From an uncultured Candidatus Binatia bacterium (GTDB taxonomy: Bacteria; Desulfobacterota; Binatia; UBA9968; JAJDTQ01), in NCBI GenBank assembly GCA_965242525.1, contig OZ251459.1, forward strand, positions 928,001 to 992,000: a DNA stretch of 64,000 nt, read 5' to 3'. Below are positions 1-64,000 of the stretch, one piece after another (position 1 is the stretch's first letter; the number at the start of each line of letters is the position of its first letter). A model generated the notes under the pieces. The model saw nothing but the letters and a program-made list of their open reading frames with translations, was not told where the DNA came from and did not search any database. The translations under genes were made by a program, and so were the position numbers.

Positions 1-104
1 ACGAGCAGGCGCGCGCAAAAGTGCTGGCCAAGGCCTTCAGGATCTCTCCCACCGCCGTCCTGGAATAGCCCCGGACCGCCTGCCGACGCCTCCCCTTCCG
101 GTTT

Positions 105-1550
105 CTATATCTGCTCCACCACCCGATAGGCGCGGCTCTTGGGCTTGACCGGCGCCACCACGCCCAGCTTCACGAGGGCCCGGATCTCCCGGTAGGCGGT
201 GTCCCGGTCCACCTCGGCGATGCGCTGGTAGTCCGCGGAAGAGAACAGCTTGTCGTGGGAGAGCGCGTACACCAGCAGCCGCTGCTGGCGCGGGTTCAGG
301 CGGGTGCGGCCGAACTGGTTCAGCCATTGGAGGGTCTCGTCGTCGTAGATGGGGGTGTTGCGCAGGGTGACGGCGAAGAAGAACCCTTCGGTGGAGAACT
401 CGGGCGGCCGCAGCGCGTTGTCCTCCATCTCCTGGAACATGCGCGGCACGCCTTCGCCCATCTCGCACACGTAGCCGAGGGCCGACAGCACCCGCACCAG
501 CAGCGGGTTGCGCGAGAAGTGGACCCGCTGCCGCCGGTTTAGGTGCTCCAGGGTGACGGGCGAGGGCAGGGCGCCGGGGCTCCGTACCTCCAGGCGGTCG
601 TCGAACATCCACACCTCGGTCTGCGCCCCGGTGATGCCGTAGTCCCGGTGGGCCACCGCGTTGATGATCGCCTCCTGCCAGGCGAACGACGGGTATTCGA
701 GCCGCTCCCGGAAGAAGAGGTCGTGCCGCACCATGCGTTCGCGCAGGTGCTCCCGGATGCGTCCCACCGCCTCCTCGATGAGCATCCACAGGGGCTGCTC
801 CACGCGCAGCCGTTTGAGCACGTTCAGGGACGCTCCGTACCGCCGTTCGGTGCCCTCGTACCTCACGAAGTCGATGCCGCAGCGCGGATGCCACCTCATG
901 GGGTCCCGGGCGAACAGGAGCAGGGCGGCCATGGAAATCTCGGGCCGGTCGGCAGGGCCGCGCACTAGGTGGAACGTGTGCTCCAGCAGCGAGCGGCCGT
1001 CCGTGTCCGCGCGCACCCGTTCCGCGAAGGACTCCAGGGCGTCGGCGTCGAGGTCTTCCCATGTGGCGTTGTGGACCGGTTGCCGCTCGTAGGCGTACGA
1101 CAGCTTCGCGTCCTTCAGGAGACGGATCTGCGCGGGCGCCACCGCGGGGTTCTCCGTGGCGATGCGGTAGAAGGTCCTGCCCCGGGTCATGCGGCGGACC
1201 TCCAGGCCCGGGCCCACCTCGAACCGCAGCAGCAGCAGGTTGCCCAGGTCGATCCTTTCGAGCAGCGGATGGAGGGGCGGATGGAGCAGGTTCCGGGGCG
1301 CCTCGCTCAACTCCTGCACTTCGTGGTCGGAATAGGGCAGCCCGGTGATGCTCTTGTCGGGCTCCACCCCCACCAGGAGCGCGCCGCCGTCGGCGTTGGC
1401 CATGCCGTCGAGGATGCGCGCGACCTCCCGGGCGAGGTCCCGGGGCCGCTTGGTCTGGACCCCGCGCTTCCTGTGCTCGTAAGCGCTGACGAACTCGAAG
1501 AACTGGCCCCGGTCTTCCTTCAGGAGGGTCTCGAGCTCGCGTCCATGCAT
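105..1550 (-). CDS. AlbA_2 (Schlafen-like) + HATPase_c_4 ('RecG-like C-terminal') + wHTH protein
   Basis: Motifs GMANADGGALLVGV, EAIINAVAHRDY, EVRSPG, SRNPLL, EMGEGV and a C-terminal HTH (DTAYREIRALVKLG). Start taken at ATG 1550 (MHGRELETLL). Confidence 0.8.
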   Translation of the reverse strand: MHGRELETLLKEDRGQFFEFVSAYEHRKRGVQTKRPRDLAREVARILDGMANADGGALLVGVEPDKSITGLPYSDHEVQELSEAPRNLLHPPLHPLLERIDLGNLLLLRFEVGPGLEVRRMTRGRTFYRIATENPAVAPAQIRLLKDAKLSYAYERQPVHNATWEDLDADALESFAERVRADTDGRSLLEHTFHLVRGPADRPEISMAALLLFARDPMRWHPRCGIDFVRYEGTERRYGASLNVLKRLRVEQPLWMLIEEAVGRIREHLRERMVRHDLFFRERLEYPSFAWQEAIINAVAHRDYGITGAQTEVWMFDDRLEVRSPGALPSPVTLEHLNRRQRVHFSRNPLLVRVLSALGYVCEMGEGVPRMFQEMEDNALRPPEFSTEGFFFAVTLRNTPIYDDETLQWLNQFGRTRLNPRQQRLLVYALSHDKLFSSADYQRIAEVDRDTAYREIRALVKLGVVAPVKPKSRAYRVVEQI

Positions 1551-1617
1551 GGTTGAACCCGGCGGCGGGGGGAAGGGTTGCGGCGTCCGGGCGGGACCGG
1601 ACCGAAAGCCGTTTCGT

Positions 1618-2769
1618 TCACGACGCGGCCTCCCCCTCCAGGCGAAGGACTTCATAGATGATCCGGGCCGCGGTCACAAGGTCGTTCACGTCCAGCCATT
1701 CGTGGACCGTGTGGATGTCGCGCATGCCGCTGGCCAGGTTGGCCACCTGGAGGCCCCTGCGGTTCAACACGTTGGCGTCGCAGCCGCCGCCCTTGGCGAC
1801 GGCGCCCAGGGAGAGTCCCAGGTTGCGGGCGGCCTCGTGGACGCGCCGGACGATGGGAGTGTCGGGGGAGACGTCCATGCGGTCGTACTCGCGTCGGACC
1901 GCGGATTCCACCCGCGCCCGGTGGGTGCGGCCGTCCAGCTCCAGCGCGGCGCCGGCCGCGGCCTCCTCCATGCACGCGACCATCTCCCGGGTCTGCCGTT
2001 CGAGCTTGGCCTCGTCGTGGCTGCGCACCTCGCCCGCGAGGGTCACGCGGTTGGGCACGATGTTCACGGCCGCGCCGCCGTCCACCAAGCCGAGGTTGGC
2101 GGTGGTCTCGTGGTCGATGCGCCCCAGCCGCATGGCGGCGATGCCCCGGGCCGCCGCCTGGATGGCGCTGATCCCCCGTTCGGGACAGATGCCGGCGTGG
2201 GCTTCCAGGCCGTGGACCTCGAACTCCAGGTGGTTGACCGCGGGCGCCCGGGTGACCAGCAGTCCCACCGCGTCGCTGTCGAGGACCAGTCCGGTGCGGG
2301 CGCGCAGGAGGCCCAGGTCCAGGTGCTTGGCGCCCAGGAGCCCCACCTCCTCGCAGATGGTGAAGACCACGTCCACGTCGCCGTGGGGCGTGCGGTCCTC
2401 GTCCAGGGACCGGACCGCCTCCAGGATGACGGCGATGCCGCTCTTGTCGTCGCCCCCGAGCACCGTGCGCCCGTCGCTGCGGATCACGTCTCCCTCCACC
2501 ACCGGAGTGATGCCTTCCCCGGGCGCCACCGTGTCCATGTGCGCGGACAGCAGGATCGGTTGGGCGCCGGCGGCGTTGCCGTGGAAATGGGCCACCAGGT
2601 TGCCCGTCTCGCCGCCCACCGCGGCCCCGGCGCCGTCCATGAAGACGCGGCCCCCCAAGGCCTCCAGCGCCCGCTTCAGGTGGGCCGCGATGGCGCCCTC
2701 CCGGCGGGACAGGCTGTCGATGCGCACCAGCTCCAGCACGCACTCCTTGAGACGCGCCTTCTGGATCAA
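1618..2769 (-). CDS. M20/M25/M40 metallopeptidase, peptidase T-like
   Basis: Motifs SAHMDTV, LGGDDKSG, EEVGLLGA, GGGCDAN, IHTVHE. Likely TTG start at 2769. Confidence 0.85.
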   Translation of the reverse strand: MIQKARLKECVLELVRIDSLSRREGAIAAHLKRALEALGGRVFMDGAGAAVGGETGNLVAHFHGNAAGAQPILLSAHMDTVAPGEGITPVVEGDVIRSDGRTVLGGDDKSGIAVILEAVRSLDEDRTPHGDVDVVFTICEEVGLLGAKHLDLGLLRARTGLVLDSDAVGLLVTRAPAVNHLEFEVHGLEAHAGICPERGISAIQAAARGIAAMRLGRIDHETTANLGLVDGGAAVNIVPNRVTLAGEVRSHDEAKLERQTREMVACMEEAAAGAALELDGRTHRARVESAVRREYDRMDVSPDTPIVRRVHEAARNLGLSLGAVAKGGGCDANVLNRRGLQVANLASGMRDIHTVHEWLDVNDLVTAARIIYEVLRLEGEAAS

Positions 2770-2895
2770 GGAAAGCCCCCCTTCGTCCGGAACGCCGCGT
2801 GCGCCGCGGCCGCGGCCCGGTGGCGGTTCCATCCCACCGAGGTCTCCCTTCCTAGTCCAGTCGCCGGTTTTATGGAAGGGAAACCCCGGACGATT

Positions 2896-3036
2896 CCGGC
2901 TCGAACTCCCTCTCCCTGCGGGAAGGCGCGTCCTTCGACTCCGCTACGCTACGCTCAGGATGAATGGGGGGCTTCGCTACGCTACACTCGGGACGAACGG
3001 GAGGCTTCGCTACGCTCAGGACGAACAGGGATCATC
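2896..3036 (+). repeat. Composite REP-like element (3 tandem units of ~CTTCGCTACGCTCAGGACGAAC)
   Basis: Tandem subunits visible; near-colinear with 46232-46375. Confidence 0.75.
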
Positions 3037-3066
3037 GTTCAGGGTTTCCGAAGGGAACCTCTGAAC
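3037..3066 (-). terminator. Hairpin downstream of tRNA-Met, possible terminator
   Basis: GTTCAGGGTTTCC-GAA-GGGAACCTCTGAAC stem with one bulge; no clear U-tract. Confidence 0.35.
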
Positions 3067-3118
3067 AATCGAGAGATCCGGGATGGATTCCCGATTCCCT
3101 CACCTTGACGCCCCTATT

Positions 3119-3177
3119 CCCGTTCGTCCTGAGCGTAGCGTAGCGAAGTCGAAGGACGCGCTCATGCCCCCTGTCCG
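3119..3177 (-). repeat. REP-like element, inverted relative to 2896-3036
   Basis: CCCGTTCGTCCTGAGCGTAGCGTAGCGAAGTCGAAGGACGCGCTCATGCCCCCTGTCCG; nearly identical to 50557-50615. Confidence 0.75.
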
Positions 3178-3203
3178 GATCGTTCAGGGTTTCCGAAGGG
3201 GAG

Positions 3204-3280
3204 TGGTGGCGGTGGCTGGACTTGAACCAGCGACGCCGCGGATATGAGCCGCGTGCTCTGACCAACTGAGCTACACCGCC
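3204..3280 (-). tRNA. tRNA-Met (CAT), probably elongator
   Basis: GGCGGTGTAGCTCAGTTGGTCAGAGCA-CGCGG-CTCATAT-CCGCG-GCGTC-GCTGGTTCAAGTCCAGC-CACCGCC-A-CCA. Paired G1-C72 argues against initiator; Ile2 not fully excluded. Confidence 0.92.
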
Positions 3281-3317
3281 GTCGTGGGTGGGGGAGCAGG
3301 GACGCCCGAAGACCTCC

Positions 3318-3346
3318 ATCATAGAACGCCGTCCGCGCACATGCAA
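3318..3346 (-). promoter_or_regulatory. sigma70-like promoter for tRNA-Met
   Basis: TTGCAT-17 bp-TATGAT on the minus strand, upstream of the tRNA. Confidence 0.6.
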
Positions 3347-3358
3347 GCCGGGGCTTCC

Positions 3359-3387
3359 TTGCAAAACCGGTCGGCTTTCACTATGGT
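3359..3387 (+). promoter_or_regulatory. sigma70-like promoter for the MDR/amidohydrolase/TTT operon
   Basis: TTGCAA-17 bp-TATGGT, back-to-back with the tRNA promoter. Confidence 0.5.
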
Positions 3388-3500
3388 CAGCGGGAAACGG
3401 CCATTCCTCACGTACTCCTGGACCGGACGGGCCGGATCGGCAGGCCCTCCGCGCGCCCTTGGCGGCAGGCGCGGACGGGTCTCCGAAGGGAGGAGCCACC

Positions 3501-4538
3501 ATGCAGGGTTGGGTTACACACGCGTTCAACGACATGCGGCTGGAGGAGTTGCCGGACCCCGAACGCCGTCCCGGCTGGGCGGTGTTGAAGACCCGGGTGG
3601 TGCAGCCTTCGGTGACCGAAGTCCAGCTCTTCTACGGCGAGCGCTCCAACAGCTACGACAAGGTGAAGGCGAAGCTGGCCCGGGGTCCGGAGCCGCTGTT
3701 CGGCCACGAGTTCTGCGCCGAGATCGTGGAGGTCGAAGAGGACAACGGCTACGGCCTCGCCGCGGGCGACCGGGTGGGCGCGACCCACACCGAGCTGGGC
3801 ACCATCGGCCGGGACTTCCCCGGCCTGTTCTCCGAGTACGCCGCGGTGCCGCTGGACGCGCTGGCCAGGATCCCCGAAGGGATCAGCGACTGGGAGGTCT
3901 CGGCGCTCCAACCCCTGACGAGCTGCGTCCACAACGTCCAGGTGCTGGGGGTGACCCTGGGGGACACGGTGCTGGTGCTGGGCCAGGGGGTCATGGGCCT
4001 CAACTCGGCCCAGGCGGCCAAGGCCGCGGGCGCGGACACGGTCATCGGCACCGACCGCCGGGCGGACGTCCTGGAGCTGGCCCGGAACCTGGGCGTGGAC
4101 GTGACCATCGACGCCTCCCGGGAGAACGTGGTGGAGGCGGTCATGGACCTGAGCCGCGGCAAAGGCGTCCCCTTCGTCATCGAGGCCGCCAGCGGGAGCC
4201 CGCAGATGGGGCTGTCCGGGGGCGCCACCGTGTCGGAGGCGGTGGCGTGCGTGGCCCCCGGCGGCAAGGTGCTGAGCATCCCCCACTTCCACGAGCCCGT
4301 GACCCTGGACTTCAACTACCTCCGGGCCAAGCGGGTCACCTACATGTTCCCGCCGGAGCTGGCCCACCCCCGGGAGATGACCCTGGCCGCCCGGCTGGTG
4401 GCCCAGAAGCGCATCCGCATCGACCCCATGATTACCCACAAGCTGGAAGGCATCGAGAAGATGCCCGAGGCATTGGAGATCACCGCCAACAAGTCCCGGT
4501 ACGGCGCGTTGAACCCCGCGCAAGTGCGGTTCTCGTGA
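3501..4538 (+). CDS. Medium-chain (Zn-ADH-like) dehydrogenase/reductase with atypical metal ligands
   Basis: GHE motif, GDRV, Rossmann VLGQGVMG; GGAGGAG RBS before ATG 3501. Confidence 0.85.
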   Translation: MQGWVTHAFNDMRLEELPDPERRPGWAVLKTRVVQPSVTEVQLFYGERSNSYDKVKAKLARGPEPLFGHEFCAEIVEVEEDNGYGLAAGDRVGATHTELGTIGRDFPGLFSEYAAVPLDALARIPEGISDWEVSALQPLTSCVHNVQVLGVTLGDTVLVLGQGVMGLNSAQAAKAAGADTVIGTDRRADVLELARNLGVDVTIDASRENVVEAVMDLSRGKGVPFVIEAASGSPQMGLSGGATVSEAVACVAPGGKVLSIPHFHEPVTLDFNYLRAKRVTYMFPPELAHPREMTLAARLVAQKRIRIDPMITHKLEGIEKMPEALEITANKSRYGALNPAQVRFS

Positions 4539-4587
4539 GGCGTGGACGGACCGGGAAGGACACTGGATCAACCTTGGAGGAGGCAAC

Positions 4588-5601
4588 ATGAACGTAAACG
4601 CCAGGATCATCGACGCGGACGGCCACGTCCGGGACCGGGACGCGGACATCCGCGCCCACATGGAAGAGCCCTGGAACAAGCGCCAGGGGTCGCTCCTGCC
4701 CACGGACGAGTGGGACTCGAGCATGTTCGGAACCCTGGGCATGGACATCACCGACGTGCCCACGCGCCTCCGGGACATGGACACGGAGGGGATCGAGGTC
4801 TCGGTGCTGTTCCCCACCGGCGCCTTCCACGTCAACCGGCTGCCCGAGAAGGCATACGCCGGGGCCTTTGCGCGCGCCTACAACAACTGGATCGCGGACC
4901 TGTGCAGCGAGGCGCCGGAACGCCTCAAGGCCATCGGCGTCGCGCCGTTCCAGGACGTGCCCGCGGCGGTGGCGGAAGTCAACCGCGCGGTGACGAAGCT
5001 CGGCGTGGCGGGCGTCACGGTGGGCACCTTCGGCATGAAGGAGCACCTGGGACAGGAGCTCTTCTGGCCCATCTACGAGGAGCTGGAGCGGCTCGACACG
5101 CCGCTGTTGATCCACAACTCGCGCTCGGGGCCCGCGGGGGAGAACCGCTTCGACACCTTCCTCTTCAAGCACACCATCGGCCGGCCCTTCGAGACCATGC
5201 TGGACTGCGCCGCGTTGATGTACGGGGGCGTGCCCGAGCGCTTCCCCAAGCTGCGCATCGCGTTCCTGGAGTGCGGCATCGGCTGGGTGCCCTACTGGAT
5301 GGACCGCATGGACGAGGAGTACGAGCACAGGCAGTCGGAGGCGCCGCTGCTCAAGGCCAGGCCCAGCGAGTACATGAAGGCGGGGAACTGGTTCTACGCG
5401 GCCGAGCCGGAGGAGGAGAGCCTGCCTTACGGCATCGAGCGGGTAGGGGAGAAGAACATCGTGTTCGCGTCGGACTACCCCCACTGGGACGGCATGTTCC
5501 CCAACGTGGTGAAGACCATCCGGGAGCGCACCGACATCTCCGAGGACATGAAGGCCAGATTCCTGGGAGAGAACGCGAAGCTGCTGTACGGCTGGAGCTA
5601 G
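4588..5601 (+). CDS. Amidohydrolase_2 family protein
   Basis: IIDADGH, RFPKLRIAFLECGIGW, FASDYPHWD; GGAGGAGG RBS. Confidence 0.9.
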   Translation: MNVNARIIDADGHVRDRDADIRAHMEEPWNKRQGSLLPTDEWDSSMFGTLGMDITDVPTRLRDMDTEGIEVSVLFPTGAFHVNRLPEKAYAGAFARAYNNWIADLCSEAPERLKAIGVAPFQDVPAAVAEVNRAVTKLGVAGVTVGTFGMKEHLGQELFWPIYEELERLDTPLLIHNSRSGPAGENRFDTFLFKHTIGRPFETMLDCAALMYGGVPERFPKLRIAFLECGIGWVPYWMDRMDEEYEHRQSEAPLLKARPSEYMKAGNWFYAAEPEEESLPYGIERVGEKNIVFASDYPHWDGMFPNVVKTIRERTDISEDMKARFLGENAKLLYGWS

Positions 5602-5615
5602 CGCCGGGGCCCCGA

Positions 5616-6098
5616 GTGAAACTGACACCCAGGACGGGCTTCAGCCTGCTGGTCCTCGTCTTCTTCGGCTACCTGGTGTGGGAGGCCCGGGAGTGGCGCC
5701 TCCAGGCGCGCCTCTACCCGTGGAGCATCGGCATCCCCATGATCGTCCTGGCCCTGTTCAACCTCTTCCAGGAGCTCAGGGGCAGGGAGGAGGGGTCGGA
5801 GGACGCCCCCGCGGACTTCCAACTGACCCGGACCGTGGACGGAGCCGCGGCGGTCAGGCGCACCACCAACATCCTCTGCTGGATCCTCGGGTTCCTCGCG
5901 GGCATCTGGCTCGCGGGGTTCTCCGTGACCGTGGCCGCCATGACCTTCGGCTACCTGAAGGTACAGTCGAAGGAAGGGTGGGGGATGTCGCTGGCGCTCA
6001 CGGCCGCCGCGTGGGTGATCTACTGGGGGCTGTTCGAGCGGACGCTGCTGCTGCCGTTCCCCGAAGGCATGGTCTTCCGCTGGCTGGGCGCGGAGTGA
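5616..6098 (+). CDS. tctB: Tripartite tricarboxylate transporter small membrane subunit TctB
   Basis: About 160 aa with 4-5 TM helices, C-terminal LF..L.LPFP.G pattern, adjacent to tctC and tctA. GTG start inferred. Confidence 0.75.
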   Translation: MKLTPRTGFSLLVLVFFGYLVWEAREWRLQARLYPWSIGIPMIVLALFNLFQELRGREEGSEDAPADFQLTRTVDGAAAVRRTTNILCWILGFLAGIWLAGFSVTVAAMTFGYLKVQSKEGWGMSLALTAAAWVIYWGLFERTLLLPFPEGMVFRWLGAE

Positions 6099-6155
6099 AC
6101 CGTGGACGGGCGAGAGAATCGAGTCGTGTTCCAAACAACTGCACGGAGGTACGTC

Positions 6156-7211
6156 ATGTGGAGAGCGATCCATAGACCCTTTCTGGTATTGTTGCTGGCC
6201 TGCTTCCTCTACACGGGCCTGGCCGGCTCCGCGGCCGCACAAGACAACTTCTACGAGGGCAAGACCATACGGATCATCGTATGCTGCTCCCCGGGCGGGT
6301 TCTACGACCGCTGGGCGAGGCTGTTCGCCCGCTACCTGGGCAAGTACATACCGGGGGAACCCGACATCATCGTCCAGAACATGCCCGGGGCAGGCTCCCT
6401 GATCGCCGCCAACTACGTCTATAACGTCGCCAGGCAGGACGGCGCCGCCATCGTCATGCCGTTGGCCGGGCTGTACATGGACCAGGTGGTGGGCCGCAAG
6501 GAAGTCCGGTTCGACATGGCCAAGTTCCAGTGGCTGGGCACGCAGGAAGTGAGCCACTCGGTGCTCTTCTGCCGCAGCGACGCGCCGTTCAAGAGCGTCG
6601 ACGACCTGATCCAACGCAAGGAGGACCCGGCCAAGCTCGGCAACACCGGCACCGCGGGCAACAGCTACTTCCTGGGCAAGGTGCTGGAGAAGGCCGTGGG
6701 CGCCAATTTCAACTTCGTCATGGGCTATCCCGGAGGCAGCGAGATCGACTTGGCGGTGGAGCGGGGGGAGGTGGCGTGCCGGGGCATGTCCATCCCGCCC
6801 CACTTCGGACGGGAACCCTACCTGACGTGGCACAAGAAGAAGTTCGTGCGCCAACTGGTCCAGTCCGGGAAGGAGCGGGACCCTCGCCTCAAGGACACCC
6901 CCACCATGGACGAGTTGATGGAGAAGTACGACACCCCCGAGACCCTGCGGGCCATCGCCCGGGTGATCTTCGCCAGCGGCGATTTCGGCCGCCCGTTCGC
7001 GGTGGCGCCGGGGGTCCCCGCAGACCGCGTGAAGCTGCTGCGGACCGCTTACGCCAAGGCGCTGCAGGACCCCGAGTTGCTGGCCGAGGCCAGGAAGGGG
7101 CGCATGGACGTGATGCCGTCCAGCGGCGAGAAGGTGCAGAAGCTGGCCGAGAGCGTGGTGAGCCAACCCGCGGAGGTGGTCGAAGGCGTCAAGCAGTTGC
7201 TGGGGAGGTAG
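6156..7211 (+). CDS. tctC: TTT substrate-binding protein (Bug/TctC)
   Basis: Signal peptide; YEGKTIRIIV..SPGG.YD..AR, VQNMPGAG, GYPGG.EI.LAVERGEV. Confidence 0.88.
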   Translation: MWRAIHRPFLVLLLACFLYTGLAGSAAAQDNFYEGKTIRIIVCCSPGGFYDRWARLFARYLGKYIPGEPDIIVQNMPGAGSLIAANYVYNVARQDGAAIVMPLAGLYMDQVVGRKEVRFDMAKFQWLGTQEVSHSVLFCRSDAPFKSVDDLIQRKEDPAKLGNTGTAGNSYFLGKVLEKAVGANFNFVMGYPGGSEIDLAVERGEVACRGMSIPPHFGREPYLTWHKKKFVRQLVQSGKERDPRLKDTPTMDELMEKYDTPETLRAIARVIFASGDFGRPFAVAPGVPADRVKLLRTAYAKALQDPELLAEARKGRMDVMPSSGEKVQKLAESVVSQPAEVVEGVKQLLGR

Positions 7212-7221
7212 CGTTCGAGGA

Positions 7222-8748
7222 ATGATGTTCGACGCCTTCATCGGCGGACTGCTCCACGTCCTCTCCTGGCCGCCCTTCGGCTTCCTGCTGCTGGGCTCCC
7301 TCGTAGGCTTCATCGTGGGCATCCTTCCGGGCCTGGGCGGCTTGGCCACCCTGGCCCTGATGCTCCCCTTCGCCTACAAGATCCAGGAGCCCATCTCGGC
7401 CTTCGCCTTCCTCCTGGGCATGCACGCCATCACCGGCACCACCGGGGACATCACCTCGATCCTCTTCGGCATCCCGGGAGAAGGCACGGCCGCGGCCACC
7501 ATCATGGACGGCTACCCCATGACCAAGAAGGGCGAGGCCGGGCGGGCCATGGGCGCGGCCCTCATGAGCTCGCTGGTGGCGGGGCTCGAAGGCGCGCTGA
7601 TACTGGCCCTGGCCATCCCCATCATGCGTCCGCTGGTGCTGTTCTTCGGCTCCCCCGAGCTGTTCATGCTGGCCATCCTGGGCATCACCTTCATCGCCGC
7701 GCTGAGCGGGTCGTCCCTCACCAAGGGACTCCTGTGCGGCGGCATCGGCCTCATGCTCGCCTCCATCGGGGTGGACCCCCAGACCGGGACCCTGCGTTAC
7801 ACCCTGGGCACGCTCTACCTCTGGGACGGCCTGAGCCTGGGTCCGGTGGTGGTGGGGCTCTTCGCCATCCCCGAGATCATCGACCTAGCGGTCCGGGGCA
7901 CCAGCATCGCGGAGTCCAAGGTCGAGAAGATCACCGGCGTCATGGAGGGGGTCAAGGACACCTTCCGCCACTTCGGGCTGACCATGCGCTGCGGCTTCAT
8001 CGGCGCGTTCATCGGCGCCTTGCCGGGACTGGGCGGCGGCGTCTCCCAGTGGCTGGCCTACGGCCACGCGGTGCAGTCGTCCAAGGACAAGAGCCGCTTC
8101 GGCAAGGGCGCGGTGGAGGGGGTGCTGGGACCCGGCGCGGCCAACAACTCCAGGGAAGGGGGCAACCTGATCCCCACCGTGGCCTTCGGCATCCCCGGCA
8201 GCAGCGCCATGGCCATCCTGCTGGGAGCGTTCCTGATCGTGGGCCTCAACCCCGGCCCGGAGATGCTCACCAAGCACCTGGACGTGACCTTCGCCATGGT
8301 GTGGATCCTGGTGGTGGCCAACGTCGTCACCGCGGGGGCGTGCTTCCTGTTCCTGAACCAGCTCGTGAAGCTCACGTTCGTGCGCGGCCACCTGCTGATA
8401 CCCTTCCTGCTGATGTTCGTCTTCCTGGGCGCGTTCGCCGCCCACAACAACTTCAGCGACATCGTGGTCACGGTCCTGTTCGGGCTGGTGGGATACGTCA
8501 TGGTCCTGTTCCAGTGGCCGCGGCCGCCCTTCGTCCTGGGCCTGGTCCTCGGCAAGATCGTCGAGAACTACCTCTGGATTTCCACCAGCGCGTACGGGGC
8601 GAGCTGGCTGCTGTCGCCCACCGTGGTCTGCATCTTCCTGCTGATCGTCGGCGCCCTGTGGTACTCCGCGTTCCAGGCCAGACGGGGCAGGTCCCTGGAA
8701 GACGACGCGAGGAGGGGCGCCGAAGCCCGGACTCCCGGACGTCCCTGA
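7222..8748 (+). CDS. tctA: TTT large permease TctA
   Basis: GILPGLGG, ILFGIPG, DGYPMTKKG.AGRA, AANNSREGG.LIPT.AFGIPGS. Confidence 0.92.
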   Translation: MMFDAFIGGLLHVLSWPPFGFLLLGSLVGFIVGILPGLGGLATLALMLPFAYKIQEPISAFAFLLGMHAITGTTGDITSILFGIPGEGTAAATIMDGYPMTKKGEAGRAMGAALMSSLVAGLEGALILALAIPIMRPLVLFFGSPELFMLAILGITFIAALSGSSLTKGLLCGGIGLMLASIGVDPQTGTLRYTLGTLYLWDGLSLGPVVVGLFAIPEIIDLAVRGTSIAESKVEKITGVMEGVKDTFRHFGLTMRCGFIGAFIGALPGLGGGVSQWLAYGHAVQSSKDKSRFGKGAVEGVLGPGAANNSREGGNLIPTVAFGIPGSSAMAILLGAFLIVGLNPGPEMLTKHLDVTFAMVWILVVANVVTAGACFLFLNQLVKLTFVRGHLLIPFLLMFVFLGAFAAHNNFSDIVVTVLFGLVGYVMVLFQWPRPPFVLGLVLGKIVENYLWISTSAYGASWLLSPTVVCIFLLIVGALWYSAFQARRGRSLEDDARRGAEARTPGRP

Positions 8749-8840
8749 GCGCTTCCGGCTCTCCCGCCGGCCGCGGCCGCCGCGTGCGGGATCCCAGCGG
8801 CCCGCAGCGCGCCTCCCGAACGCAGCGCATCTCCCGGAAC

Positions 8841-9722
8841 ATGGTCGCCGTCGCCCTGGCCCTGCTCGCCTCCCTGGCTTTTGCCTGCACCGCGACCCTG
8901 GTCCATCGGGGCGTCCGGCTGCTGGACCCCTTCAGCGGCCTCGTGGTGGACCTCTTCGTCAACTGCGTGCTGTTGTGGCTCTTCGTGCTCGCCTTCCACG
9001 ACCTTTCGGAGCTGTGGGCGGGCGCCAACCTGATATTCGCGGGGTCGGGCCTGGTGGTCCCCGGACTCTTCCGCCTCATGGCCTTCAAGGGGATCGAGCG
9101 GCTGGGGGCCTCCGCGGCCACCGCGGTCCTCAACTCGGCGCCCCTCTTCGCCGTGCTCATGGCCGTGGCGGTCCTGGACGAGCAGCCCGGTCCGGCCAAC
9201 CTCCTGGGCGCGGCGGCGGTGGTCTGCGGACTGGTCTTCCTTTCGTGGAAAGGGGAATCGAGGTCCTGGCGCCCCCGGGACTTGGCGTTTCCGGTGTCGG
9301 GGGCGCTGTTGGCGGCCTTGCGCGACGTCATGGTGCGTCTCGGACTGCTGGCGGGCCCGGCTCCCATGGTGGGCGCCGCGGTCACGGTCGGCACGTCGTT
9401 CCTGACCATGTCCGCGGTCTATTTCCGGGGCCGCGGGACCGCACGGTTGCGTGCTTGCGGGCGGGGCGCGCTGGGCTGCTTCGCCCTGGTCGGGGTCGTG
9501 CACTTCCTGGCCTACTACCTGATGTTCACGGCCTTGGACATGGCCGACGTTGCGGTGGTCTCGCCCCTGGTCCACTGCTTCTCGCTCTTCACCCTGGGGC
9601 TGGCGCCGATGATCCTGGGGGAGTCCGACCCGGTGACCCCGCGCAAGCTCACCGCCGCCTCCATGGTGGTGCTGGGGGTGCTGCTGATCGCGTGGTCCCG
9701 GTGGTCGTCCGGGGGCGCGTGA
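8841..9722 (+). CDS. DMT/EamA family transporter
   Basis: About 10 TM helices in two EamA halves (GIERLGAS, PLFAVLMAVAVLDEQ, VAVVSPL). Confidence 0.8.
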   Translation: MVAVALALLASLAFACTATLVHRGVRLLDPFSGLVVDLFVNCVLLWLFVLAFHDLSELWAGANLIFAGSGLVVPGLFRLMAFKGIERLGASAATAVLNSAPLFAVLMAVAVLDEQPGPANLLGAAAVVCGLVFLSWKGESRSWRPRDLAFPVSGALLAALRDVMVRLGLLAGPAPMVGAAVTVGTSFLTMSAVYFRGRGTARLRACGRGALGCFALVGVVHFLAYYLMFTALDMADVAVVSPLVHCFSLFTLGLAPMILGESDPVTPRKLTAASMVVLGVLLIAWSRWSSGGA

Positions 9723-9732
9723 AGGGCAGGGC

Positions 9733-10299
9733 ATGTGGACGCTGCCGAACCTGCTGAGCCTCTTCCGCATCCTGCTGGTGCCGTTCCTGGCCTACCTGCT
9801 CGCGTTCACCGACCCAGTGTCGTGCGCGCTGGCCGCCCTGGTGTTCGTCGCCGCGTCCGTCACGGACATGCTGGACGGCTACCTCGCCCGCCGGAACGAG
9901 AGCGTGTCCGACTTCGGGAAACTGCTGGATCCCCTGGCCGACAAGCTGCTGGTGGTCACCGCGCTCATCATGCTGGTGGCCGTGGACCGGCCCGGGGACC
10001 TGGACGTGCCCGCGTGGCTGGTGGTGGTCATCGTCGCCCGGGAGGTGGCCGTGACGGTGCTGCGCGGCATCGCCCTGGGCGAGGGCGTGGTCATCCCCGC
10101 GGACGAGCTCGGCAAGTACAAGCTGCTGGCGCAGACCTTCGCTCTGGTGGGGCTGATGCTCCACTACCCGTACCTGGGCATCGACTTCTTCGTCGTGGGC
10201 ATGTACTTCCTCGTGCTCTCCACCGTCCTGGCCGTCTGGTCCGGAGTCCAGTACCACGTCCGTTTCCTGCGCCGGCTGCGCGCGGGGTCCCGGACATAG
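9733..10299 (+). CDS. pgsA: CDP-diacylglycerol--glycerol-3-phosphate 3-phosphatidyltransferase
   Basis: TLPNLLSLFRI and the CDP-alcohol phosphotransferase motif TDMLDGYLAR...FGKLLDPLADK. Confidence 0.93.
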   Translation: MWTLPNLLSLFRILLVPFLAYLLAFTDPVSCALAALVFVAASVTDMLDGYLARRNESVSDFGKLLDPLADKLLVVTALIMLVAVDRPGDLDVPAWLVVVIVAREVAVTVLRGIALGEGVVIPADELGKYKLLAQTFALVGLMLHYPYLGIDFFVVGMYFLVLSTVLAVWSGVQYHVRFLRRLRAGSRT

Positions 10300-10485
10300 C
10301 CGCCGGCCTCCGGCCGCATGTTCGAACCTTCCGCACAACGACGGCTTGTGGTATCTTTCGACGATGGGCGGACGCGCAAGGATTACGGTCCGTTGCTTCC
10401 ACCTGCGCTGCATGAGGGCGGTCCGAACCCGTCCGTCAACCGGGCCCGGCCAGGCGCACGGAGACGGAGCCACGGGGACAGGATA

Positions 10486-12561
10486 GTGGGCGTGTCGCAA
10501 ACGTCGGTCTTTTTCCGGTCCGGACGCTTCCCCCTGTTGTTGCTGCTGCTCGCGCTGTCCACGTTGTTCCTGTGCAACGTGGACAAGGGATACCTCTACC
10601 GTCCCGGCGTCCATGACTTCCACACCATAATGAATCTGGCGGTAGCCGAGAACCTGTCGCCCGACCACCATTTCCGGTTGTTCCGCTGGCTGCGCCCGGG
10701 ACCGGACGGCGCCCCTGCATACGAGATGTACAGCCGCTTTCCCGTGGGCGGTTACGCACTCATCAAGCTCGCCATCCTCCCCTTCGGAAACGACTTGTCC
10801 GCCAGGATACTGGCTGCCCGAATGCTCATGTTGCTCCTGTTCAGCGCCGCAGCAGTCCTGGCCTTCCACTCCCTCGTCCGCATCACCTCCCGGGGCTGGG
10901 TCGCCCTGGCCGCCACCCTCGCGGCGTTCTCCTCCTACTACATGCTGTTCCACGGCGACTCGGTTTCCGTGGAGGTCAGCGTGGACCTGTTCGCGGTCCT
11001 GCTGGCCTTCCACGGCATGGTGGTGTTCGTGCAGGAGGGACGGTTCCGGCAGTTGCTGGCCAAGACCTTGGTTGCGCTGCTGCTGGGATGGCACGTGTAC
11101 GCCTTCCTGCTGCCGTTCATCCTCCTGGGTCTGGGGAGCGAGGCAGTCCGTGCCTGGAAGGACGGGACCGCGTTGTGGCCTCGTGTGCGCTCGGTGGGGG
11201 CGGCGGTGCTGCGTAGCCGCTACACGGCCCTTGGCCTGGCCGCGCTGCTGTTCGGCTCGGCGGTCCTGGGCTTCAACTTCGCCAACGAGTACGCCGCGTT
11301 CGGGGGAGAAACCGCGGTGACCGAACTGCCGTCGTTCGAGTCCATGCTCAGGCGCACCGGACTGGGCCAGGACTCTGCCTCCGTCGGATGGTGGCTGCAC
11401 TTCCTGCGAGGGCAGTTCTATCCTGTCCGCGTGGCGTCGGTTCCCCTGGTGCTGGCCGACTGGGGCGCCGGTTTGCGGGGGTGGTTCCCCTCGGTTCCCT
11501 ATTCGGGGTCCGGCTTTTCGGGGCCGGAGTTGTCGCTTTACCTCCTGTTGTTGCTGCTGTCGGTGGCCGCAGCCGCGGTCGTGGTCCGGCTTGCGAGGCG
11601 GCTGTTGCCCCGGCGGCGCCGAATGCCGTTGGCCATCCTTGGCCTGTCGGGGTTCTTCTGGGCCCTGCCCATGCGCCATAACGTCGTATATTTCGGCCAC
11701 GACCACGAGGCGGTGTACTACGTGGGCGTGCCGCTGGTGTTGTACTCACTGCTCCTTTTGTACGTCCACAAGCGCTGGGGGCATGGTCCGGTGGTCGGCT
11801 TCGCAGTTGCGGCGCTGCTCGCCTTCGTGGTCTCCGCCTTCCAGGTGTACCAGCGCTGGATCCCTGACGCCCGGGCGGCGGAGGTCCAGCGCACCGCCAT
11901 GTCCGAACTCGGGGCCATCCGCGAAACCACCCGGGGAAAGGTGGTCCTGGTCCTCGAATCCGTCGAACCGGGATGGCTTACGCAGGTCTCACGGCTGCAC
12001 TACGCATGGAATTACTACCTCGCCGGAAGCATCCCGATATACGCTCGCGACGTGGAAGCGGGCGCCCGCGCCGCGGACTTCATCGTCACCCCTGACCGCG
12101 TGGAGAGCGGCGCCCTGCTCACCCCCGGGAACGAACGGGTGTTCCTGTATGGTCTCGCAGGTATCGACGATCTGGTGGAGTCGTACCGGGCCGCTTACCG
12201 GCAGGTGGTGTCCTCCGGAGACCCTGCTGCGCACTCGCACTTCGACGTCTATCTCGGTGACGGCGTGCTGACCTTCGTCAGGGGACCTTGCGTCGGGGAG
12301 GATGTGAGATACTGGATCTTCCTGAGGGCGGTCCCGGAAGACCTGAAGGACCTGCCCGGGTGGCGCCGCCTGCAAGCCGGCTCCGACCACCTCGCCTTCC
12401 ACTCCACCGCGTTGCCCATGCTGTTCGAGGAGAAGTGTATGGCTGTCCTTCCACTCCCCGATTACCCCGTCTCCCGCATCAGGGCGAGACAGAAGCTGCC
12501 CCCATCCCGTGACGGTTCCCATCGACAGGGCTGGAACGTGGAGATACCGGCGGGCGGGTAG
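10486..12561 (+). CDS. GT-C-like multi-TM membrane protein, array copy 1
   Basis: About 11 hydrophobic segments; YSRFP.GGY, AARMLML, LAAFSSYY, GD.V..E, HDHE..YY.GVP motifs; soluble C-terminal region with two Cys. Start uncertain (GTG 10486 or 10492; the frame is open from 10318). Confidence 0.7.
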   Translation: MGVSQTSVFFRSGRFPLLLLLLALSTLFLCNVDKGYLYRPGVHDFHTIMNLAVAENLSPDHHFRLFRWLRPGPDGAPAYEMYSRFPVGGYALIKLAILPFGNDLSARILAARMLMLLLFSAAAVLAFHSLVRITSRGWVALAATLAAFSSYYMLFHGDSVSVEVSVDLFAVLLAFHGMVVFVQEGRFRQLLAKTLVALLLGWHVYAFLLPFILLGLGSEAVRAWKDGTALWPRVRSVGAAVLRSRYTALGLAALLFGSAVLGFNFANEYAAFGGETAVTELPSFESMLRRTGLGQDSASVGWWLHFLRGQFYPVRVASVPLVLADWGAGLRGWFPSVPYSGSGFSGPELSLYLLLLLLSVAAAAVVVRLARRLLPRRRRMPLAILGLSGFFWALPMRHNVVYFGHDHEAVYYVGVPLVLYSLLLLYVHKRWGHGPVVGFAVAALLAFVVSAFQVYQRWIPDARAAEVQRTAMSELGAIRETTRGKVVLVLESVEPGWLTQVSRLHYAWNYYLAGSIPIYARDVEAGARAADFIVTPDRVESGALLTPGNERVFLYGLAGIDDLVESYRAAYRQVVSSGDPAAHSHFDVYLGDGVLTFVRGPCVGEDVRYWIFLRAVPEDLKDLPGWRRLQAGSDHLAFHSTALPMLFEEKCMAVLPLPDYPVSRIRARQKLPPSRDGSHRQGWNVEIPAGG

Positions 12562-12584
12562 TCCCTGCCGGCTAGAACCATCTC

Positions 12585-14747
12585 ATGGAGGGTACAGGAA
12601 AGTTATCCATGAAACGTCCATCTTCGAAAGGGGGAGACGGACCACCCGAGCACCCTTCCCGGAATTTCCGATCCGGACGCTTCCCCCTGTTGCTGCTGCT
12701 GCTCGCGCTGTCCACGTTGTTCCTGTGCAACCTGGACAAGGGATACTTGTACCGTCCCGGCGAGCATAACTTGAATACCGTAATCAACCTGACGATCGCC
12801 GAGAGCCTGTCGCCCGACCACCATTTCCGGTTGTTCCAGGGGTGGTACATGGAACCGGACGGCGCCCCCACGTACCATATGTACAGCCGCTTTCCCATGG
12901 GCGTATACGTACTCATCAAGCTCGCCATCCTCCCCTTCGGAAACGACCTGTCCGCCAAGATCCTGGCCGCCCGGATGCTCATGTTGCTCCTGTTCAGCGC
13001 CGCTGCGCTCCTGGCCTTCCACTCCCTCGCCCGCATCACTTCCCGGGGCTGGGTCGCCCTGGCCGCCACCCTCGCGGCGTTCTCCTCCTACTACATGCTG
13101 TTCTACGGCGACGCGGTTTACAACGAGGTCAGCGTGGACCTGTTCGCGGTCCTGCTGGCCTTCCACGGCATGGTGGTGTTCGTGCAGGAGGGACGGTTCC
13201 GGCAGTTGCTGGCCAAGACCTTGGTTGCGCTGCTGCTGGGGTGGCACGTGTACGCCTTCCTGCTGCCGTTCATCCTCCTGGGTCTGGGGAGCGAGGGGGT
13301 CCGTGCCTGGAAGGACGGAACTACGTTGTGGCCGCGTGTGCGTTCTGCCGGGGCAGCGGTGCTGCGCAGCCGCTATACGGCCCTTGGCCTGGCCGCGCTG
13401 CTGTTTGGCGCTGCGGTCCTGAGCTTCAACTTCGCCAACGAGTACACCGCGTTCGAGGGGCAGAAGCCAGTGACCGAACTGCCGTCGTTCCGGTCCATGC
13501 TCAGGCGCACCGGACTGGACCGGGACTCCGCCTCCGTCGGATGGTGGCTGCACTTCCTGCGAGGGCAGTTCTATCGTGTCCGCGTGGCCTCGGTTCCCCT
13601 GGCGTTGACCGACTGGGGCGCCGGTTTGCGGGGGCGGTTCCCCTCGGTTCCCTTTTCGGAGTCTGGCTTTTCGGGGCCGGAATTGTCGCTTTACCTCCTG
13701 TTGTTGCTGCTGGCGGTGGCCGCAGCCGCGGTCGTGGTCCGGCTTGCGGGGCCGCTGTTGGCCCGACGACACCACATGCTGTTGGCCGCCCTTGGCCTGT
13801 CGGGGTTCTTCTGGGCCCTGCCCATGCGTCATAACGTCGCGCCTCTCATCCACGACCACGAGGCGGTGTACTACGTGGGCGTGCCGCTGGTGTTGTACTC
13901 ACTGCTGCTGTTGTACGTCCACAAGCGCTGGGGGCATGGTCCGGTGGTCGGCTTCGCAGTTGCGGCGCTGCTCGCCTTCGTGGTCTCCGCCTTCCAGATG
14001 TACCAGCGATGGATACCTGACGCCCGGGCGGCGGAGATCCAGCGAACCGCCATGTCCGAACTCGGGGCCATCCGCGAAACCACCCGGGGGAAGGTGGTCC
14101 TGGTGATCGAGTCCGTCGAGCCGGGATGGTCCGCGCAGGTCACACGGCCGCGCCACGCATGGAGATACTACCTCGCCGGAAGCATCCTGATATACGCCCG
14201 CGACGTGGAGGCGGGCGCCCGCGCCGCGGACTTCATCGTTACCCGCGACCGGGTGGAGAGCGGCGCCCTGCTCACCCCCGGGAACGAACGGGTGTTCCTG
14301 TACGGTCCCGCAGGTATCGACGACCTGGTGGAGTCGTACCGGGCGGCTTACCGGCAGGTGGTGTCCTCCGGGGATCCTGCGGCGCGTTCCCACTTCGACG
14401 TCTATCTCGGCGACGAAGCGCTGACCTTCGTCAGGGAGCCTTGCGTCCGGGAGGATGTGAGATACGGGATGGTCATGAGCGCGGTTCCGGAAGACCTGAA
14501 GGACCTGCCCGGATGGCACCGCCTGCGATACGCCTCCGACCACCTCATCTTCAAGTCCACCGCGTTGCCCATGCTGTTCGATGGGAAGTGCATCGCCGTC
14601 CTTCCACTCCCCGATTACCCCGTCTCCCGCATCAGGGTAAAACAGGCGCTACACCGATCCCGTGACAGTTCCTATCGACGCGGCTGGAACGGCTGGAACG
14701 TGGAGATACGGGCGAGCCGGTGGCCGGGGCCATCCCATGGAGGGTAA
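12585..14747 (+). CDS. GT-C-like membrane protein, array copy 2
   Basis: Intact 720 aa paralog; alternative start 8 codons later (MKRPSS). Confidence 0.75.
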   Translation: MEGTGKLSMKRPSSKGGDGPPEHPSRNFRSGRFPLLLLLLALSTLFLCNLDKGYLYRPGEHNLNTVINLTIAESLSPDHHFRLFQGWYMEPDGAPTYHMYSRFPMGVYVLIKLAILPFGNDLSAKILAARMLMLLLFSAAALLAFHSLARITSRGWVALAATLAAFSSYYMLFYGDAVYNEVSVDLFAVLLAFHGMVVFVQEGRFRQLLAKTLVALLLGWHVYAFLLPFILLGLGSEGVRAWKDGTTLWPRVRSAGAAVLRSRYTALGLAALLFGAAVLSFNFANEYTAFEGQKPVTELPSFRSMLRRTGLDRDSASVGWWLHFLRGQFYRVRVASVPLALTDWGAGLRGRFPSVPFSESGFSGPELSLYLLLLLLAVAAAAVVVRLAGPLLARRHHMLLAALGLSGFFWALPMRHNVAPLIHDHEAVYYVGVPLVLYSLLLLYVHKRWGHGPVVGFAVAALLAFVVSAFQMYQRWIPDARAAEIQRTAMSELGAIRETTRGKVVLVIESVEPGWSAQVTRPRHAWRYYLAGSILIYARDVEAGARAADFIVTRDRVESGALLTPGNERVFLYGPAGIDDLVESYRAAYRQVVSSGDPAARSHFDVYLGDEALTFVREPCVREDVRYGMVMSAVPEDLKDLPGWHRLRYASDHLIFKSTALPMLFDGKCIAVLPLPDYPVSRIRVKQALHRSRDSSYRRGWNGWNVEIRASRWPGPSHGG

Positions 14748-16890
14748 AGGAAAGCTGTCCATGAAACGTCCATCCTCGAAAGGGGAGGACGGACCACCCG
14801 TGTACCCCTCCCGGAATCTCCGGTCCGGACGCTTCCCCCTGCTGTTGCTGCTGCTTGCGCTGTCCACGTTGTTCCTGTGCAACGTGGACAAGGGATACCT
14901 CTACCGTCCCAACCTCCATGACTTCAACACCATAAGGAACCTGGCGATGGCCGAGAACCTGTCGCCAGACCACCATTTCCGGTTGTTTCTCCAGCGGTTC
15001 ACGAGACCGGGCGGCGCCCCCACATACGAGATGTACAGCCGCTTTCCCGTGGGCGGATACGCACTCATCAAGCTCGCCATCCTCCCCTTCGGAAACGACC
15101 TGTCCGCCAGGATCCTCGCCGCCCGAATGCTCATGTTGCTGTTGTTCAGCGCCGCTGCGCTCCTGGCCTTCCACTCCCTCGTCCGCATCACCTCCCGGGG
15201 CTGGGTCGCCCTGGCCGCCACCCTTGCGGCGTTCTCCTCCTACTACATGCTGTTCTACGGCGACGTGGTTTCCGTGGAGGGCAGCGTGGACCTGTTCGCG
15301 GTCCTGCTGGCCTTCCACGGCATGGTGGTGTTCGTGCAGGAGGGACGGTTCCGGCAGTTGCTGGCCAGGACCTTCGTTGCGCTGCTGCTGGGATGGCACG
15401 TGTACGCCTTCCTGCTGCCGTTCCTCCTCCTGGGCCTGGGGAGCGAGGCAGTCCGGGCGTGGAAGGACGGAACCGCGGCGTGGTCCCGTGTGCGCTTCAC
15501 CGGGGCGGCGGTGCTGCGCAGCCGCTACACGGCCCTTGGCTTGGCCGCACTGCTGTTCGGCGCTGCGGTCCTGGGCTTCAACTTCGCCAACGAGTACACC
15601 GCGTTCGAGGGGCAGAAGCCGGTGACCGAACTGCCGTTGTTCGACTCCATCCTCATGCACACCGGACTGGACCGGGACTCCGTCTCCGCCGGATGGTGGC
15701 TGCAGTTCCTGCGAAAGCAGTTCTCTCGTGTCCGCATGGCGTCGGTTCCCCTGGTGCTGGCCGACTGGGGCGCCGGTTTGCGGGGATGGTTCCCCTCGGT
15801 TCCCTATTCGGGGTCCGGGTTTTCGGGGCCGGAGTTGTCGCTTTACCTCCTGTTGTTGCTGCTGGCGGTGGCCGCAGCCGCGGTGGTGGTCCGGCTTGCG
15901 AGGCGGTTGTTGCCCCGACGGCGCCAAATGCCGTTGGCCGTCCTTGGCCTGTCAGGGTTCTTCTGGGCCCTGCCCATGCGCCATACCGTCGTACACCTAT
16001 CCCACGACCATGAGGCGGTGTACTACGTGGGTGTTCCGCTGGTGTTGTACTCACTGCTCCTGTTGTACGTCCACAAGCGCTGGGGGCATGGTCCGGTGGT
16101 CGGCTTCGCAGTTGCGGCGCTGCTCGCCTTCGTGGTCTCCGCCTTCCAGATGTACCAGCGATGGATCCCTGACGCCCGGGTGGCCGAGGTCCAGCGCACC
16201 GTCATGTCCGAACTCGGGGCCATCCGCGAAACCACCCGGGGGAAGGTGGTCCTGGTCCTCGATTCCGTCGAGCCGGGATGGCTCACGCAGGTCAGACCGC
16301 CGCCCGCATGGAATTACTACTTCGCGGGAAGCATCCTGACATACGCCCGCGACGTGGAAGCGGGCGCCCGCGCCGCGGACTTCATCGTCACCCCTGACCG
16401 GGTGGAGAGCGGCGCCCTGCTCACCCCCGGGAACGAATGGATGTTCCTGTATGGTCCCGCAAGTATCGACGACTTGGTGGAGTCGTACCGGGCCGTTTAC
16501 CGGCGGGTGGTGTCCTCCGGGGACCCTGTGGCGCGCTCCCACTTCGACGTCTATCTCGGTGACGACGCGCTGACCTTCGTCAGGGAGCCTTGCGTCCGGG
16601 AGGATGTGAACCGCGGGGTCACCCTGAGGGTGGTCCCGGAAGACCTGAAGGACATGCCCATATGGCGCCGCCTGCTGCAATACATCTCCGACCACGTCGT
16701 CTTCCAGTCCACCCAGTTGCCCATGCTGTTCGAGGAGAAGTGTATCGCTGTGTTTCTATTCCCCGATTTCCCCGTCTCCCGCATCATGGCGATACAGAAT
16801 CCGCGCCTATCCCGTGACAGTTCGCATCGACACGGCTGGAAAGTAGAGATACCGGCGAGCCGGTGGCCGGAGCCATCCCATGGGGGGTAA
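14737..16890 (+). CDS. GT-C-like membrane protein, array copy 3
   Basis: Intact paralog; MEGKGK start at 14737 overlaps copy 2 by 11 nt. Confidence 0.75.
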   Translation: MEGKGKLSMKRPSSKGEDGPPVYPSRNLRSGRFPLLLLLLALSTLFLCNVDKGYLYRPNLHDFNTIRNLAMAENLSPDHHFRLFLQRFTRPGGAPTYEMYSRFPVGGYALIKLAILPFGNDLSARILAARMLMLLLFSAAALLAFHSLVRITSRGWVALAATLAAFSSYYMLFYGDVVSVEGSVDLFAVLLAFHGMVVFVQEGRFRQLLARTFVALLLGWHVYAFLLPFLLLGLGSEAVRAWKDGTAAWSRVRFTGAAVLRSRYTALGLAALLFGAAVLGFNFANEYTAFEGQKPVTELPLFDSILMHTGLDRDSVSAGWWLQFLRKQFSRVRMASVPLVLADWGAGLRGWFPSVPYSGSGFSGPELSLYLLLLLLAVAAAAVVVRLARRLLPRRRQMPLAVLGLSGFFWALPMRHTVVHLSHDHEAVYYVGVPLVLYSLLLLYVHKRWGHGPVVGFAVAALLAFVVSAFQMYQRWIPDARVAEVQRTVMSELGAIRETTRGKVVLVLDSVEPGWLTQVRPPPAWNYYFAGSILTYARDVEAGARAADFIVTPDRVESGALLTPGNEWMFLYGPASIDDLVESYRAVYRRVVSSGDPVARSHFDVYLGDDALTFVREPCVREDVNRGVTLRVVPEDLKDMPIWRRLLQYISDHVVFQSTQLPMLFEEKCIAVFLFPDFPVSRIMAIQNPRLSRDSSHRHGWKVEIPASRWPEPSHGG

Positions 16891-19039
16891 AGGAGAGAAG
16901 CTGTCCGTGAAACGTCCATCTTCGAAAGGGGGAGACCGACCACCCGAGTACCCCTCCCGGAATTTCCGCTCCGGACGCTTCCCCCTGCTGTTGCTGCTGC
17001 TCGCGCTGTCCACGTTGTTCCTGTGCAACGTGGACAAGGGATACCTCTACCGTCGCGGCTTCCATGACTTCAACACCCTGATGAACTTGGCGATGGCCGA
17101 GAACCTGTCGGCCGACCACAATTTCCGGTTGTTCCGCTGGCTGCGCCCGGGACCGGACGGCGTCCCCACATACGAGATGTACAGCCGCTTTCCCGTGGGC
17201 GGATACGCACTCATCAAGCTCGCCATCCTCCCCTTCGGAAACGACCTGTCCGCCAGGATCCTCGCCGCCCGAATGCTCATGTTGCTGTTGTTCAGCGCCG
17301 CTGCGCTCCTGGCCTTCCACTCCCTCGCCCGCATCACCTCCCGCCACTGGGTCGCGCTGGCCGCCACCCTCATGGCGTTCTCCTCCTACTACATGCTGTT
17401 CCACGGCGACGCGGTTTGCGTGGAGTACAGTGTGGACCTGTTCGCGGTCCTGCTGGCCTTCCACGGCATGGTGGTGTTCGTGCAGGAGGGACGGTTCCGG
17501 CAGTTGCTGGCCAAGACCTTGGTTGCGCTGCTGCTGGGATGGCACGTGTACGCCTTCCTGCTGCCGTTCATCCTCCTGGGTCTGGGGAGCGAGGCAGTCC
17601 GTGCCTGGAAGGACGGAACCGCGGTGTGGCTGCGCTCCACCGGGGCGGCGGTGCTGCGCAGCCGCTACACGGCCCTTGGCTTGGCCGCGCTGCTGTTCGG
17701 CGCGACCGTCCTGGGCTTCAACTTCGCCAACGAGTACACCGCGTTCGAGGGACAGAAGCCGGTGACCGAACTGCCGTTGTTCGACTCCATCCTCAGGCGC
17801 ACCGGACTGAACCGGGACTCCGCCTCCACCGGATGGTGGCTGCACTTCCTGCGAGGACAGTTCACTCGTGTCCGCGTGGCGTCGGTTCCCCTGGCGCTGA
17901 CACACTGGGGCGCCGGTTTGCGGGGGTGGTTCCCCTCGGTTCCCCTTTCGGGGTCCGGCCTTTCGGGGCCGGAGTTGTCGCTTTACCTCCTGTCGTTGCT
18001 GCTGGCGGTGGCCGCAGCCGCGGTCGTGGTCCGGCTTGCGAGGCGGTTGTTACCCCGACGGCGCCGAATGCCGTTCGCCGTCCTTGGCCTGTCGGGGTTT
18101 TTCTGGGCCCTGCCCATGCGCCATAACGTCGTAGACCTCGGCCACGACCATGAGGCCCTGTACTACGTGGGCGTCCCGCTGGTGTTGTACTCACTGCTGC
18201 TGCTGTACGTCCACCAGCGCTGGGGGCAGGCTCCGGTGGTCGGCCTCGCAGTTGCGGCGCTGCTCGCCTTCGTGGTCTCTGCCTTCCAGATGTACCAACG
18301 CTGGATCCCTGACGCCCGGGCGGCGGAGGTCCAGCGCACCGCCATGTCCGAACTCGGGGCCATCCGCGAAACCACCCGGGGAAAGGTGGTCCTGGTCCTC
18401 GATTCCGTCGAGCCGGGATGGCTCACGCAGGTCACGCGGCCGCGCCACGCATGGAGTTACTACCTCGCTGGAAGCATCCCGATATATCCCCGCGACGTGG
18501 AAGCGGGCGCCCGCGCCGCGGACTTCATCGTCACCCCTGACCGTGTGGAGAGCGGCGCCCTGCTCACCCCCGGGAACGAACGGGTGTTCCTGTATGGTCC
18601 CGCAGGTATCGACGACCTGGTGGAGTCGTACCGGGCCGCTTACCGGCAGGTGGTGTCCTCCGGGGACCCTGTGGCGCGCTCCCACTTCGACGTCTATCTC
18701 GGTGACGAAGCGCTGACCTTCGTCAGGGAGCCTTGCGTCCGGGAGGATGTGAGAAACGAGATCCTCTTGAGGGCGGTCCCGGAAGACCTGAAAGACCTGC
18801 CCGGATGGCGCCGCCTGCAATTCGGCTCCGACCACCTCGTCTTCGAATCCATCAGGTTTCCCAAGCTGTTCGAGGAGAAGTGCATGGCTGTCCTTCCACT
18901 CCCCGATTACCCCGTCTCCCGCATCAGGGCGGCACAGAAGCGACACCCATCCCGCATCGAGGTGGGACAGGCGCTACACCGGTCCCGTGACAAGTTATAT
19001 CGACAGGGCTGGAACGTGGAGATACCGGCGGGCGGGTAG
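16880..19039 (+). CDS. GT-C-like membrane protein, array copy 4
   Basis: Intact 719 aa paralog. Confidence 0.75.
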   Translation: MGGKGEKLSVKRPSSKGGDRPPEYPSRNFRSGRFPLLLLLLALSTLFLCNVDKGYLYRRGFHDFNTLMNLAMAENLSADHNFRLFRWLRPGPDGVPTYEMYSRFPVGGYALIKLAILPFGNDLSARILAARMLMLLLFSAAALLAFHSLARITSRHWVALAATLMAFSSYYMLFHGDAVCVEYSVDLFAVLLAFHGMVVFVQEGRFRQLLAKTLVALLLGWHVYAFLLPFILLGLGSEAVRAWKDGTAVWLRSTGAAVLRSRYTALGLAALLFGATVLGFNFANEYTAFEGQKPVTELPLFDSILRRTGLNRDSASTGWWLHFLRGQFTRVRVASVPLALTHWGAGLRGWFPSVPLSGSGLSGPELSLYLLSLLLAVAAAAVVVRLARRLLPRRRRMPFAVLGLSGFFWALPMRHNVVDLGHDHEALYYVGVPLVLYSLLLLYVHQRWGQAPVVGLAVAALLAFVVSAFQMYQRWIPDARAAEVQRTAMSELGAIRETTRGKVVLVLDSVEPGWLTQVTRPRHAWSYYLAGSIPIYPRDVEAGARAADFIVTPDRVESGALLTPGNERVFLYGPAGIDDLVESYRAAYRQVVSSGDPVARSHFDVYLGDEALTFVREPCVREDVRNEILLRAVPEDLKDLPGWRRLQFGSDHLVFESIRFPKLFEEKCMAVLPLPDYPVSRIRAAQKRHPSRIEVGQALHRSRDKLYRQGWNVEIPAGG

Positions 19040-19062
19040 TCCCTGCCGGCCGGGGCCATCCC

Positions 19063-21219
19063 ATGGAGGGTAAAGGAAAGCTGTCCATGAAACGTCCATC
19101 TTCGAAAGGGGGAGACGGACCACCCGAGTACCCCTCCCGGAATCTCCGGTCCGGACGCTTCCCTCTGCTGTTGCTGCTGCTCGCACTGTCCACGTTGTTC
19201 CTGTGCAACGTGGACAAGGGATACCTCTACCGTCCCGGCCTCCATGACCTCAACACCATAAGGAACCTGGCGATGGCCGAGAACCTGTCGCCCGACCACC
19301 GTTTCCGGTTGCTCCGGGGGTGGTACATGGGACCGGACAGCGCCCCTGCTTACGACATGTACAGCCGCTTTCCCATGGGCGGATACGTACTCATCAAGCT
19401 CGCCATCCTCCCCTTCGGAAACGACCTGTCCGCCAGTATCCTCGCCGCCCGAATCCTCATGTTGCTCCTGTTCAGCGCCGCAGCGGTCCTGGCCTTCCAC
19501 TCCCTCGTCCGCATCACCTCCCGCGGCTGGGTGGCGCTGGCCGCCACCCTCGCGGCGTTCTCCTCCTACTACATGCTGTTCTACGGCGACGCGGTTTGCG
19601 AGGAGGGCAGCGTGGACCTGTTCGCGGTCATGCTGGTCTTCCACGGCATGGTGGTGTTCGTGCAGGAGGGACGGTTCCGGCAGTTGCTGGCCAAGACCTT
19701 GGTTGCGCTGCTGCTGGGATGGCACGTGTACGCCTTCCTGCTGCCGTTCATCCTCCTGGGCCTGGGGAGCAAGGCTGTCCGTGCCTGGAAGGACGGAACC
19801 GCTGCGTGGCTGCGCTCTGCCGGGGCGGCGGTGCTGCGCAGCCGCTACACGGCCCTTGGCTTGGCCGCGCTGCTGTTCGGCGCTGCGGTCCTGGGCTTCA
19901 ACTTCGCCAACGAGTACACCGCGTTCGGAGGCGAGACCGCGGTGACCGAATTGCCGTCGTTCCGGTCCATGCTCAGGCAGACCGGACTGGACCGGGACTC
20001 CGCCTCCGTCGGATGGTGGCTGCACTTCCTGCGAGGGCAGTTCTATCGTGTCCGCGTGGCCTCGGTTCCCTTGGCGTTGACCGACTGGGGCGCCGGTTTG
20101 CGGGGGTGGTTCCCCTCGGTTCCCTATTCGGGGTCCGGCCTTTCGGGGCCGGAGTTGTCGCTTCACCTCCTGTTGTTGCTGCTGTCGGTGGCCGCCTCTG
20201 CGGTCGTGGTCCGGCTTGCGAGGCGGCTGTTGCCCCGGAGGCGCCGAATGCCGTTGGCCGTCCTTGGCCTGTCGGGGTTCTTCTGGGCCCTGCCCATGCG
20301 CTATAACGTCGCACCCCTCGGCCACGACCACGAGGCCCTGTACTACGTGGGCGTCCCGCTGGTGTTGTACTCACTGCTGCTGCTGTACGTCCACCAGCGC
20401 TGGGGGCATGGTCCGGTGGTCGGTCTCGCAGTTGCGGCGCTGCTCGCCTTCGTGGTCTCCGCGTTCCAGATGTACCAGCGGTGGATCCCTGACGCCCGGG
20501 CGGCCGAGGTCCAGCGCACCGCCATGTCCGAACTCGGGGCCATCCGCGAAACCACCCGGGGAAAGGTGGTCCTGGTCCTCGATTCCGTCGAGCCGGGACG
20601 GTCCACGCATGTCACACGGCCGCGCTACGCATGGAATTACTACCTCGCCGGAAGCATCCTGACATACGCCCGCGCCGTGGAAGCGGGCGCCCGCGCCGCG
20701 GACTTCATCGTCACCCCTGACCGGGTGGAGAGCGGCGCCCTGCTCACACCCGGGAACGAACGGGTGTTCCTGTATGGTTCCGCAGGTATCGACGACCTGG
20801 TGGAGTCGTACCGGGCCGTTTACCGGCAGGTGGTGTCCTCCGGGGCCCCCGTGGCGCGTTCCCACTTCGACGTCTATCTCGGTGACGACGCGCTGACCTT
20901 CGTCAGGGAGCCTTGCGTCCGGGAGGATGTGAGATACTGGATCGTCATGAGCGCGGTCCCGGAAGACCTGAAGGACCTGCCCGGATGGCGCCGCCTGCAA
21001 GTCGGCTCCGACCACCTCGTCTTCAAGTCCAGCAGGTTTCCCATGCTGTTCGAGGAGAAGTGCATGGCTGTCCTTCCACTCCCCGATTACCCCGTCTCCC
21101 GCATCAGGGCGGCACAGAAGCGACGCCCATCCCGCATCGAGGTGGGACAGGCCCTACACCGATCGCGTGACAAGTTATATCGACGGGGCTGGAACGTGGA
21201 GATACCGGCGGGCGGGTAG
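19063..21219 (+). CDS. GT-C-like membrane protein, array copy 5
   Basis: Intact 718 aa paralog. Confidence 0.75.
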   Translation: MEGKGKLSMKRPSSKGGDGPPEYPSRNLRSGRFPLLLLLLALSTLFLCNVDKGYLYRPGLHDLNTIRNLAMAENLSPDHRFRLLRGWYMGPDSAPAYDMYSRFPMGGYVLIKLAILPFGNDLSASILAARILMLLLFSAAAVLAFHSLVRITSRGWVALAATLAAFSSYYMLFYGDAVCEEGSVDLFAVMLVFHGMVVFVQEGRFRQLLAKTLVALLLGWHVYAFLLPFILLGLGSKAVRAWKDGTAAWLRSAGAAVLRSRYTALGLAALLFGAAVLGFNFANEYTAFGGETAVTELPSFRSMLRQTGLDRDSASVGWWLHFLRGQFYRVRVASVPLALTDWGAGLRGWFPSVPYSGSGLSGPELSLHLLLLLLSVAASAVVVRLARRLLPRRRRMPLAVLGLSGFFWALPMRYNVAPLGHDHEALYYVGVPLVLYSLLLLYVHQRWGHGPVVGLAVAALLAFVVSAFQMYQRWIPDARAAEVQRTAMSELGAIRETTRGKVVLVLDSVEPGRSTHVTRPRYAWNYYLAGSILTYARAVEAGARAADFIVTPDRVESGALLTPGNERVFLYGSAGIDDLVESYRAVYRQVVSSGAPVARSHFDVYLGDDALTFVREPCVREDVRYWIVMSAVPEDLKDLPGWRRLQVGSDHLVFKSSRFPMLFEEKCMAVLPLPDYPVSRIRAAQKRRPSRIEVGQALHRSRDKLYRRGWNVEIPAGG

Positions 21220-21242
21220 TCCCTGCCGGCCGGGGCCATCCC

Positions 21243-23393
21243 ATGGAGGGTAAAGGAAAGCTGTCCATGAAACGTCCATCCTCGAAAGGGGAGGACGGAC
21301 CACCCGTGTACCCCTCCCGGAATTTCCGGTCCGGACGCTTCCCTCTGCTGTTGCTGCTGCTCGCGCTGTCCACGGTGTTCCTGTGCAACGTGGACAAGGG
21401 ATACCTCCACCGTCGCAACCTCCATGACTTCAACACCATAAGGAACCTGGCGATGGCCGAGAACCTGTCGCCCGACCACCATTTCCGGTTGTTCCTCCAG
21501 CGGGTCGCGAGACCGGGTGGCGCCCCCACATACGACATGTATGGCCGCTTTCCCGTGGGCGGATACGTACTCATCAAGCTCGCCATCCTCCCTTTCGGAA
21601 ACGACCTGTCCGCCAGGATCCTCTCTGCCCGAATGCTCATGTTACTCCTGTTCAGCGCCGCAGCGGTCCTGGCCTTCCACTCCCTCGCCCGCATCACCTC
21701 CCGGGGTTGGGTGGCGCTGGCCGCTACCCTCATGGCGTTCTCTTCCTACTACATGCTGTTCTACGGCGACGCGGTTTCCGTGGAGGGCAGCGTGGACCTG
21801 TTCGCGGTCCTGCTGGCCTTCCACGGCATGGTGGTGTTCGTGCAGGAGGGACGGTTCCGGCAGTTGCTGGCCAAGACCTTGGTTGCGCTGCTGCTGGGGT
21901 GGCACGTGTACGCCTTCCTGCTGCCGTTCCTCCTCCTGGGCCTGGGGAGCGAGGCGGTCCGTGCCTGGAAGGACGGAACCGCGGTGTGGCTGCGTGTGTG
22001 CTCTACCGGGGCGGCGGTGCTGCGCAGCCGCTACACGGCCCTTGGCTTGGCTGCGCTGCTGTTCGGCTCGGCGGTCCTGGGCTTCAACTTCGCCAACGAG
22101 TACACCGCGTTCGGAGGCGAGACCGCGGTGACCGAACTGCCGTCGTTCCGGTCCATGCTCAGGCGCACCGGACTGGACCGGGACTCCGCCTCCGCGGGAT
22201 GGTGGCTGCACTTCCTGCGAGGGCAGTTCTCTCGTGTCCGCATGGCGTCGGTTCCCCTGGCGCTGACCGACTGGGGCGCCGGTTTGCGGGGGTGGTTCCC
22301 CTCGGTTCCCTATTCGGGGTCCGGCCTTTCGGGGCCGGAGTTGTCGCTTTACCTCCTGTTGTTGCTGCTGTCGGTGGCCGCAGCCGCGGTCGTGGTCCGG
22401 CTTGCGAGGCGGCTGTTGCCCCGGAGGCGCCGAATGCCGTTGGCCGTCCTTGGTCTGTCAGGGTTCTTCTGGGCCCTGCCCATGCGCCATAACGTTGCGG
22501 ACTTCGCCCACGACCATGAGGCGGTGTACTACGTGGGGGTCCCGCTGGTGTTGTACTCACTGCTCCTGTTGTACGTCCACAAGCGCTGGGGGCATGGTCC
22601 GGTGGTCGGCTTCGCAGTTGCGGCGCTGCTCGCCTTCGTGGTCTCCGCCTTCCAGATGTACCAGCGATGGATCCCTGACGCCCGGGCGGCGGAGGTCCAG
22701 CGCACCGTCATGTCCGAACTCGGGGCCATCCGCGAAACCACCCGGGGGAAGGTGGTCCTGGTCCTCGAGTCCGTCGAACCGGGATGGTCCCGGCAACTCA
22801 CGCACCCGCGCCACGCATGGAGACATCTCGCCGGAAGCGTCCTGACATACTCCCGTGACGTGGAAGCGGGCGCCCGAGCCGCGGACTTCATCGTCACCCC
22901 TGACCGCGTGGAGAGCGGCGCCCTGCTCACCCCCGGGAACGAACGGGTGTTCCTGTATGGTCCCGCAGGTATCGACGACCTGGTGGAGTCGTACCGGGCC
23001 GCTTACCGGCAGGTGGTGTCCTCCGGGGACCCTGTGGCGCGCTCCCACTTCGACGTCTATCTCGGTGACGAAGCGCTGGCCTTCGTCAGGGAGCCTTGCG
23101 TCCGGGAAGATGTGAGATACTGGATCGTCATGAGCGCGGTTCCGGAAGACCTGAAGGACCTGCCCGGATGGCGCCGCCTGCAATACGGCTCCGACCACCT
23201 CGTCTTCCACTCCACCAGGGCGCCCATGCTGTTCGAAGAGAAGTGTATGGCTGTGTTTCCGCTCCCCGATTACCCCGTCTCCCGCATCGAGGCGAGACAG
23301 AAGCTGCCCCCATCCCGTGACAGTTCCCGTCGACGCGGCTGGAACGTGGAGATACGGGCGCCCCGGTGGCCGGGGCCATCCCATGGAGGGTAA
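21243..23393 (+). CDS. GT-C-like membrane protein, array copy 6
   Basis: Intact 716 aa paralog. Confidence 0.75.
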   Translation: MEGKGKLSMKRPSSKGEDGPPVYPSRNFRSGRFPLLLLLLALSTVFLCNVDKGYLHRRNLHDFNTIRNLAMAENLSPDHHFRLFLQRVARPGGAPTYDMYGRFPVGGYVLIKLAILPFGNDLSARILSARMLMLLLFSAAAVLAFHSLARITSRGWVALAATLMAFSSYYMLFYGDAVSVEGSVDLFAVLLAFHGMVVFVQEGRFRQLLAKTLVALLLGWHVYAFLLPFLLLGLGSEAVRAWKDGTAVWLRVCSTGAAVLRSRYTALGLAALLFGSAVLGFNFANEYTAFGGETAVTELPSFRSMLRRTGLDRDSASAGWWLHFLRGQFSRVRMASVPLALTDWGAGLRGWFPSVPYSGSGLSGPELSLYLLLLLLSVAAAAVVVRLARRLLPRRRRMPLAVLGLSGFFWALPMRHNVADFAHDHEAVYYVGVPLVLYSLLLLYVHKRWGHGPVVGFAVAALLAFVVSAFQMYQRWIPDARAAEVQRTVMSELGAIRETTRGKVVLVLESVEPGWSRQLTHPRHAWRHLAGSVLTYSRDVEAGARAADFIVTPDRVESGALLTPGNERVFLYGPAGIDDLVESYRAAYRQVVSSGDPVARSHFDVYLGDEALAFVREPCVREDVRYWIVMSAVPEDLKDLPGWRRLQYGSDHLVFHSTRAPMLFEEKCMAVFPLPDYPVSRIEARQKLPPSRDSSRRRGWNVEIRAPRWPGPSHGG

Positions 23394-25533
23394 AGGAAAG
23401 TTGTCCATGAAACGTCAATCTTCGGAAGGGGGAGACGGACCACCCGAGTACCCCTCCCGGAATTTCCGGTCCGGACGCTTCCCCCTGTTGTTGCTGCTGC
23501 TCGCGCTGTCCACGTTGTTCCTGTGCAACGTGGACAAGGGATACCTCTACCGTCCCAACCTCACTGACTTCGACACCAACCTCCATGACTTCAACACCCT
23601 GGTGAACGTGGCGGTAGCCGAGAACCTGTCGGCCGACCACAATTTCCGGTTGTTCCGCTGGCTGCGCCCGGGACCGGGCGGCGCCCCCACATACTTTATG
23701 TACAGCCGCTTTCCCGTGGGCGGATACGTACTCATCAAGCTCGCCATCCTCCCTTTCGGAAACGACCTGTCCGCCAGGATCCTCGCCGCCCGAATGCTCA
23801 TGTTGCTGTTGTTCAGCGCCGCCGCGGTCCTGGCCTTCCACTCCCTCGCCCGCATCACTTCCCGGGGCTGGGTGGCGCTGGCCGCCACCCTCGCGGCGTT
23901 CTCCTCCTACTACATGCTGTTCTACGGCGACGCGGTTTGCGTGGAGTACAGCGTGGACCTGTTCGCGGTCCTGCTGGCCTTCCACGGCATGGTGGTGTTC
24001 GCGCAGGAGGGACGTTTCCGGCAGTTGCTGGCCAAGACCTTCGTTGCGCTGCTGCTGGGATGGCACGTGTACGCCTTCCTGCTGCCGTTCATCCTCCTGG
24101 GCCTGGGGAGCAAGGCTGTCCGTGCCTGGAAGGACGGAACCGCGGTGTGGCTGCGTGTGCGCTCGGCCGGGGCCGCGGTGCTGCGCAGCCGCTACACGGC
24201 CCTTGGCCTGGCTGCGCTGCTGTTCGGCGCGGCGGTCCTGGGCTTCAACTTCGCCAACGAGTACGCTGCGTTCGGGGGAGAGACCGCGGTGACGGAACTG
24301 CCGTCGTTCCAGACCATGCTCATGCGCACCGGACTGGGCCAGGACGCGGCCTCCGTCGGATGGTGGCTGCACTTCCTGCGAGGACAGTTCACTCGTGTCC
24401 GCGTGGCGTCGGTTCCCCTGGCGCTTGCCGACCGGGGCGCCGGTTTGCGGGGATGGTTCCCCTCGGTTCCCTATTCGGGGTCCGGCTTTTCGGGGCCGGA
24501 GTTGTCGCTCTACCTCCTGTTGTTGCTGCTGGCGGTGGCCGCCTCCGCGGTCGTGGTCCGGCTTGCGAGGTCGCTGTTGCCTCGGCGACACCAAATGCCG
24601 TTCGTCGCCCTTGGCCTGTCGGGGTTCTTCTGGGCCCTGCCCATGCGCCATAACGTTGGCCCCACCATCCACGACCATGAGGCGGTGTACTACGTGGGCG
24701 TGCCGCTGGTGTTGTACTCACTGCTCCTGCTGTACGTCCACAAGCGCTGGGGGCATGGTCCGGTGGTCGGCTTCGCAGTTGCGGCGCTGCTCGTCTTCGT
24801 GGTCTCCGCCTTCCAGATGTACCAGCGCTGGCGCCCTGACCCCCGGGTGGCGGAGGTCCAGCGAACCGTCATGTCCGAACTCGGAGCCATCCGCGAAACC
24901 ACCCGGGGAAAGGTGGTCATGGTCCTCGATTCCGTCGATCCCGGACGGTCCGCGCAGGTCTCACGGCCGCGCTACTCATGGAATTACTACCTCGCCGGAA
25001 GCATCCCGACATACGCCCGCGACGTGGAAGCGGGCGCCCGCGCCGCGGACTTCATCGTCACCCCTGACCGGGTGGAGAGCGGCGCCCTGCTCACTCCCGG
25101 GAACGAACGGATGTTCCTGTATGGTCCCGCAGGTATCGACGACCTGGTGGAGTGGTACCGGGCCGTTTACCGGCAGGTGGTGTCCTCCGGGGACCCTGTG
25201 GCGCGTTCCCACTTCGACGTCTATCTCGGTGACGAAGCGCTGACCTTCGTCAGGGAGCCTTGCGTCCGGGAGGATGTGAACCCCGAGATCCTCTTGAGGG
25301 CGGTCCCGGAAGACCTGGAGGACCTGCCCGGATGGCTCCGCATGCAATACGGCTCCGGCCACCTCGTCTTCCAGTCCCGCAGGTTTCCCATGCTGTTCGA
25401 GGAGAAGTGTATGGCTGTCCTTCCACTCCCCGATTACCCCGTCTCCCGCATCGAGGCGAGACAGAAGCTACCCCCATCCCGTGACAGTTCCCATCGACGC
25501 GGCTGGAACGTGGAGATACCGGCCAGCCGGTAG
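23383..25533 (+). CDS. GT-C-like membrane protein, array copy 7
   Basis: Intact paralog from MEGKGK at 23383; carries a 7-aa internal duplication. Confidence 0.75.
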   Translation: MEGKGKLSMKRQSSEGGDGPPEYPSRNFRSGRFPLLLLLLALSTLFLCNVDKGYLYRPNLTDFDTNLHDFNTLVNVAVAENLSADHNFRLFRWLRPGPGGAPTYFMYSRFPVGGYVLIKLAILPFGNDLSARILAARMLMLLLFSAAAVLAFHSLARITSRGWVALAATLAAFSSYYMLFYGDAVCVEYSVDLFAVLLAFHGMVVFAQEGRFRQLLAKTFVALLLGWHVYAFLLPFILLGLGSKAVRAWKDGTAVWLRVRSAGAAVLRSRYTALGLAALLFGAAVLGFNFANEYAAFGGETAVTELPSFQTMLMRTGLGQDAASVGWWLHFLRGQFTRVRVASVPLALADRGAGLRGWFPSVPYSGSGFSGPELSLYLLLLLLAVAASAVVVRLARSLLPRRHQMPFVALGLSGFFWALPMRHNVGPTIHDHEAVYYVGVPLVLYSLLLLYVHKRWGHGPVVGFAVAALLVFVVSAFQMYQRWRPDPRVAEVQRTVMSELGAIRETTRGKVVMVLDSVDPGRSAQVSRPRYSWNYYLAGSIPTYARDVEAGARAADFIVTPDRVESGALLTPGNERMFLYGPAGIDDLVEWYRAVYRQVVSSGDPVARSHFDVYLGDEALTFVREPCVREDVNPEILLRAVPEDLEDLPGWLRMQYGSGHLVFQSRRFPMLFEEKCMAVLPLPDYPVSRIEARQKLPPSRDSSHRRGWNVEIPASR

Positions 25534-25556
25534 TCCCCGCCGGCCAGAGCCATCCC

Positions 25557-27668
25557 ATGGAGGGTAAAGGAAAGTTGTCCATGAAACGTCGATCTTCGGA
25601 AGGAGGGGACAGACCACCCGAGTACCCCTCGCGGAATTTCCGGTCCGGAGGCTTCCCCCTGCTGTTGCTGCTGCTCGCGCTGTCCACGTTGTTCCTGTGC
25701 AACCTGGACAAGGGATACCTCTACCGTCCCAACCTCCATGACTTCAACACCGTAAGGAACCTGACGCTGGCCGAGAACCTGTCGCCCGACCACAATTTCC
25801 GGTTGTTCCTCCACGGATTCAGAGGATCGGGCGACGCCTCTACGTACTATATGTACAGCCGCTTTCCCGTGGGTGGATACGTATTCATCAAGCTCGCCAT
25901 CCTCCCCTTCGGAAACGACTTGTCCGCCAGTATCCTCGCGGCCCGAATGCTCATGTTGCTCCTGTTCAGCGCCGCAGCAGTCCTGGCGTTCCACTCCCTC
26001 GCCCGCCTCACTTCCCGGGGCTGGGTCGCCCTGGCCGCCACCCTCGCGGCGTTCTCCTCCTACTACATGCTGTTCCACGGCGACTCGGTCTCCGTGGAGG
26101 TCAGCGTGGACCTGTTCGCGGTCCTGCTGGCCTTCCACGGCATGGTGGTGTTCGTGCAGGAGGGACGGTTCCGGCAGTTGCTGGTCAAGACCTTGGTTGC
26201 GCTGCTGCTGGGGTGGCACGTGTACGCCTTCCTGTCGCCGTTCATCCTCCTGGGCCTGGGGAGCGAGGCAGTCCGTGCCTGGAAGGACGGGACCGCGCTG
26301 TGGCCTCGTGTGCGCTCGGTGGGGGCGGCGGTGCTGCGCAGCCGCTACACGGCCCTTGGCCTGGCTGCGCTGCTGTTCGGCGCGGCGGTCCTGGGCTTCA
26401 ACTTCGCCAACGAGTACGCCGCGTTCGGAGGAGAGACCGCGGTGACGGAACTGCCGTTGTTCGACTCCATGCTCAGGCGCACCGGACTGGGCCAGGACTC
26501 CGCCTCCGCCGGATGGTGGCTGCACTTCCTGCGAGGGCAGTTCTCTCGTGTCCGCATGGCGTCGGTTCCCCTGGTGCTGGCCCACTGGGGCGCCGGTTTG
26601 CGGGAGTGGTTCCCTTCGGTTCCCTATTCGGAGTCCGGCTTTTCGGGGCCGGAGTTGTCGCTTTACCTCCTGCTGCTGCTGGCGGTGGCCGCAGCCGCGG
26701 TCGTGGTCCGTCTCGCGGGGCGGCTGTTACCCCGGCGGCGCCAAGTGCTGTTCACCGTTCTTGGCCTGTCGGGGTTCTTCTGGGCCCTGCCCATGCGCCA
26801 TAACGTCGTAGACTTCGCCCACGACCATGAGGCGGTGTACTACGTGGGCGTGCCACTGGTGTTGTATTCACTGTTCCTGTTGTACGTCCACAAGCGCTGG
26901 GGGCATGGTCCGGTGGTCGGCTTCGCAGTTGCGGCGCTGCTCGCCTTCGTGGTCTCCGCCTTCCAGATGTACCAGCGCTGGGTCCCTGACGCCCGGGCGG
27001 CCGAGGTCCAGCGCACCGCCATGTCCGAACTTGGGGCCATCCGCGAAACCACCCGGGGAAAGGTGGTCCTGGTGATCGAGTCCGTCGAGCCGGGACGGTC
27101 CGCGCAGGTCTCACAGCCGCGCTACGCATGGAGTTACTACCTCGCCGGAAGCATCCCGACATACGCCCGCGACGTGGAAGCGGACGCCCGCGCGGCGGAC
27201 TTCATCGTCGCCCATGACCGGGTGGAGAGCGGCGCCCTGCTCACCCCCGGGAACGAATGGGTGTTCCTGTATGGTTCCGCAGGTATCGACGACCTGGTGG
27301 AGTCGTACCGGGCGGCTTACCGGCGGGTGGTGTCCTCCGGGGACCCTGTGGCGCGCTCCCACTTCGACGTCTATCTCGGTGACGAAGCGCTGACCTTCGT
27401 CAGGGGGCCTTGCGTCCGGGAGGATGTGAACCGCAAGATCTTCCTGAGGGCGGTCCCGGAAGACCTGAAGGACCTGCCCGGATGGAGCCGCCTGCAATAC
27501 GGCTCCGACCACCACATCTTCCAGTCCATCAGGGTGCCCATGCTGTTCGAGGAGAAGTGTATGGCTGTCCTTCCACTCCCCGATTACCCCGTCTCCCGCA
27601 TCAGGGCGGCACAGAAGCGACACCCTTCCCATGACGGCTGGAACGTGGAGATACGGGCGAGCCGGTAG
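25557..27668 (+). CDS. GT-C-like membrane protein, array copy 8
   Basis: Intact 703 aa paralog. Confidence 0.75.
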   Translation: MEGKGKLSMKRRSSEGGDRPPEYPSRNFRSGGFPLLLLLLALSTLFLCNLDKGYLYRPNLHDFNTVRNLTLAENLSPDHNFRLFLHGFRGSGDASTYYMYSRFPVGGYVFIKLAILPFGNDLSASILAARMLMLLLFSAAAVLAFHSLARLTSRGWVALAATLAAFSSYYMLFHGDSVSVEVSVDLFAVLLAFHGMVVFVQEGRFRQLLVKTLVALLLGWHVYAFLSPFILLGLGSEAVRAWKDGTALWPRVRSVGAAVLRSRYTALGLAALLFGAAVLGFNFANEYAAFGGETAVTELPLFDSMLRRTGLGQDSASAGWWLHFLRGQFSRVRMASVPLVLAHWGAGLREWFPSVPYSESGFSGPELSLYLLLLLAVAAAAVVVRLAGRLLPRRRQVLFTVLGLSGFFWALPMRHNVVDFAHDHEAVYYVGVPLVLYSLFLLYVHKRWGHGPVVGFAVAALLAFVVSAFQMYQRWVPDARAAEVQRTAMSELGAIRETTRGKVVLVIESVEPGRSAQVSQPRYAWSYYLAGSIPTYARDVEADARAADFIVAHDRVESGALLTPGNEWVFLYGSAGIDDLVESYRAAYRRVVSSGDPVARSHFDVYLGDEALTFVRGPCVREDVNRKIFLRAVPEDLKDLPGWSRLQYGSDHHIFQSIRVPMLFEEKCMAVLPLPDYPVSRIRAAQKRHPSHDGWNVEIRASR

Positions 27669-27691
27669 TCCCTGCCGGCCGGGGCCATCCC

Positions 27692-29824
27692 ATGGAGGGT
27701 AAAGGAGAGAATCTGTCCATGAAACGTCCATCCTCGAAAGGTGGAGACGGACCACCCGTGTACCCATCCGGGAATTTCCGGTCCGGACGCTTCCCCCTGT
27801 TGTTGCTGCTGCTCGCGCTGTCCACGTTGTTCCTGTGCAACGTGGACAAGGGATACCTCTACCGTCCCGGCCTGCATAACTGGAGTACCATAAAGAACTT
27901 GGCGCTGGCCGAGAACCTGTCGCCCGACCACCATTTCCGGTTGTTCCTCCAGCGGACCACGGGGCCGGACGGCGCCCCTGCATACGAGATGTACAGCCGC
28001 TTTCCCATGGGCGTATATGCACTCATCAAGCTCGCCATCCTTCCTTTCGGAAACGACCTCTCCGCCAGGATACTCTCTGCCCGAATGCTCATGTTGCTCC
28101 TGTTCAGCGGTGCTGCGCTCCTGGCCTTCCACTCCCTCGTCCGCATCACTTCCCGGGGCTGGGTCGCCCTGGCCGCCACCCTCATGGCGTTCTCCTCCTA
28201 CTACATGCTGCTCTACGGCGACGCGGTTTCCGTGGAGGTCAGCGTGGATCTGTTCGCGGTCCTGCTGGCCTTCCACGGCATGGTGGTGTTCGTGCAGGAG
28301 GGACGGTTCCGGCAGTTGCTGGCCAAGACCTTGGTTGCGCTGCTGCTGGGATGGCACGTGTACGCCTTCCTGTCGCCGTTCATCCTCCTGGGCCTGGGGA
28401 GCGAGGCAGTCCGTGCCTGGAAGGACGGGACCGCGCTGTGGCCTCGTGTGCGCTCGGTGGGGGTGGCGGTGCTGCGCAGCCGCTACACGGCCCTTGGCCT
28501 GGCTGCGCTGCTGTTCGGCGCGGCGGTCCTGGGCTTCAACTTCGCCAACGAGTACGCCGCGTTCGGAGGCGAGACCGCGGTGACCGAACTGCCGTCGTTC
28601 CAGTCCATGCTCAGGCGCACCGGACTGGACCGGGACTCCGCCTCCGCCGGATGGTGGATGGGTTTCCTGCGAGGGCAGTTCTATCGTGTCCGCATGGCGT
28701 CGGTTCCCCTGGCGCTGGCCGACTGGGGCGCCGGTTTGCGGGGGTGGTTCCCCTCGGTTCCCTATTCGGGGTCCGGCTTGTCGGGGCCGGAGTTGTCGCT
28801 TTACTTCCTGTTGTTGCTGGCGGCGGTGGCCGCAGCCGCGGTCGTGGTCCGGCTTGCGAGGCGGCTGTTGCCCCGGAGTCGCCGCATGCCGTTCGCCGCC
28901 CTTGGCCTGTCAGGTTTCTTCTGGGCCCTGCTCATGCGCAATAACGTCGTACACTTTAGCCACGACCATGAAGCGGTGTACTACGTGGGGGTCCCGCTGG
29001 TGTTGTACTCACTGCTCCTGCTGTACGTCCACCAGCGCTGGGGGCATCGTCCGGTGGTGGGGCTCGCATTTGCGGCGCTGCTCGCCTTCGTGGTCTCCGC
29101 CTTCCAGATGTACCAACGCTGGGTCCCTGACGCCCGGGCGGCCGAGGTCCAGCGAACCGCCATGGCAGAAATCGGGGCCATTCGCGAAACCACCCGGGGA
29201 AAGGTGATCCTGGTCATCGAGTCCGTCGAGCCGGGACGGTCCGCACAGGTCACGCAGCCGCGCCACGCATGGAATTACTACCTCGCCGGAAGCATCCTGA
29301 CATACTCCCGCGACGTGGAATCGGGCGCCCGCGCCGCGGACTTCATCGTCACCCGCGACCGGGTGGAGAGCGGCGCCCTGCTCACCCCGGGGAACGAACG
29401 GGTGTTCCTGTATGGTCCCGCAGGTATCGACGACCTGGTGGAGTCGTACCGAGCAGCTTACCGGCAGGCGGCGTCCTCCGGGGCCCCTGCGGCGCGTTCC
29501 CACTTCGACGTCTATCTCGGCGACGACGCGCTGACCTTCGTCAGGGAGCCCTGCATCCGGGAGGACGTGAGAAACGAGATCTTCCTGATGGCGGTTCCGG
29601 AAGACCTGAATGACCTGCCCGGATGGCGCCGCCTGCGATACGGCTCCGACCACCTCGTCTTCCATTCCACCAAGGCGCCCATGCTGTTCGATGAGAAGTG
29701 TATCGCTGTCCTTCCACTCCCCGACTACCCCGTCTCCCGCATCAGGGTGAGACAGAAGCGAGGCCCATCCCGTGACAGTTCGCATCGACACGGCTGGAAG
29801 GTAGAGATACCGGCGAGCCGGTAG
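27692..29824 (+). CDS. GT-C-like membrane protein, array copy 9
   Basis: Intact 710 aa paralog. Confidence 0.75.
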   Translation: MEGKGENLSMKRPSSKGGDGPPVYPSGNFRSGRFPLLLLLLALSTLFLCNVDKGYLYRPGLHNWSTIKNLALAENLSPDHHFRLFLQRTTGPDGAPAYEMYSRFPMGVYALIKLAILPFGNDLSARILSARMLMLLLFSGAALLAFHSLVRITSRGWVALAATLMAFSSYYMLLYGDAVSVEVSVDLFAVLLAFHGMVVFVQEGRFRQLLAKTLVALLLGWHVYAFLSPFILLGLGSEAVRAWKDGTALWPRVRSVGVAVLRSRYTALGLAALLFGAAVLGFNFANEYAAFGGETAVTELPSFQSMLRRTGLDRDSASAGWWMGFLRGQFYRVRMASVPLALADWGAGLRGWFPSVPYSGSGLSGPELSLYFLLLLAAVAAAAVVVRLARRLLPRSRRMPFAALGLSGFFWALLMRNNVVHFSHDHEAVYYVGVPLVLYSLLLLYVHQRWGHRPVVGLAFAALLAFVVSAFQMYQRWVPDARAAEVQRTAMAEIGAIRETTRGKVILVIESVEPGRSAQVTQPRHAWNYYLAGSILTYSRDVESGARAADFIVTRDRVESGALLTPGNERVFLYGPAGIDDLVESYRAAYRQAASSGAPAARSHFDVYLGDDALTFVREPCIREDVRNEIFLMAVPEDLNDLPGWRRLRYGSDHLVFHSTKAPMLFDEKCIAVLPLPDYPVSRIRVRQKRGPSRDSSHRHGWKVEIPASR

Positions 29825-29847
29825 TCCTTGTCGGCCAGGGCCGTCCC

Positions 29848-32004
29848 ATGCAGGGTGAAGGAGGGAAGCTGTCCATGGAATATCAATCTTCGAAAGGGGA
29901 AGACGACCACCCGTGCACCCCCTCCTCGCGGAATTTCCGGTCCGGACGCTTCCCCCTGCTGTTGCTGCTGCTCGCGCTGTCCACGTTGTTCCTGTGCAAC
30001 GTGGACAAGGGATACCTCTACCGTCCCAACCTCCATGACTTCAACACCATAATGAATCTGGCGGCAGCCGAGAACCTGTCACCCGACCACAATTTCCGGT
30101 TGTTCGTCCCGCAAATCATGGAACCGGGCGGCGCCCACGCATATATGTACAGCCGCTTTCCCGTGGGTGGATACGTATTCATCAAGCTCGCCATCCTCCC
30201 CTTCGGAAACGACTTGTCCGCCAGTATCCTCGCGGCCCGAATGCTCATGTTGCTCCTGTTCAGCGGTGCTGCGCTCCTGGCCTTCCACTCCCTCGCCCGC
30301 ATCACTTCCCGGGGCTGGGTCGCCCTGGCCGCCACCCTCGCGGCGTTCTCCTCCTACTACATGCTGTTCCACGGCGACTCGGTCTCCGTGGAGGTCAGCG
30401 TGGACCTGTTCGCGGTCCTGCTGGCCTTCCACGGCATGGTGGTGTTCGTGCAGGAGGGACGGTTCCGGCAGTTGCTGGTCAAGACCTTGGTTGCGCTGCT
30501 GCTGGGGTGGCACGTGTACGCCTTCCTGTCGCCGTTCATCCTCCTGGGCCTGGGGAGCGAGGCAGTCCGTGCCTGGAAGGACGGGACCGCGCTGTGGCCT
30601 CGTGTGCGCTCGGTGGGGGCGGCGGTGCTGCGCAGCCGCTACACGGCCCTTGGCCTGGCTGCGCTGCTGTTCGGCGCGACGGTCCTGGGCTTCAACTTCG
30701 CCAACGAGTACGCCGCGTTCGGAGGCGAGACCGCGGTGACCGAACTGCCGTCGTTCCAGTCCATGCTCAGGCGCACCGGACTGGACCGGGACTCCGCCTC
30801 CGCCGGATGGTGGATGGGTTTCCTGCGAGGGCAGTTCTATCGTGTCCGCATGGCGTCGGTTCCCCTGGCGTTGACCGACTGGGGCGCCGGTTTGCGGGGG
30901 TGGTTCCCCTCGGTTCCCTATTCGGGGTCCGGCCTTTCGGGGCCGGAGTTGTCGCTTTACCTCCTGTTGTTGCTGCTGGCGGTGGCCGCAGCCGCGGTCG
31001 TGGTCCGGCTTGCGAGGCGGCTGTTGCCCCGGCGGCGTCGAATGCCGTTGGCCGTCCTTGGCCTGTCGGGGTTCTTCTGGGCCCTGCCCATGCGCCATAA
31101 CGTTGCGGACTTCGCCCACGACCATGAGGCGGTGTACTACGTGGGCGTGCCGCTGGTGTTGTACTCACTGCTCCTGTTGTACGTCCACAAGCGCTGGGGG
31201 CATGGTCCGGTGGTCGGCTTCGCAGTTGCGGCGCTGCTCGCCTTCGTGGTCTCCGCCTTCCAGATGTACCAACGCTGGATACCTGACGCCCGGGCGGCGG
31301 AGGTCCAGCGCACCGCCATGGCCGAACTCGGGGCCATCCGCGAAACCACCCGGGGAAAGGTGGTCCTGATCCTCAAGGCCGTCGAGCCGGGATGGCTCAT
31401 GCAGGTCTCACAGCCGCGCCACGAATGGAATTACTACTTCGCCGGAAGCATCCTGACATACGCCCGCGACGTGGAAGCGGGCGCCCGGGCCGCGGACTTC
31501 ATCGTCACCCGCGACCGTGTGGAGAGCGGCGCCCTGCTCACCCCCGGGAACGAACGGGTGTTCCTGTACGGTTCCGCAGGTATCGGCGACCTGGTGGAGT
31601 CGTACCGGGCCGCTTACCGGCAGGTGGTGTCCTCCGGGGCCCCTGTGGCGCGCTCCCACTTCGACGTCTATCTCGGCGACGAAGCGCTGACCTTCGTCAG
31701 GGAGCCTTGCGTCGGGGAGGATGTGAGATACTGGATCGTCATGAGCGCGGTCCCGGAAGACCTGAAGGACCTGCCCGGATGGCTCCGCCTGCGATACCAC
31801 CCCGGCCACCCCATCTTGAAGTCCGGCACGTTTCCCATACTGTTCGAGGAGAAGTGCATCGCTGTCCTTCCGCTCCCCGATTACCCCGTTTCCCGCATCA
31901 AGGTGAGACAGTCGCTACGCCGGTCCCGTGATAGCTCCCATCCACACGGCTGGAAGGTAGAGATACCGGCGAGCCGGTGGCCGGTGCCATCCCATGGAGG
32001 GTAA
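29848..32004 (+). CDS. GT-C-like membrane protein, array copy 10
   Basis: Intact 718 aa paralog. Confidence 0.75.
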   Translation: MQGEGGKLSMEYQSSKGEDDHPCTPSSRNFRSGRFPLLLLLLALSTLFLCNVDKGYLYRPNLHDFNTIMNLAAAENLSPDHNFRLFVPQIMEPGGAHAYMYSRFPVGGYVFIKLAILPFGNDLSASILAARMLMLLLFSGAALLAFHSLARITSRGWVALAATLAAFSSYYMLFHGDSVSVEVSVDLFAVLLAFHGMVVFVQEGRFRQLLVKTLVALLLGWHVYAFLSPFILLGLGSEAVRAWKDGTALWPRVRSVGAAVLRSRYTALGLAALLFGATVLGFNFANEYAAFGGETAVTELPSFQSMLRRTGLDRDSASAGWWMGFLRGQFYRVRMASVPLALTDWGAGLRGWFPSVPYSGSGLSGPELSLYLLLLLLAVAAAAVVVRLARRLLPRRRRMPLAVLGLSGFFWALPMRHNVADFAHDHEAVYYVGVPLVLYSLLLLYVHKRWGHGPVVGFAVAALLAFVVSAFQMYQRWIPDARAAEVQRTAMAELGAIRETTRGKVVLILKAVEPGWLMQVSQPRHEWNYYFAGSILTYARDVEAGARAADFIVTRDRVESGALLTPGNERVFLYGSAGIGDLVESYRAAYRQVVSSGAPVARSHFDVYLGDEALTFVREPCVGEDVRYWIVMSAVPEDLKDLPGWLRLRYHPGHPILKSGTFPILFEEKCIAVLPLPDYPVSRIKVRQSLRRSRDSSHPHGWKVEIPASRWPVPSHGG

Positions 32005-34159
32005 AGGAGAGAAGCTGTCCATGAAACGTCCATCTTCGAAAGGGGAAGACGGACCACCCGTGTACCCCTCCCGGAATTTCCGGTCCGGACGCCTCCCCTT
32101 GTTGTTGCTGCTGCTCGCGCTGTCCACGTTGTTCCTGTGCAACCTGGACAAGGGATACCTCTACCGTCCCGGCTTCCATGACTTCAACACCATGAAGATC
32201 CTGACGCTGGCCGAGAACCTGTCGCCCGACCACAATTTCCGGTTGCTCCAGGGGTGGTACATGGAACCGGACGGCGCCCCCACGTACCATATGTACAGCC
32301 GCTTTCCCGTGGGCGGATTCGCACTCATCAAGCTCGCCATCCTCCCCTTCGGAAACGACCTGTCCGCCAAGATCCTGGCCGCCCGAATGCTCATGTTGCT
32401 CCTGTTCAGCGCCGCAGCGGTCCTGGCCTTCCACTCCCTCGTCCGCATCACCTCCCGGGGCTGGGTCGCCCTGGCCGCCACCCTTGCGGCGTTCTCCTCC
32501 TACTACATGCTGTTCTATGGCGACGCGGTTTACAACGAGGTCAGCGTGGACCTGTTCGCGGTCCTGCTGGCCTTCCACGGCATGGTGGTGTTCGTGCAGG
32601 AGGGACGGTTCCGGCAGTTGCTGGCCAAGACCTTGGTTGCGCTGCTGCTGGGGTGGCACGTGTACGCCTTCCTGTCGCCGTTCATCCTCCTGGGCCTGGG
32701 GAGCGAGGCAGTCCGGGCGTGGAAGGAAGGAACCGCGGTGTGGCCGCGTGTGCGCTTCACCGGGGCGGCGGTGCTGCGCAGCCGCTACATGGCCCTTGGC
32801 TTGGCCGCGCTGCTGTTCGGCGCTGCGGTCCTGGGCTTCAACTTCGCCAACGAGTACGCCGCGTTCGGAGGCGAGACCGCGGTGACCGAACTGCCGTTGT
32901 TCCGGTCCATCCTCAGGCGCACCGGACTGGACCAGGACTCCGCCTCCGTCGGATGGTGGATGGGTTTCCTGCGAGGGCAGTTCTATCGTGTCCGCATGGC
33001 GTCGGTTCCCCTGGCGCTGACCGACTGGAGCGTCGGTTTGCGTGGGTGGTTCCCCTCGGTTCCCTATTCGGGGTCCGGCCTTTCGGGGCCGGAGTTGTCG
33101 CTTTACCTCCTGTTGTTGCTGCTGGCGGTGGCCGCCTCTGCGGTCGTGGTCCGGCTTGCGAGGCGGCTGTTGCCCCGGCGGCGCCAAATGCCGTTGGCCG
33201 TCCTTGGCCTGTCAGGGTTCTTCTGGGCCCTGCCCATGCGCCATAACGTCGCACCCCTCGCCCACGACCAAGAGGCAGTGTACTACGTGGGGGTCCCGCT
33301 GGTGTTGTACTCACTGCTCCTGCTGTACATCCACAAGCGCTGGGGGCATGGTCCGGTGGTCGGTCTCGCAGTTGCGGCGCTGCTCGCCTTCGTGGTCTCC
33401 GCGTTCCAGATGTACCAGCGGTGGATCCCTGACGCCCGGGCGGCGGAGATCCAGCGGACCGCCATGTCCGAACTCGGGGCCATCCGCGAAACCACCCGGG
33501 GAAAGGTGGTCCTGGTCCTCGAATCCGTCGAGCCGGGATGGCCCGCGCAGGTCACACAGCCGCGCCACGCATGGAGTTACTACCTCGCCGGAAGCATCCT
33601 GATATACTCCCGCGACGTGGAGGCGGGTGCCCGCGCCGCGGATTTCATCGTCACTCGCGACCGGGTGGAGAGCGGCGCCCTGCTCACCCCCGGGAACGAA
33701 CGGATGTTCCTGTATGGTCCCGCAGGTATCGACGACTTGGTGGAGTCGTACCGGGCGGCTTACCGGCAGGTGGTGTCCTCCGGGGCCCCAGCGGCGCGTT
33801 CCCACTTCGACGTCTATCTCGGCGACGAAGCGCTGACCTTCGTCAGGGAGCCTTGCGTCCGGAGGGATGTAAGACGCGAGATCCGCCTGAGGGCGGTTCC
33901 GGAAGACCTGAAGGACCTGCCCGGATGGCTCCGCATGCGATACGGCTCCGACCACATCCTCTTCGACTCCACCGCGTTGCCCATGCTGTTCGAGGAGAAG
34001 TGTATGGCTGTCCTTCCACTCCCCGATTACGCCGTATCCCGCATCAGGGTGAGACAGGCGCTACACCCATCCCGCATCAAGGTGGGACATGCGCTACACC
34101 CATCCCGTGACAAGTTGTATCGATATGGCTGGAAAGCGGAGGTACCGGCGAACCGGTAA
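31994..34159 (+). CDS. GT-C-like membrane protein, array copy 11
   Basis: Intact 721 aa paralog. Confidence 0.75.
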   Translation: MEGKGEKLSMKRPSSKGEDGPPVYPSRNFRSGRLPLLLLLLALSTLFLCNLDKGYLYRPGFHDFNTMKILTLAENLSPDHNFRLLQGWYMEPDGAPTYHMYSRFPVGGFALIKLAILPFGNDLSAKILAARMLMLLLFSAAAVLAFHSLVRITSRGWVALAATLAAFSSYYMLFYGDAVYNEVSVDLFAVLLAFHGMVVFVQEGRFRQLLAKTLVALLLGWHVYAFLSPFILLGLGSEAVRAWKEGTAVWPRVRFTGAAVLRSRYMALGLAALLFGAAVLGFNFANEYAAFGGETAVTELPLFRSILRRTGLDQDSASVGWWMGFLRGQFYRVRMASVPLALTDWSVGLRGWFPSVPYSGSGLSGPELSLYLLLLLLAVAASAVVVRLARRLLPRRRQMPLAVLGLSGFFWALPMRHNVAPLAHDQEAVYYVGVPLVLYSLLLLYIHKRWGHGPVVGLAVAALLAFVVSAFQMYQRWIPDARAAEIQRTAMSELGAIRETTRGKVVLVLESVEPGWPAQVTQPRHAWSYYLAGSILIYSRDVEAGARAADFIVTRDRVESGALLTPGNERMFLYGPAGIDDLVESYRAAYRQVVSSGAPAARSHFDVYLGDEALTFVREPCVRRDVRREIRLRAVPEDLKDLPGWLRMRYGSDHILFDSTALPMLFEEKCMAVLPLPDYAVSRIRVRQALHPSRIKVGHALHPSRDKLYRYGWKAEVPANR

Positions 34160-34230
34160 TCCTCCTCTCCCCGGCCGCGGTGGTCCCACGGACGGCAAAG
34201 GGGAAGCCGTCCATTGGACGATCCCGGAAA

Positions 34231-34259
34231 TTGACAACCGCGGACGGATGCGGTAGAAA
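34231..34259 (+). promoter_or_regulatory. sigma70-like promoter for tRNA-Gly/rdgB
   Basis: TTGACA-17 bp-TAGAAA ending 12 nt before the tRNA. Confidence 0.65.
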
Positions 34260-34271
34260 GATCTCCGGGAT

Positions 34272-34348
34272 GCGGGTGTAGCTCAGTTGGCTAGAGCGTA
34301 TGCTTGCCAAGCATAAGGTCGCCGGTTCGACCCCGGTCACCCGCTCCA
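34272..34348 (+). tRNA. tRNA-Gly (GCC)
   Basis: GCGGGTGTAGCTCAGTTGGCTAGAGCG-TATGC-TTGCCAA-GCATA-AGGTC-GCCGGTTCGACCCCGGT-CACCCGC-T-CCA; U73 discriminator. Confidence 0.96.
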
Positions 34349-34406
34349 ACCTCCCACGATCGGGCTTCCTTCCAGCCCCACCGTCAACCATCCGGTTCTC
34401 GACGCC

Positions 34407-34976
34407 GTGCACGGACCCCTGAAATTCGCCACATCCAACCGTCACAAGTTCAGCGAGGCCAGCGCCATCCTTGCGGACTACGGAATCGCCGTGGAGATGG
34501 CCGCCATGGAACTTCGGGAGATCCAGGCCGAGACGCTGGAGGAGATCGCCGCGGAGAAGGCCAGGGAGGCGTCCCGACGGCTGGACGGTCCGGCCATGGT
34601 GGAGGATACCGGCCTGTTCATCCACCGCTTGCGCGGATTTCCCGGACCCTACTCGGCCTACGTGTTCCGCACCCTTGGCAACGAAGGCGTCTTGCGGCTG
34701 TTGGAGGCCGCCGAAGACCGGGGGGCCACGTTCCGTTCCGTGTTCGCGTACTGCCGACCGGGCGCCTCTCCCGAGTGCTTCACCTCCGCAGTGCCCGGGG
34801 CCATCGCTCCGGCGTGCCGGGGAAGAGGGTGGGGCTACGACCCCATCTTCGTGGCCGAGGGAGCGTCGGGAAGGACCTACGGCGAGCTCGGCAGCGACAA
34901 GAACCGGTTGTCCCACCGCCGCCTGGCCCTGGAGAACCTTGCCCGCTGGATGCAGAGAGCCGGAAGCTTCCCCTGA
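34407..34976 (+). CDS. rdgB: Non-canonical purine NTP pyrophosphatase (RdgB/HAM1), archaeal-type motifs
   Basis: FATSN.HK, VEDTGL, GFPGPY, GWGYDPIF, KNRLSHR. Confidence 0.92.
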   Translation: MHGPLKFATSNRHKFSEASAILADYGIAVEMAAMELREIQAETLEEIAAEKAREASRRLDGPAMVEDTGLFIHRLRGFPGPYSAYVFRTLGNEGVLRLLEAAEDRGATFRSVFAYCRPGASPECFTSAVPGAIAPACRGRGWGYDPIFVAEGASGRTYGELGSDKNRLSHRRLALENLARWMQRAGSFP

Positions 34977-35018
34977 AAAGCCTTTTGCCTCGTCTGCGCC
35001 CGTGAGCGGGAGTTGCGC

Positions 35019-35780
35019 CTATTCCGGCAACGGGTCGAACATCCCTTCTCCGGAACGCGACCGGACCACACCGTCGAAATAGACGACGGTGGTTTCCCTG
35101 CCCGCCGCTGCGGCGTTCCGGGAGACGAAGGACCGGTACATGCCGTACTTGAAATAGACCTCGTCACAGGTCATGGTGGGTCCCTCGTAGGCGACCTTCC
35201 GGTCTCCGTTCACCCAGACCTCGAACCGACCGCGGTCCCCTTTCGTCCAGTGGGCATGGACGACGATGTCGTTCCACTTGCCCACGAACCCGGACGCTGG
35301 CAGGAGCGGGTAACGGCGGTCGAAGCCGGCGATCACCGGCTGGACGTTCAGGTGATACCCCCCTGCGTGCTCCTGGAACTGGAACGCGACCTTGCAGCCC
35401 TTCTGGTGGAACTGGCCGTAGGTCGATTTCACCGGGTAGAGGTTCACGTGACCCTCGGGAAGGAGGATCGACCAGCGATACCAGTACTCGTCCCCTTCGT
35501 ACTGCCTCGGAGGAACCTGGATCAATTCCGACCGCTCCCTGTCGTTGTCGCAGTCGCTCCACCCCCGGTTGGACGACGAACAATCCCCGGGCTTCACCTC
35601 GAACCGCTCCGAGTGCTTCCCGTAGCGCACCGGATGGTCGGGCGCCGAAACGGTCCGATGCCCGTGGCTCGTCGCTCCGATGGGAAGGGAGCGTGTGAAG
35701 CGCCAACCGGGACCGTCCGAAACGCAGCCCGCGGCCAGTTGGCCCAGCAGGACCGCGAGGCACAAGCAACGCCAAGTCAT
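35019..35780 (-). CDS. Polysaccharide lyase-like (heparin lyase I / PF14099-type beta-sandwich) lipoprotein
   Basis: Lipobox LAAG-C; RFEVKPGD, RERSEL, YWYRWS, GQFH, W.DIVVH..W, EVWVNG, YFKYGMYR. This is the C-terminal part of the 1143-aa track ORF. Confidence 0.75.
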   Translation of the reverse strand: MTWRCLCLAVLLGQLAAGCVSDGPGWRFTRSLPIGATSHGHRTVSAPDHPVRYGKHSERFEVKPGDCSSSNRGWSDCDNDRERSELIQVPPRQYEGDEYWYRWSILLPEGHVNLYPVKSTYGQFHQKGCKVAFQFQEHAGGYHLNVQPVIAGFDRRYPLLPASGFVGKWNDIVVHAHWTKGDRGRFEVWVNGDRKVAYEGPTMTCDEVYFKYGMYRSFVSRNAAAAGRETTVVYFDGVVRSRSGEGMFDPLPE

Positions 35781-35821
35781 GTGGGTCTTCGCGCCGGTCC
35801 CGTGCCGACTCGGGTCGAAGG

Positions 35822-37234
35822 TCAGGCCCCGTTGACCGCCCGGTAGTGGTCCTGCAGCACCCGGGCCACGCAGCCGGTGAGGTTCATGGCGGCCTCCAGG
35901 TGCAGGAACTCGTTGGGGCCGTGGGCGTTGGACCTGGGACCCAATACGCCGGTGATCATGAACTGGGCTTCCGGGAACTTCTCCGCCAGCATGCCCATGA
36001 AGGGGATGGCGCCGCCTTCGCCCGCGGCGCAGGCGTCCCGGCCGAAGAACTCCCGGGAGGCCCGGGCCAGCGAGTCTTCGAGCCACGGCTGGAAGGCCGG
36101 CGCGTTCCAGCCGCCGGCGCCCTGTCCCGCACGGAAGGTCACCTTGGCGCGGTACGGCGGTTCCCGGGTCAGGATGTCTTCGAGGCAAGCCACCGCGGCC
36201 TTGGGGTCCGCGGTGGGAGGCAGGCGCAGGGAGAGCTTGACCCGGGTCTCCGGGCGCAGCACGTTGCCGGCCTGTTCCAGGGTCGGCAGCCCCGCGGCGC
36301 CGATGACCTCCAACTGCGGTCGCCAAGTGCGGTTCAACAAGAGCTCCGCGGCGTCGCCGCGCACGGGCTCCGCCTGCGGCTGAAAGGGGTAGTCCCGGTG
36401 CACCCGGGCGCCGAGCACTTGCGCCGCGGCCTTGGCCTGGGCCATCCGGTCGGGGGGTATGTCCACATGCAGGTCCCGGGGCCGGATCTCTCCGGTGTCC
36501 TCGTCCTCGATGCGGCTCAACAGGCTCCGGAGGATCCGGAAGCTCGACGGCACGATGCCGCTGGCGGCGCCGGAATGCACCCCCTCGGTCAGGGTCGATA
36601 CCGAGAGCGTGGCGTTGACCACGCCCCGCAACGAGGTGGTGACCCACAGGCGTTCGTAGTCGCCGCACCCGGAGTCCAGGCACACCACCAGGTCCGGGGC
36701 GCCGATGCGGTCCGCCAGCGCGGTGACGTAGTGGGGCAGGTCGAAGCTGCCGCTCTCCTCGCAGGCCTCGATGAGGATCACGCAGCGTGCGCAGGGAACG
36801 GACTGGAGCTTCAGAGCCCGGACTGCGGTCAACGCCGCGAACAGGGCATAACCGTCGTCCGCGGCGCCGCGGCCGTAGAGCTTGCCGTCCTCCAGCACCG
36901 GCTTCCAGGGTCCCAGGCCCGAACGCCATCCTTCCATGGGCGGCTGCTTGTCCAGGTGGCCGTAGAGCAGCACCGTGCCGCGGCCGGACCCGGGGGCCTC
37001 CATGAACAGTAGCGGCGTCCGCCCCTCCGCCCGCTGCACCTCGATCTTCAGCCCCGGCACGTCCTGGGCCTTTGCCCAGCGGGTGAACAGTTCCACAGCC
37101 CGGTCCATGTGGCCGTGCTCCCGCCACCGCGCATCGAAGGCCGGAGACTCGTTGGGGATGGCGATGTACTCTTGCAGGGCAGGGATGACGCTGGTTCGCC
37201 AAGTCTCGCGTATGAACGATTGTATCCGGGTCAT
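35822..37234 (-). CDS. M20 family dipeptidase (CNDP2/Dug1-like)
   Basis: LLYGHLDKQP, LYGRGAADD, EEESGS-like CEESGS, HSG, NAHGPNE. Confidence 0.88.
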   Translation of the reverse strand: MTRIQSFIRETWRTSVIPALQEYIAIPNESPAFDARWREHGHMDRAVELFTRWAKAQDVPGLKIEVQRAEGRTPLLFMEAPGSGRGTVLLYGHLDKQPPMEGWRSGLGPWKPVLEDGKLYGRGAADDGYALFAALTAVRALKLQSVPCARCVILIEACEESGSFDLPHYVTALADRIGAPDLVVCLDSGCGDYERLWVTTSLRGVVNATLSVSTLTEGVHSGAASGIVPSSFRILRSLLSRIEDEDTGEIRPRDLHVDIPPDRMAQAKAAAQVLGARVHRDYPFQPQAEPVRGDAAELLLNRTWRPQLEVIGAAGLPTLEQAGNVLRPETRVKLSLRLPPTADPKAAVACLEDILTREPPYRAKVTFRAGQGAGGWNAPAFQPWLEDSLARASREFFGRDACAAGEGGAIPFMGMLAEKFPEAQFMITGVLGPRSNAHGPNEFLHLEAAMNLTGCVARVLQDHYRAVNGA

Positions 37235-37249
37235 GCCCGCGGTCTCCGG

Positions 37250-38440
37250 TCACGCCACCCGGCGGCGGCCCTCGTCCGGCTCCGGGAAATGGAAGCGTTG
37301 GACCTCGGCATGGTCCGCGCCCAGCCGGACCAGCTCCGGAAGGTCCAACGGCGCTTCCGCCTCCTGCACCCGCGGCAAGGTGGCGTTGACCGCGGGATGC
37401 CGCGGGACGAAGAGTTGGCAACAGTCCTGGTCGGGTTGCACCGACGTCTCGAACGTTCCCATGCGCATGGCCTGGTCGATGATCTCCTGCTTGTCCATGC
37501 CGATGAGCGGCCGCAGCACCGGGAGTTGCGCGGCCTCCTCGATGACCGCGAGGTTGGGCAGGGTCTGGGACGCCACCTGGGCCAGGCTCTCCCCGGTGAC
37601 CAGGGCCCGGGCGCGCTCCCGGGCGGCGATGACCGAGGCGATGCGGAGCATCATCCTGCGGTAGATCACGACCCGGAGCGGGCGCAGCACCGCGGCGACG
37701 ATGCGGCGCTGGACCTCGCCGAAGGGCGCCAGGTAGAGGCGCGAGACGAACTGGTAGCGGGTGAGCATGGCCACCAGCGCCTTGGCCTTCTCCTGCGACG
37801 ACCGGTCGAGGAACGGGCTGCTGTGGAAATGGACGAAGATGAGGCGGCAGCCGCGCTGCATCATGCGGTAGGAGGCCACCGGGGAGTCGATGCCGCCGGA
37901 GATGAGCGACACCGCCCGTCCGCTCGCCCCCACCGGAAGGCCGCCGGGTCCCGGCAGCCGTTGCAGGCTTACGAAGGCGTTGGCGGGATGTATCTCCACC
38001 GACACGGTGAGGTCGGGCCGGGTGAGGTCCACGCGCGCGCCCGAATGCGCCTGGACCAGGGCGCCCAGCTCCCGGTTCACGTCGTTGGAGGTCAGCGGGA
38101 ACCGCTTGTCCACCCGCCGGGTCTCGATGCGGAACGATCCGAAGGACTGTCCCCGCAGGGCTTCCAGCACCCGCGCCCCGAGCGCCGGCATGTGGTTGTC
38201 CGCGGGTTCCACCGGCGAGAAGTTGGCCACGCCGAAGACCCGGGCCAGCCGTTGGGTCAACTGGTCCGGGGGCACGTCCTGGTTGAAGTGCAGCAGCAGC
38301 CTGGAGGAGGCGTTGCGGATCTCCTTGAGCCCCAGTCCTCGCAACGCCGCGCCCAGGTTCTTCTTGAGGTGCTCCACGAAATAGCCGCGGTTGCCGCGCT
38401 TGAGGGCGATCTCGTGGTATCGTACCAAGGCCGAGCGCAT
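37250..38440 (-). CDS. thiI: tRNA 4-thiouridine synthase ThiI (no C-terminal rhodanese domain)
   Basis: RYHEIALKRGNR, THUMP region, PP-loop SGGIDS, TGESLAQVASQT, RPLIGMDK, DCC. Confidence 0.93.
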   Translation of the reverse strand: MRSALVRYHEIALKRGNRGYFVEHLKKNLGAALRGLGLKEIRNASSRLLLHFNQDVPPDQLTQRLARVFGVANFSPVEPADNHMPALGARVLEALRGQSFGSFRIETRRVDKRFPLTSNDVNRELGALVQAHSGARVDLTRPDLTVSVEIHPANAFVSLQRLPGPGGLPVGASGRAVSLISGGIDSPVASYRMMQRGCRLIFVHFHSSPFLDRSSQEKAKALVAMLTRYQFVSRLYLAPFGEVQRRIVAAVLRPLRVVIYRRMMLRIASVIAARERARALVTGESLAQVASQTLPNLAVIEEAAQLPVLRPLIGMDKQEIIDQAMRMGTFETSVQPDQDCCQLFVPRHPAVNATLPRVQEAEAPLDLPELVRLGADHAEVQRFHFPEPDEGRRRVA

Positions 38441-38469
38441 GGGAGAGCAATAGCAGATCCGGGGAAATT

Positions 38470-38497
38470 TTGCATGGAAAGCCGCCTGTGGTACCAT
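38470..38497 (+). promoter_or_regulatory. Possible promoter for the SGNH gene
   Basis: TTGCAT-16 bp-TACCAT with an extended -10 TG. Confidence 0.35.
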
Positions 38498-38612
38498 GCC
38501 CCGGTGTCCTGGAACGGAAGGGACCCCCTCACGGCGGCGGAACATTCCGTGAACGACGTCGAGCGGCGGTTCCGCCAAGCGTTCTTCCGGGCGAGCGAGC
38601 GATGAATCCCCG

Positions 38613-39866
38613 ATGAAGCCTGCCCTCCTCTCCCCGAACGGCCGGTTCCGCCGTGCGTTGCGCCTCATCGGCTGGAACGCGCTTCTGGTCTTCGTGGGCG
38701 TCGCGCTGGCGGCGTTGGCCGGAGAAGCCTGGTTTCGCCTGACCGTGCCGTTCATGACGCCGAGCCCCGCTCCCCTGGAATTCGTCCCGAACGTAGGCTA
38801 TCTCAGGCCCCCGAACACGGAGATACGCCATACCAACAGACTCGACTTCTGGAACGTCTCCCGCACCAACAGCCTGGGCTTCGTGGACCGTGAACCACCG
38901 AGCCCCGAACGCGCCAAGGCGACCTGCCATATATCCATCATCGGCGACTCCTTCGTGGAGGCGCTGGAGGTCCCCATCGACCGCAAGCTCCAGGTTCGCC
39001 TCGAAGAACTCGCCGCCGACCGGTTGCCCCGCCTGGACGTCACGACTTCGGCCTTCGGGTTGAGAAGCACCAGCCAGGTCCACCAACTGCCGTTCTACGA
39101 CCAATATGCCCGTCGGCTCCATCCCAAACTGCTCGTGCTGGTCTTCGTTGGCAATGATTTCATGGATAACACGCCGCTTCTGAGAGAGGCGCCGCTGGTA
39201 ATGTGGGGCGAGAAACATCGGTTGGAGCCCTTGGTGAGAAAGCGCTCGGACGGGGAGTTGGAATTGGCGTGGCGCCTCTCCCAAGATCCGCTTCCGTCCT
39301 TTTCTCCGACCCGGGAATCGTGGGCCGCCCGCGTCTGGGAGCAAGCGGTGCAGCTTTCCTGGCTTGCCATCTGGTTGCGCGCCAAGAAGGATGCCTTGTC
39401 GTATTTCCTGGGGTACGGGCACAGCAGGGACGTGGAGCCTTTGAGGCGGCAGCCCGGCTATGCTGCGATGTTCGAAGGATGGCGGCCCACCACCTGGAAC
39501 GACGTGCGTCGAGCCTTCGATCGGAGGGGCCTGCCTCCCTTTTTCGAGGACGCCCTGCAATACACCCGCTTCGCGCTGGAGCAGTTCAAGCAGCGCGCCG
39601 ACCGCGACGGCGCCGCGCTGGTCATCCTGGCGTCATACAAGTTGAAGCTCGACGGAAGAACCCACTCGTTCGAGAGAATGAGCGAAATGGCTGCAACCCT
39701 CGGCATTCCCGTCATCGACCAGGCCGACTACATCCTCCGCCAAGGCGCCGAGCTCAGGGACGCCCGATGGTTCCACGACTTCCACTGGAACCCCGCCGGC
39801 CACCAATGGGCCGCAGAGGCCCTGCTCGAATACATCGAGCAACGCCCGGAAATCTGCGACCGGTGA
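38613..39866 (+). CDS. Membrane-anchored SGNH-family protein (AlgJ/AlgX-like)
   Basis: N-terminal TM; TNSLGF.D, IIGDSFVE, FVGNDF.DN, DFHWN..GH. Confidence 0.78.
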   Translation: MKPALLSPNGRFRRALRLIGWNALLVFVGVALAALAGEAWFRLTVPFMTPSPAPLEFVPNVGYLRPPNTEIRHTNRLDFWNVSRTNSLGFVDREPPSPERAKATCHISIIGDSFVEALEVPIDRKLQVRLEELAADRLPRLDVTTSAFGLRSTSQVHQLPFYDQYARRLHPKLLVLVFVGNDFMDNTPLLREAPLVMWGEKHRLEPLVRKRSDGELELAWRLSQDPLPSFSPTRESWAARVWEQAVQLSWLAIWLRAKKDALSYFLGYGHSRDVEPLRRQPGYAAMFEGWRPTTWNDVRRAFDRRGLPPFFEDALQYTRFALEQFKQRADRDGAALVILASYKLKLDGRTHSFERMSEMAATLGIPVIDQADYILRQGAELRDARWFHDFHWNPAGHQWAAEALLEYIEQRPEICDR

Positions 39867-39875
39867 CCACCGACG

Positions 39876-39953
39876 TCCCCGTTCGTCCCGAGCGTAGCGC
39901 AGTGAAGTCGAAGGACGCGCCTTCCCCTCCATCTCGAGGGAAGGGGAGACCGG
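39876..39953 (-). repeat. REP-like element between convergent genes
   Basis: CCCGTTCGTCCCGAGCGTAGCGCAGTGAAGTCGAAGGACGCGCCTTCCC, the same family as 2896-3036. Confidence 0.7.
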
Positions 39954-39965
39954 ATGGGGAACCCG

Positions 39966-41138
<1,173 letters not shown>

Positions 41139-41228
41139 TGCCTCTCTCCGGCGGAAGACCCGCGGCCGGCCGTCACCGCATGTTCGGGCTCGGGGGTGTC
41201 CGCCCAATGACTGAGTATTCAGCTTACC

Positions 41229-41257
41229 AATGTAGGTTATTGTCGGGACCGAGTCAA
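41229..41257 (-). promoter_or_regulatory. sigma70-like promoter for moeB
   Basis: TTGACT-17 bp-TACATT on the minus strand, followed by the near-palindrome CTGAATACTCAG (possible operator). Confidence 0.55.
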
Positions 41258-41286
41258 GGTCACGGCCCGGCCCGGCTTCGATCTCC

Positions 41287-42348
41287 TCAGTTCAGCCGGT
41301 AGAAACGGTTGGCGTTCTCCGCCAGGATCTTCCGCTTGGACGTGTCCGAGACGTCTTCCCGCGCCGAGAACTCAGGGATATCCTTGAGGTATTCCTCTCG
41401 CGGGCGCTCATGGGGGTAGTCCGAGGCAAAGAAGATGTGGTCCTCGCCGAACAGCTCGATCACGAAGGGCAGGGTGCGTTCCTCGGACTCGATGGAGACA
41501 TAGACGCTGCCGCTCCTGATGTAGTGGCTGGGGTGGCGCTTCAGGCGGGGCGCCCACTTCTTGCCGCGGCGTTCGTAGCCCTCGTCCAGCCGGTCCATCA
41601 TGAACGGCACCCAGCCGCAACCCGCCTCCAGGTAGGCCACGCGGAGGTCCGGGAAGAGCTCGAACACCCCCTGGAAGACCATGTTGGTCAAATGGATCAG
41701 CAGGGGGATGGGATGCTCCAGGGCGTGGACCTCGGCGAAGGTGTCCAGGTAGTCGAACCCCAGGCCGCGGCTCGGGGCGCCGTGGATGGCCAGCGCCATG
41801 TCCAGGCGGCACGCTTCCTCGTAGAGCGGGAAGAAGCTCTCGTGGCCGTATCCCTTGCCCAGGGAGTTGACCGAGGGCAGCACCGCCGCGGGCATGCCCA
41901 GGTCCTGCCTGGCCCGGCGCATCTCCTTCACCGCGTCTTCGACGCTGTGCACCGGGACCAGCGCGGCGCCGATGATCCTCGGGGTCTGCTTCATGTAGTA
42001 GCCGTGGAGCCAGGTGTTGTAGGCGTGGGCGATGTTGACAGCATAGGCAGGGTCCTGGATCAGCCCGAACCCCAGCCCCGCGGTGGGATAGACGACGGTG
42101 CGGTCGATGCCGCAGTCGTCCAGGAAGGAGACCCACATGTCGCAGTCCGGGTAGTCCCTGAGCCCGGAGGAGCTCATGTTCGACAAACGGGTCCATCCGT
42201 CCAGGGACGGGAACAACGAGTACATGCGCGCCCACGCGGGCTGCCCGTCGCTGCCCACGTACTTCTCGCCCATGAACGGCATGATCTCGCTGGCGTTCTC
42301 CATGATGTGTCCGTCGCCGTCGATCACCGGAAAGCTGTTGGTGCGCAT
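41287..42348 (-). CDS. Amidohydrolase_2 family protein
   Basis: VIDGDGH, FPDLRVAYLEAGCGW, FASDYPHE. Confidence 0.9.
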   Translation of the reverse strand: MRTNSFPVIDGDGHIMENASEIMPFMGEKYVGSDGQPAWARMYSLFPSLDGWTRLSNMSSSGLRDYPDCDMWVSFLDDCGIDRTVVYPTAGLGFGLIQDPAYAVNIAHAYNTWLHGYYMKQTPRIIGAALVPVHSVEDAVKEMRRARQDLGMPAAVLPSVNSLGKGYGHESFFPLYEEACRLDMALAIHGAPSRGLGFDYLDTFAEVHALEHPIPLLIHLTNMVFQGVFELFPDLRVAYLEAGCGWVPFMMDRLDEGYERRGKKWAPRLKRHPSHYIRSGSVYVSIESEERTLPFVIELFGEDHIFFASDYPHERPREEYLKDIPEFSAREDVSDTSKRKILAENANRFYRLN

Positions 42349-42416
42349 GGGGGTTCTCCTTTCGTTCCAATGCAGGCGCGGTTGACGGCAACGGCCGCCG
42401 GCCTTGCGGCCCCCGG

Positions 42417-43508
42417 TCAGAAGGCGTAGAGGCGCTGCGGGTTCTCGCACAGTATCTTGTCGGCGATCCGGGGCGACAGGTCCTCCCGGGACCGGATGGT
42501 ATGGGCCAGCTCCGGCTCGAACGACGGGTCCGTGTGGCCGTAGTCGGAGCCGATCACGAGGTTGTCCTCCCCCATGTAGCGGATCAGGTACGGGATGTCC
42601 TCGTCGGCCTCGCAGGCCACGAACAGGCGGTACTTGCGGAACAGCTCGACGCTGGAATCGAACCGGAACTGCTGCTTCAGCAGGCGCCGGAGGATGTGCA
42701 GCATGAACGGCACCCAACCGGCCGAAGCCTCGATGAACCCGAACCGCAGCTTCGGGAACAGCTCCGGGATGCGGTTGTGGATGATGTCCCGGAAGGCGAA
42801 GATGGGCAGCACCCTGCCGTGGGCGAAGGTGTGGTTGCGCTCCAGGTTGAACAGGTCGATGAGGGCGGGGCAGCCCGAGCCCGTGTGGATGCAGATGGGC
42901 AACTCCAGGGAGTTGGCCTCCTCATAGACCGGGAAGAACCAGGGGTCGTCCAGGGTCCTTTCGCCTTCCATGCCGCGGAAGAAGACCCCCACCGCGCCGT
43001 GCTCCCTGGCCAGCCGCATCTCCTTCACGGACTCGTCCACGGACCTCAGGGGCAGGACCGCGTTCCAGCGGAGCCTCTTCCGGCCCTTCTCCTCGACCTC
43101 CCACATGTAGCGGTTGTAGGCCTTGCACAAGGCTACGTCCAGGTCCACGTCGTCGGTGAGGTAGATGAGGAAGAGGGTGGGGTAGATCACCTGGGTGTCG
43201 ATGCCGAGCCGGTCCATGTCCTTGAGCCGCACCTCCACGTCGGTGATCTCCCGGCTGGCCACCAGGCTGTCGTCCCGTTCCGATTCCGAGCTCGCGGCCG
43301 CGGGCGTCACCAGCCGGAAGCCGCCCTTGCCCGAAGGCTTGGGGAAGATGTTGCCGTCGATGAGCCAGAACCGGTTGCGGGCGCCGTACAGGGTGTCGTC
43401 GGCAATGGACGTCAGCACCGGCCTGCGAGGGTACATGTCCCCGTCGAAGAACTTCCACATGGCCTCGGGCTCGGCAATGTGGGTATCCGCATCGATCACT
43501 CCTGCCAT
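42417..43508 (-). CDS. Amidohydrolase_2 family protein
   Basis: VIDADTH, FPKLRFGFIEASAGW, GSDYGH. Confidence 0.9.
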   Translation of the reverse strand: MAGVIDADTHIAEPEAMWKFFDGDMYPRRPVLTSIADDTLYGARNRFWLIDGNIFPKPSGKGGFRLVTPAAASSESERDDSLVASREITDVEVRLKDMDRLGIDTQVIYPTLFLIYLTDDVDLDVALCKAYNRYMWEVEEKGRKRLRWNAVLPLRSVDESVKEMRLAREHGAVGVFFRGMEGERTLDDPWFFPVYEEANSLELPICIHTGSGCPALIDLFNLERNHTFAHGRVLPIFAFRDIIHNRIPELFPKLRFGFIEASAGWVPFMLHILRRLLKQQFRFDSSVELFRKYRLFVACEADEDIPYLIRYMGEDNLVIGSDYGHTDPSFEPELAHTIRSREDLSPRIADKILCENPQRLYAF

Positions 43509-43575
43509 GGTTGTCTCCTTGAAGGATCGGGGCCGCGCTCGACGCGAGCGCAGAGACGCGCGGCCCCCTCCATTG

Positions 43576-43604
43576 CTTGTACTTCCGCGGTCACCGGTTG
43601 TCAA
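43576..43604 (-). promoter_or_regulatory. sigma70-like promoter for the amidohydrolase pair
   Basis: TTGACA-17 bp-TACAAG on the minus strand. Confidence 0.5.
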
Positions 43605-43794
43605 CGGGAAGGCGGACCCTTCCCCGGATTCCCTCGCCGCGGGTGCAGACGGCGTGATATGAAAGGCACACGGGAACGGAATCCAAACGGCCCCCTTGAC
43701 GCCGGGAGCCTGCTGTAACCAGCGTCCCCGCGTCGAGGGAGTCGGCCATTTCCACAAGCCTCGCGTCGTTCTGAACGGAGATTTCGACTCGTGT

Positions 43795-43896
43795 CGCTCG
43801 GGACGAGCGGGGACCGTTGTTCCAGGTTTCCTTTCGTGTCCTGCCCGGCGGTTCCATTCCTCAGCCTGGGGCGCACAGGCGGCCGAGGCCCGGGAT
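43795..43896. repeat. 102-bp direct repeat, left copy, flanking the R-M cassette
   Basis: Matches 46352-46453 with 6 mismatches by my count; the last 40 bp are identical. Confidence 0.9.
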
Positions 43897-44816
43897 CAAA
43901 ACCAGCCACGACCGAGAACGGCATCCTCATTCTCATCGCCATGGCTCAGCATGAGGTTGACGTGGAACAGGAAACGCTTGAAGGCGTCCGGGGAAAAGGG
44001 GTTCTCCATCAAGTGACGTTCGAAGGCGTCCCGTGCAGCAACTCGACCGGGCGCCGTTGCAAAACGACTGCGTATGTTTGCCGGCAGGCGTTTGGCCTTT
44101 CTCAGGACGATGACTTCCTCGATGGACGTTGCCGCCGTGCTGATGGGCGTCATGTCCAGCCATTCGCAAAGCAGGAAATAACGTGAATTCGGCAAGGCCA
44201 GCTTCAGGTCGTAAGCGGTTGCATTGGCCTCCTGGAACATCGTCTTGTCGAGGTTGGTCTTGATTTCGGCGGCCATATACGCAATGGAGGTTCGCGCTTC
44301 ATGGAAATCTCCGAAGTCCGGGCGATGGGAAGCCCTGAGAAACAGCGGGCGGGTGATGGCGAAATCCTGATCCTTGGAACGGATCATCATGCCGCGGTTG
44401 GCTTCCGCATCTCTCAAGTCCAAGTCGAAGTGCAGTTGAGCAAAACAGTTCGCGGGACCCAGGGTCACACCACGGTCATCGATGCGCTCGGAAAAAACCC
44501 GGCCCACCAACCACGGCATGAACTCCTCGATGATCGTGTTGTCGAGTTTGAGTTGCCCCTTCTGCCGATACAGGAAATCCTTCTTGCTATCGAAGACCAG
44601 ATCGAGATCGACGTATGCCTTGTAACGACTGAGAGAAGCGACCATGGGTTCGACCAAGTCATTACCCGTTTCTGCGAACCCGGCAATCTCGGCGATCCAC
44701 GAGTGGTACATCTTCTGCGTGCGGCGAACCGCGGACAGATCCCCCGCAGGCAACTTCCTGTTCCCAAGTAGCGCTCGCAGCTTGTCTCCGTGAGGAGTCG
44801 GGCAAGACATCGTCAA
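43896..44816 (-). CDS. Bpu10I-family type II restriction endonuclease
   Basis: PHGDKL, YRQKGQLKLDNTIIEEF, KDQDFAI, AAEIKTNLDKTMFQEA, LCEWLDM. Start at 44816 (TTG) or 44810 (ATG). Confidence 0.85.
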   Translation of the reverse strand: MTMSCPTPHGDKLRALLGNRKLPAGDLSAVRRTQKMYHSWIAEIAGFAETGNDLVEPMVASLSRYKAYVDLDLVFDSKKDFLYRQKGQLKLDNTIIEEFMPWLVGRVFSERIDDRGVTLGPANCFAQLHFDLDLRDAEANRGMMIRSKDQDFAITRPLFLRASHRPDFGDFHEARTSIAYMAAEIKTNLDKTMFQEANATAYDLKLALPNSRYFLLCEWLDMTPISTAATSIEEVIVLRKAKRLPANIRSRFATAPGRVAARDAFERHLMENPFSPDAFKRFLFHVNLMLSHGDENEDAVLGRGWF

Positions 44817-46042
44817 TGGCGCACGGCCCCGGGGTCGAGAATCGGGGAAGGCGAGACCTTGTGGAGACTCGCTATCGCGTCTGTGATTCCACTTCGAGAA
44901 ACGTCGCGACCCGCAGCAGAGAGCACCTGTTCCGCAATAACCCTGGCCATCCGCAGACTGGCGTCTTCATCGGGTAGAAGGGCGTTCTTGCGGAAATGGA
45001 GGATGTCCTCGTAGATGTCGTCGCCGTAGCGGTTCCTGAACACACGCTCCTGGCGTTTCTCGAACTCCAGTGCCGCTCCCTGTACCGCGAGCTCGGTGAC
45101 CAGCTCCCCGTTGAAGAAGGCAACGCCCAGCACCCGGGACACCCGCCCCAGAACGAGGATCAGGCGTCCTCCCGGTTTCGTGACGCGCGCCATCTCACGA
45201 AGAGCCAATACCATGTCGAGTGAATACTGGATCACCGTCAGGAAACGGTTGCCCCGGTTCTGGCGATTCGAACCGAGCTCGGACCGGGCCACAGCCAGGA
45301 CGTCCCAGGACAGGGCCTCCACGGAACGGCGGAATAGCTGATGGTAGTTCTGGACGTTGATGTAAGGGGGCGAGGTAAGGACCAGGTCCACCGACCCGGA
45401 AGCCAGAGGCAGGGATCGCGCGTCCGCCAGGCGGGCCTCGACGGGCTGGTCCGATTCGGGAAGAGTTCGGACGACCTGACTGATACGCCGCCACACGCCG
45501 TGGACCTTGTCGGCGTTGAGATCCTTGCGATAGAAGTCGCAAAGGACCACGAGAGCCGCGGCCAGTATCTTCTCGATGCCCGAGGACGACTCGCGCCACA
45601 GATCCACGAGCAGGGCCTCCATGGCGTCCTGATCCGCCGCTCGGAAGGGTTCAGAGAGAAACAGGGGTCCTTCGGGCAACCCGATCTTTTCGAAGAGTCG
45701 GGATCCCAACTCTTCGAGAACGGCTTTCTTCTCCGACGCGTCGAGGTTGGCCAGTCGATAGACTTGGGAGAGGGTCACGGCGGCAGGATTGACGTCATAA
45801 CCGCATGCCGCCAGATGAATCCGTGCCGTCTCCGCCAGCAGGGTGCCGCTCCCGACGAAAGGATCCAGGACCACACCGGAATCCGGACCATAGACTTCCA
45901 GGAGCGCTTCGACGAGTTGCGGTGAAAACTGCCCGGTCCACGAAAATGGATTGGTCCGCACCCGCTTGTCGATGTTCAGATGGCCTTGGGGCAGTGATTC
46001 CCTGTCCACCGGGGCGGCGGCGAATGTTTCGTGCAGGAGCAT
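44813..46042 (-). CDS. Amino (probably N4-cytosine) DNA methyltransferase
   Basis: Motif I VLDPFVGSGT precedes motif IV LTSPPY; GGAGGAG RBS before ATG 46042; stop overlaps the REase start region. Confidence 0.87.
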   Translation of the reverse strand: MLLHETFAAAPVDRESLPQGHLNIDKRVRTNPFSWTGQFSPQLVEALLEVYGPDSGVVLDPFVGSGTLLAETARIHLAACGYDVNPAAVTLSQVYRLANLDASEKKAVLEELGSRLFEKIGLPEGPLFLSEPFRAADQDAMEALLVDLWRESSSGIEKILAAALVVLCDFYRKDLNADKVHGVWRRISQVVRTLPESDQPVEARLADARSLPLASGSVDLVLTSPPYINVQNYHQLFRRSVEALSWDVLAVARSELGSNRQNRGNRFLTVIQYSLDMVLALREMARVTKPGGRLILVLGRVSRVLGVAFFNGELVTELAVQGAALEFEKRQERVFRNRYGDDIYEDILHFRKNALLPDEDASLRMARVIAEQVLSAAGRDVSRSGITDAIASLHKVSPSPILDPGAVRH

Positions 46043-46231
46043 GAATGGTGTTCTCCTCCGCGGTTCGGCTCGGTCACCGGTCCCGGGGTGGATTCCGGCA
46101 GGTTGACCGCGCTGTAGAAGGATATACCAGCAAACCAGGAATGTCATGCCAAGGTACTTCCCTGAGTCCACCCCCCTGATCGTTTGCCGGGGACGGTTGG
46201 CGGGGTCCGGCGCAGGAATTCCTGACCGTCA

Positions 46232-46375
46232 CCGGCTCGAGTTCCCTCTCCCTGTGGGAAAGCGCATCCTTCGACTCCGCTTCGCTACGCTCAGGATGAA
46301 CGGAGGTCTTCGTTGCGTTACGCAGGACGAACGGAGGTCTTCGCTTCGCTACGCTCGGGACGAACGGGGATCGTT
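46232..46375 (+). repeat. Composite REP-like element (3 tandem subunits)
   Basis: Colinear with 2896-3036. Confidence 0.75.
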
Positions 46376-46453
46376 GTTCCGGGTTTCCTTTCGTGTCCTG
46401 TCGGGCGGTTCCGTTCCTCAGCCTGGGGCGCACAGGCGGCCGAGGCCCGGGAT
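46352..46453. repeat. 102-bp direct repeat, right copy; includes the 3' end of the isomerase gene
   Basis: Counterpart of 43795-43896. Confidence 0.9.
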
Positions 46454-47128
46454 GGACGGCGACCGGCCCATCCGGCGCAGGCAGGCCCACAGGACGGCCT
46501 GGTTGCTGGACACCACCGGGCGGGCGAGGCGGCGCTCCGCGGCTTCGATGACCTCGATCATGCGGGTGTTGGTGCAGCTCAGGAAGTAGCCGTCGGCCTC
46601 CGGCCGGCGGTTGGCCCAGGCGATTTCCATCCAGCGGTCCGGGGTGACCTCGATGTAGGCGTCGCTGCCCGGAAGCCCCAGCCCCAACTCATGCACCACC
46701 TCGAAGCCGGCTTCCTGCATGTAGCGCAACTCCAGCCGGTTGGTGGCCTCCACGTAGGGGCTGACGAGCACCAGCTTCCTGACGGCCAGGGCGGTCAACG
46801 CTTCGGTGACCGCCTGTCCGGTGGTCAGGGCCGGGCATCCGCCGGCCCCGCGGATCCATTCGACCACGCGCTCCTCGCCGGCGAGGCCCTCTTCCATGGA
46901 GCTCGCGGTGCAATGGAACACGATGACGTCCGGCCTGGTGTCGGACAGCGCGCCCGCGGCCTCCTCGACCGCGCCCCGGAGCTCGGCCAGCGGCCTGTGC
47001 CACTCCCCGGTCATGCGCAGCCGGGTCACGTGGACGCCCACGTCCCGCGGCGCGTACGCGTGGAACTGCGGCTCGGTGAGCCGGTTGCTGGAGGGGATGA
47101 TGAGGCCCATGCGCGCCTGGCTGTCCAT
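46418..47128 (-). CDS. Maleate cis-trans isomerase / Asp-Glu racemase family protein
   Basis: GLIIPSSN..TE, FHCTASS, VSPY, FLSCTN, PVVSSNQA; both catalytic Cys present. Confidence 0.85.
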   Translation of the reverse strand: MDSQARMGLIIPSSNRLTEPQFHAYAPRDVGVHVTRLRMTGEWHRPLAELRGAVEEAAGALSDTRPDVIVFHCTASSMEEGLAGEERVVEWIRGAGGCPALTTGQAVTEALTALAVRKLVLVSPYVEATNRLELRYMQEAGFEVVHELGLGLPGSDAYIEVTPDRWMEIAWANRRPEADGYFLSCTNTRMIEVIEAAERRLARPVVSSNQAVLWACLRRMGRSPSIPGLGRLCAPG

Positions 47129-47201
47129 GACGTCCCTCACGATCGCTTTCCGCTCGTCCGAACGGATGCCTGGGCCGGCGCGTCTCCGCGGCGACCGTTG
47201 C

Positions 47202-48398
47202 CTACGCCGGCGCGCCCCGGTCGGGGCCGTCTTCCCACGTGCCCATGGCCTTTGCCAGGGCCCCGGGTTCCGGCAGGTCCTTCAGTTCGAAGAACGCCGC
47301 GGCGTTCCCGGAGAGCACCTGCTCCTTCCGGGCGAAGCTCAGGTCGCCGCCCGAGACCACGTCCCGGACGGAGTAGGGGAAGTGGCAGTCCCAGTGGCAG
47401 TAGTCCGAGGCGTAGAGCACGGTGGCTGGTCCCGACGCCTCCAGCACCCGGTCCAGTCCGGTCTCCTCGGACTCGCAGGACAGCACGACCTGGTCGCTCC
47501 GGATGATCTCGCTCGGCTTGCGCCCGAGTTCGGGCATCTGGGGCGCCAGCTTCTCCACGTGCTCGTCCAGACGCTCCATCCAGAAGGGCAGCCAACCGGC
47601 GCCGCCTTCCATGTATGCGACCTTGAGGCGGGGATGGCGGTCGAAAACGCCTTCCCCGATCATGTGCATCATGGCGATCATGAGCTCGAAGGGGAACGCG
47701 GTCATGTGCACATAGACGTACTTGTAGAAGCGCCGGCTTCCGGCGCCCATCACCCCCGACACTCCGGGGACCCCGTCGTGGCCGGTCTGGGGGTGGACGG
47801 ACAGCGGCATGCCCAGGTCCTGGGCCGCGGCGTAGATGGGGTCGAACACGGGGTCGCCCATGTTCCGGCCATAGACGTTGGTGGGCAGCATGGCGGTGGT
47901 TGCGCCGTGCTCGGCCAGGTAGCGGAGCTCCCGCACCGCCTCGGGCGGGTCCTGGCACGGGATGAGTCCCACCGCGCGGAGGCGCCGCGGGTCCGCGGAG
48001 CAGTATTCCAGCATCCATTCGTTGACCGCGTGGCAGATGGCCCCGGCGAGGCCCTTGTCCATGAGCCCGTTGACCGTCAGCGCGATCTGGGTGCCGAAGA
48101 TGACGGCCACGTCGATGCCTTCCAGGTCCATGTCCTCGAGGCGTTCCCCGGGGTCGGTCATGCCGGGGCGGCCCTTCCGCGCCTCCGCGGTCATGGGGCC
48201 CGACACCCCCGGACCCGGCCCCTCGTTGGCCGGCCAGATCCGGCCTTCCAGCAGCAGCCGGTTGCCGCCCCGGTTGTCCTTGAGCCGCACCGGCGCCAGC
48301 GCCTTGTACTTTTCGGGCAGCCAGGGCCTGAAGTCGATGTCGCCCTCGTTGACGTGGCCGTCGGCGTCTATCACGAGCGTGCGGGTGAAGTCGTCCAT
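47202..48398 (-). CDS. Amidohydrolase_2 family protein
   Basis: VIDADGH, HPRLKVAYMEGGAGW, YASDYCHWD. Confidence 0.9.
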   Translation of the reverse strand: MDDFTRTLVIDADGHVNEGDIDFRPWLPEKYKALAPVRLKDNRGGNRLLLEGRIWPANEGPGPGVSGPMTAEARKGRPGMTDPGERLEDMDLEGIDVAVIFGTQIALTVNGLMDKGLAGAICHAVNEWMLEYCSADPRRLRAVGLIPCQDPPEAVRELRYLAEHGATTAMLPTNVYGRNMGDPVFDPIYAAAQDLGMPLSVHPQTGHDGVPGVSGVMGAGSRRFYKYVYVHMTAFPFELMIAMMHMIGEGVFDRHPRLKVAYMEGGAGWLPFWMERLDEHVEKLAPQMPELGRKPSEIIRSDQVVLSCESEETGLDRVLEASGPATVLYASDYCHWDCHFPYSVRDVVSGGDLSFARKEQVLSGNAAAFFELKDLPEPGALAKAMGTWEDGPDRGAPA

Positions 48399-48530
48399 GA
48401 ACCGTGCTCCTTGTCGAGCGCCCCGGTCGTTACCGTTACTACTGCCGTCGTTTTTGTGTCAAGATGCCCGGCGGCCCGCGCCGCAAGCGGGAGGCGCGGG
48501 CCATCGGTTTGCGCAGGACCCTCCGTTCCC

Positions 48531-49559
48531 ATGGACATGGACACGAACCCTCCGGCCGTGCTCGAGGTCAAGGACCTGAGGACTTGGTTCTTCACCCGGT
48601 GGGGAACGGGCAAGGCGGTGGACGGGGTCTCGTTCACGTTGCGCGAGAGGGAATCGCTGGGGCTCCTGGGGGAGTCGGGCTGCGGCAAGAGCGTCACCAG
48701 CCTCTCCATCCTGCGGCTGGCGCCGAGACCCGCGGCGCGCATCGTCTCGGGCCAGGTGCTGTTCCAGGGCCGGGACCTGCTCCGGATCCCGGAGGAGGAG
48801 ATGCGCCGGGTCCGGGGCCGACAGATCGCCATGATCCTGCAGGACCCCCTGAGCACCCTGAACCCGGTCTTCTCCATCGGCAACCAAGTAGCGGAGCCCC
48901 TGCGCGTCCACCGGGCGGCGCCGCGTTCCGGCATCCGGGATCGGGTGGCGCAACTTCTGAGGCTCGTGCGCATACCCGCGCCGGAAACCCGCATGAAAGA
49001 CTATCCGCACCAGTTCAGCGGCGGCATGCGCCAGCGGGTGGTGGGCGCCGCGGCCATCTCGGCCGGGCCCAAGGTGCTGATCGCGGATGAGCCCACCACC
49101 TCCCTGGACGTCACCATCCAGTCCCAGTACCTGCGGTTGCTGAAGGAGCTGCAAAGGGAGTCGGGCCTGTCCATACTCTACATCACCCACGACCTGGGCG
49201 CCTTGGCCCGCATGTGCGACCGGGTGGCGGTGATGTACGCCGGCAAGATCGTGGAAGAGCTGACCGTGGAGGCGCTCTTCCACAGCCCCATGCACCCCTA
49301 CACCGAAGCGCTGTTGCAGTCCGTCCCGCGCATGGACCAGAAGGTCCATCGCTTCCCGTCCATCGAGGGAAGCCCGCCGGTGGTGTACGACCTGCCTCCC
49401 GGTTGCGCGTTTGCGCCGCGCTGTCCCAGGGCAAGGGACATCTGCCGGCAGGAGTTCCCGCCGGTGACCCGGCTGGACCCGGAGCACCGCGTGGCCTGTT
49501 GGCTGCACGTGGAGGACCGCCATGAGTCCGCCCCTGCTGGAAGTCCGGCGCGTCCGTAA
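48531..49559 (+). CDS. Peptide/nickel ABC transporter ATP-binding protein (DppD/OppD-like)
   Basis: GESGCGKS, YPHQFSGGMRQR, IADEPTT, HPYT, GC.FAPRC. Confidence 0.92.
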   Translation: MDMDTNPPAVLEVKDLRTWFFTRWGTGKAVDGVSFTLRERESLGLLGESGCGKSVTSLSILRLAPRPAARIVSGQVLFQGRDLLRIPEEEMRRVRGRQIAMILQDPLSTLNPVFSIGNQVAEPLRVHRAAPRSGIRDRVAQLLRLVRIPAPETRMKDYPHQFSGGMRQRVVGAAAISAGPKVLIADEPTTSLDVTIQSQYLRLLKELQRESGLSILYITHDLGALARMCDRVAVMYAGKIVEELTVEALFHSPMHPYTEALLQSVPRMDQKVHRFPSIEGSPPVVYDLPPGCAFAPRCPRARDICRQEFPPVTRLDPEHRVACWLHVEDRHESAPAGSPARP

Positions 49560-50490
49560 GTACTTCCCCGTGACCAGGGGGCTGGTCCTGGCCGGGAACG
49601 TGGGCCGGGTCCACGCGGTGGATGACGTGAGCTTCCACATCGACCGCGGCGAGACCTTGGGCCTGGTGGGCGAGTCGGGCTGCGGCAAGAGCACCACCGC
49701 TAGGCTCGTGCTGTTGCTGGAGCGGCCCACCGACGGCGAGATCCTCTACCAGGGGGTCAGCCTGCAACGGATGTCGCGCAGCGGCCTGCGGCATTACCGG
49801 AACACGGTGCAGGCGGTGTTCCAGGACCCCCAGAGCTCGCTCAACCCCAGGATGCGGGTGGGCGACATCGTGGGCGAGCCGCTGGAAGTGAGCCGGAGAC
49901 TGCCCCGGGACTCGGTGCGCGAGAGGGTTGCGGAGGTGCTGGAAGAGGTGAACCTGGACGCGGCCTTCGCCCGGCTCTACCCCCACGAGTTCAGCGGCGG
50001 ACAGCGGCAGCGCATCGCCCTGGCCCGGGCCCTGGCCACCCATTCCCGCTTGATCGTGCTGGACGAGCCGGTAGCGTCGCTCGACGCCTCCATCCGAAGC
50101 CAGATCATCAACCTGCTGAAGGATCTTCAGGAGCAGCACGGCCTCAGCTACCTGCTCATCACCCACGACTTGGCGGTGTCCCGTCACCTGAGCCACCGGG
50201 TGGCGGTCATGTACCTGGGCCGGATCGTCGAGGAGGGGGAGGCGGACGCGCTCTACGCCGAGCCCTTGCACCCGTACACCAGGGCGCTCCTGTCCGCGGC
50301 CCTGCCGGTCCGCGGCGCCGGGCCCCCGGACGAGGCGGAGGTGGCCGGCGAGGTCCCCGACCCCATGAACCCTCCCTCGGGCTGCCGTTTCCATCCACGC
50401 TGTCCCTGGGCCGTGCAGCGGTGCGCCGAAGCAGAGCCGGAGCTCCGGGAGTTGGCGCCGGGTCGGAAGGCGGCGTGCCACTTCGTGTAA
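49522..50490 (+). CDS. Peptide/nickel ABC transporter ATP-binding protein (DppF/OppF-like)
   Basis: GESGCGKST, YPHEFSGGQRQR, LDEPV, PPSGCRFHPRC. Confidence 0.92.
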   Translation: MSPPLLEVRRVRKYFPVTRGLVLAGNVGRVHAVDDVSFHIDRGETLGLVGESGCGKSTTARLVLLLERPTDGEILYQGVSLQRMSRSGLRHYRNTVQAVFQDPQSSLNPRMRVGDIVGEPLEVSRRLPRDSVRERVAEVLEEVNLDAAFARLYPHEFSGGQRQRIALARALATHSRLIVLDEPVASLDASIRSQIINLLKDLQEQHGLSYLLITHDLAVSRHLSHRVAVMYLGRIVEEGEADALYAEPLHPYTRALLSAALPVRGAGPPDEAEVAGEVPDPMNPPSGCRFHPRCPWAVQRCAEAEPELRELAPGRKAACHFV

Positions 50491-50556
50491 GGACGAGGAA
50501 TCGGGAACCCCGAATCGGGAAACGTCCCTCGGACGGGGGACCAGCGGGTCCTCATC

Positions 50557-50615
50557 CCCGTTCGTCCCGAGCGTAGCGAAGCGAAGTCGAAGGACGCGCC
50601 CATGCCCCCTGTCCG
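50557..50615 (-). repeat. REP-like element between convergent genes
   Basis: Nearly identical to 3119-3177. Confidence 0.75.
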
Positions 50616-50632
50616 ATGGACGGGAGGTTCCC

Positions 50633-51349
50633 TCAGTGGTCCCGCAGCAGGCGGCCGTAGCCGTTGATGCGGTCGTTCACGCCGGAGCGGCGCAGGGTCT
50701 CCCACACGATGGCCTGTATGGCTGTGACCACGTTGACGCCGAGCTCCTGCTCCAGCGGCTCGATGATCTCGATGACGCCCCAGTGGGGGGCGGGGACGTA
50801 GAGGGTGTCGGCGTCGGGATGCTCCCGGTAGAGGGCCTCCGCGATCCCCTTCACCGTGTCCTGCGAGACGGTCGCCAAGTCCGCCACGGCCTTGCCGGCG
50901 CCCTTGAACCCCAGCAGCTCGAAGCCGTAGTGGGTCACGTATTCCGCGTGGAACCCCTCGGGGTCGGAGAAGGGGTGGACGAGTATGAGCTTTCCGGCTC
51001 CCAGGGCCCTCAGCGCGTTCACCTGCGCGGTGATGCTGGAGGTGACCGGAACGCCGATCTCGTCCTCGGTCTTGCGCATGGTTTCCTCGAGTCCGTCGTA
51101 GCCCAGCGACAGGTTCAGCGGAACGCCTCCGAACACCACGATATCGACCTTGGCTCGCCCCATCTCGCGGGCGGCCTCCAGCGTCATTTCGACGCTCCGG
51201 GCCACCTCCTTCTCGGTGAGCTGCCTGATCGCAAGGGTGGTGAGGACCAGCGTCACTCCTTCCGGGACCATCTTGTAGAACTCGTAGGGAAAGGTCTCCG
51301 TCAGGTAGGGCGGGGACGTATAGCCGATCCGGGCGCGGTAACCGTACAT
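50633..51349 (-). CDS. Asp/Glu racemase-fold (maleate isomerase/AMDase-like) protein lacking catalytic Cys
   Basis: MYGYRARIG, PEGVT, ALRALGA, HPDAD, IEPLEQELGV.VVT..QA.VW, GYGRLL. Confidence 0.75.
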   Translation of the reverse strand: MYGYRARIGYTSPPYLTETFPYEFYKMVPEGVTLVLTTLAIRQLTEKEVARSVEMTLEAAREMGRAKVDIVVFGGVPLNLSLGYDGLEETMRKTEDEIGVPVTSSITAQVNALRALGAGKLILVHPFSDPEGFHAEYVTHYGFELLGFKGAGKAVADLATVSQDTVKGIAEALYREHPDADTLYVPAPHWGVIEIIEPLEQELGVNVVTAIQAIVWETLRRSGVNDRINGYGRLLRDH

Positions 51350-51414
51350 GTCGCAGCCTCCTCATGCGTGGCCGGCCGGCCACGGTTGTCGGACAAGCGA
51401 ATCGAGCGCCTCCC

Positions 51415-52308
51415 TCACGTGAGGTTCCTGGTCCTGGGGTCCAGGTAGTCCCGCAGCCAGTCACCCAGCAGGTTGATGGAGAGCACCACCAGGACCAGGG
51501 CCAAGCCGGGGAAGAACGACAGCCACCAAGCGGTGGTGACGTGGGAGCGTCCGTCCGCGATCATGGCGCCCCAGGAAGGGGTGGGCGGGGGGATCCCGGC
51601 CCCGAGGAAGCTCAACGAAGCCTCCACGATGATGACCCAACCCACCTGCAACGTGGCCAGCACCACCAGGGGGTTGACGATGTTGGGAAGAATGTGCCGC
51701 CGGAGTATGCGGAACGAGGAGCACCCGGCCACCCGGGCCAGGGCCACGAACTCGCGCTCCTTCCAGGCAAGCGCCTCGCCACGCACCAGACGGGCGAACC
51801 TCGCCCACAGGACCAGGCCCAGGACCAGGACGAGGTTCCCGAAGCTCGGGCCGAAGACCACCGCGAAGAGCAGCGCGATCAGTATGATGGGCAGCGACAG
51901 CATGGCGTCGGTGGCGCGCATGATGAGGGTATCGGTCCAGCGACCGTAATAGCCGGAGACGAGACCCAGGAGGGTGCCGATGACGCCTCCCACGGCCACG
52001 GCCGCAAGGCCCGCGGCAATGGAGACACGGGCGCCGTGGATGATCCGGCTGGCGATGTCCCGGCCCAGCCGGTCCGTGCCCAGGGGGTGGGCCAGGGAGC
52101 CGCCGTCCTGCCAGAACGGCGGCAACAGCCGGGACCGGAGGGAGATGGCGTTGGGCGGGTAAGGCGCCGCCAAGTCGGCCAGCGCTCCCAGGCCGCCGAA
52201 GGTCACGAGGACCAGCAGGGGGAACATCGGGAGCTTGCCGCGGGTACGGGCGCGCGAGGCTTCCGCAGGCGCGCCGGCAACGGGTCCCGGAAACACGATG
52301 CTACGCAT
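51415..52308 (-). CDS. Peptide ABC transporter permease (DppC/OppC-like)
   Basis: HPLGTDRLGRD, EAA-like motif EFVALARVAG, RHILPN, EASLSFLG. Confidence 0.92.
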   Translation of the reverse strand: MRSIVFPGPVAGAPAEASRARTRGKLPMFPLLVLVTFGGLGALADLAAPYPPNAISLRSRLLPPFWQDGGSLAHPLGTDRLGRDIASRIIHGARVSIAAGLAAVAVGGVIGTLLGLVSGYYGRWTDTLIMRATDAMLSLPIILIALLFAVVFGPSFGNLVLVLGLVLWARFARLVRGEALAWKEREFVALARVAGCSSFRILRRHILPNIVNPLVVLATLQVGWVIIVEASLSFLGAGIPPPTPSWGAMIADGRSHVTTAWWLSFFPGLALVLVVLSINLLGDWLRDYLDPRTRNLT

Positions 52309-53224
52309 GGCGAATGCGGGGGTCGATGTAGGCGTAGAGGACGTCCACCAGCAGGTTGGCCGCCAGTATGACGGTGGACACCAGCAGCACCACCCCCTGG
52401 ATCACCGGATAGTCGCGCCACTGGACCGCCTCGAAGGCCAGCCGTCCGATGCCCGGCCAAGCGAACACGGTCTCCACCACCACGCTTCCCGCCATCAGTA
52501 TGCCGAAGTAGAAGCCCACGAAGGTCACCACCGGGATCAGCGCGTTCCGGAAGGCATGCTTCCAGGTCACCACGGGCTCGGCCAGCCCCTTGAGGCGCGC
52601 GAACTTGACGTACTCGCTGTCCAGCACGTCCAGCATGGATCCCCGCAGGAGCCGCACCACCCCCGCCAGCATGAAGCCGAAGAGGCCCAGGGTCACCGCG
52701 GGCAGGACGTAGGACGCAAGACCTTCCTTGCGGCCTGCGGGCAGGAGGTCCAGGTTCACGGCGAACACGGAGATCAGCACGATGCCGGCCCAGAACGTGG
52801 GCACGGACTGGCCCAAGAGGGCCGCGGTGCGCGCCCCCACGTCCCAGATCCCGCCCTTTCGGGTCGCTGCGACCACCCCCAGGGGCAGGGCCAGCAGCAG
52901 GGCCATGCCGGTGGAGAGGCACACCAGCTTGAGGGTGTTGGGGAGCCGCTGGCCGATGAGCCGGGCCACCGGCTTCCGGGTCCGTATGGACGTGCCCAGG
53001 TCCGCGGCCAACAGGCTCCGGACGAACCGGGCGTACTGGACGTACACGGGCCGGTCGAGTCCGAGCTCCCGGCTCATCTCGTTGCGGAGGTCGGCCGAAG
53101 CGTCGATGGGCAACATCACGTCCAGGGGGTTTCCCGTGAGCCGCGCCAGCGCGAACACCAGAAGGCTGATCACCAGGAGTGTGACGAGGCACTGGACCAG
53201 CCTGCCGGCAATGTAACACCGCAT
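52301..53224 (-). CDS. Peptide ABC transporter permease (DppB/OppB-like)
   Basis: LGLDRP...QY, DLGTS, YVKFARLKG, HAFRNA, ETVFAWPGIG, DPRIR. Confidence 0.92.
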   Translation of the reverse strand: MRCYIAGRLVQCLVTLLVISLLVFALARLTGNPLDVMLPIDASADLRNEMSRELGLDRPVYVQYARFVRSLLAADLGTSIRTRKPVARLIGQRLPNTLKLVCLSTGMALLLALPLGVVAATRKGGIWDVGARTAALLGQSVPTFWAGIVLISVFAVNLDLLPAGRKEGLASYVLPAVTLGLFGFMLAGVVRLLRGSMLDVLDSEYVKFARLKGLAEPVVTWKHAFRNALIPVVTFVGFYFGILMAGSVVVETVFAWPGIGRLAFEAVQWRDYPVIQGVVLLVSTVILAANLLVDVLYAYIDPRIRHA

Positions 53225-53251
53225 GGAACGCCCGCGGGTGGGTGCGCGCGG

Positions 53252-54865
53252 CTACCTGGCTGGAACCGCGGTGACCAGGCTCGGCTCGATGTATCCCCTG
53301 TGCGGCCGCAACCGGATGTCGGCCACCCGGTTCCCATAAGCCCAGAGGATCCCCTTCACGTCGGCGATGGGCACGCCCCGGTAGTCTCGGTGGAGCACCT
53401 CGTAGGCCTTTGCCACCTGGGCGGCGATGCCGTCGATGGAGGCTTCCCCCGCAGCCGCTTTGGCGATTTCGTCCACGTTGTCCGCCAGCTTGATGATCTT
53501 GCCGCTCAAGCTCCACCATATGCGCAGGTCGTCGGAGCCGTTGAGGCGCCCGGTGGTGGCGAAGGTCCCGGCTTGGCCGATGATCCGGGGAGACTGGGGC
53601 GTAGCGATGTAGAGCGGACGGAACGCGCCGATGTCGGTGGGCACGATGCTCGTCTTCACGCCCACGGCCTCCCAGAACCCGGCCACCACCTCGGCCAGTT
53701 GCCGGTACTGGGTGAAGCCTCCGGTGGGCAGCGCGAACAGCTCGATGGAGAAGCCGTTGGGGTAACCGGCCTCGGCCAGCAGCTTCCGGGCTTGCGCCGG
53801 GTCGTACGGGTACGGCTCCAGGTCCGCGGGGAACCCGATGGAGATCGGAGACACGGGGAACACGGCCGCGGGCCTGGCCTTGCCGTGGAACAGGGTCTGC
53901 ACGATCTCCTCCCTGTCGATGGCCAAGTTCAACGCCCGGCGCACCCGGAGGTCCCCGGTGGGACCCGCTTCCTTGCGATAGGTGCCGTAGAGGTGGATGC
54001 GCACGGATGTGGGTTGGGGGTCCTCGGCGATCTCGAACCCCGCCTCGGTCATCTCCGGCACCTCGTCCAGGGAGACCCGCGTCACGTCCACTTGGCCGGT
54101 CTTCAACATGGCCACGCGGGTGGAGACCTCGGGCACCAGCAGGACCCTCAGGCGGTCGAACCGGGGCGACCCGCGCCAGTGGTCTTCGACGGCCTCGAAC
54201 TCGATGAAGTTGCCCACCTCGTGCTCCACGAACTTCCAGGCCCCGGAGCCCACGGGCTTCTGCGCGAACCCGTCCCAACCCGCCTTCTCGATGTAGGCTT
54301 TGGGCAGCACGATGCCCTCGATGCCGGGCTGGTTGGACACGTCGTAGGGGAAGGTCGGCCACGGGCGCGCGGTGACGACCTCGATCGTATGGCGGTCCAT
54401 GACCCGGACCTCCCGGATGCCCTTGCGGAACTGCCGCACCCGCGAGCTCTTGGCCTCGGGCCGGCGGAAGCCCTCCATGAGCGTGAACTGCGCGTCCTCC
54501 GCGGTCATCTCGCTGCCGTCGTGGAACTTGACCCCCGGCCTCAGCCGGAAGGTCCACGAAAGCCCGTCCGCAGCCGGCTCCCAGCTCAGGGCCAGACCCG
54601 GAGTGAGCTTGCCGTTGGCGTCCACCTCGGTGAGCCAGTCCCACAGGGGGCCCACGAGCCCCAGGGACGCGCTGATGGACGTGCGCGTGGGGTCCATGGA
54701 CTCCTCGCCGAAGTTGCCGGCGGCGTACCGCAGGGTGCTTTCGGCCGCATGGGCCCGCGGCCCCGCCAGCCAGGAGCCGGACGACGATTGCCATGACGCC
54801 GCCAGCAAGGCCAGCGGAAGAGCCGGAACCAGGAGTCGAAAGAGCCTCCTCGAAGCGTGCAACAT
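53252..54865 (-). CDS. Peptide/nickel ABC transporter substrate-binding protein (family 5)
   Basis: Signal peptide; PGLALSW, WTFRLRPGVKFHDG, PVGSGAWKF, VRRALNLAIDR, YDPAQARKLLAEAG. Confidence 0.9.
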   Translation of the reverse strand: MLHASRRLFRLLVPALPLALLAASWQSSSGSWLAGPRAHAAESTLRYAAGNFGEESMDPTRTSISASLGLVGPLWDWLTEVDANGKLTPGLALSWEPAADGLSWTFRLRPGVKFHDGSEMTAEDAQFTLMEGFRRPEAKSSRVRQFRKGIREVRVMDRHTIEVVTARPWPTFPYDVSNQPGIEGIVLPKAYIEKAGWDGFAQKPVGSGAWKFVEHEVGNFIEFEAVEDHWRGSPRFDRLRVLLVPEVSTRVAMLKTGQVDVTRVSLDEVPEMTEAGFEIAEDPQPTSVRIHLYGTYRKEAGPTGDLRVRRALNLAIDREEIVQTLFHGKARPAAVFPVSPISIGFPADLEPYPYDPAQARKLLAEAGYPNGFSIELFALPTGGFTQYRQLAEVVAGFWEAVGVKTSIVPTDIGAFRPLYIATPQSPRIIGQAGTFATTGRLNGSDDLRIWWSLSGKIIKLADNVDEIAKAAAGEASIDGIAAQVAKAYEVLHRDYRGVPIADVKGILWAYGNRVADIRLRPHRGYIEPSLVTAVPAR

Positions 54866-54974
54866 GGGTAGTCCCTCCCTGTACGGAGAGTTCGGACGAA
54901 CGGCCGCGTACAGCCGCGTCTTCTCGCCCAAGCTCGATACGCCGGCACTCTACTCCCGATGAAGTCGCCGGTGC

Positions 54975-55155
54975 AACCTCCACGACGTCAACGCACGCGA
55001 CACCCTGGCGCTGGAGGCCGGCGCCTTCTATGTCATGGACCGGGCCTACCTGGATTTCCATCGCCTGCATGAGTTCACCGAAGCCCTGTCGTTCTCCATC
55101 GTCCGTGCCAAGTCCAAGCTCCAGTTCCGCCGCCTTTATGGGCGGCCTGTTCCGA
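54975..55155 (+). mobile_element. IS4-family transposase remnant (internal fragment of about 60 codons)
   Basis: NLHDVNARDTLALEAGAFYVMDRAYLDFHRL...VRAKSKLQFRRLYGRPV matches the HD...DRGY region of IS4 DDE transposases; no ends or full ORF. Confidence 0.75.
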
Positions 55156-55333
55156 CTGGTCGGAGTTCGTGCCGGCCATGCGCGACAAGGTGGTGGGCTT
55201 CGAGGTCGTGGACGAGGAGGAGTGGCAGCAGCGCCTGAACGCGATGCTGGCGGCGTAGCCTGGCGTCAGGAGGTCGGCCTGCCTCTAAGCGTCTTCGAGG
55301 CGCCAACGGACGGAGTTCGGTCTGCCTGTGGCT

Positions 55334-56215
55334 TCAGCCCCCCTCCCGTTCCGGACCCTGCAGGTTGGCCAGGATCTTCCGGGTGGAGAGGGAGCGGTTG
55401 AGGGTATAGAAGTGGATGCCCGGGGCGCCGCCCCGGAGCAGGGCCTGGCACTGCCGCGTGGCGTGTTCGATGCCGACCTCCACCACCGCCTCGGGGTCGT
55501 CGGCCGCGGCTTCGAGCTTCGCCAGCAGCGCCCCGGGGATGGCGGCGCCGCACATCCGGGTGAAGCGCTTGACCTGGGCGATGTTCGTCACCGGCATCAC
55601 CCCGGGGATGATGGGCGCGCGGATCCGCTCCTTGCGCGCGCGCGCCACGAAATCGAAGTAGTCGCGCTCGTCGAAGAAGAGCTGGGTGACCACGAAGTCG
55701 CAGCCCGCCTCGACCTTTCGCCTGAGGTTGCGCAGGTCTTCCTCCCGGCTGGGGGCCTCCGGGTGCACTTCGGGATAACCCGCTCCGCCGATGCAGAAGT
55801 CCTTCCTCCGTCGGATGAACGCGACTAGTTGGTCGGCGTGGGAGAAACCTTCGGCATGGGGGACGAAGGCTTCGTCTCCCCGGGGCGGGTCGCCTCGCAG
55901 GGCCATGACGTTCTCGATGCCGGCGTCCTCGTATTCGTCCAGGAGTTCGCGGAGCTCGTCCCGGCCGTGTCCCACGCAGGTGATGTGGGCCATGGCTTCG
56001 ATGCCGGTCTCCCGCTTGATCCTCCGGGTGATGGCGACGGTGTTCTTCCTGGTGCTGCCGCCCGCCCCGTAGGTCACCGACACGAAGGCCGGGTCCAGCT
56101 CCTTCAGGCGGGACACGGTGTCGAACAGGGCCTCGACGCCGGGGGCGTCCCTGGGCGGGAAGAACTCGAAGGAGAACAGCGGACGGGCGTCGCCGAACCG
56201 TTCCCGGATCTTCAT
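55334..56215 (-). CDS. metF: 5,10-methylenetetrahydrofolate reductase
   Basis: SFEFFPP, SVTYGAGG, AHITC, ALRGD, GYPEVHPEA, TQLFF, HFYTLN. Confidence 0.95.
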   Translation of the reverse strand: MKIRERFGDARPLFSFEFFPPRDAPGVEALFDTVSRLKELDPAFVSVTYGAGGSTRKNTVAITRRIKRETGIEAMAHITCVGHGRDELRELLDEYEDAGIENVMALRGDPPRGDEAFVPHAEGFSHADQLVAFIRRRKDFCIGGAGYPEVHPEAPSREEDLRNLRRKVEAGCDFVVTQLFFDERDYFDFVARARKERIRAPIIPGVMPVTNIAQVKRFTRMCGAAIPGALLAKLEAAADDPEAVVEVGIEHATRQCQALLRGGAPGIHFYTLNRSLSTRKILANLQGPEREGG

Positions 56216-58434
56216 GCGCCGCGCTCTCCTTCGGCGTCCCGCAGCGAGCGCCACACTCGCTCGGGGGTGAGGGGAAGGTCGCAGACCCGGACCCCGGTGG
56301 CCCGGGCCAGCGCGCCGGTAATGGCCGGCGCCACCGAGAAGATGCCGCCTTCCCCCATGCCCCGGCTGCCGTAGGGGCCCAGCCCGTCGCCGTTCTCCAC
56401 CAGCACCGTATGGAAGCCCCGAGGCATGTCCGAGAACGAGGGGATGCGGTAGTCCACCAGCGTCGAGTTGACGAGCTGCCCGCCTTCGTGGACCATCTGC
56501 TCGAACAGGGAGTGGCCGATGCCCATCATGGCGGCGCCTTCCTCCTGCCCCTCGCACTGGATGGGGTTGATGGCCTTGCCCACGTCGGCCACCGACAGGT
56601 AGTCGGCCACGGAGACGGCCCCGGTGTCGCGGTCGATGTCCAGCTCCACCGCGCCCATGCCCACCTCCCACACCACCGGCAGCACGTCCCCGATGATCTC
56701 CGGTCCCACCGTGCCCACGCCGATGAGCTCGCCCGCGGGGGCGCCGAAGCGTTTCTCCAGCGCCTCGGCGAACGACATCCTCGCTTCGCCGCAGACCAGC
56801 GCCCCGTCCATCAGCCGGACCTGGCCGGGACGCGCGCCGAAGACCCCGGCGCCGATCTTCCGTAGCTGGCGTTTCACGTCCCGGGCCGCGGCCTGCACCG
56901 CCCGGCCCATGAGCGTGGTGGAGCGGCTGGAGCCGGTGGAGCGGTCGTAGGGAGTGACCGCGGTGTCCGCCCCGGACGTGCGGATGCGCTCCGGCGGCAG
57001 TTGCAGCTCCTCCCCCACGAGCTGGGAGAGCACGGTGCGGACCCCCTGTCCCATCTCGGTGCTGCCGGCCATGACCGCGGCGGCCCCGTCCGCCTGGAGC
57101 CGCACCATGGCCACGGTGATGGGCTGGCCGCCGGCGTTGGTCATGCCGCAGGCCAGCCCCACCGGCGCGCCGGCCTCTCCCGAACGCTTCTTCCACCGGC
57201 TGGCTGTGACCAGGCGCCGCAACGTCCCGGCCAAGTCCACGTCCAGGGGCCGCAGCCCCGGACGAAGCACCTCGCCCCGCCCGAGCAGGTTCCCGAGACG
57301 GAGCTCCGCGGGGTCCATGCCGAGGCTCTCCGCGATCATGTTCATCTGGCTCTCGCCGGCGAATATGGACTGGGGCCCGCCGATGGAGCGGAAGGAGCCG
57401 GCTCCCCCGGTGTGGGTATGGACCGCATAGGCGTCCGTGCGGATGTGGGGGATGCGGTAGGGCCCGATGACCCGCGTGGCGGCCCGGGCCGCCACCTGGG
57501 GGCCGTTGTCCATGTAGGCGCCCGTGTCCAGATGGATCTCCGCCTCCCGCGCCATGATCGTCCCGTCCTGCCGGACGCCGGTCTTCAGGCGGATGCGGGC
57601 GCTGTGCCGCCGCACCGTGACCATGGCCTCCGGCACCGACAGGCACACGCGCACGGGGCGGCCCGCCTTGCGCGAGGCCGCCACTACCAGGGGCTCGATC
57701 TTGGCGTAGGACTTGCCGCCGAAGCCGCCGCCGAGGTAGGGGACTTCGAGGCTCACCTTGCTGGCGGGGAACCCGAAGATGCGCGCCAGGTCCGCCTGCA
57801 CCAGGAACGGATGCTGCGCGGACGACCACAGCCGGATGCCGTCGTTGCGGTAGTCGGCGATGACCCCGTGGGGCTCCATGGAGTAGTGGTAGATCATGGG
57901 GAAGGTGAAGCGGTGCTCGAACACGCGGTCCGATTGGGCGAAGCCCACCGCCACGTCGCCGCGCTCCACGCGCTCGTGGCCGCAGACGTTGCCGCTCCGG
58001 TCCGCGTGCACCCGCGGCGCGTCCGGGGCCAGCGCCTGCTCCAGGGTCACCGCCGCGGGCAACTCGCGATAGACCACGCTGACCGCGGACGCGGCCTGCT
58101 CCGCGGTGAGCGGGTCCTCGGCCGCTACCACCGCCACCGGTTCGCCCGCGTAACGGACCCGTTCCAGCGCGATGAGCGGACGACCGTTGAAATGGGGGTC
58201 CAGGTCGGCCACGTCCCGGCCGGTGAGCACGCCGGCGACTCCGGGCAGTTTCTCCGCGACCCCAGTATCCACCTCCTCGATGAGCGCGTGGGGGTGGTGG
58301 CTGCGCAGGACGTGGCCGTACAGCATGCCCGGGACCTCCAGGTCCCCGACGTATCGGGCCCTGCCCGTCACCTTGTCGAAGCCATCCACCCTGCGGGCGT
58401 TGGCGCCCACGAACTTGAGATCACGGTCTGCCAT
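56212..58434 (-). CDS. Xanthine dehydrogenase-family molybdopterin-binding subunit
   Basis: RVDG..KVTG.ARY, LRS..PHA, MEPH, GGGFGGK, FRSIG, TEMGQG, GSSRST, GMGEG. Confidence 0.92.
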   Translation of the reverse strand: MADRDLKFVGANARRVDGFDKVTGRARYVGDLEVPGMLYGHVLRSHHPHALIEEVDTGVAEKLPGVAGVLTGRDVADLDPHFNGRPLIALERVRYAGEPVAVVAAEDPLTAEQAASAVSVVYRELPAAVTLEQALAPDAPRVHADRSGNVCGHERVERGDVAVGFAQSDRVFEHRFTFPMIYHYSMEPHGVIADYRNDGIRLWSSAQHPFLVQADLARIFGFPASKVSLEVPYLGGGFGGKSYAKIEPLVVAASRKAGRPVRVCLSVPEAMVTVRRHSARIRLKTGVRQDGTIMAREAEIHLDTGAYMDNGPQVAARAATRVIGPYRIPHIRTDAYAVHTHTGGAGSFRSIGGPQSIFAGESQMNMIAESLGMDPAELRLGNLLGRGEVLRPGLRPLDVDLAGTLRRLVTASRWKKRSGEAGAPVGLACGMTNAGGQPITVAMVRLQADGAAAVMAGSTEMGQGVRTVLSQLVGEELQLPPERIRTSGADTAVTPYDRSTGSSRSTTLMGRAVQAAARDVKRQLRKIGAGVFGARPGQVRLMDGALVCGEARMSFAEALEKRFGAPAGELIGVGTVGPEIIGDVLPVVWEVGMGAVELDIDRDTGAVSVADYLSVADVGKAINPIQCEGQEEGAAMMGIGHSLFEQMVHEGGQLVNSTLVDYRIPSFSDMPRGFHTVLVENGDGLGPYGSRGMGEGGIFSVAPAITGALARATGVRVCDLPLTPERVWRSLRDAEGERGA

Positions 58435-58550
58435 GATGATGCCTTTTCCACCGGGCCGCGGGGTCGGACCCAAGGCCGGCGGGCGGTTTGCGCGAGGCTG
58501 CCCGGGAGCGCAGCGGAGGGGAGGGGCCGGGACCCTCCGGCCTCGCGCCC

Positions 58551-59579
58551 TCAGAAGCCGTACAGGGCCCGGGGGTTGTCGTCCAGGATACGGGCCACCG
58601 AAGCGGGGCTCACCTTGCCGTCGTCCCTGAGCTTCTGCAGCGCCTCGATCTCGCTGGACGTGTCGTGGTGTCCGTAGTCCGTGCCGATGACGATGTTGTG
58701 GTCCCCCGTGTACTCCAGGACGTAGTCCAGGTCGTCGTCGGTCTGGCAGGCCACGAAGATGCGGCTGTCCTCGAGGAAGCTGCGGGACAGCTCGACGCCG
58801 CGCTTCTGCCGGAAGCGTTTGGCCAGGTCGTGGAACACGTAGGGGACCCACTGGGCGCTGACTTCGATGAAGCCGATGCGCAGCCTGGGGAACCGCTCCG
58901 GAACCCGCTCCCAGACCACCGAGTGGAAGGCGCCCACCACCGCGAGCTTGAACTTGTTGAAACCGGGCTCGCCGAAGAAGAGGTCGTGCTGCGTGAAGCT
59001 GCCGGTGGCCGAGTGCACGCACAGGGGCACGTCGGCGTCGCTCAGGGCTTCGTACAGCGGGGCGAAGTAGGGGTCGCTGAGACGCCGGTCGCCCACGAGC
59101 CCGGGGACGAACACGCCGCAGGCGCCGTACCCGAGCATCTCGTCCAGCTCCTTCAGCGCTTCGTCCATGCTCCGCAGCGGCAGCACCGCGGTCCACCGGA
59201 GGCGCTCCCGGCCCGCCTTCCAGATGTCGCACAACCAACGGTTGTAGCTCTTGAACAGGGCCATCTCCACCTCGGGCTTGTCCGTGACCGGGCGCAGGAA
59301 GATGGTGGGGTAGAGCACCTGCATGGACACGCCCATCTCGTCCATGTGGCGCAGGCGGGAGGCCACGTCGGACATCTCCCGGGACTCTTCCGGGGTGTCC
59401 CGGCCCACGTTGTCCGATTTGGCGTGGAGCCGGCCGTCCACCAGCCAGTACTCGCCCGTGCCCCCCGAGTCGGTATGGGAGGTCACGACCTGCGGACGGA
59501 GCGCCTTTTCCGCCCCCTCCATGTATTCCCAGGTCCGGTGGGTCTCCAGTACGTGTGCGTCTGCGTCGATGACCGCCAT
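58551..59579 (-). CDS. Amidohydrolase_2 family protein
   Basis: VIDADAH, FPRLRIGFIE, GTDYGH. Confidence 0.9.
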   Translation of the reverse strand: MAVIDADAHVLETHRTWEYMEGAEKALRPQVVTSHTDSGGTGEYWLVDGRLHAKSDNVGRDTPEESREMSDVASRLRHMDEMGVSMQVLYPTIFLRPVTDKPEVEMALFKSYNRWLCDIWKAGRERLRWTAVLPLRSMDEALKELDEMLGYGACGVFVPGLVGDRRLSDPYFAPLYEALSDADVPLCVHSATGSFTQHDLFFGEPGFNKFKLAVVGAFHSVVWERVPERFPRLRIGFIEVSAQWVPYVFHDLAKRFRQKRGVELSRSFLEDSRIFVACQTDDDLDYVLEYTGDHNIVIGTDYGHHDTSSEIEALQKLRDDGKVSPASVARILDDNPRALYGF

Positions 59580-59599
59580 GATGAACCTCCAGCGTAACG

Positions 59600-60337
59600 T
59601 CAGGTCGTTTCCGGTACTTCCGACGGCCCCAGCAGCGCGGGGAGCTCGCCGAGTCGGTGGATGTGGATGACGCCGCCCCGGCGCTCGCCCCCGCGGCGCA
59701 ACAGCACGGGTCGGACCCCCGCCCGCAAGGCCCCTTCGACGTCGGTCTCCGGGCTGTCGCCCACGTGCATGGCCTCGTCCGGCGCGACGCCGTGCCGTTC
59801 CAGGGCCAGGCGGAAGATCCCCGGGGCCGGCTTGGCGAAACCCGCGCTGGCCGAGAGGAACACCGAGTCGAAACAGTCCGCGACGCCCAGCCCCCGGATG
59901 ATCCCCAGCACGCGCGAGTCGAAGTTGGAGATCATGGAGAGGATCAGCCCGCGGCGCTTGAGCGCGTCCAGGGTCGCCCGGGCGTCGTCGTAGAGCGCCC
60001 AGGAGTCGGTCCGGGCGAAGTAGGCGAAGATCTCGTCGAAGTAGTCGTCGAAGCGGGGGAAGGGTCCCGCGGGCTCGAACATGCGCCGCACCACCTCGCG
60101 CCACCAGCCCCGTTCCAGGGTCTCCAGCCGTTCGCCGCCGGGTCGGGGAAACGCCAGGGGCGGGGCGGTGGCGAAGCAGTGGCGGAAACGCCGGGAGACT
60201 TCCTCGAAGGACACGTCCTTGCCGTATCGTCGGGCCGTCTCCGCATAGGTGGCCGCAACGGGTCGGACGGACTCGAACAGGGTTCCCGCGGCGTCGAAGA
60301 ACACCGCCCTGGGCATGGCGACCGGACCGGGAGGCAT
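59600..60337 (-). CDS. HAD-IA hydrolase (REG-2-like)
   Basis: FFDAAGTL, ISNFD, KP.P.IF, HVGDS..DV.GA. Start at 60337 or 60316. Confidence 0.88.
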   Translation of the reverse strand: MPPGPVAMPRAVFFDAAGTLFESVRPVAATYAETARRYGKDVSFEEVSRRFRHCFATAPPLAFPRPGGERLETLERGWWREVVRRMFEPAGPFPRFDDYFDEIFAYFARTDSWALYDDARATLDALKRRGLILSMISNFDSRVLGIIRGLGVADCFDSVFLSASAGFAKPAPGIFRLALERHGVAPDEAMHVGDSPETDVEGALRAGVRPVLLRRGGERRGGVIHIHRLGELPALLGPSEVPETT

Positions 60338-60450
60338 GGGTTTTCGCGTCTTTCCCGAGTATTCGCTATAATCCCCGGGATGGTTCGAGCTCATTATGGA
60401 CCCATGGAGCGGATTTTGTCCAGCGGCCCGCGGTTCCGGGGACGGGGGCG

Positions 60451-61245
60451 TTGCGCGTCCCGGAGTTGACGGAGGAGTTGCGCGCGGCCGAGGGAGCGGC
60501 CCGGGAAGCGGGCGGCATCATCGCGCGGCTCTACCGGGGGCGCTACCAGGTGGAGCGGAAGTCCGACGGCGACCCGGTGACCACCGCGGACACGAGGGCC
60601 AACCGAGCCATCCGCGAGACCCTCGCGGCGCGCTTCCCGGAAGACGCGTGGCTTTCGGAGGAAGACGCGGACGACGCCGGGAGGCTGGAGCGGGAGCGCG
60701 TCTGGATCGTGGACCCGCTGGACGGCACCCGGGAGTTCATCGAGGGGGTCCCGGAGTTCTGCGTCTCCATCGGGCTCGCGCAGCGCGGCTCTCCCGTGTT
60801 GGGGGTGATCTACCATCCCCTCCTGGCGGAGCTCTTCAGCGCCGTCCGGGGCGGCGGCGCCCGGCTGAACGGCGAGCCGTTGCAGCCGCTCCCCGGCGGG
60901 GAGCGCGAGCGGCCGCGCCTGCTGGTCAGCCGCTCCGAACCGCGCCGACGGCTTGCGGACCTGGCCGGGGAGTTCGTCCTCCGGCCCATGGGCAGCATCG
61001 CGTACCGCATGGCCTCGGTGGCCGGAGGACGGGCGGACGCCACCGTGACGTTCCGCCGGGTCAGGGAATGGGACGTGTGCGCCGGCGTCGCCGTGGTCGA
61101 GGCCGCGGGCGGATGGGCCGCGGACGGGCGCGGGGAGCGGCCGGCCTTCAACCGGTCGAAGCCGGTGCTGGACCGGCTCGTGGCCGCAGGCAAGGGGCCG
61201 CGCGCGAAGGTCCGGGCGCTGCTGGACCGGTCGCCGGCGCCGTAG
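60451..61245 (+). CDS. cysQ: 3'(2'),5'-bisphosphate nucleotidase CysQ / inositol monophosphatase family
   Basis: PVTTAD, LSEE, WIVDPLDGTREF, VSRS, MGS, EWDVCAG. TTG start. Confidence 0.8.
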   Translation: MRVPELTEELRAAEGAAREAGGIIARLYRGRYQVERKSDGDPVTTADTRANRAIRETLAARFPEDAWLSEEDADDAGRLERERVWIVDPLDGTREFIEGVPEFCVSIGLAQRGSPVLGVIYHPLLAELFSAVRGGGARLNGEPLQPLPGGERERPRLLVSRSEPRRRLADLAGEFVLRPMGSIAYRMASVAGGRADATVTFRRVREWDVCAGVAVVEAAGGWAADGRGERPAFNRSKPVLDRLVAAGKGPRAKVRALLDRSPAP

Positions 61246-61261
61246 GGTTTTTTTGGGGAAC

Positions 61262-61591
61262 ATGGCGCGCTGCATCTATTGCGGGGAAGGGGCCGGCCTG
61301 TGGGCCCGGAGTTGCCGGGACTGCCGGCGGCTGGAGGAGACGGCCCGGACCCATGCGGGCCAGGTGGGTTTCAGCGAGCTGCTGGACCGGCTGGAGGAGA
61401 CCGGGGTCCCGCCCGAGAAGATCATGCGCTTCCTCAAGGCCGACCCGGACGGCCGCGGCAGCGTGCGGGACCGTTTGACCGCGGACATGACCAACGAGCT
61501 GTTGAAGGTCATGGGAATCAACGAACGGCAGACCCCGGGAGACGTGGAACGCATCCGCAAGGGCGGCGAGAAAGCCTCGGGTCCCAAGTGA
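61262..61591 (+). CDS. Hypothetical protein with N-terminal CxxC...CxxC zinc ribbon
   Basis: CIYC...CRDC; GGGGA RBS; fills the gap within the operon. Confidence 0.65.
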   Translation: MARCIYCGEGAGLWARSCRDCRRLEETARTHAGQVGFSELLDRLEETGVPPEKIMRFLKADPDGRGSVRDRLTADMTNELLKVMGINERQTPGDVERIRKGGEKASGPK

Positions 61592-61652
61592 CGCCCCCGA
61601 CCCGGGAGGCTTCCGGCGTTCCGCCGCGGCGCCCGCGGCCCCATTCCGCCCC

Positions 61653-62141
61653 ATGGAACTGACCCTCTACCTGTCCGTCCTGTTCCTGGGCGCGTACCTC
61701 GCGGCCCTGGCCGTGCGCAGGCTGCGTTTCCGGCGCGACCGCAGGCGCATGGAGCGGGATGCGCGTTCCGGCGGCAAGGTGGTCGCCGGAGTGGACGAGC
61801 TGCCTTCGGGCCAGGTGAAGAAGTTCTGGCTCATCTGCGGGAAGCACCGCATCGACTGTTTCGTGGTCAACCACCGCGGCCGGTTCCGGGCCTACGTCAA
61901 CAGTTGCCGCCATATGGTGACGCCGCTGGACTTCGTCCGCTACAGCTTCTTCAGCGAGGACGGCCGGCACTTGGCGTGCGCCACCCACGGCGCCCTCTAC
62001 GAGCCGGACACGGGCTTGTGCGTGGACGGTCCGTGCAAGGGCCTTTCGCTGCACCGGCTGCCCGTGGTTGTGGACCGGGGCGCGGTCGTTGTACGTTGCC
62101 CGGAAGGGGACCTGTCGTTCCTGAGGGAGATGGCGGACTGA
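61653..62141 (+). CDS. Rieske [2Fe-2S] protein with N-terminal TM anchor
   Basis: NSCRH...CATHGA.Y...TGLC..GPC.G. Confidence 0.85.
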   Translation: MELTLYLSVLFLGAYLAALAVRRLRFRRDRRRMERDARSGGKVVAGVDELPSGQVKKFWLICGKHRIDCFVVNHRGRFRAYVNSCRHMVTPLDFVRYSFFSEDGRHLACATHGALYEPDTGLCVDGPCKGLSLHRLPVVVDRGAVVVRCPEGDLSFLREMAD

Positions 62142-62203
62142 CCACGCGCTCCGGGACCGGATACGGAAACAGGGCCACTGGCGAAAGGAAACCGGACGAA
62201 CCC

Positions 62204-62587
62204 ATGCCGCGGCGTCCCACAGGCAGGAAGATCGGGCGCAGGGAGGACTTCCCCGACGGCAGCAGCCGGAAGTTCACGCTCCGTTGCCGCGGCGAAAGCC
62301 TGGAGGGGTTCGCCTTCGGCTTCCGGGGGCGGCTGTTCGCCTACGTGAACCGCTGCCGCCACGTGCCGCTGCCCATGGATTGGGTCGATAACCGGTTCTT
62401 CACCGAGGACCAACGCCACCTCGTGTGCGCCAACCACGGCGCCCTCTACGAGCCCGCCACCGGCGAGTGCCTCTGGGGGCCTTGCGCCGGGGCGTGGCTG
62501 CGGAAGATCCCCCTGCGGGTGGAGGCGGGCGCGGTGCGGGCGTTCTGTCCCGAAGACGACCGAGGGGAGGCAAGGGAAAGTGGCTGA
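62204..62587 (+). CDS. Rieske [2Fe-2S] ferredoxin-like protein
   Basis: NRCRH...CANHGA.Y...TGEC..GPC.G. Confidence 0.85.
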   Translation: MPRRPTGRKIGRREDFPDGSSRKFTLRCRGESLEGFAFGFRGRLFAYVNRCRHVPLPMDWVDNRFFTEDQRHLVCANHGALYEPATGECLWGPCAGAWLRKIPLRVEAGAVRAFCPEDDRGEARESG

Positions 62588-62924
62588 CTGCCTGTTCTGC
62601 GGCATCGCAAGCGGGGAGGTCCCCGCGGACGTCGTCCATGACGACGAATGGGTGCTCGCCTTCCGGGACATCGACCCCAAGGCGCCGGTGCACCTGCTGA
62701 TCATCCCGCGAAAGCACATCGCCAGCGTCATGGAGCTGGAGCCGGAAGACGGCGAGGCCATGGGCCGCGCCATGCTGGCGGCCCGGCGGCTCGCCCGCGA
62801 GAACGGCCTGTCCGAACGGGGGTTCCGTATCGCGGTGAACTGCGGACCCGACGCCGGCCAGAGCGTCTCCCACGTCCATCTCCATCTCCTGGGGGGCAGG
62901 GCGCTGGGTTGGCCGCCCGGGTGA
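62580..62924 (+). CDS. Histidine triad nucleotide-binding protein (HinT/PKCI-like)
   Basis: DCLFC.I, FRDI.PKAPVH, GQSV.HVHLHLLGGR...WPPG. Confidence 0.93.
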   Translation: MADCLFCGIASGEVPADVVHDDEWVLAFRDIDPKAPVHLLIIPRKHIASVMELEPEDGEAMGRAMLAARRLARENGLSERGFRIAVNCGPDAGQSVSHVHLHLLGGRALGWPPG

Positions 62925-63031
62925 CGGGAGACCCAGTCCGCCGCCTGAGGCAAAGGGTTCGGACCGGAGCGCCCGGCCCGGCGCGGGCAAGGCCCCGGCC
63001 GGACGCTCCTCGAAAAAGGACGAGCGAAGAC

Positions 63032-63592
63032 ATGATCAACGCGACGCAGCTTCGGACCGGGATGGTCATCCTCTACGAGGGCGAGCCCTACCGGGTGACG
63101 GCCGTCAGGCACCTCACCCCCGGAAAGGGCCACGGCTTCATGCAGACCAAGCTCAAGAGCCTGCGCACCGGGGCGGGCGCCGAGCACAAGTTCCGCTCCG
63201 ACGACAGGGTCGATCGGGCAACGCTGGAAAGCCGCGAGATGCAGTACCTCTATGCGGAGGGCGACCTCCACACCTTCATGGACACCGAGAGCTACGAGCA
63301 GACCGAGCTCTCGTCCGAAGACGTGGGCGGCGTGCTGCCGTACCTGCTGCCCACCCACGTGGTGAACGTCGAGACGTTCGAGGGCAGTCCGGTGGGGGTG
63401 AGCTTCGCCTCGGCCGTGGAGCTGGAGGTGGTGGAGACGGAACCCTCCCTGAAAGGCGCCACCGCCTCGGCCTCCTACAAGCCCGCCAAGCTGGAGACCG
63501 GGGTGACCGTGCAGGTGCCGCCGTTCATCCAGGTGGGCGACCGGATTCGGGTGGATCCGTCGGAAGGAAAATATATCGAGCGGGCGAAATAG
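63032..63592 (+). CDS. efp: Elongation factor P
   Basis: TPGKG loop, MQYLY, FMD.E.YEQ, KPAKLETG..V.VPPFI. Confidence 0.95.
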   Translation: MINATQLRTGMVILYEGEPYRVTAVRHLTPGKGHGFMQTKLKSLRTGAGAEHKFRSDDRVDRATLESREMQYLYAEGDLHTFMDTESYEQTELSSEDVGGVLPYLLPTHVVNVETFEGSPVGVSFASAVELEVVETEPSLKGATASASYKPAKLETGVTVQVPPFIQVGDRIRVDPSEGKYIERAK

Positions 63593-64000
63593 CCGCGACC
63601 GCTTCCCAGACTTTGGCCACGGCCTCCCGCAGGTCCGGGAGGGAGCCGTCGTTCTCGATGACGAAGTCGGCCAACCGCCGCTTCTCCGCCAGGGGCATCT
63701 GCGCTTCCAGGTGCCTTTGGATGTCGGCGTCCCCGAGACCGTCCCGCCGGCGCAGGCGCTGCTCCTGGGTCTTCCGGGCGCAGGCCACCAGTATGACCGG
63801 ACGGAGCCAGTGATGGATCTTCGCCTCGAACAGGAGCGGCGCGTCATAGACCACGAACTCGGAGTCCCGGGAGCGCTCGAGGATGCGCTCCCGGGCCAGA
63901 GCGCGGATCCTGGGATGGGTGACGGCTTCCAGGCGCTTGCGGCTGGCCGGGTCCCGGAAGACCATCCGGCGCAGGTGCGCCCGGTCCAGGGTCTCGTCCG
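63525..64000 (-). CDS. coaE: Dephospho-CoA kinase (5' part lies outside the window)
   Basis: LDRAHL...VF.DP..RKRLE.VTHP, DAPLLFE, RLRRRDG, AQMP, ADFVIEN.G. Confidence 0.9.
   Translation of the reverse strand, partial: DETLDRAHLRRMVFRDPASRKRLEAVTHPRIRALARERILERSRDSEFVVYDAPLLFEAKIHHWLRPVILVACARKTQEQRLRRRDGLGDADIQRHLEAQMPLAEKRRLADFVIENDGSLPDLREAVAKVWEAVAAISPARYIFLPTDPPESGRPPG

Follow-up and report, generated by a model that had tools for sequence, protein, structure and literature searches.

The locus lies in a 64,000-nt stretch of DNA from an uncultured Candidatus Binatia bacterium (contig OZ251459.1, positions 928,001 to 992,000), which we refer to as the window. Positions 10318–34159 of the window are occupied by 11 intact tandem paralogues, all on the + strand, with ORFs of 703–747 amino acids and frames that stay open in every copy across 23.8 kb. 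The repeat unit is 2.16 kb, at ~90% identity. The first copy, c1 (10318..12561), is a 747-aa ORF, of which ~65 N-terminal residues are unique to it; the repeat proper runs from near 10513 (FRSGRFPLL). Copy c2 (12585..14747; 720 aa), whose start is placed 8 codons downstream, at MKRPSS, by gene callers, supplied both the residue numbering and the sequence of the AlphaFold model. It is followed by c3 (14737..16890), overlapping c2 by 11 nt (ATGGAGGGTAA), c4 (16880..19039; 11-nt overlap with c3), c5 (19063..21219; 23-nt spacer from c4), c6 (21243..23393), c7 (23383..25533; with a 21-nt tandem duplication at 23557–23598, within the variable segment V1), c8 (25557..27668), c9 (27692..29824), c10 (29848..32004) and the final copy, c11 (31994..34159). 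The junctions are a 23-nt spacer in six of ten cases and an 11-nt overlap in four, and every copy has its own start codon, with a Shine-Dalgarno-like GGAGG 5′ of the second ATG or GTG. This tightly packed row is probably a co-transcribed operon. Directly upstream is a CDP-alcohol phosphatidyltransferase gene (9733..10299, + strand). The same gene is kept in the sister species G036, where it adjoins an unrelated gene, so that it delimits the insertion site on the left.

Copy number and order come from one long-contig assembly. A repeat of this length and identity in a metagenome-derived genome could arise if strain variants were mis-assembled or if polishing mixed the copies of a shorter repeat, and three single-contig joints in other runs that skip one or two units, as well as an unusual loss of linkage between variable sites within about 30 nt, would fit such an artefact. 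However, short contigs (140–300 nt) from four runs of three studies, one of which runs may be the source sample, covered 29–30 of the 30 bins of the array, mostly at ≥99% identity. The pieces matching at ≥99% numbered 565/705, 441/688, 222/272 and 94/131 per run, and some crossed gene junctions with 0 differences. As all 11 frames are also open and the same family forms several small tandem arrays in G036, we consider an artefact very unlikely.

Glycosyltransferases of the GT-C class sit in the inner membrane and draw on a sugar linked to polyprenyl phosphate at its periplasmic side. The original prediction had guessed this class from the sequence, and the fold supports the guess well. The model of c2 (pLDDT 86.5, pTM 0.89) clearly has a GT-C fold: the best 44 Foldseek matches in the PDB were all GT-C enzymes, and the matches listed by VIA-align (50 entries) all belonged to the GT-C superfamily, including three entries of PIG-U, a GPI transamidase subunit. 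The best structural match was ArnT (GT83; lipid A aminoarabinose transferase; PDB 5ezm/5f15), with a Z of 21.8, an rmsd of 5.0 and 429 aligned residues for 5f15. At the sequence level, no Pfam or NCBIfam model reached its threshold for the array proteins, and a Pfam scan of three copies found 0 families even at E values as high as 1. Against PMT_2 (PF13231), the highest-scoring paralogue of the genome reached 22.7 bits, below the cut-off of 26.1. The sole Pfam signal in the family was a sub-threshold PMT match (PF02366; 16–21 bits, cut-off 22.7) in four of 16 distant homologues. The nearest Atlas cluster is named RgtA/B/C/D-like, with the ArnT family also among the neighbour names. We conclude that, as modelled, the array proteins form an unnamed, divergent ArnT/PMT-like GT-C family, presumably of active enzymes.

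Like ArnT, the array proteins combine an N-in polytopic core with a periplasmic domain behind it. They differ from it in having 11 rather than 13 predicted TM helices, a 15-residue β-hairpin insertion in the first loop and a different C-terminal domain that ends in an Ig-like sandwich, and also in having no PMT_2 match at threshold. In the ArnT family, loop 1 closes with a Y-F-E-K-P type motif, and an Asp in loop 2 pairs with a Lys in loop 3. The YSRFP motif, D176 and W220/H221 of the array stand at a constant +18 offset from ArnT P86 and from D158 and K203 as numbered in the ArnT paper (PMC7801869); an hhalign profile comparison with E. coli ArnT fell short of significance (E 0.18). The ArnT paper also describes an extended first periplasmic loop that carries juxtamembrane helices and has a Y-x-x-x-P motif ahead of the following helix, an Asp in periplasmic loop 2 and a TM5/TM6 pair that reads as one long helix; candidate counterparts of these, judged by spacing, occur in the array. 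From the predicted helices, the charges and these three ArnT landmarks, the best-fitting topology is N-in, 11 TM and C-out. This is also the GT-C_A architecture of PMT and TMTC proteins (GT39/GT105; fold Z 18–19), from which the array differs in lacking MIR and TPR domains and in having a single Asp, not DE or DD, as the loop-1 acid. The conserved R130, early in TM2, may be the counterpart of the Arg with which this acid is paired in PMT (PMC7801869).

Under this topology, the first periplasmic loop, EL1 (12756..12860 in c2, + strand, as for all segments below), holds V1 and V2. V1 (residues 58–70) is the start of a juxtamembrane helix around the conserved H61 and begins 7 residues past D51; V2 (residues 84–92) is a β-hairpin. 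V3 (residues 174–181; 13104..13127) surrounds D176 and would belong to periplasmic loop EL2 if the topology is ArnT-like, and to the cytoplasm under the alternative. V4 (residues 417–421; 13833..13847) is in the periplasmic loop EL5, directly before H423-D-H-E426. The periplasmic C-terminal domain (residues 476–720; 14010..14744) carries V5, V6 and V7. Its final ~120 residues form an Ig/FN3-like β-sandwich with a conserved Cys pair (C620, C669).

GT-C enzymes typically have an acidic residue early in the first extracytoplasmic loop, which acts as catalytic base or metal ligand (ArnT D55, PMT D77). In the array, D51, four residues past TM1, is the candidate. It is present in all 11 copies, as are the Y-x-R-F-P motif, R130, D176, R204, Q207, K211/R, W220, E286 and H423, but it is an Asp in just 69% of 49 distant homologues. 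In the latter set, Y100, R102 and P104 of YSRFP are conserved at ≥96%, D176 at 92%, H423 at 88%, H61 at 83% and E426 at 76%. The Ig/FN3-like module also occurs on two proteins of this genome that pass the PMT_2 threshold. One kind of GT2 gene makes lipid-linked sugar donors. Of the 17 dispersed full-length copies, one is followed directly by a gene of this kind (Glycos_transf_2, 340 aa); none was found within the window.

The proteins might instead keep the GT-C fold for another purpose, as lipid-carrier-binding scaffolds or receptors whose variable periplasmic surface binds partner proteins. The imperfect conservation of D51, an H61 in loop 1 where ArnT has Asp/Glu (PMC7801869), the non-catalytic PIG-U among the fold matches and the missing donor-synthesis gene would all suit this reading. 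It is nevertheless very unlikely, given the polar residues kept in all copies, the C-terminal module shared with proteins above the PMT_2 threshold and the GT2 gene adjoining one paralogue.

Next, we compared the copies with each other. Pairwise nucleotide identity is 88–93%, while amino-acid identity is only 82–88%. All the strings that the original prediction had quoted for V1–V7 were recovered in the alignment, and the TM stretch that it had described as nearly invariant even at synonymous sites (SVDLFAVLLAFHGMVVFVQEGRFRQLL) falls in the region of lowest synonymous diversity. This homogenised core (residues 183–236, TM4–TM6; 13131..13292) has a piS of 0.040, compared with a median of 0.118 in windows of equal size (rank 6 of 644; reached by 0 of 5000 random codon sets), and carries the family-conserved H194, R204, Q207, K211 and W220. 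Per-site entropy over the aligned copies showed that variation is clustered more strongly than expected by chance: the index of dispersion is 1.42, while 2000 shuffles gave a mean of 0.60 and a maximum of 1.01, and 0 of them reached the observed value.

It is not, however, confined to seven segments. V1–V7 make up 128 of 683 columns (19%) and account for 48% of the entropy (107.7 of 225.4 bits), and amino acids vary in 271 of 698 gap-free columns, 87 of them with at least three residues. Further variable patches are the N-terminal tail (residues 2–32, mean entropy 0.63) and residues 244–256, 296–350 and 389–400. Residues 296–350 (13470..13634) belong to EL4, a long periplasmic loop, and form its variable part, which was missing from the first list; the other three patches are predicted to be cytoplasmic, yet vary. 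The claim that all variation faces outward thus applies to V1, V2 and V4–V7 under the predicted topology, and to V3 only if the topology is ArnT-like. Proximity to catalytic residues is true of V1, V3 and V4 in so far as they flank H61, D176 and H423/E426, whose catalytic role is putative. Variability per position in the array correlates modestly with that in the family (Spearman 0.34, n = 632).

The copies are fine-grained mosaics produced by pervasive gene conversion, a process behind the framework/variable pattern that had been missed before. In the four-gamete test, 55% of informative site pairs failed, the failure rate climbing from 0.285 at 1–10 nt to a plateau of 0.55 beyond about 30 nt. 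At least 104 recombination events are required (Rm), and 0 of 2000 permutations matched the PHI-like statistic. There are 41 pairwise identical tracts of at least 100 nt, the longest of which, at 377 nt, is common to c8 and c10. Another assembly contains a twelfth protein of the array type, for which 635 of 657 residues are also present in the array's pool of variants. Fine mosaicism and long identical tracts indicate that gene conversion keeps recombining a restricted set of loop variants over a homogenised core.

A conserved framework alternating with variable patches also resembles targeted hypermutation by a diversity-generating retroelement, or antigenic variation in which one expressed gene is fed from silent donor cassettes. 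The former is contradicted by the mutation spectrum, which has no adenine bias (A, at 14% of bases, is the starting base in 135 of 746 changes), and by the lack of a reverse transcriptase domain among the 37 neighbouring ORFs scanned. Systems of the pilE/pilS or vlsE type use truncated, promoterless donors; all 11 copies here are full-length with their own starts and GGAGG, so none looks like a silent cassette. We regard either mechanism as exceedingly improbable.

The family turns over rapidly between species. There are about 28 full-length members in this genome and 40 in G036, with unequal copy numbers at syntenic loci, and at the site syntenic to the array G036 has an unrelated gene and no array. 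The best cross-species amino-acid identities are 66–79%, with no pair above 80%, whereas the flanks are 92–97% identical at the nucleotide level.

We then examined the selection pattern. Whole-gene piN/piS is 0.65, with an overall piS of 0.125. By compartment, the ratio is 0.28 in the TM helices (CI 0.19–0.41), 0.90 in the periplasmic parts (0.74–1.12) and 0.59 in the cytoplasmic parts (0.44–0.81; N-terminal tail 0.76), and JC correction leaves the picture the same (TM 0.30, periplasmic loops 0.89, C-domain 0.82). Flanking genes compared with G036 give an omega of 0.06–0.28. The contrast between framework and variable parts therefore stands. Elevated dN/dS in the named windows was only partly borne out: V1–V7 pooled give 1.37 (CI 1.04–1.87), but these segments had been chosen for their amino-acid variability, no compartment defined beforehand is significantly above 1, and V4 has a ratio of 0.54 (piS 0.45, piN 0.245). 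The excess of piS in V4 points to old variants. Synonymous diversity is also raised in V2 (0.23), and in some windows piN far exceeds piS (0.206 vs 0.016, and 0.131 vs 0.016 in EL4, alignment columns 346–360, about residues 300–314 of c2).

These ratios could also reflect relaxed constraint after amplification, where the copies are redundant, only the frame and the membrane core are selected, and the loops and C-domain drift near-neutrally, the drift being spread by conversion with no new specificities. The periplasmic interval includes 1, the cytoplasmic tails vary as well, and copies are gained and lost fast. Moreover, family-wide omega between species is about 0.5, and in four cross-species pairs the TM helices (0.40–0.66) do not differ from the loops (0.36–0.67), so the family as a whole may simply be weakly constrained. 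However, neutral drift of a folded 245-residue domain should bring stops and frameshifts. The at least 656 mutation events in residues 33–720 would be expected to yield 17.9 stops if unselected (14 in all periplasmic parts, ~8.3 in the C-domain), and 0 were observed (P about 1e-8). In addition, 30 of the 38 family-conserved positions (majority residue ≥85%) are invariant in the array, the raised piS of V2 and V4 looks like old variants shielded from homogenisation rather than fresh drift, and several windows have piN far over piS. We hold relaxed constraint to be possible but rather doubtful. Diversifying selection on the substrate-side loops is the best reading, suggested though short of formal proof, and its target would be either acceptor or donor specificity.

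It is thus fairly likely that the array consists of eleven functional GT-C paralogues, locally amplified and shuffled by gene conversion, in which loop change has been tolerated, or favoured by some presumed selective agent. Local tandem amplification at a species-variable site would have created the array, and very frequent short-tract conversion with unequal exchange would keep the membrane core near-identical, most strongly in TM4–TM6, while dealing the copies new combinations from a restricted set of loop alternatives. Selection would purge truncations and retain every family-conserved polar residue, and would tolerate or favour amino-acid change in EL1, EL2, EL4, EL5 and the C-terminal β-sandwich.

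RgtA/B/C/D of Rhizobium and EmbC/A/B of mycobacteria are sets of GT-C paralogues, some of them arranged in tandem, whose members glycosylate different positions of a single envelope glycoconjugate. The array resembles these sets in being paralogous GT-C proteins, with an RgtA/B/C/D-like nearest cluster and Emb proteins among the fold matches. However, those sets have three or four long-diverged members with fixed roles, and ArnT is a single copy within the arn operon, whereas here 11 copies at ~90% nucleotide identity exchange segments. Plant NLR clusters (such as RPP8), MHC and Neisseria opa/pilS are multigene families shuffled by gene conversion. By analogy, the array appears to work like these but belongs to none of them: it shares their tandem paralogues, mosaic exchange, homogenised framework, variable and seemingly ligand-facing patches, amino-acid divergence above nucleotide divergence and rapid birth and death, but its products are inner-membrane proteins with the variable parts toward the periplasm, not exposed receptors or antigens, and every copy is complete.

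In solved GT-C enzymes, the substrate cavities are formed by the corresponding loops and C-terminal parts, and acceptor (or donor) preference would therefore be expected to differ somewhat from copy to copy. The set of copies would decorate an envelope glycoconjugate in many ways, and the loop diversity among them may let the bacterium vary its surface sugars.

The array consists of eleven ORFs of 703–747 aa each (copies c1 to c11), arranged head to tail on the forward strand at 10318–34159. At six of the ten junctions a spacer of 23 nt follows the TAG stop; at the remaining four the frame extends by eight residues and shares 11 nt with the start of the following gene (ATGGAGGGTAA). In these four gene ends (14720–14747, 16863–16890, 23366–23393 and 31977–32004, forward strand) TGG replaces the usual TAG, the added residues are WPxPSHGG and a TAA overlaps the next start, which amounts to a recurrent stop/sense polymorphism in the repeat. 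GGAGG is found within the first codons of the array genes, and gene callers place the start at the second Met (712 versus 720 aa for c2). The leader of c1 is unique, and the repeat proper begins near 10513. Promoter and terminator scans, which are uninformative for this organism, gave no sigma-70-like site against an expectation of 1.8, and terminator-like sites were no more frequent than by chance. The copies are 88.3–92.9% identical pairwise at the nucleotide level versus 82.3–88.3% at the amino acid level, which signals an excess of replacement changes. Elsewhere in the window, genes for a Bpu10I-type endonuclease and a DNA methylase (43896–46171, reverse strand; G+C 0.597 versus about 0.67) look like an inserted restriction-modification island.

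With the E cut-off relaxed to 1, three array copies still matched no Pfam family. NCBIfam gave nothing meaningful for the array copies, the sole row being SLATT at E 0.32. A word-indexed search returned 1192 homologous proteins, and an exhaustive search returned 1520 cluster representatives (50% identity) at E up to 0.001, with 440 of them at E up to 1e-30; none of the five clusters that we looked up carried a name. An AlphaFold model of c2, made with a 60-sequence alignment as input, had a pLDDT of 86.5 and a pTM of 0.89. Its best 44 Foldseek matches in the PDB were all GT-C proteins (STT3/AglB/PglB, ArnT, ALG, DPY19, Emb/Aft and PMT), and VIA-align placed it on ArnT (5f15) with Z 21.8 and an rmsd of 5.0 over 429 residues, all 50 listed entries being GT-C. 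Links at the sequence level were weak: sub-threshold PMT matches in 4 of 16 distant homologues, 22.7 bits to PMT_2 for one paralogue, and protein-atlas neighbours named RgtA/B/C/D-like or ArnT family. On these fold matches and weak links we assigned the family to the GT-C fold; it would be a divergent ArnT/PMT-like branch and belongs to no curated family. An hhalign comparison of the family profile with E. coli ArnT gave E 0.18 in local mode and served as a lead only. A profile search of the PDB matched only TM helices of an RND efflux transporter, with profile positions 197–282 (approximately c2 residues 200–290) on 6vej_A (468–553; E 1.6e-6); we took this match as membrane-helix composition. 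The literature searched, supplementary files aside, held nothing on this family or on comparable GT-C arrays.

The C-terminal 245 residues of c2, modelled separately, had a pLDDT of 86.0. Of these, the final ∼120 make up a generic Ig/FN3-like sandwich, for which the best VIA-align Z, 7.2, does not rise above the noise range given for that tool; with the C-terminal domain, Foldseek gave no match at E 0.001 or better, the WzmWzt rows having probabilities of 0.2–0.6. This module, with its conserved Cys pair (c2 residues 595–716, window 14367–14732), also ends two PMT_2-passing proteins of the array-bearing genome, G000 (G000:C1:1171762–1174140 and 3995675–3998128; hhalign probability 99.7%), which share nothing else with the family. 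Elsewhere in the class the module, sometimes doubled, is carried by proteins without the N-terminal family domain. The ∼120-residue beta-sandwich with its Cys pair is a mobile module. Another domain arrangement was observed in P0225, a distant homologue of 1099 aa, where a sub-threshold GT87 match (22.4 bits, residues 91–325) lies ahead of the family domain (414–1072); two GT-C enzymes may have been fused in this protein.

The original prediction had placed seven hypervariable segments (V1–V7) on the outer side of an N-in, 11-TM protein, near putative catalytic residues. For the comparison with ArnT we took P86 to be the landmark corresponding to the YSRFP motif of c2 (residues 100–104). YSRFP, D176 and W220/H221 of c2 then lie at a constant offset of +18 from ArnT P86, D158 and K203. 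Loop 1 of ArnT holds Asp/Glu, D158 is in loop 2 right before TM4 with K203 of loop 3 as its partner, the acceptor site is formed by loops 1, 2 and 4 and the donor site by loops 1 and 4 (PMC7801869). TM5 and TM6 of ArnT are described as mis-annotated as a single long helix (PMC7801869), and in c2 the 40-residue helix 205–244 is interrupted at G219–W220. If instead all predicted helices were transmembrane and 205–244 a single one of them, V3 and D176 would be cytoplasmic; this arrangement is less likely, as it fits the positive-inside rule more poorly and disregards the ArnT precedent. Predicted helices, hydrophobicity, charges, conservation in 49 distant homologues and the ArnT landmarks (PMC7801869) are best fitted by an N-in, 11-TM, C-out topology. 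In this N-in, C-out topology the predicted periplasmic loops are EL1 (c2 residues 48–121, carrying V1 and V2), EL2 (175–181, V3), EL4 (290–363) and EL5 (412–422, V4), followed by a periplasmic C-domain (476–720, V5–V7). V1 flanks H61 (conserved in 83% of the 49 distant homologues), V3 flanks D176 (92%), and V4 precedes H423 (88%) and E426 (76%).

Every string quoted in the prediction is present in our alignment, which has 698 gap-free codon columns: 300 invariant, 127 with synonymous changes only and 271 variable in amino acid, 87 of the latter having three or more residues and 33 four or more. The variable columns are clustered: their dispersion index was 1.42, whereas 2000 shuffles averaged 0.60 and never went above 1.01. 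The claim that variation is confined to about seven segments holds as far as clustering is concerned, but "confined to" is too strong, since V1–V7 make up 19% of the columns and hold only 48% of the entropy. Further variable patches lie in the long loop (residues 296–350), the N-terminal tail and residues 389–400 and 244–256. The transmembrane stretch SVDLF...RQLL is indeed quiet even synonymously: piS over residues 183–236 was 0.040 versus a median of 0.118, rank 6 among 644 windows of equal size and reached by none of 5000 random codon sets. In V1 of c7, we also observed an in-frame 21-nt tandem duplication (window 23557–23598; NLTDFDT then NLHDFNT, 4 nt differences), so slippage or duplication also supplies length variation to this loop.

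Next, we compared replacement and silent diversity among the eleven copies, for which piN/piS was 0.65 over the whole gene. With compartments set by structure and not by variability, piN/piS was 0.28 (CI 0.19–0.41) in the TM helices, 0.90 (0.74–1.12) in the periplasmic parts and 0.59 (0.44–0.81) in the cytoplasmic parts; Jukes–Cantor-corrected pairwise means agreed (TM 0.30, periplasmic loops 0.89, C-domain 0.82, cytoplasmic 0.42). Two windows had piN far over piS (0.206 versus 0.016 and 0.131 versus 0.016). For eight flanking genes compared with the sister-species genome, G036, omega was 0.06–0.28 at dS 0.11–0.19; a ninth row, EamA (omega 6.3), was left out because its coordinates were out of frame. 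There is no sign of decay in the copies: residues 33–720 require a minimum of 656 mutation events and 2.7% of random mutations make a stop, so that about 18 stops were expected (14 in the periplasmic parts alone) and none was seen (P about 1e-8). Among the family-conserved positions, 30 of 38 are invariant across the array. Purifying selection thus acts on the reading frame, the core and the conserved polar residues, and in the substrate-side parts replacement changes build up as fast as silent ones, locally much faster.

At the sequence level, this pattern fits a mix of constraint and diversifying selection. The proposal that diversifying selection shapes the variable segments gains from the pooled V1–V7 ratio of 1.37 (1.04–1.87; 0.44 elsewhere), a value inflated by the choice of segments; against it stand V4 alone (0.54, with a very high piS of 0.45) and the periplasmic interval, which spans 1. 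Moreover, in four cross-species pairs (G000 versus G036) omega was 0.45–0.59 overall and the TM/loop contrast was absent, which weakens the notion of special loops family-wide. The observation behind the original prediction is confirmed in part; the interpretation given to it has partial support and is here extended.

The copies are mosaics of one another. The nearest neighbour of each copy switches between successive 150-nt windows, and 41 pairwise tracts of at least 100 nt are identical, the longest (377 nt) being shared by c8 and c10, a pair with 91.5% identity over the full length. With 211 biallelic informative sites, the four-gamete test fails for 55% of all pairs, rising from 0.285 at 1–10 nt to 0.49 at 11–30 nt and flat about 0.55 farther apart; the Hudson–Kaplan lower bound is 104 recombination events, and a PHI-like statistic was exceeded in 0 of 2000 permutations (windows of 5 and 10 sites). 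P0010, a twelfth array-type protein, which comes from another assembly and is 82% identical to c2, matches some array copy at the same position for 635 of 657 residues, and in its V segments array variants are combined anew, together with a few novel residues. From the mosaic tracts, the four-gamete failures and the recombinations in P0010, we concluded that the framework/variable look arises from concerted evolution, in which conversion keeps the core uniform and deals out loop variants afresh from a limited pool. V2 and V4 retain older, deeper variants, as piS is raised there too. A diversity-generating retroelement was ruled out, since the substitution spectrum has no adenine bias.

The turnover extends to the whole family. 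G000 (4.23 Mb) carries, besides the eleven array copies, 17 dispersed full-length members at 68–77% amino acid identity and one frameshifted copy; family copies number 28–40 per 4-Mb genome, and the array copies form one clade in the family tree. Relatives were found in MAGs titled Candidatus Binatia and in one Latescibacterota MAG at 42% identity. The distribution is patchy: within the genus 3 of 28 genomes had any match (G036 has 40 full-length copies, and another matches in the C-terminal module only), and of 151 genomes sampled from the class 11 matched with E no higher than 1e-20, some seven of them to the full-length protein or its N-terminal (transmembrane) part. Between G000 and G036 the best cross-pair amino acid identity was 66–79%, with none above 80% and three reciprocal best hits, whereas the DNA flanking family loci is 92–97% identical. 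Low cross-species identity and differing copy numbers at syntenic loci (1 versus 3, 1 versus 2 and 1 versus 0) indicate that the family evolves by rapid birth and death, and its turnover outpaces its neighbour genes. The array site is bordered by a CDP-alcohol phosphatidyltransferase gene on one side and the downstream genes on the other; the position syntenic to the 24-kb array holds, within 3.6 kb of G036, an unrelated HsdS/DUF559 gene whose 685-aa product joins a type I restriction specificity domain (Methylase_S) to DUF559 (L031:2455–4512, reverse strand), and the site is thus a variable island in both species. Mean dS inside the array (0.136) is about equal to the species divergence of the flanks.

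Copy number and order come from one long-contig assembly. We compared the array with contigs, mostly of 140–300 nt, from four public runs of three studies, and one of the four runs may be the source sample; some runs containing array sequence are labelled sponge metagenome, and none of those listed is an RNA run. The contigs cover all 30 bins of 12585–32004 (29 of 30 in one run), the pieces at 99% identity or more number 565 of 705, 441 of 688, 222 of 272 and 94 of 131 in the four runs, and those across gene junctions include pieces with zero differences. Three single-contig joints omit 2138, 2165 and 4348 nt. In run X5, one contig runs leftward from about residue 28 of c9 (window 27775) into the unique leader of c1, and in that population the first array gene may be c9-like, or the array may be shorter. 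As the sides of these joints are only 29–41 nt, they hint weakly at best that copy number or order varies.

The neighbours of the 17 dispersed full-length copies, for which 101 adjoining ORFs were scanned, are mixed. A 340-aa GT2 gene lies immediately downstream of one copy, GT2 being the classic partner that produces a lipid-linked sugar; others include a GT4 gene, polysaccharide deacetylases, sulfotransferases, a Kdo transferase, LptF/G and YhdP, and these show that the envelope is diderm and has LPS. Members of a second expanded family, of ∼415-aa GDSL-like proteins with a weak GDSL/SGNH lipase signature, lie beside GT-C members at three loci of G000: 38613–39866 of the window (forward strand), L021:815–4646 and L016:13911–15155. 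The window's GDSL-like gene matches the DNA of ∼20 places in G036 at 74–79%, and at least eight such copies are in tandem at G036:C1:1219983–1231108. Just 3′ of this gene (window 39876–39926) is a ∼50-nt element with ∼25 copies scattered across G036 at 88–94% identity, perhaps a repeat of the REP-like or terminator type.

GT-C enzymes make or alter LPS, cell-wall glycans and glycoproteins, and a bacterium typically has a handful of them in fixed roles. The array enzymes most likely take a sugar from a polyprenyl-phosphate carrier and attach it, in the periplasm, to an envelope glycoconjugate, the copies differing in acceptor or donor preference. As the variable parts face a diderm periplasm, they would be invisible directly to outside agents, and any diversifying selection would act via the products; the selective agent may plausibly be a phage or host that recognises surface glycans. 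A bolder possibility, which we hold only tentatively and consider less likely than not, is that the array serves as a permanent library of glycosyltransferase specificities that reshuffles itself, driven by such recognition of surface sugars. Conversion among the probably co-transcribed paralogues would then re-deal the substrate-binding loops and the swappable C-terminal beta-sandwich, and strains would carry differing sets of periplasmic enzymes and hence differing, heterogeneous envelope glycan coats.

We conclude that the array family is a new, unnamed GT-C branch in an unusual evolutionary regime. With 1520 clusters and no Pfam model, this unannotated family merits a database model, and an 11-gene mosaic array at one locus bears on both GT-C specificity and the diversification of bacterial envelope glycans. 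If the loops set substrate choice, the eleven near-isogenic enzymes would be a natural set for mapping GT-C acceptor specificity, and recombination among enzyme genes would be a new route to envelope-glycan diversity, in contrast to the known routes, in which whole glycan loci are swapped or phase variation operates.
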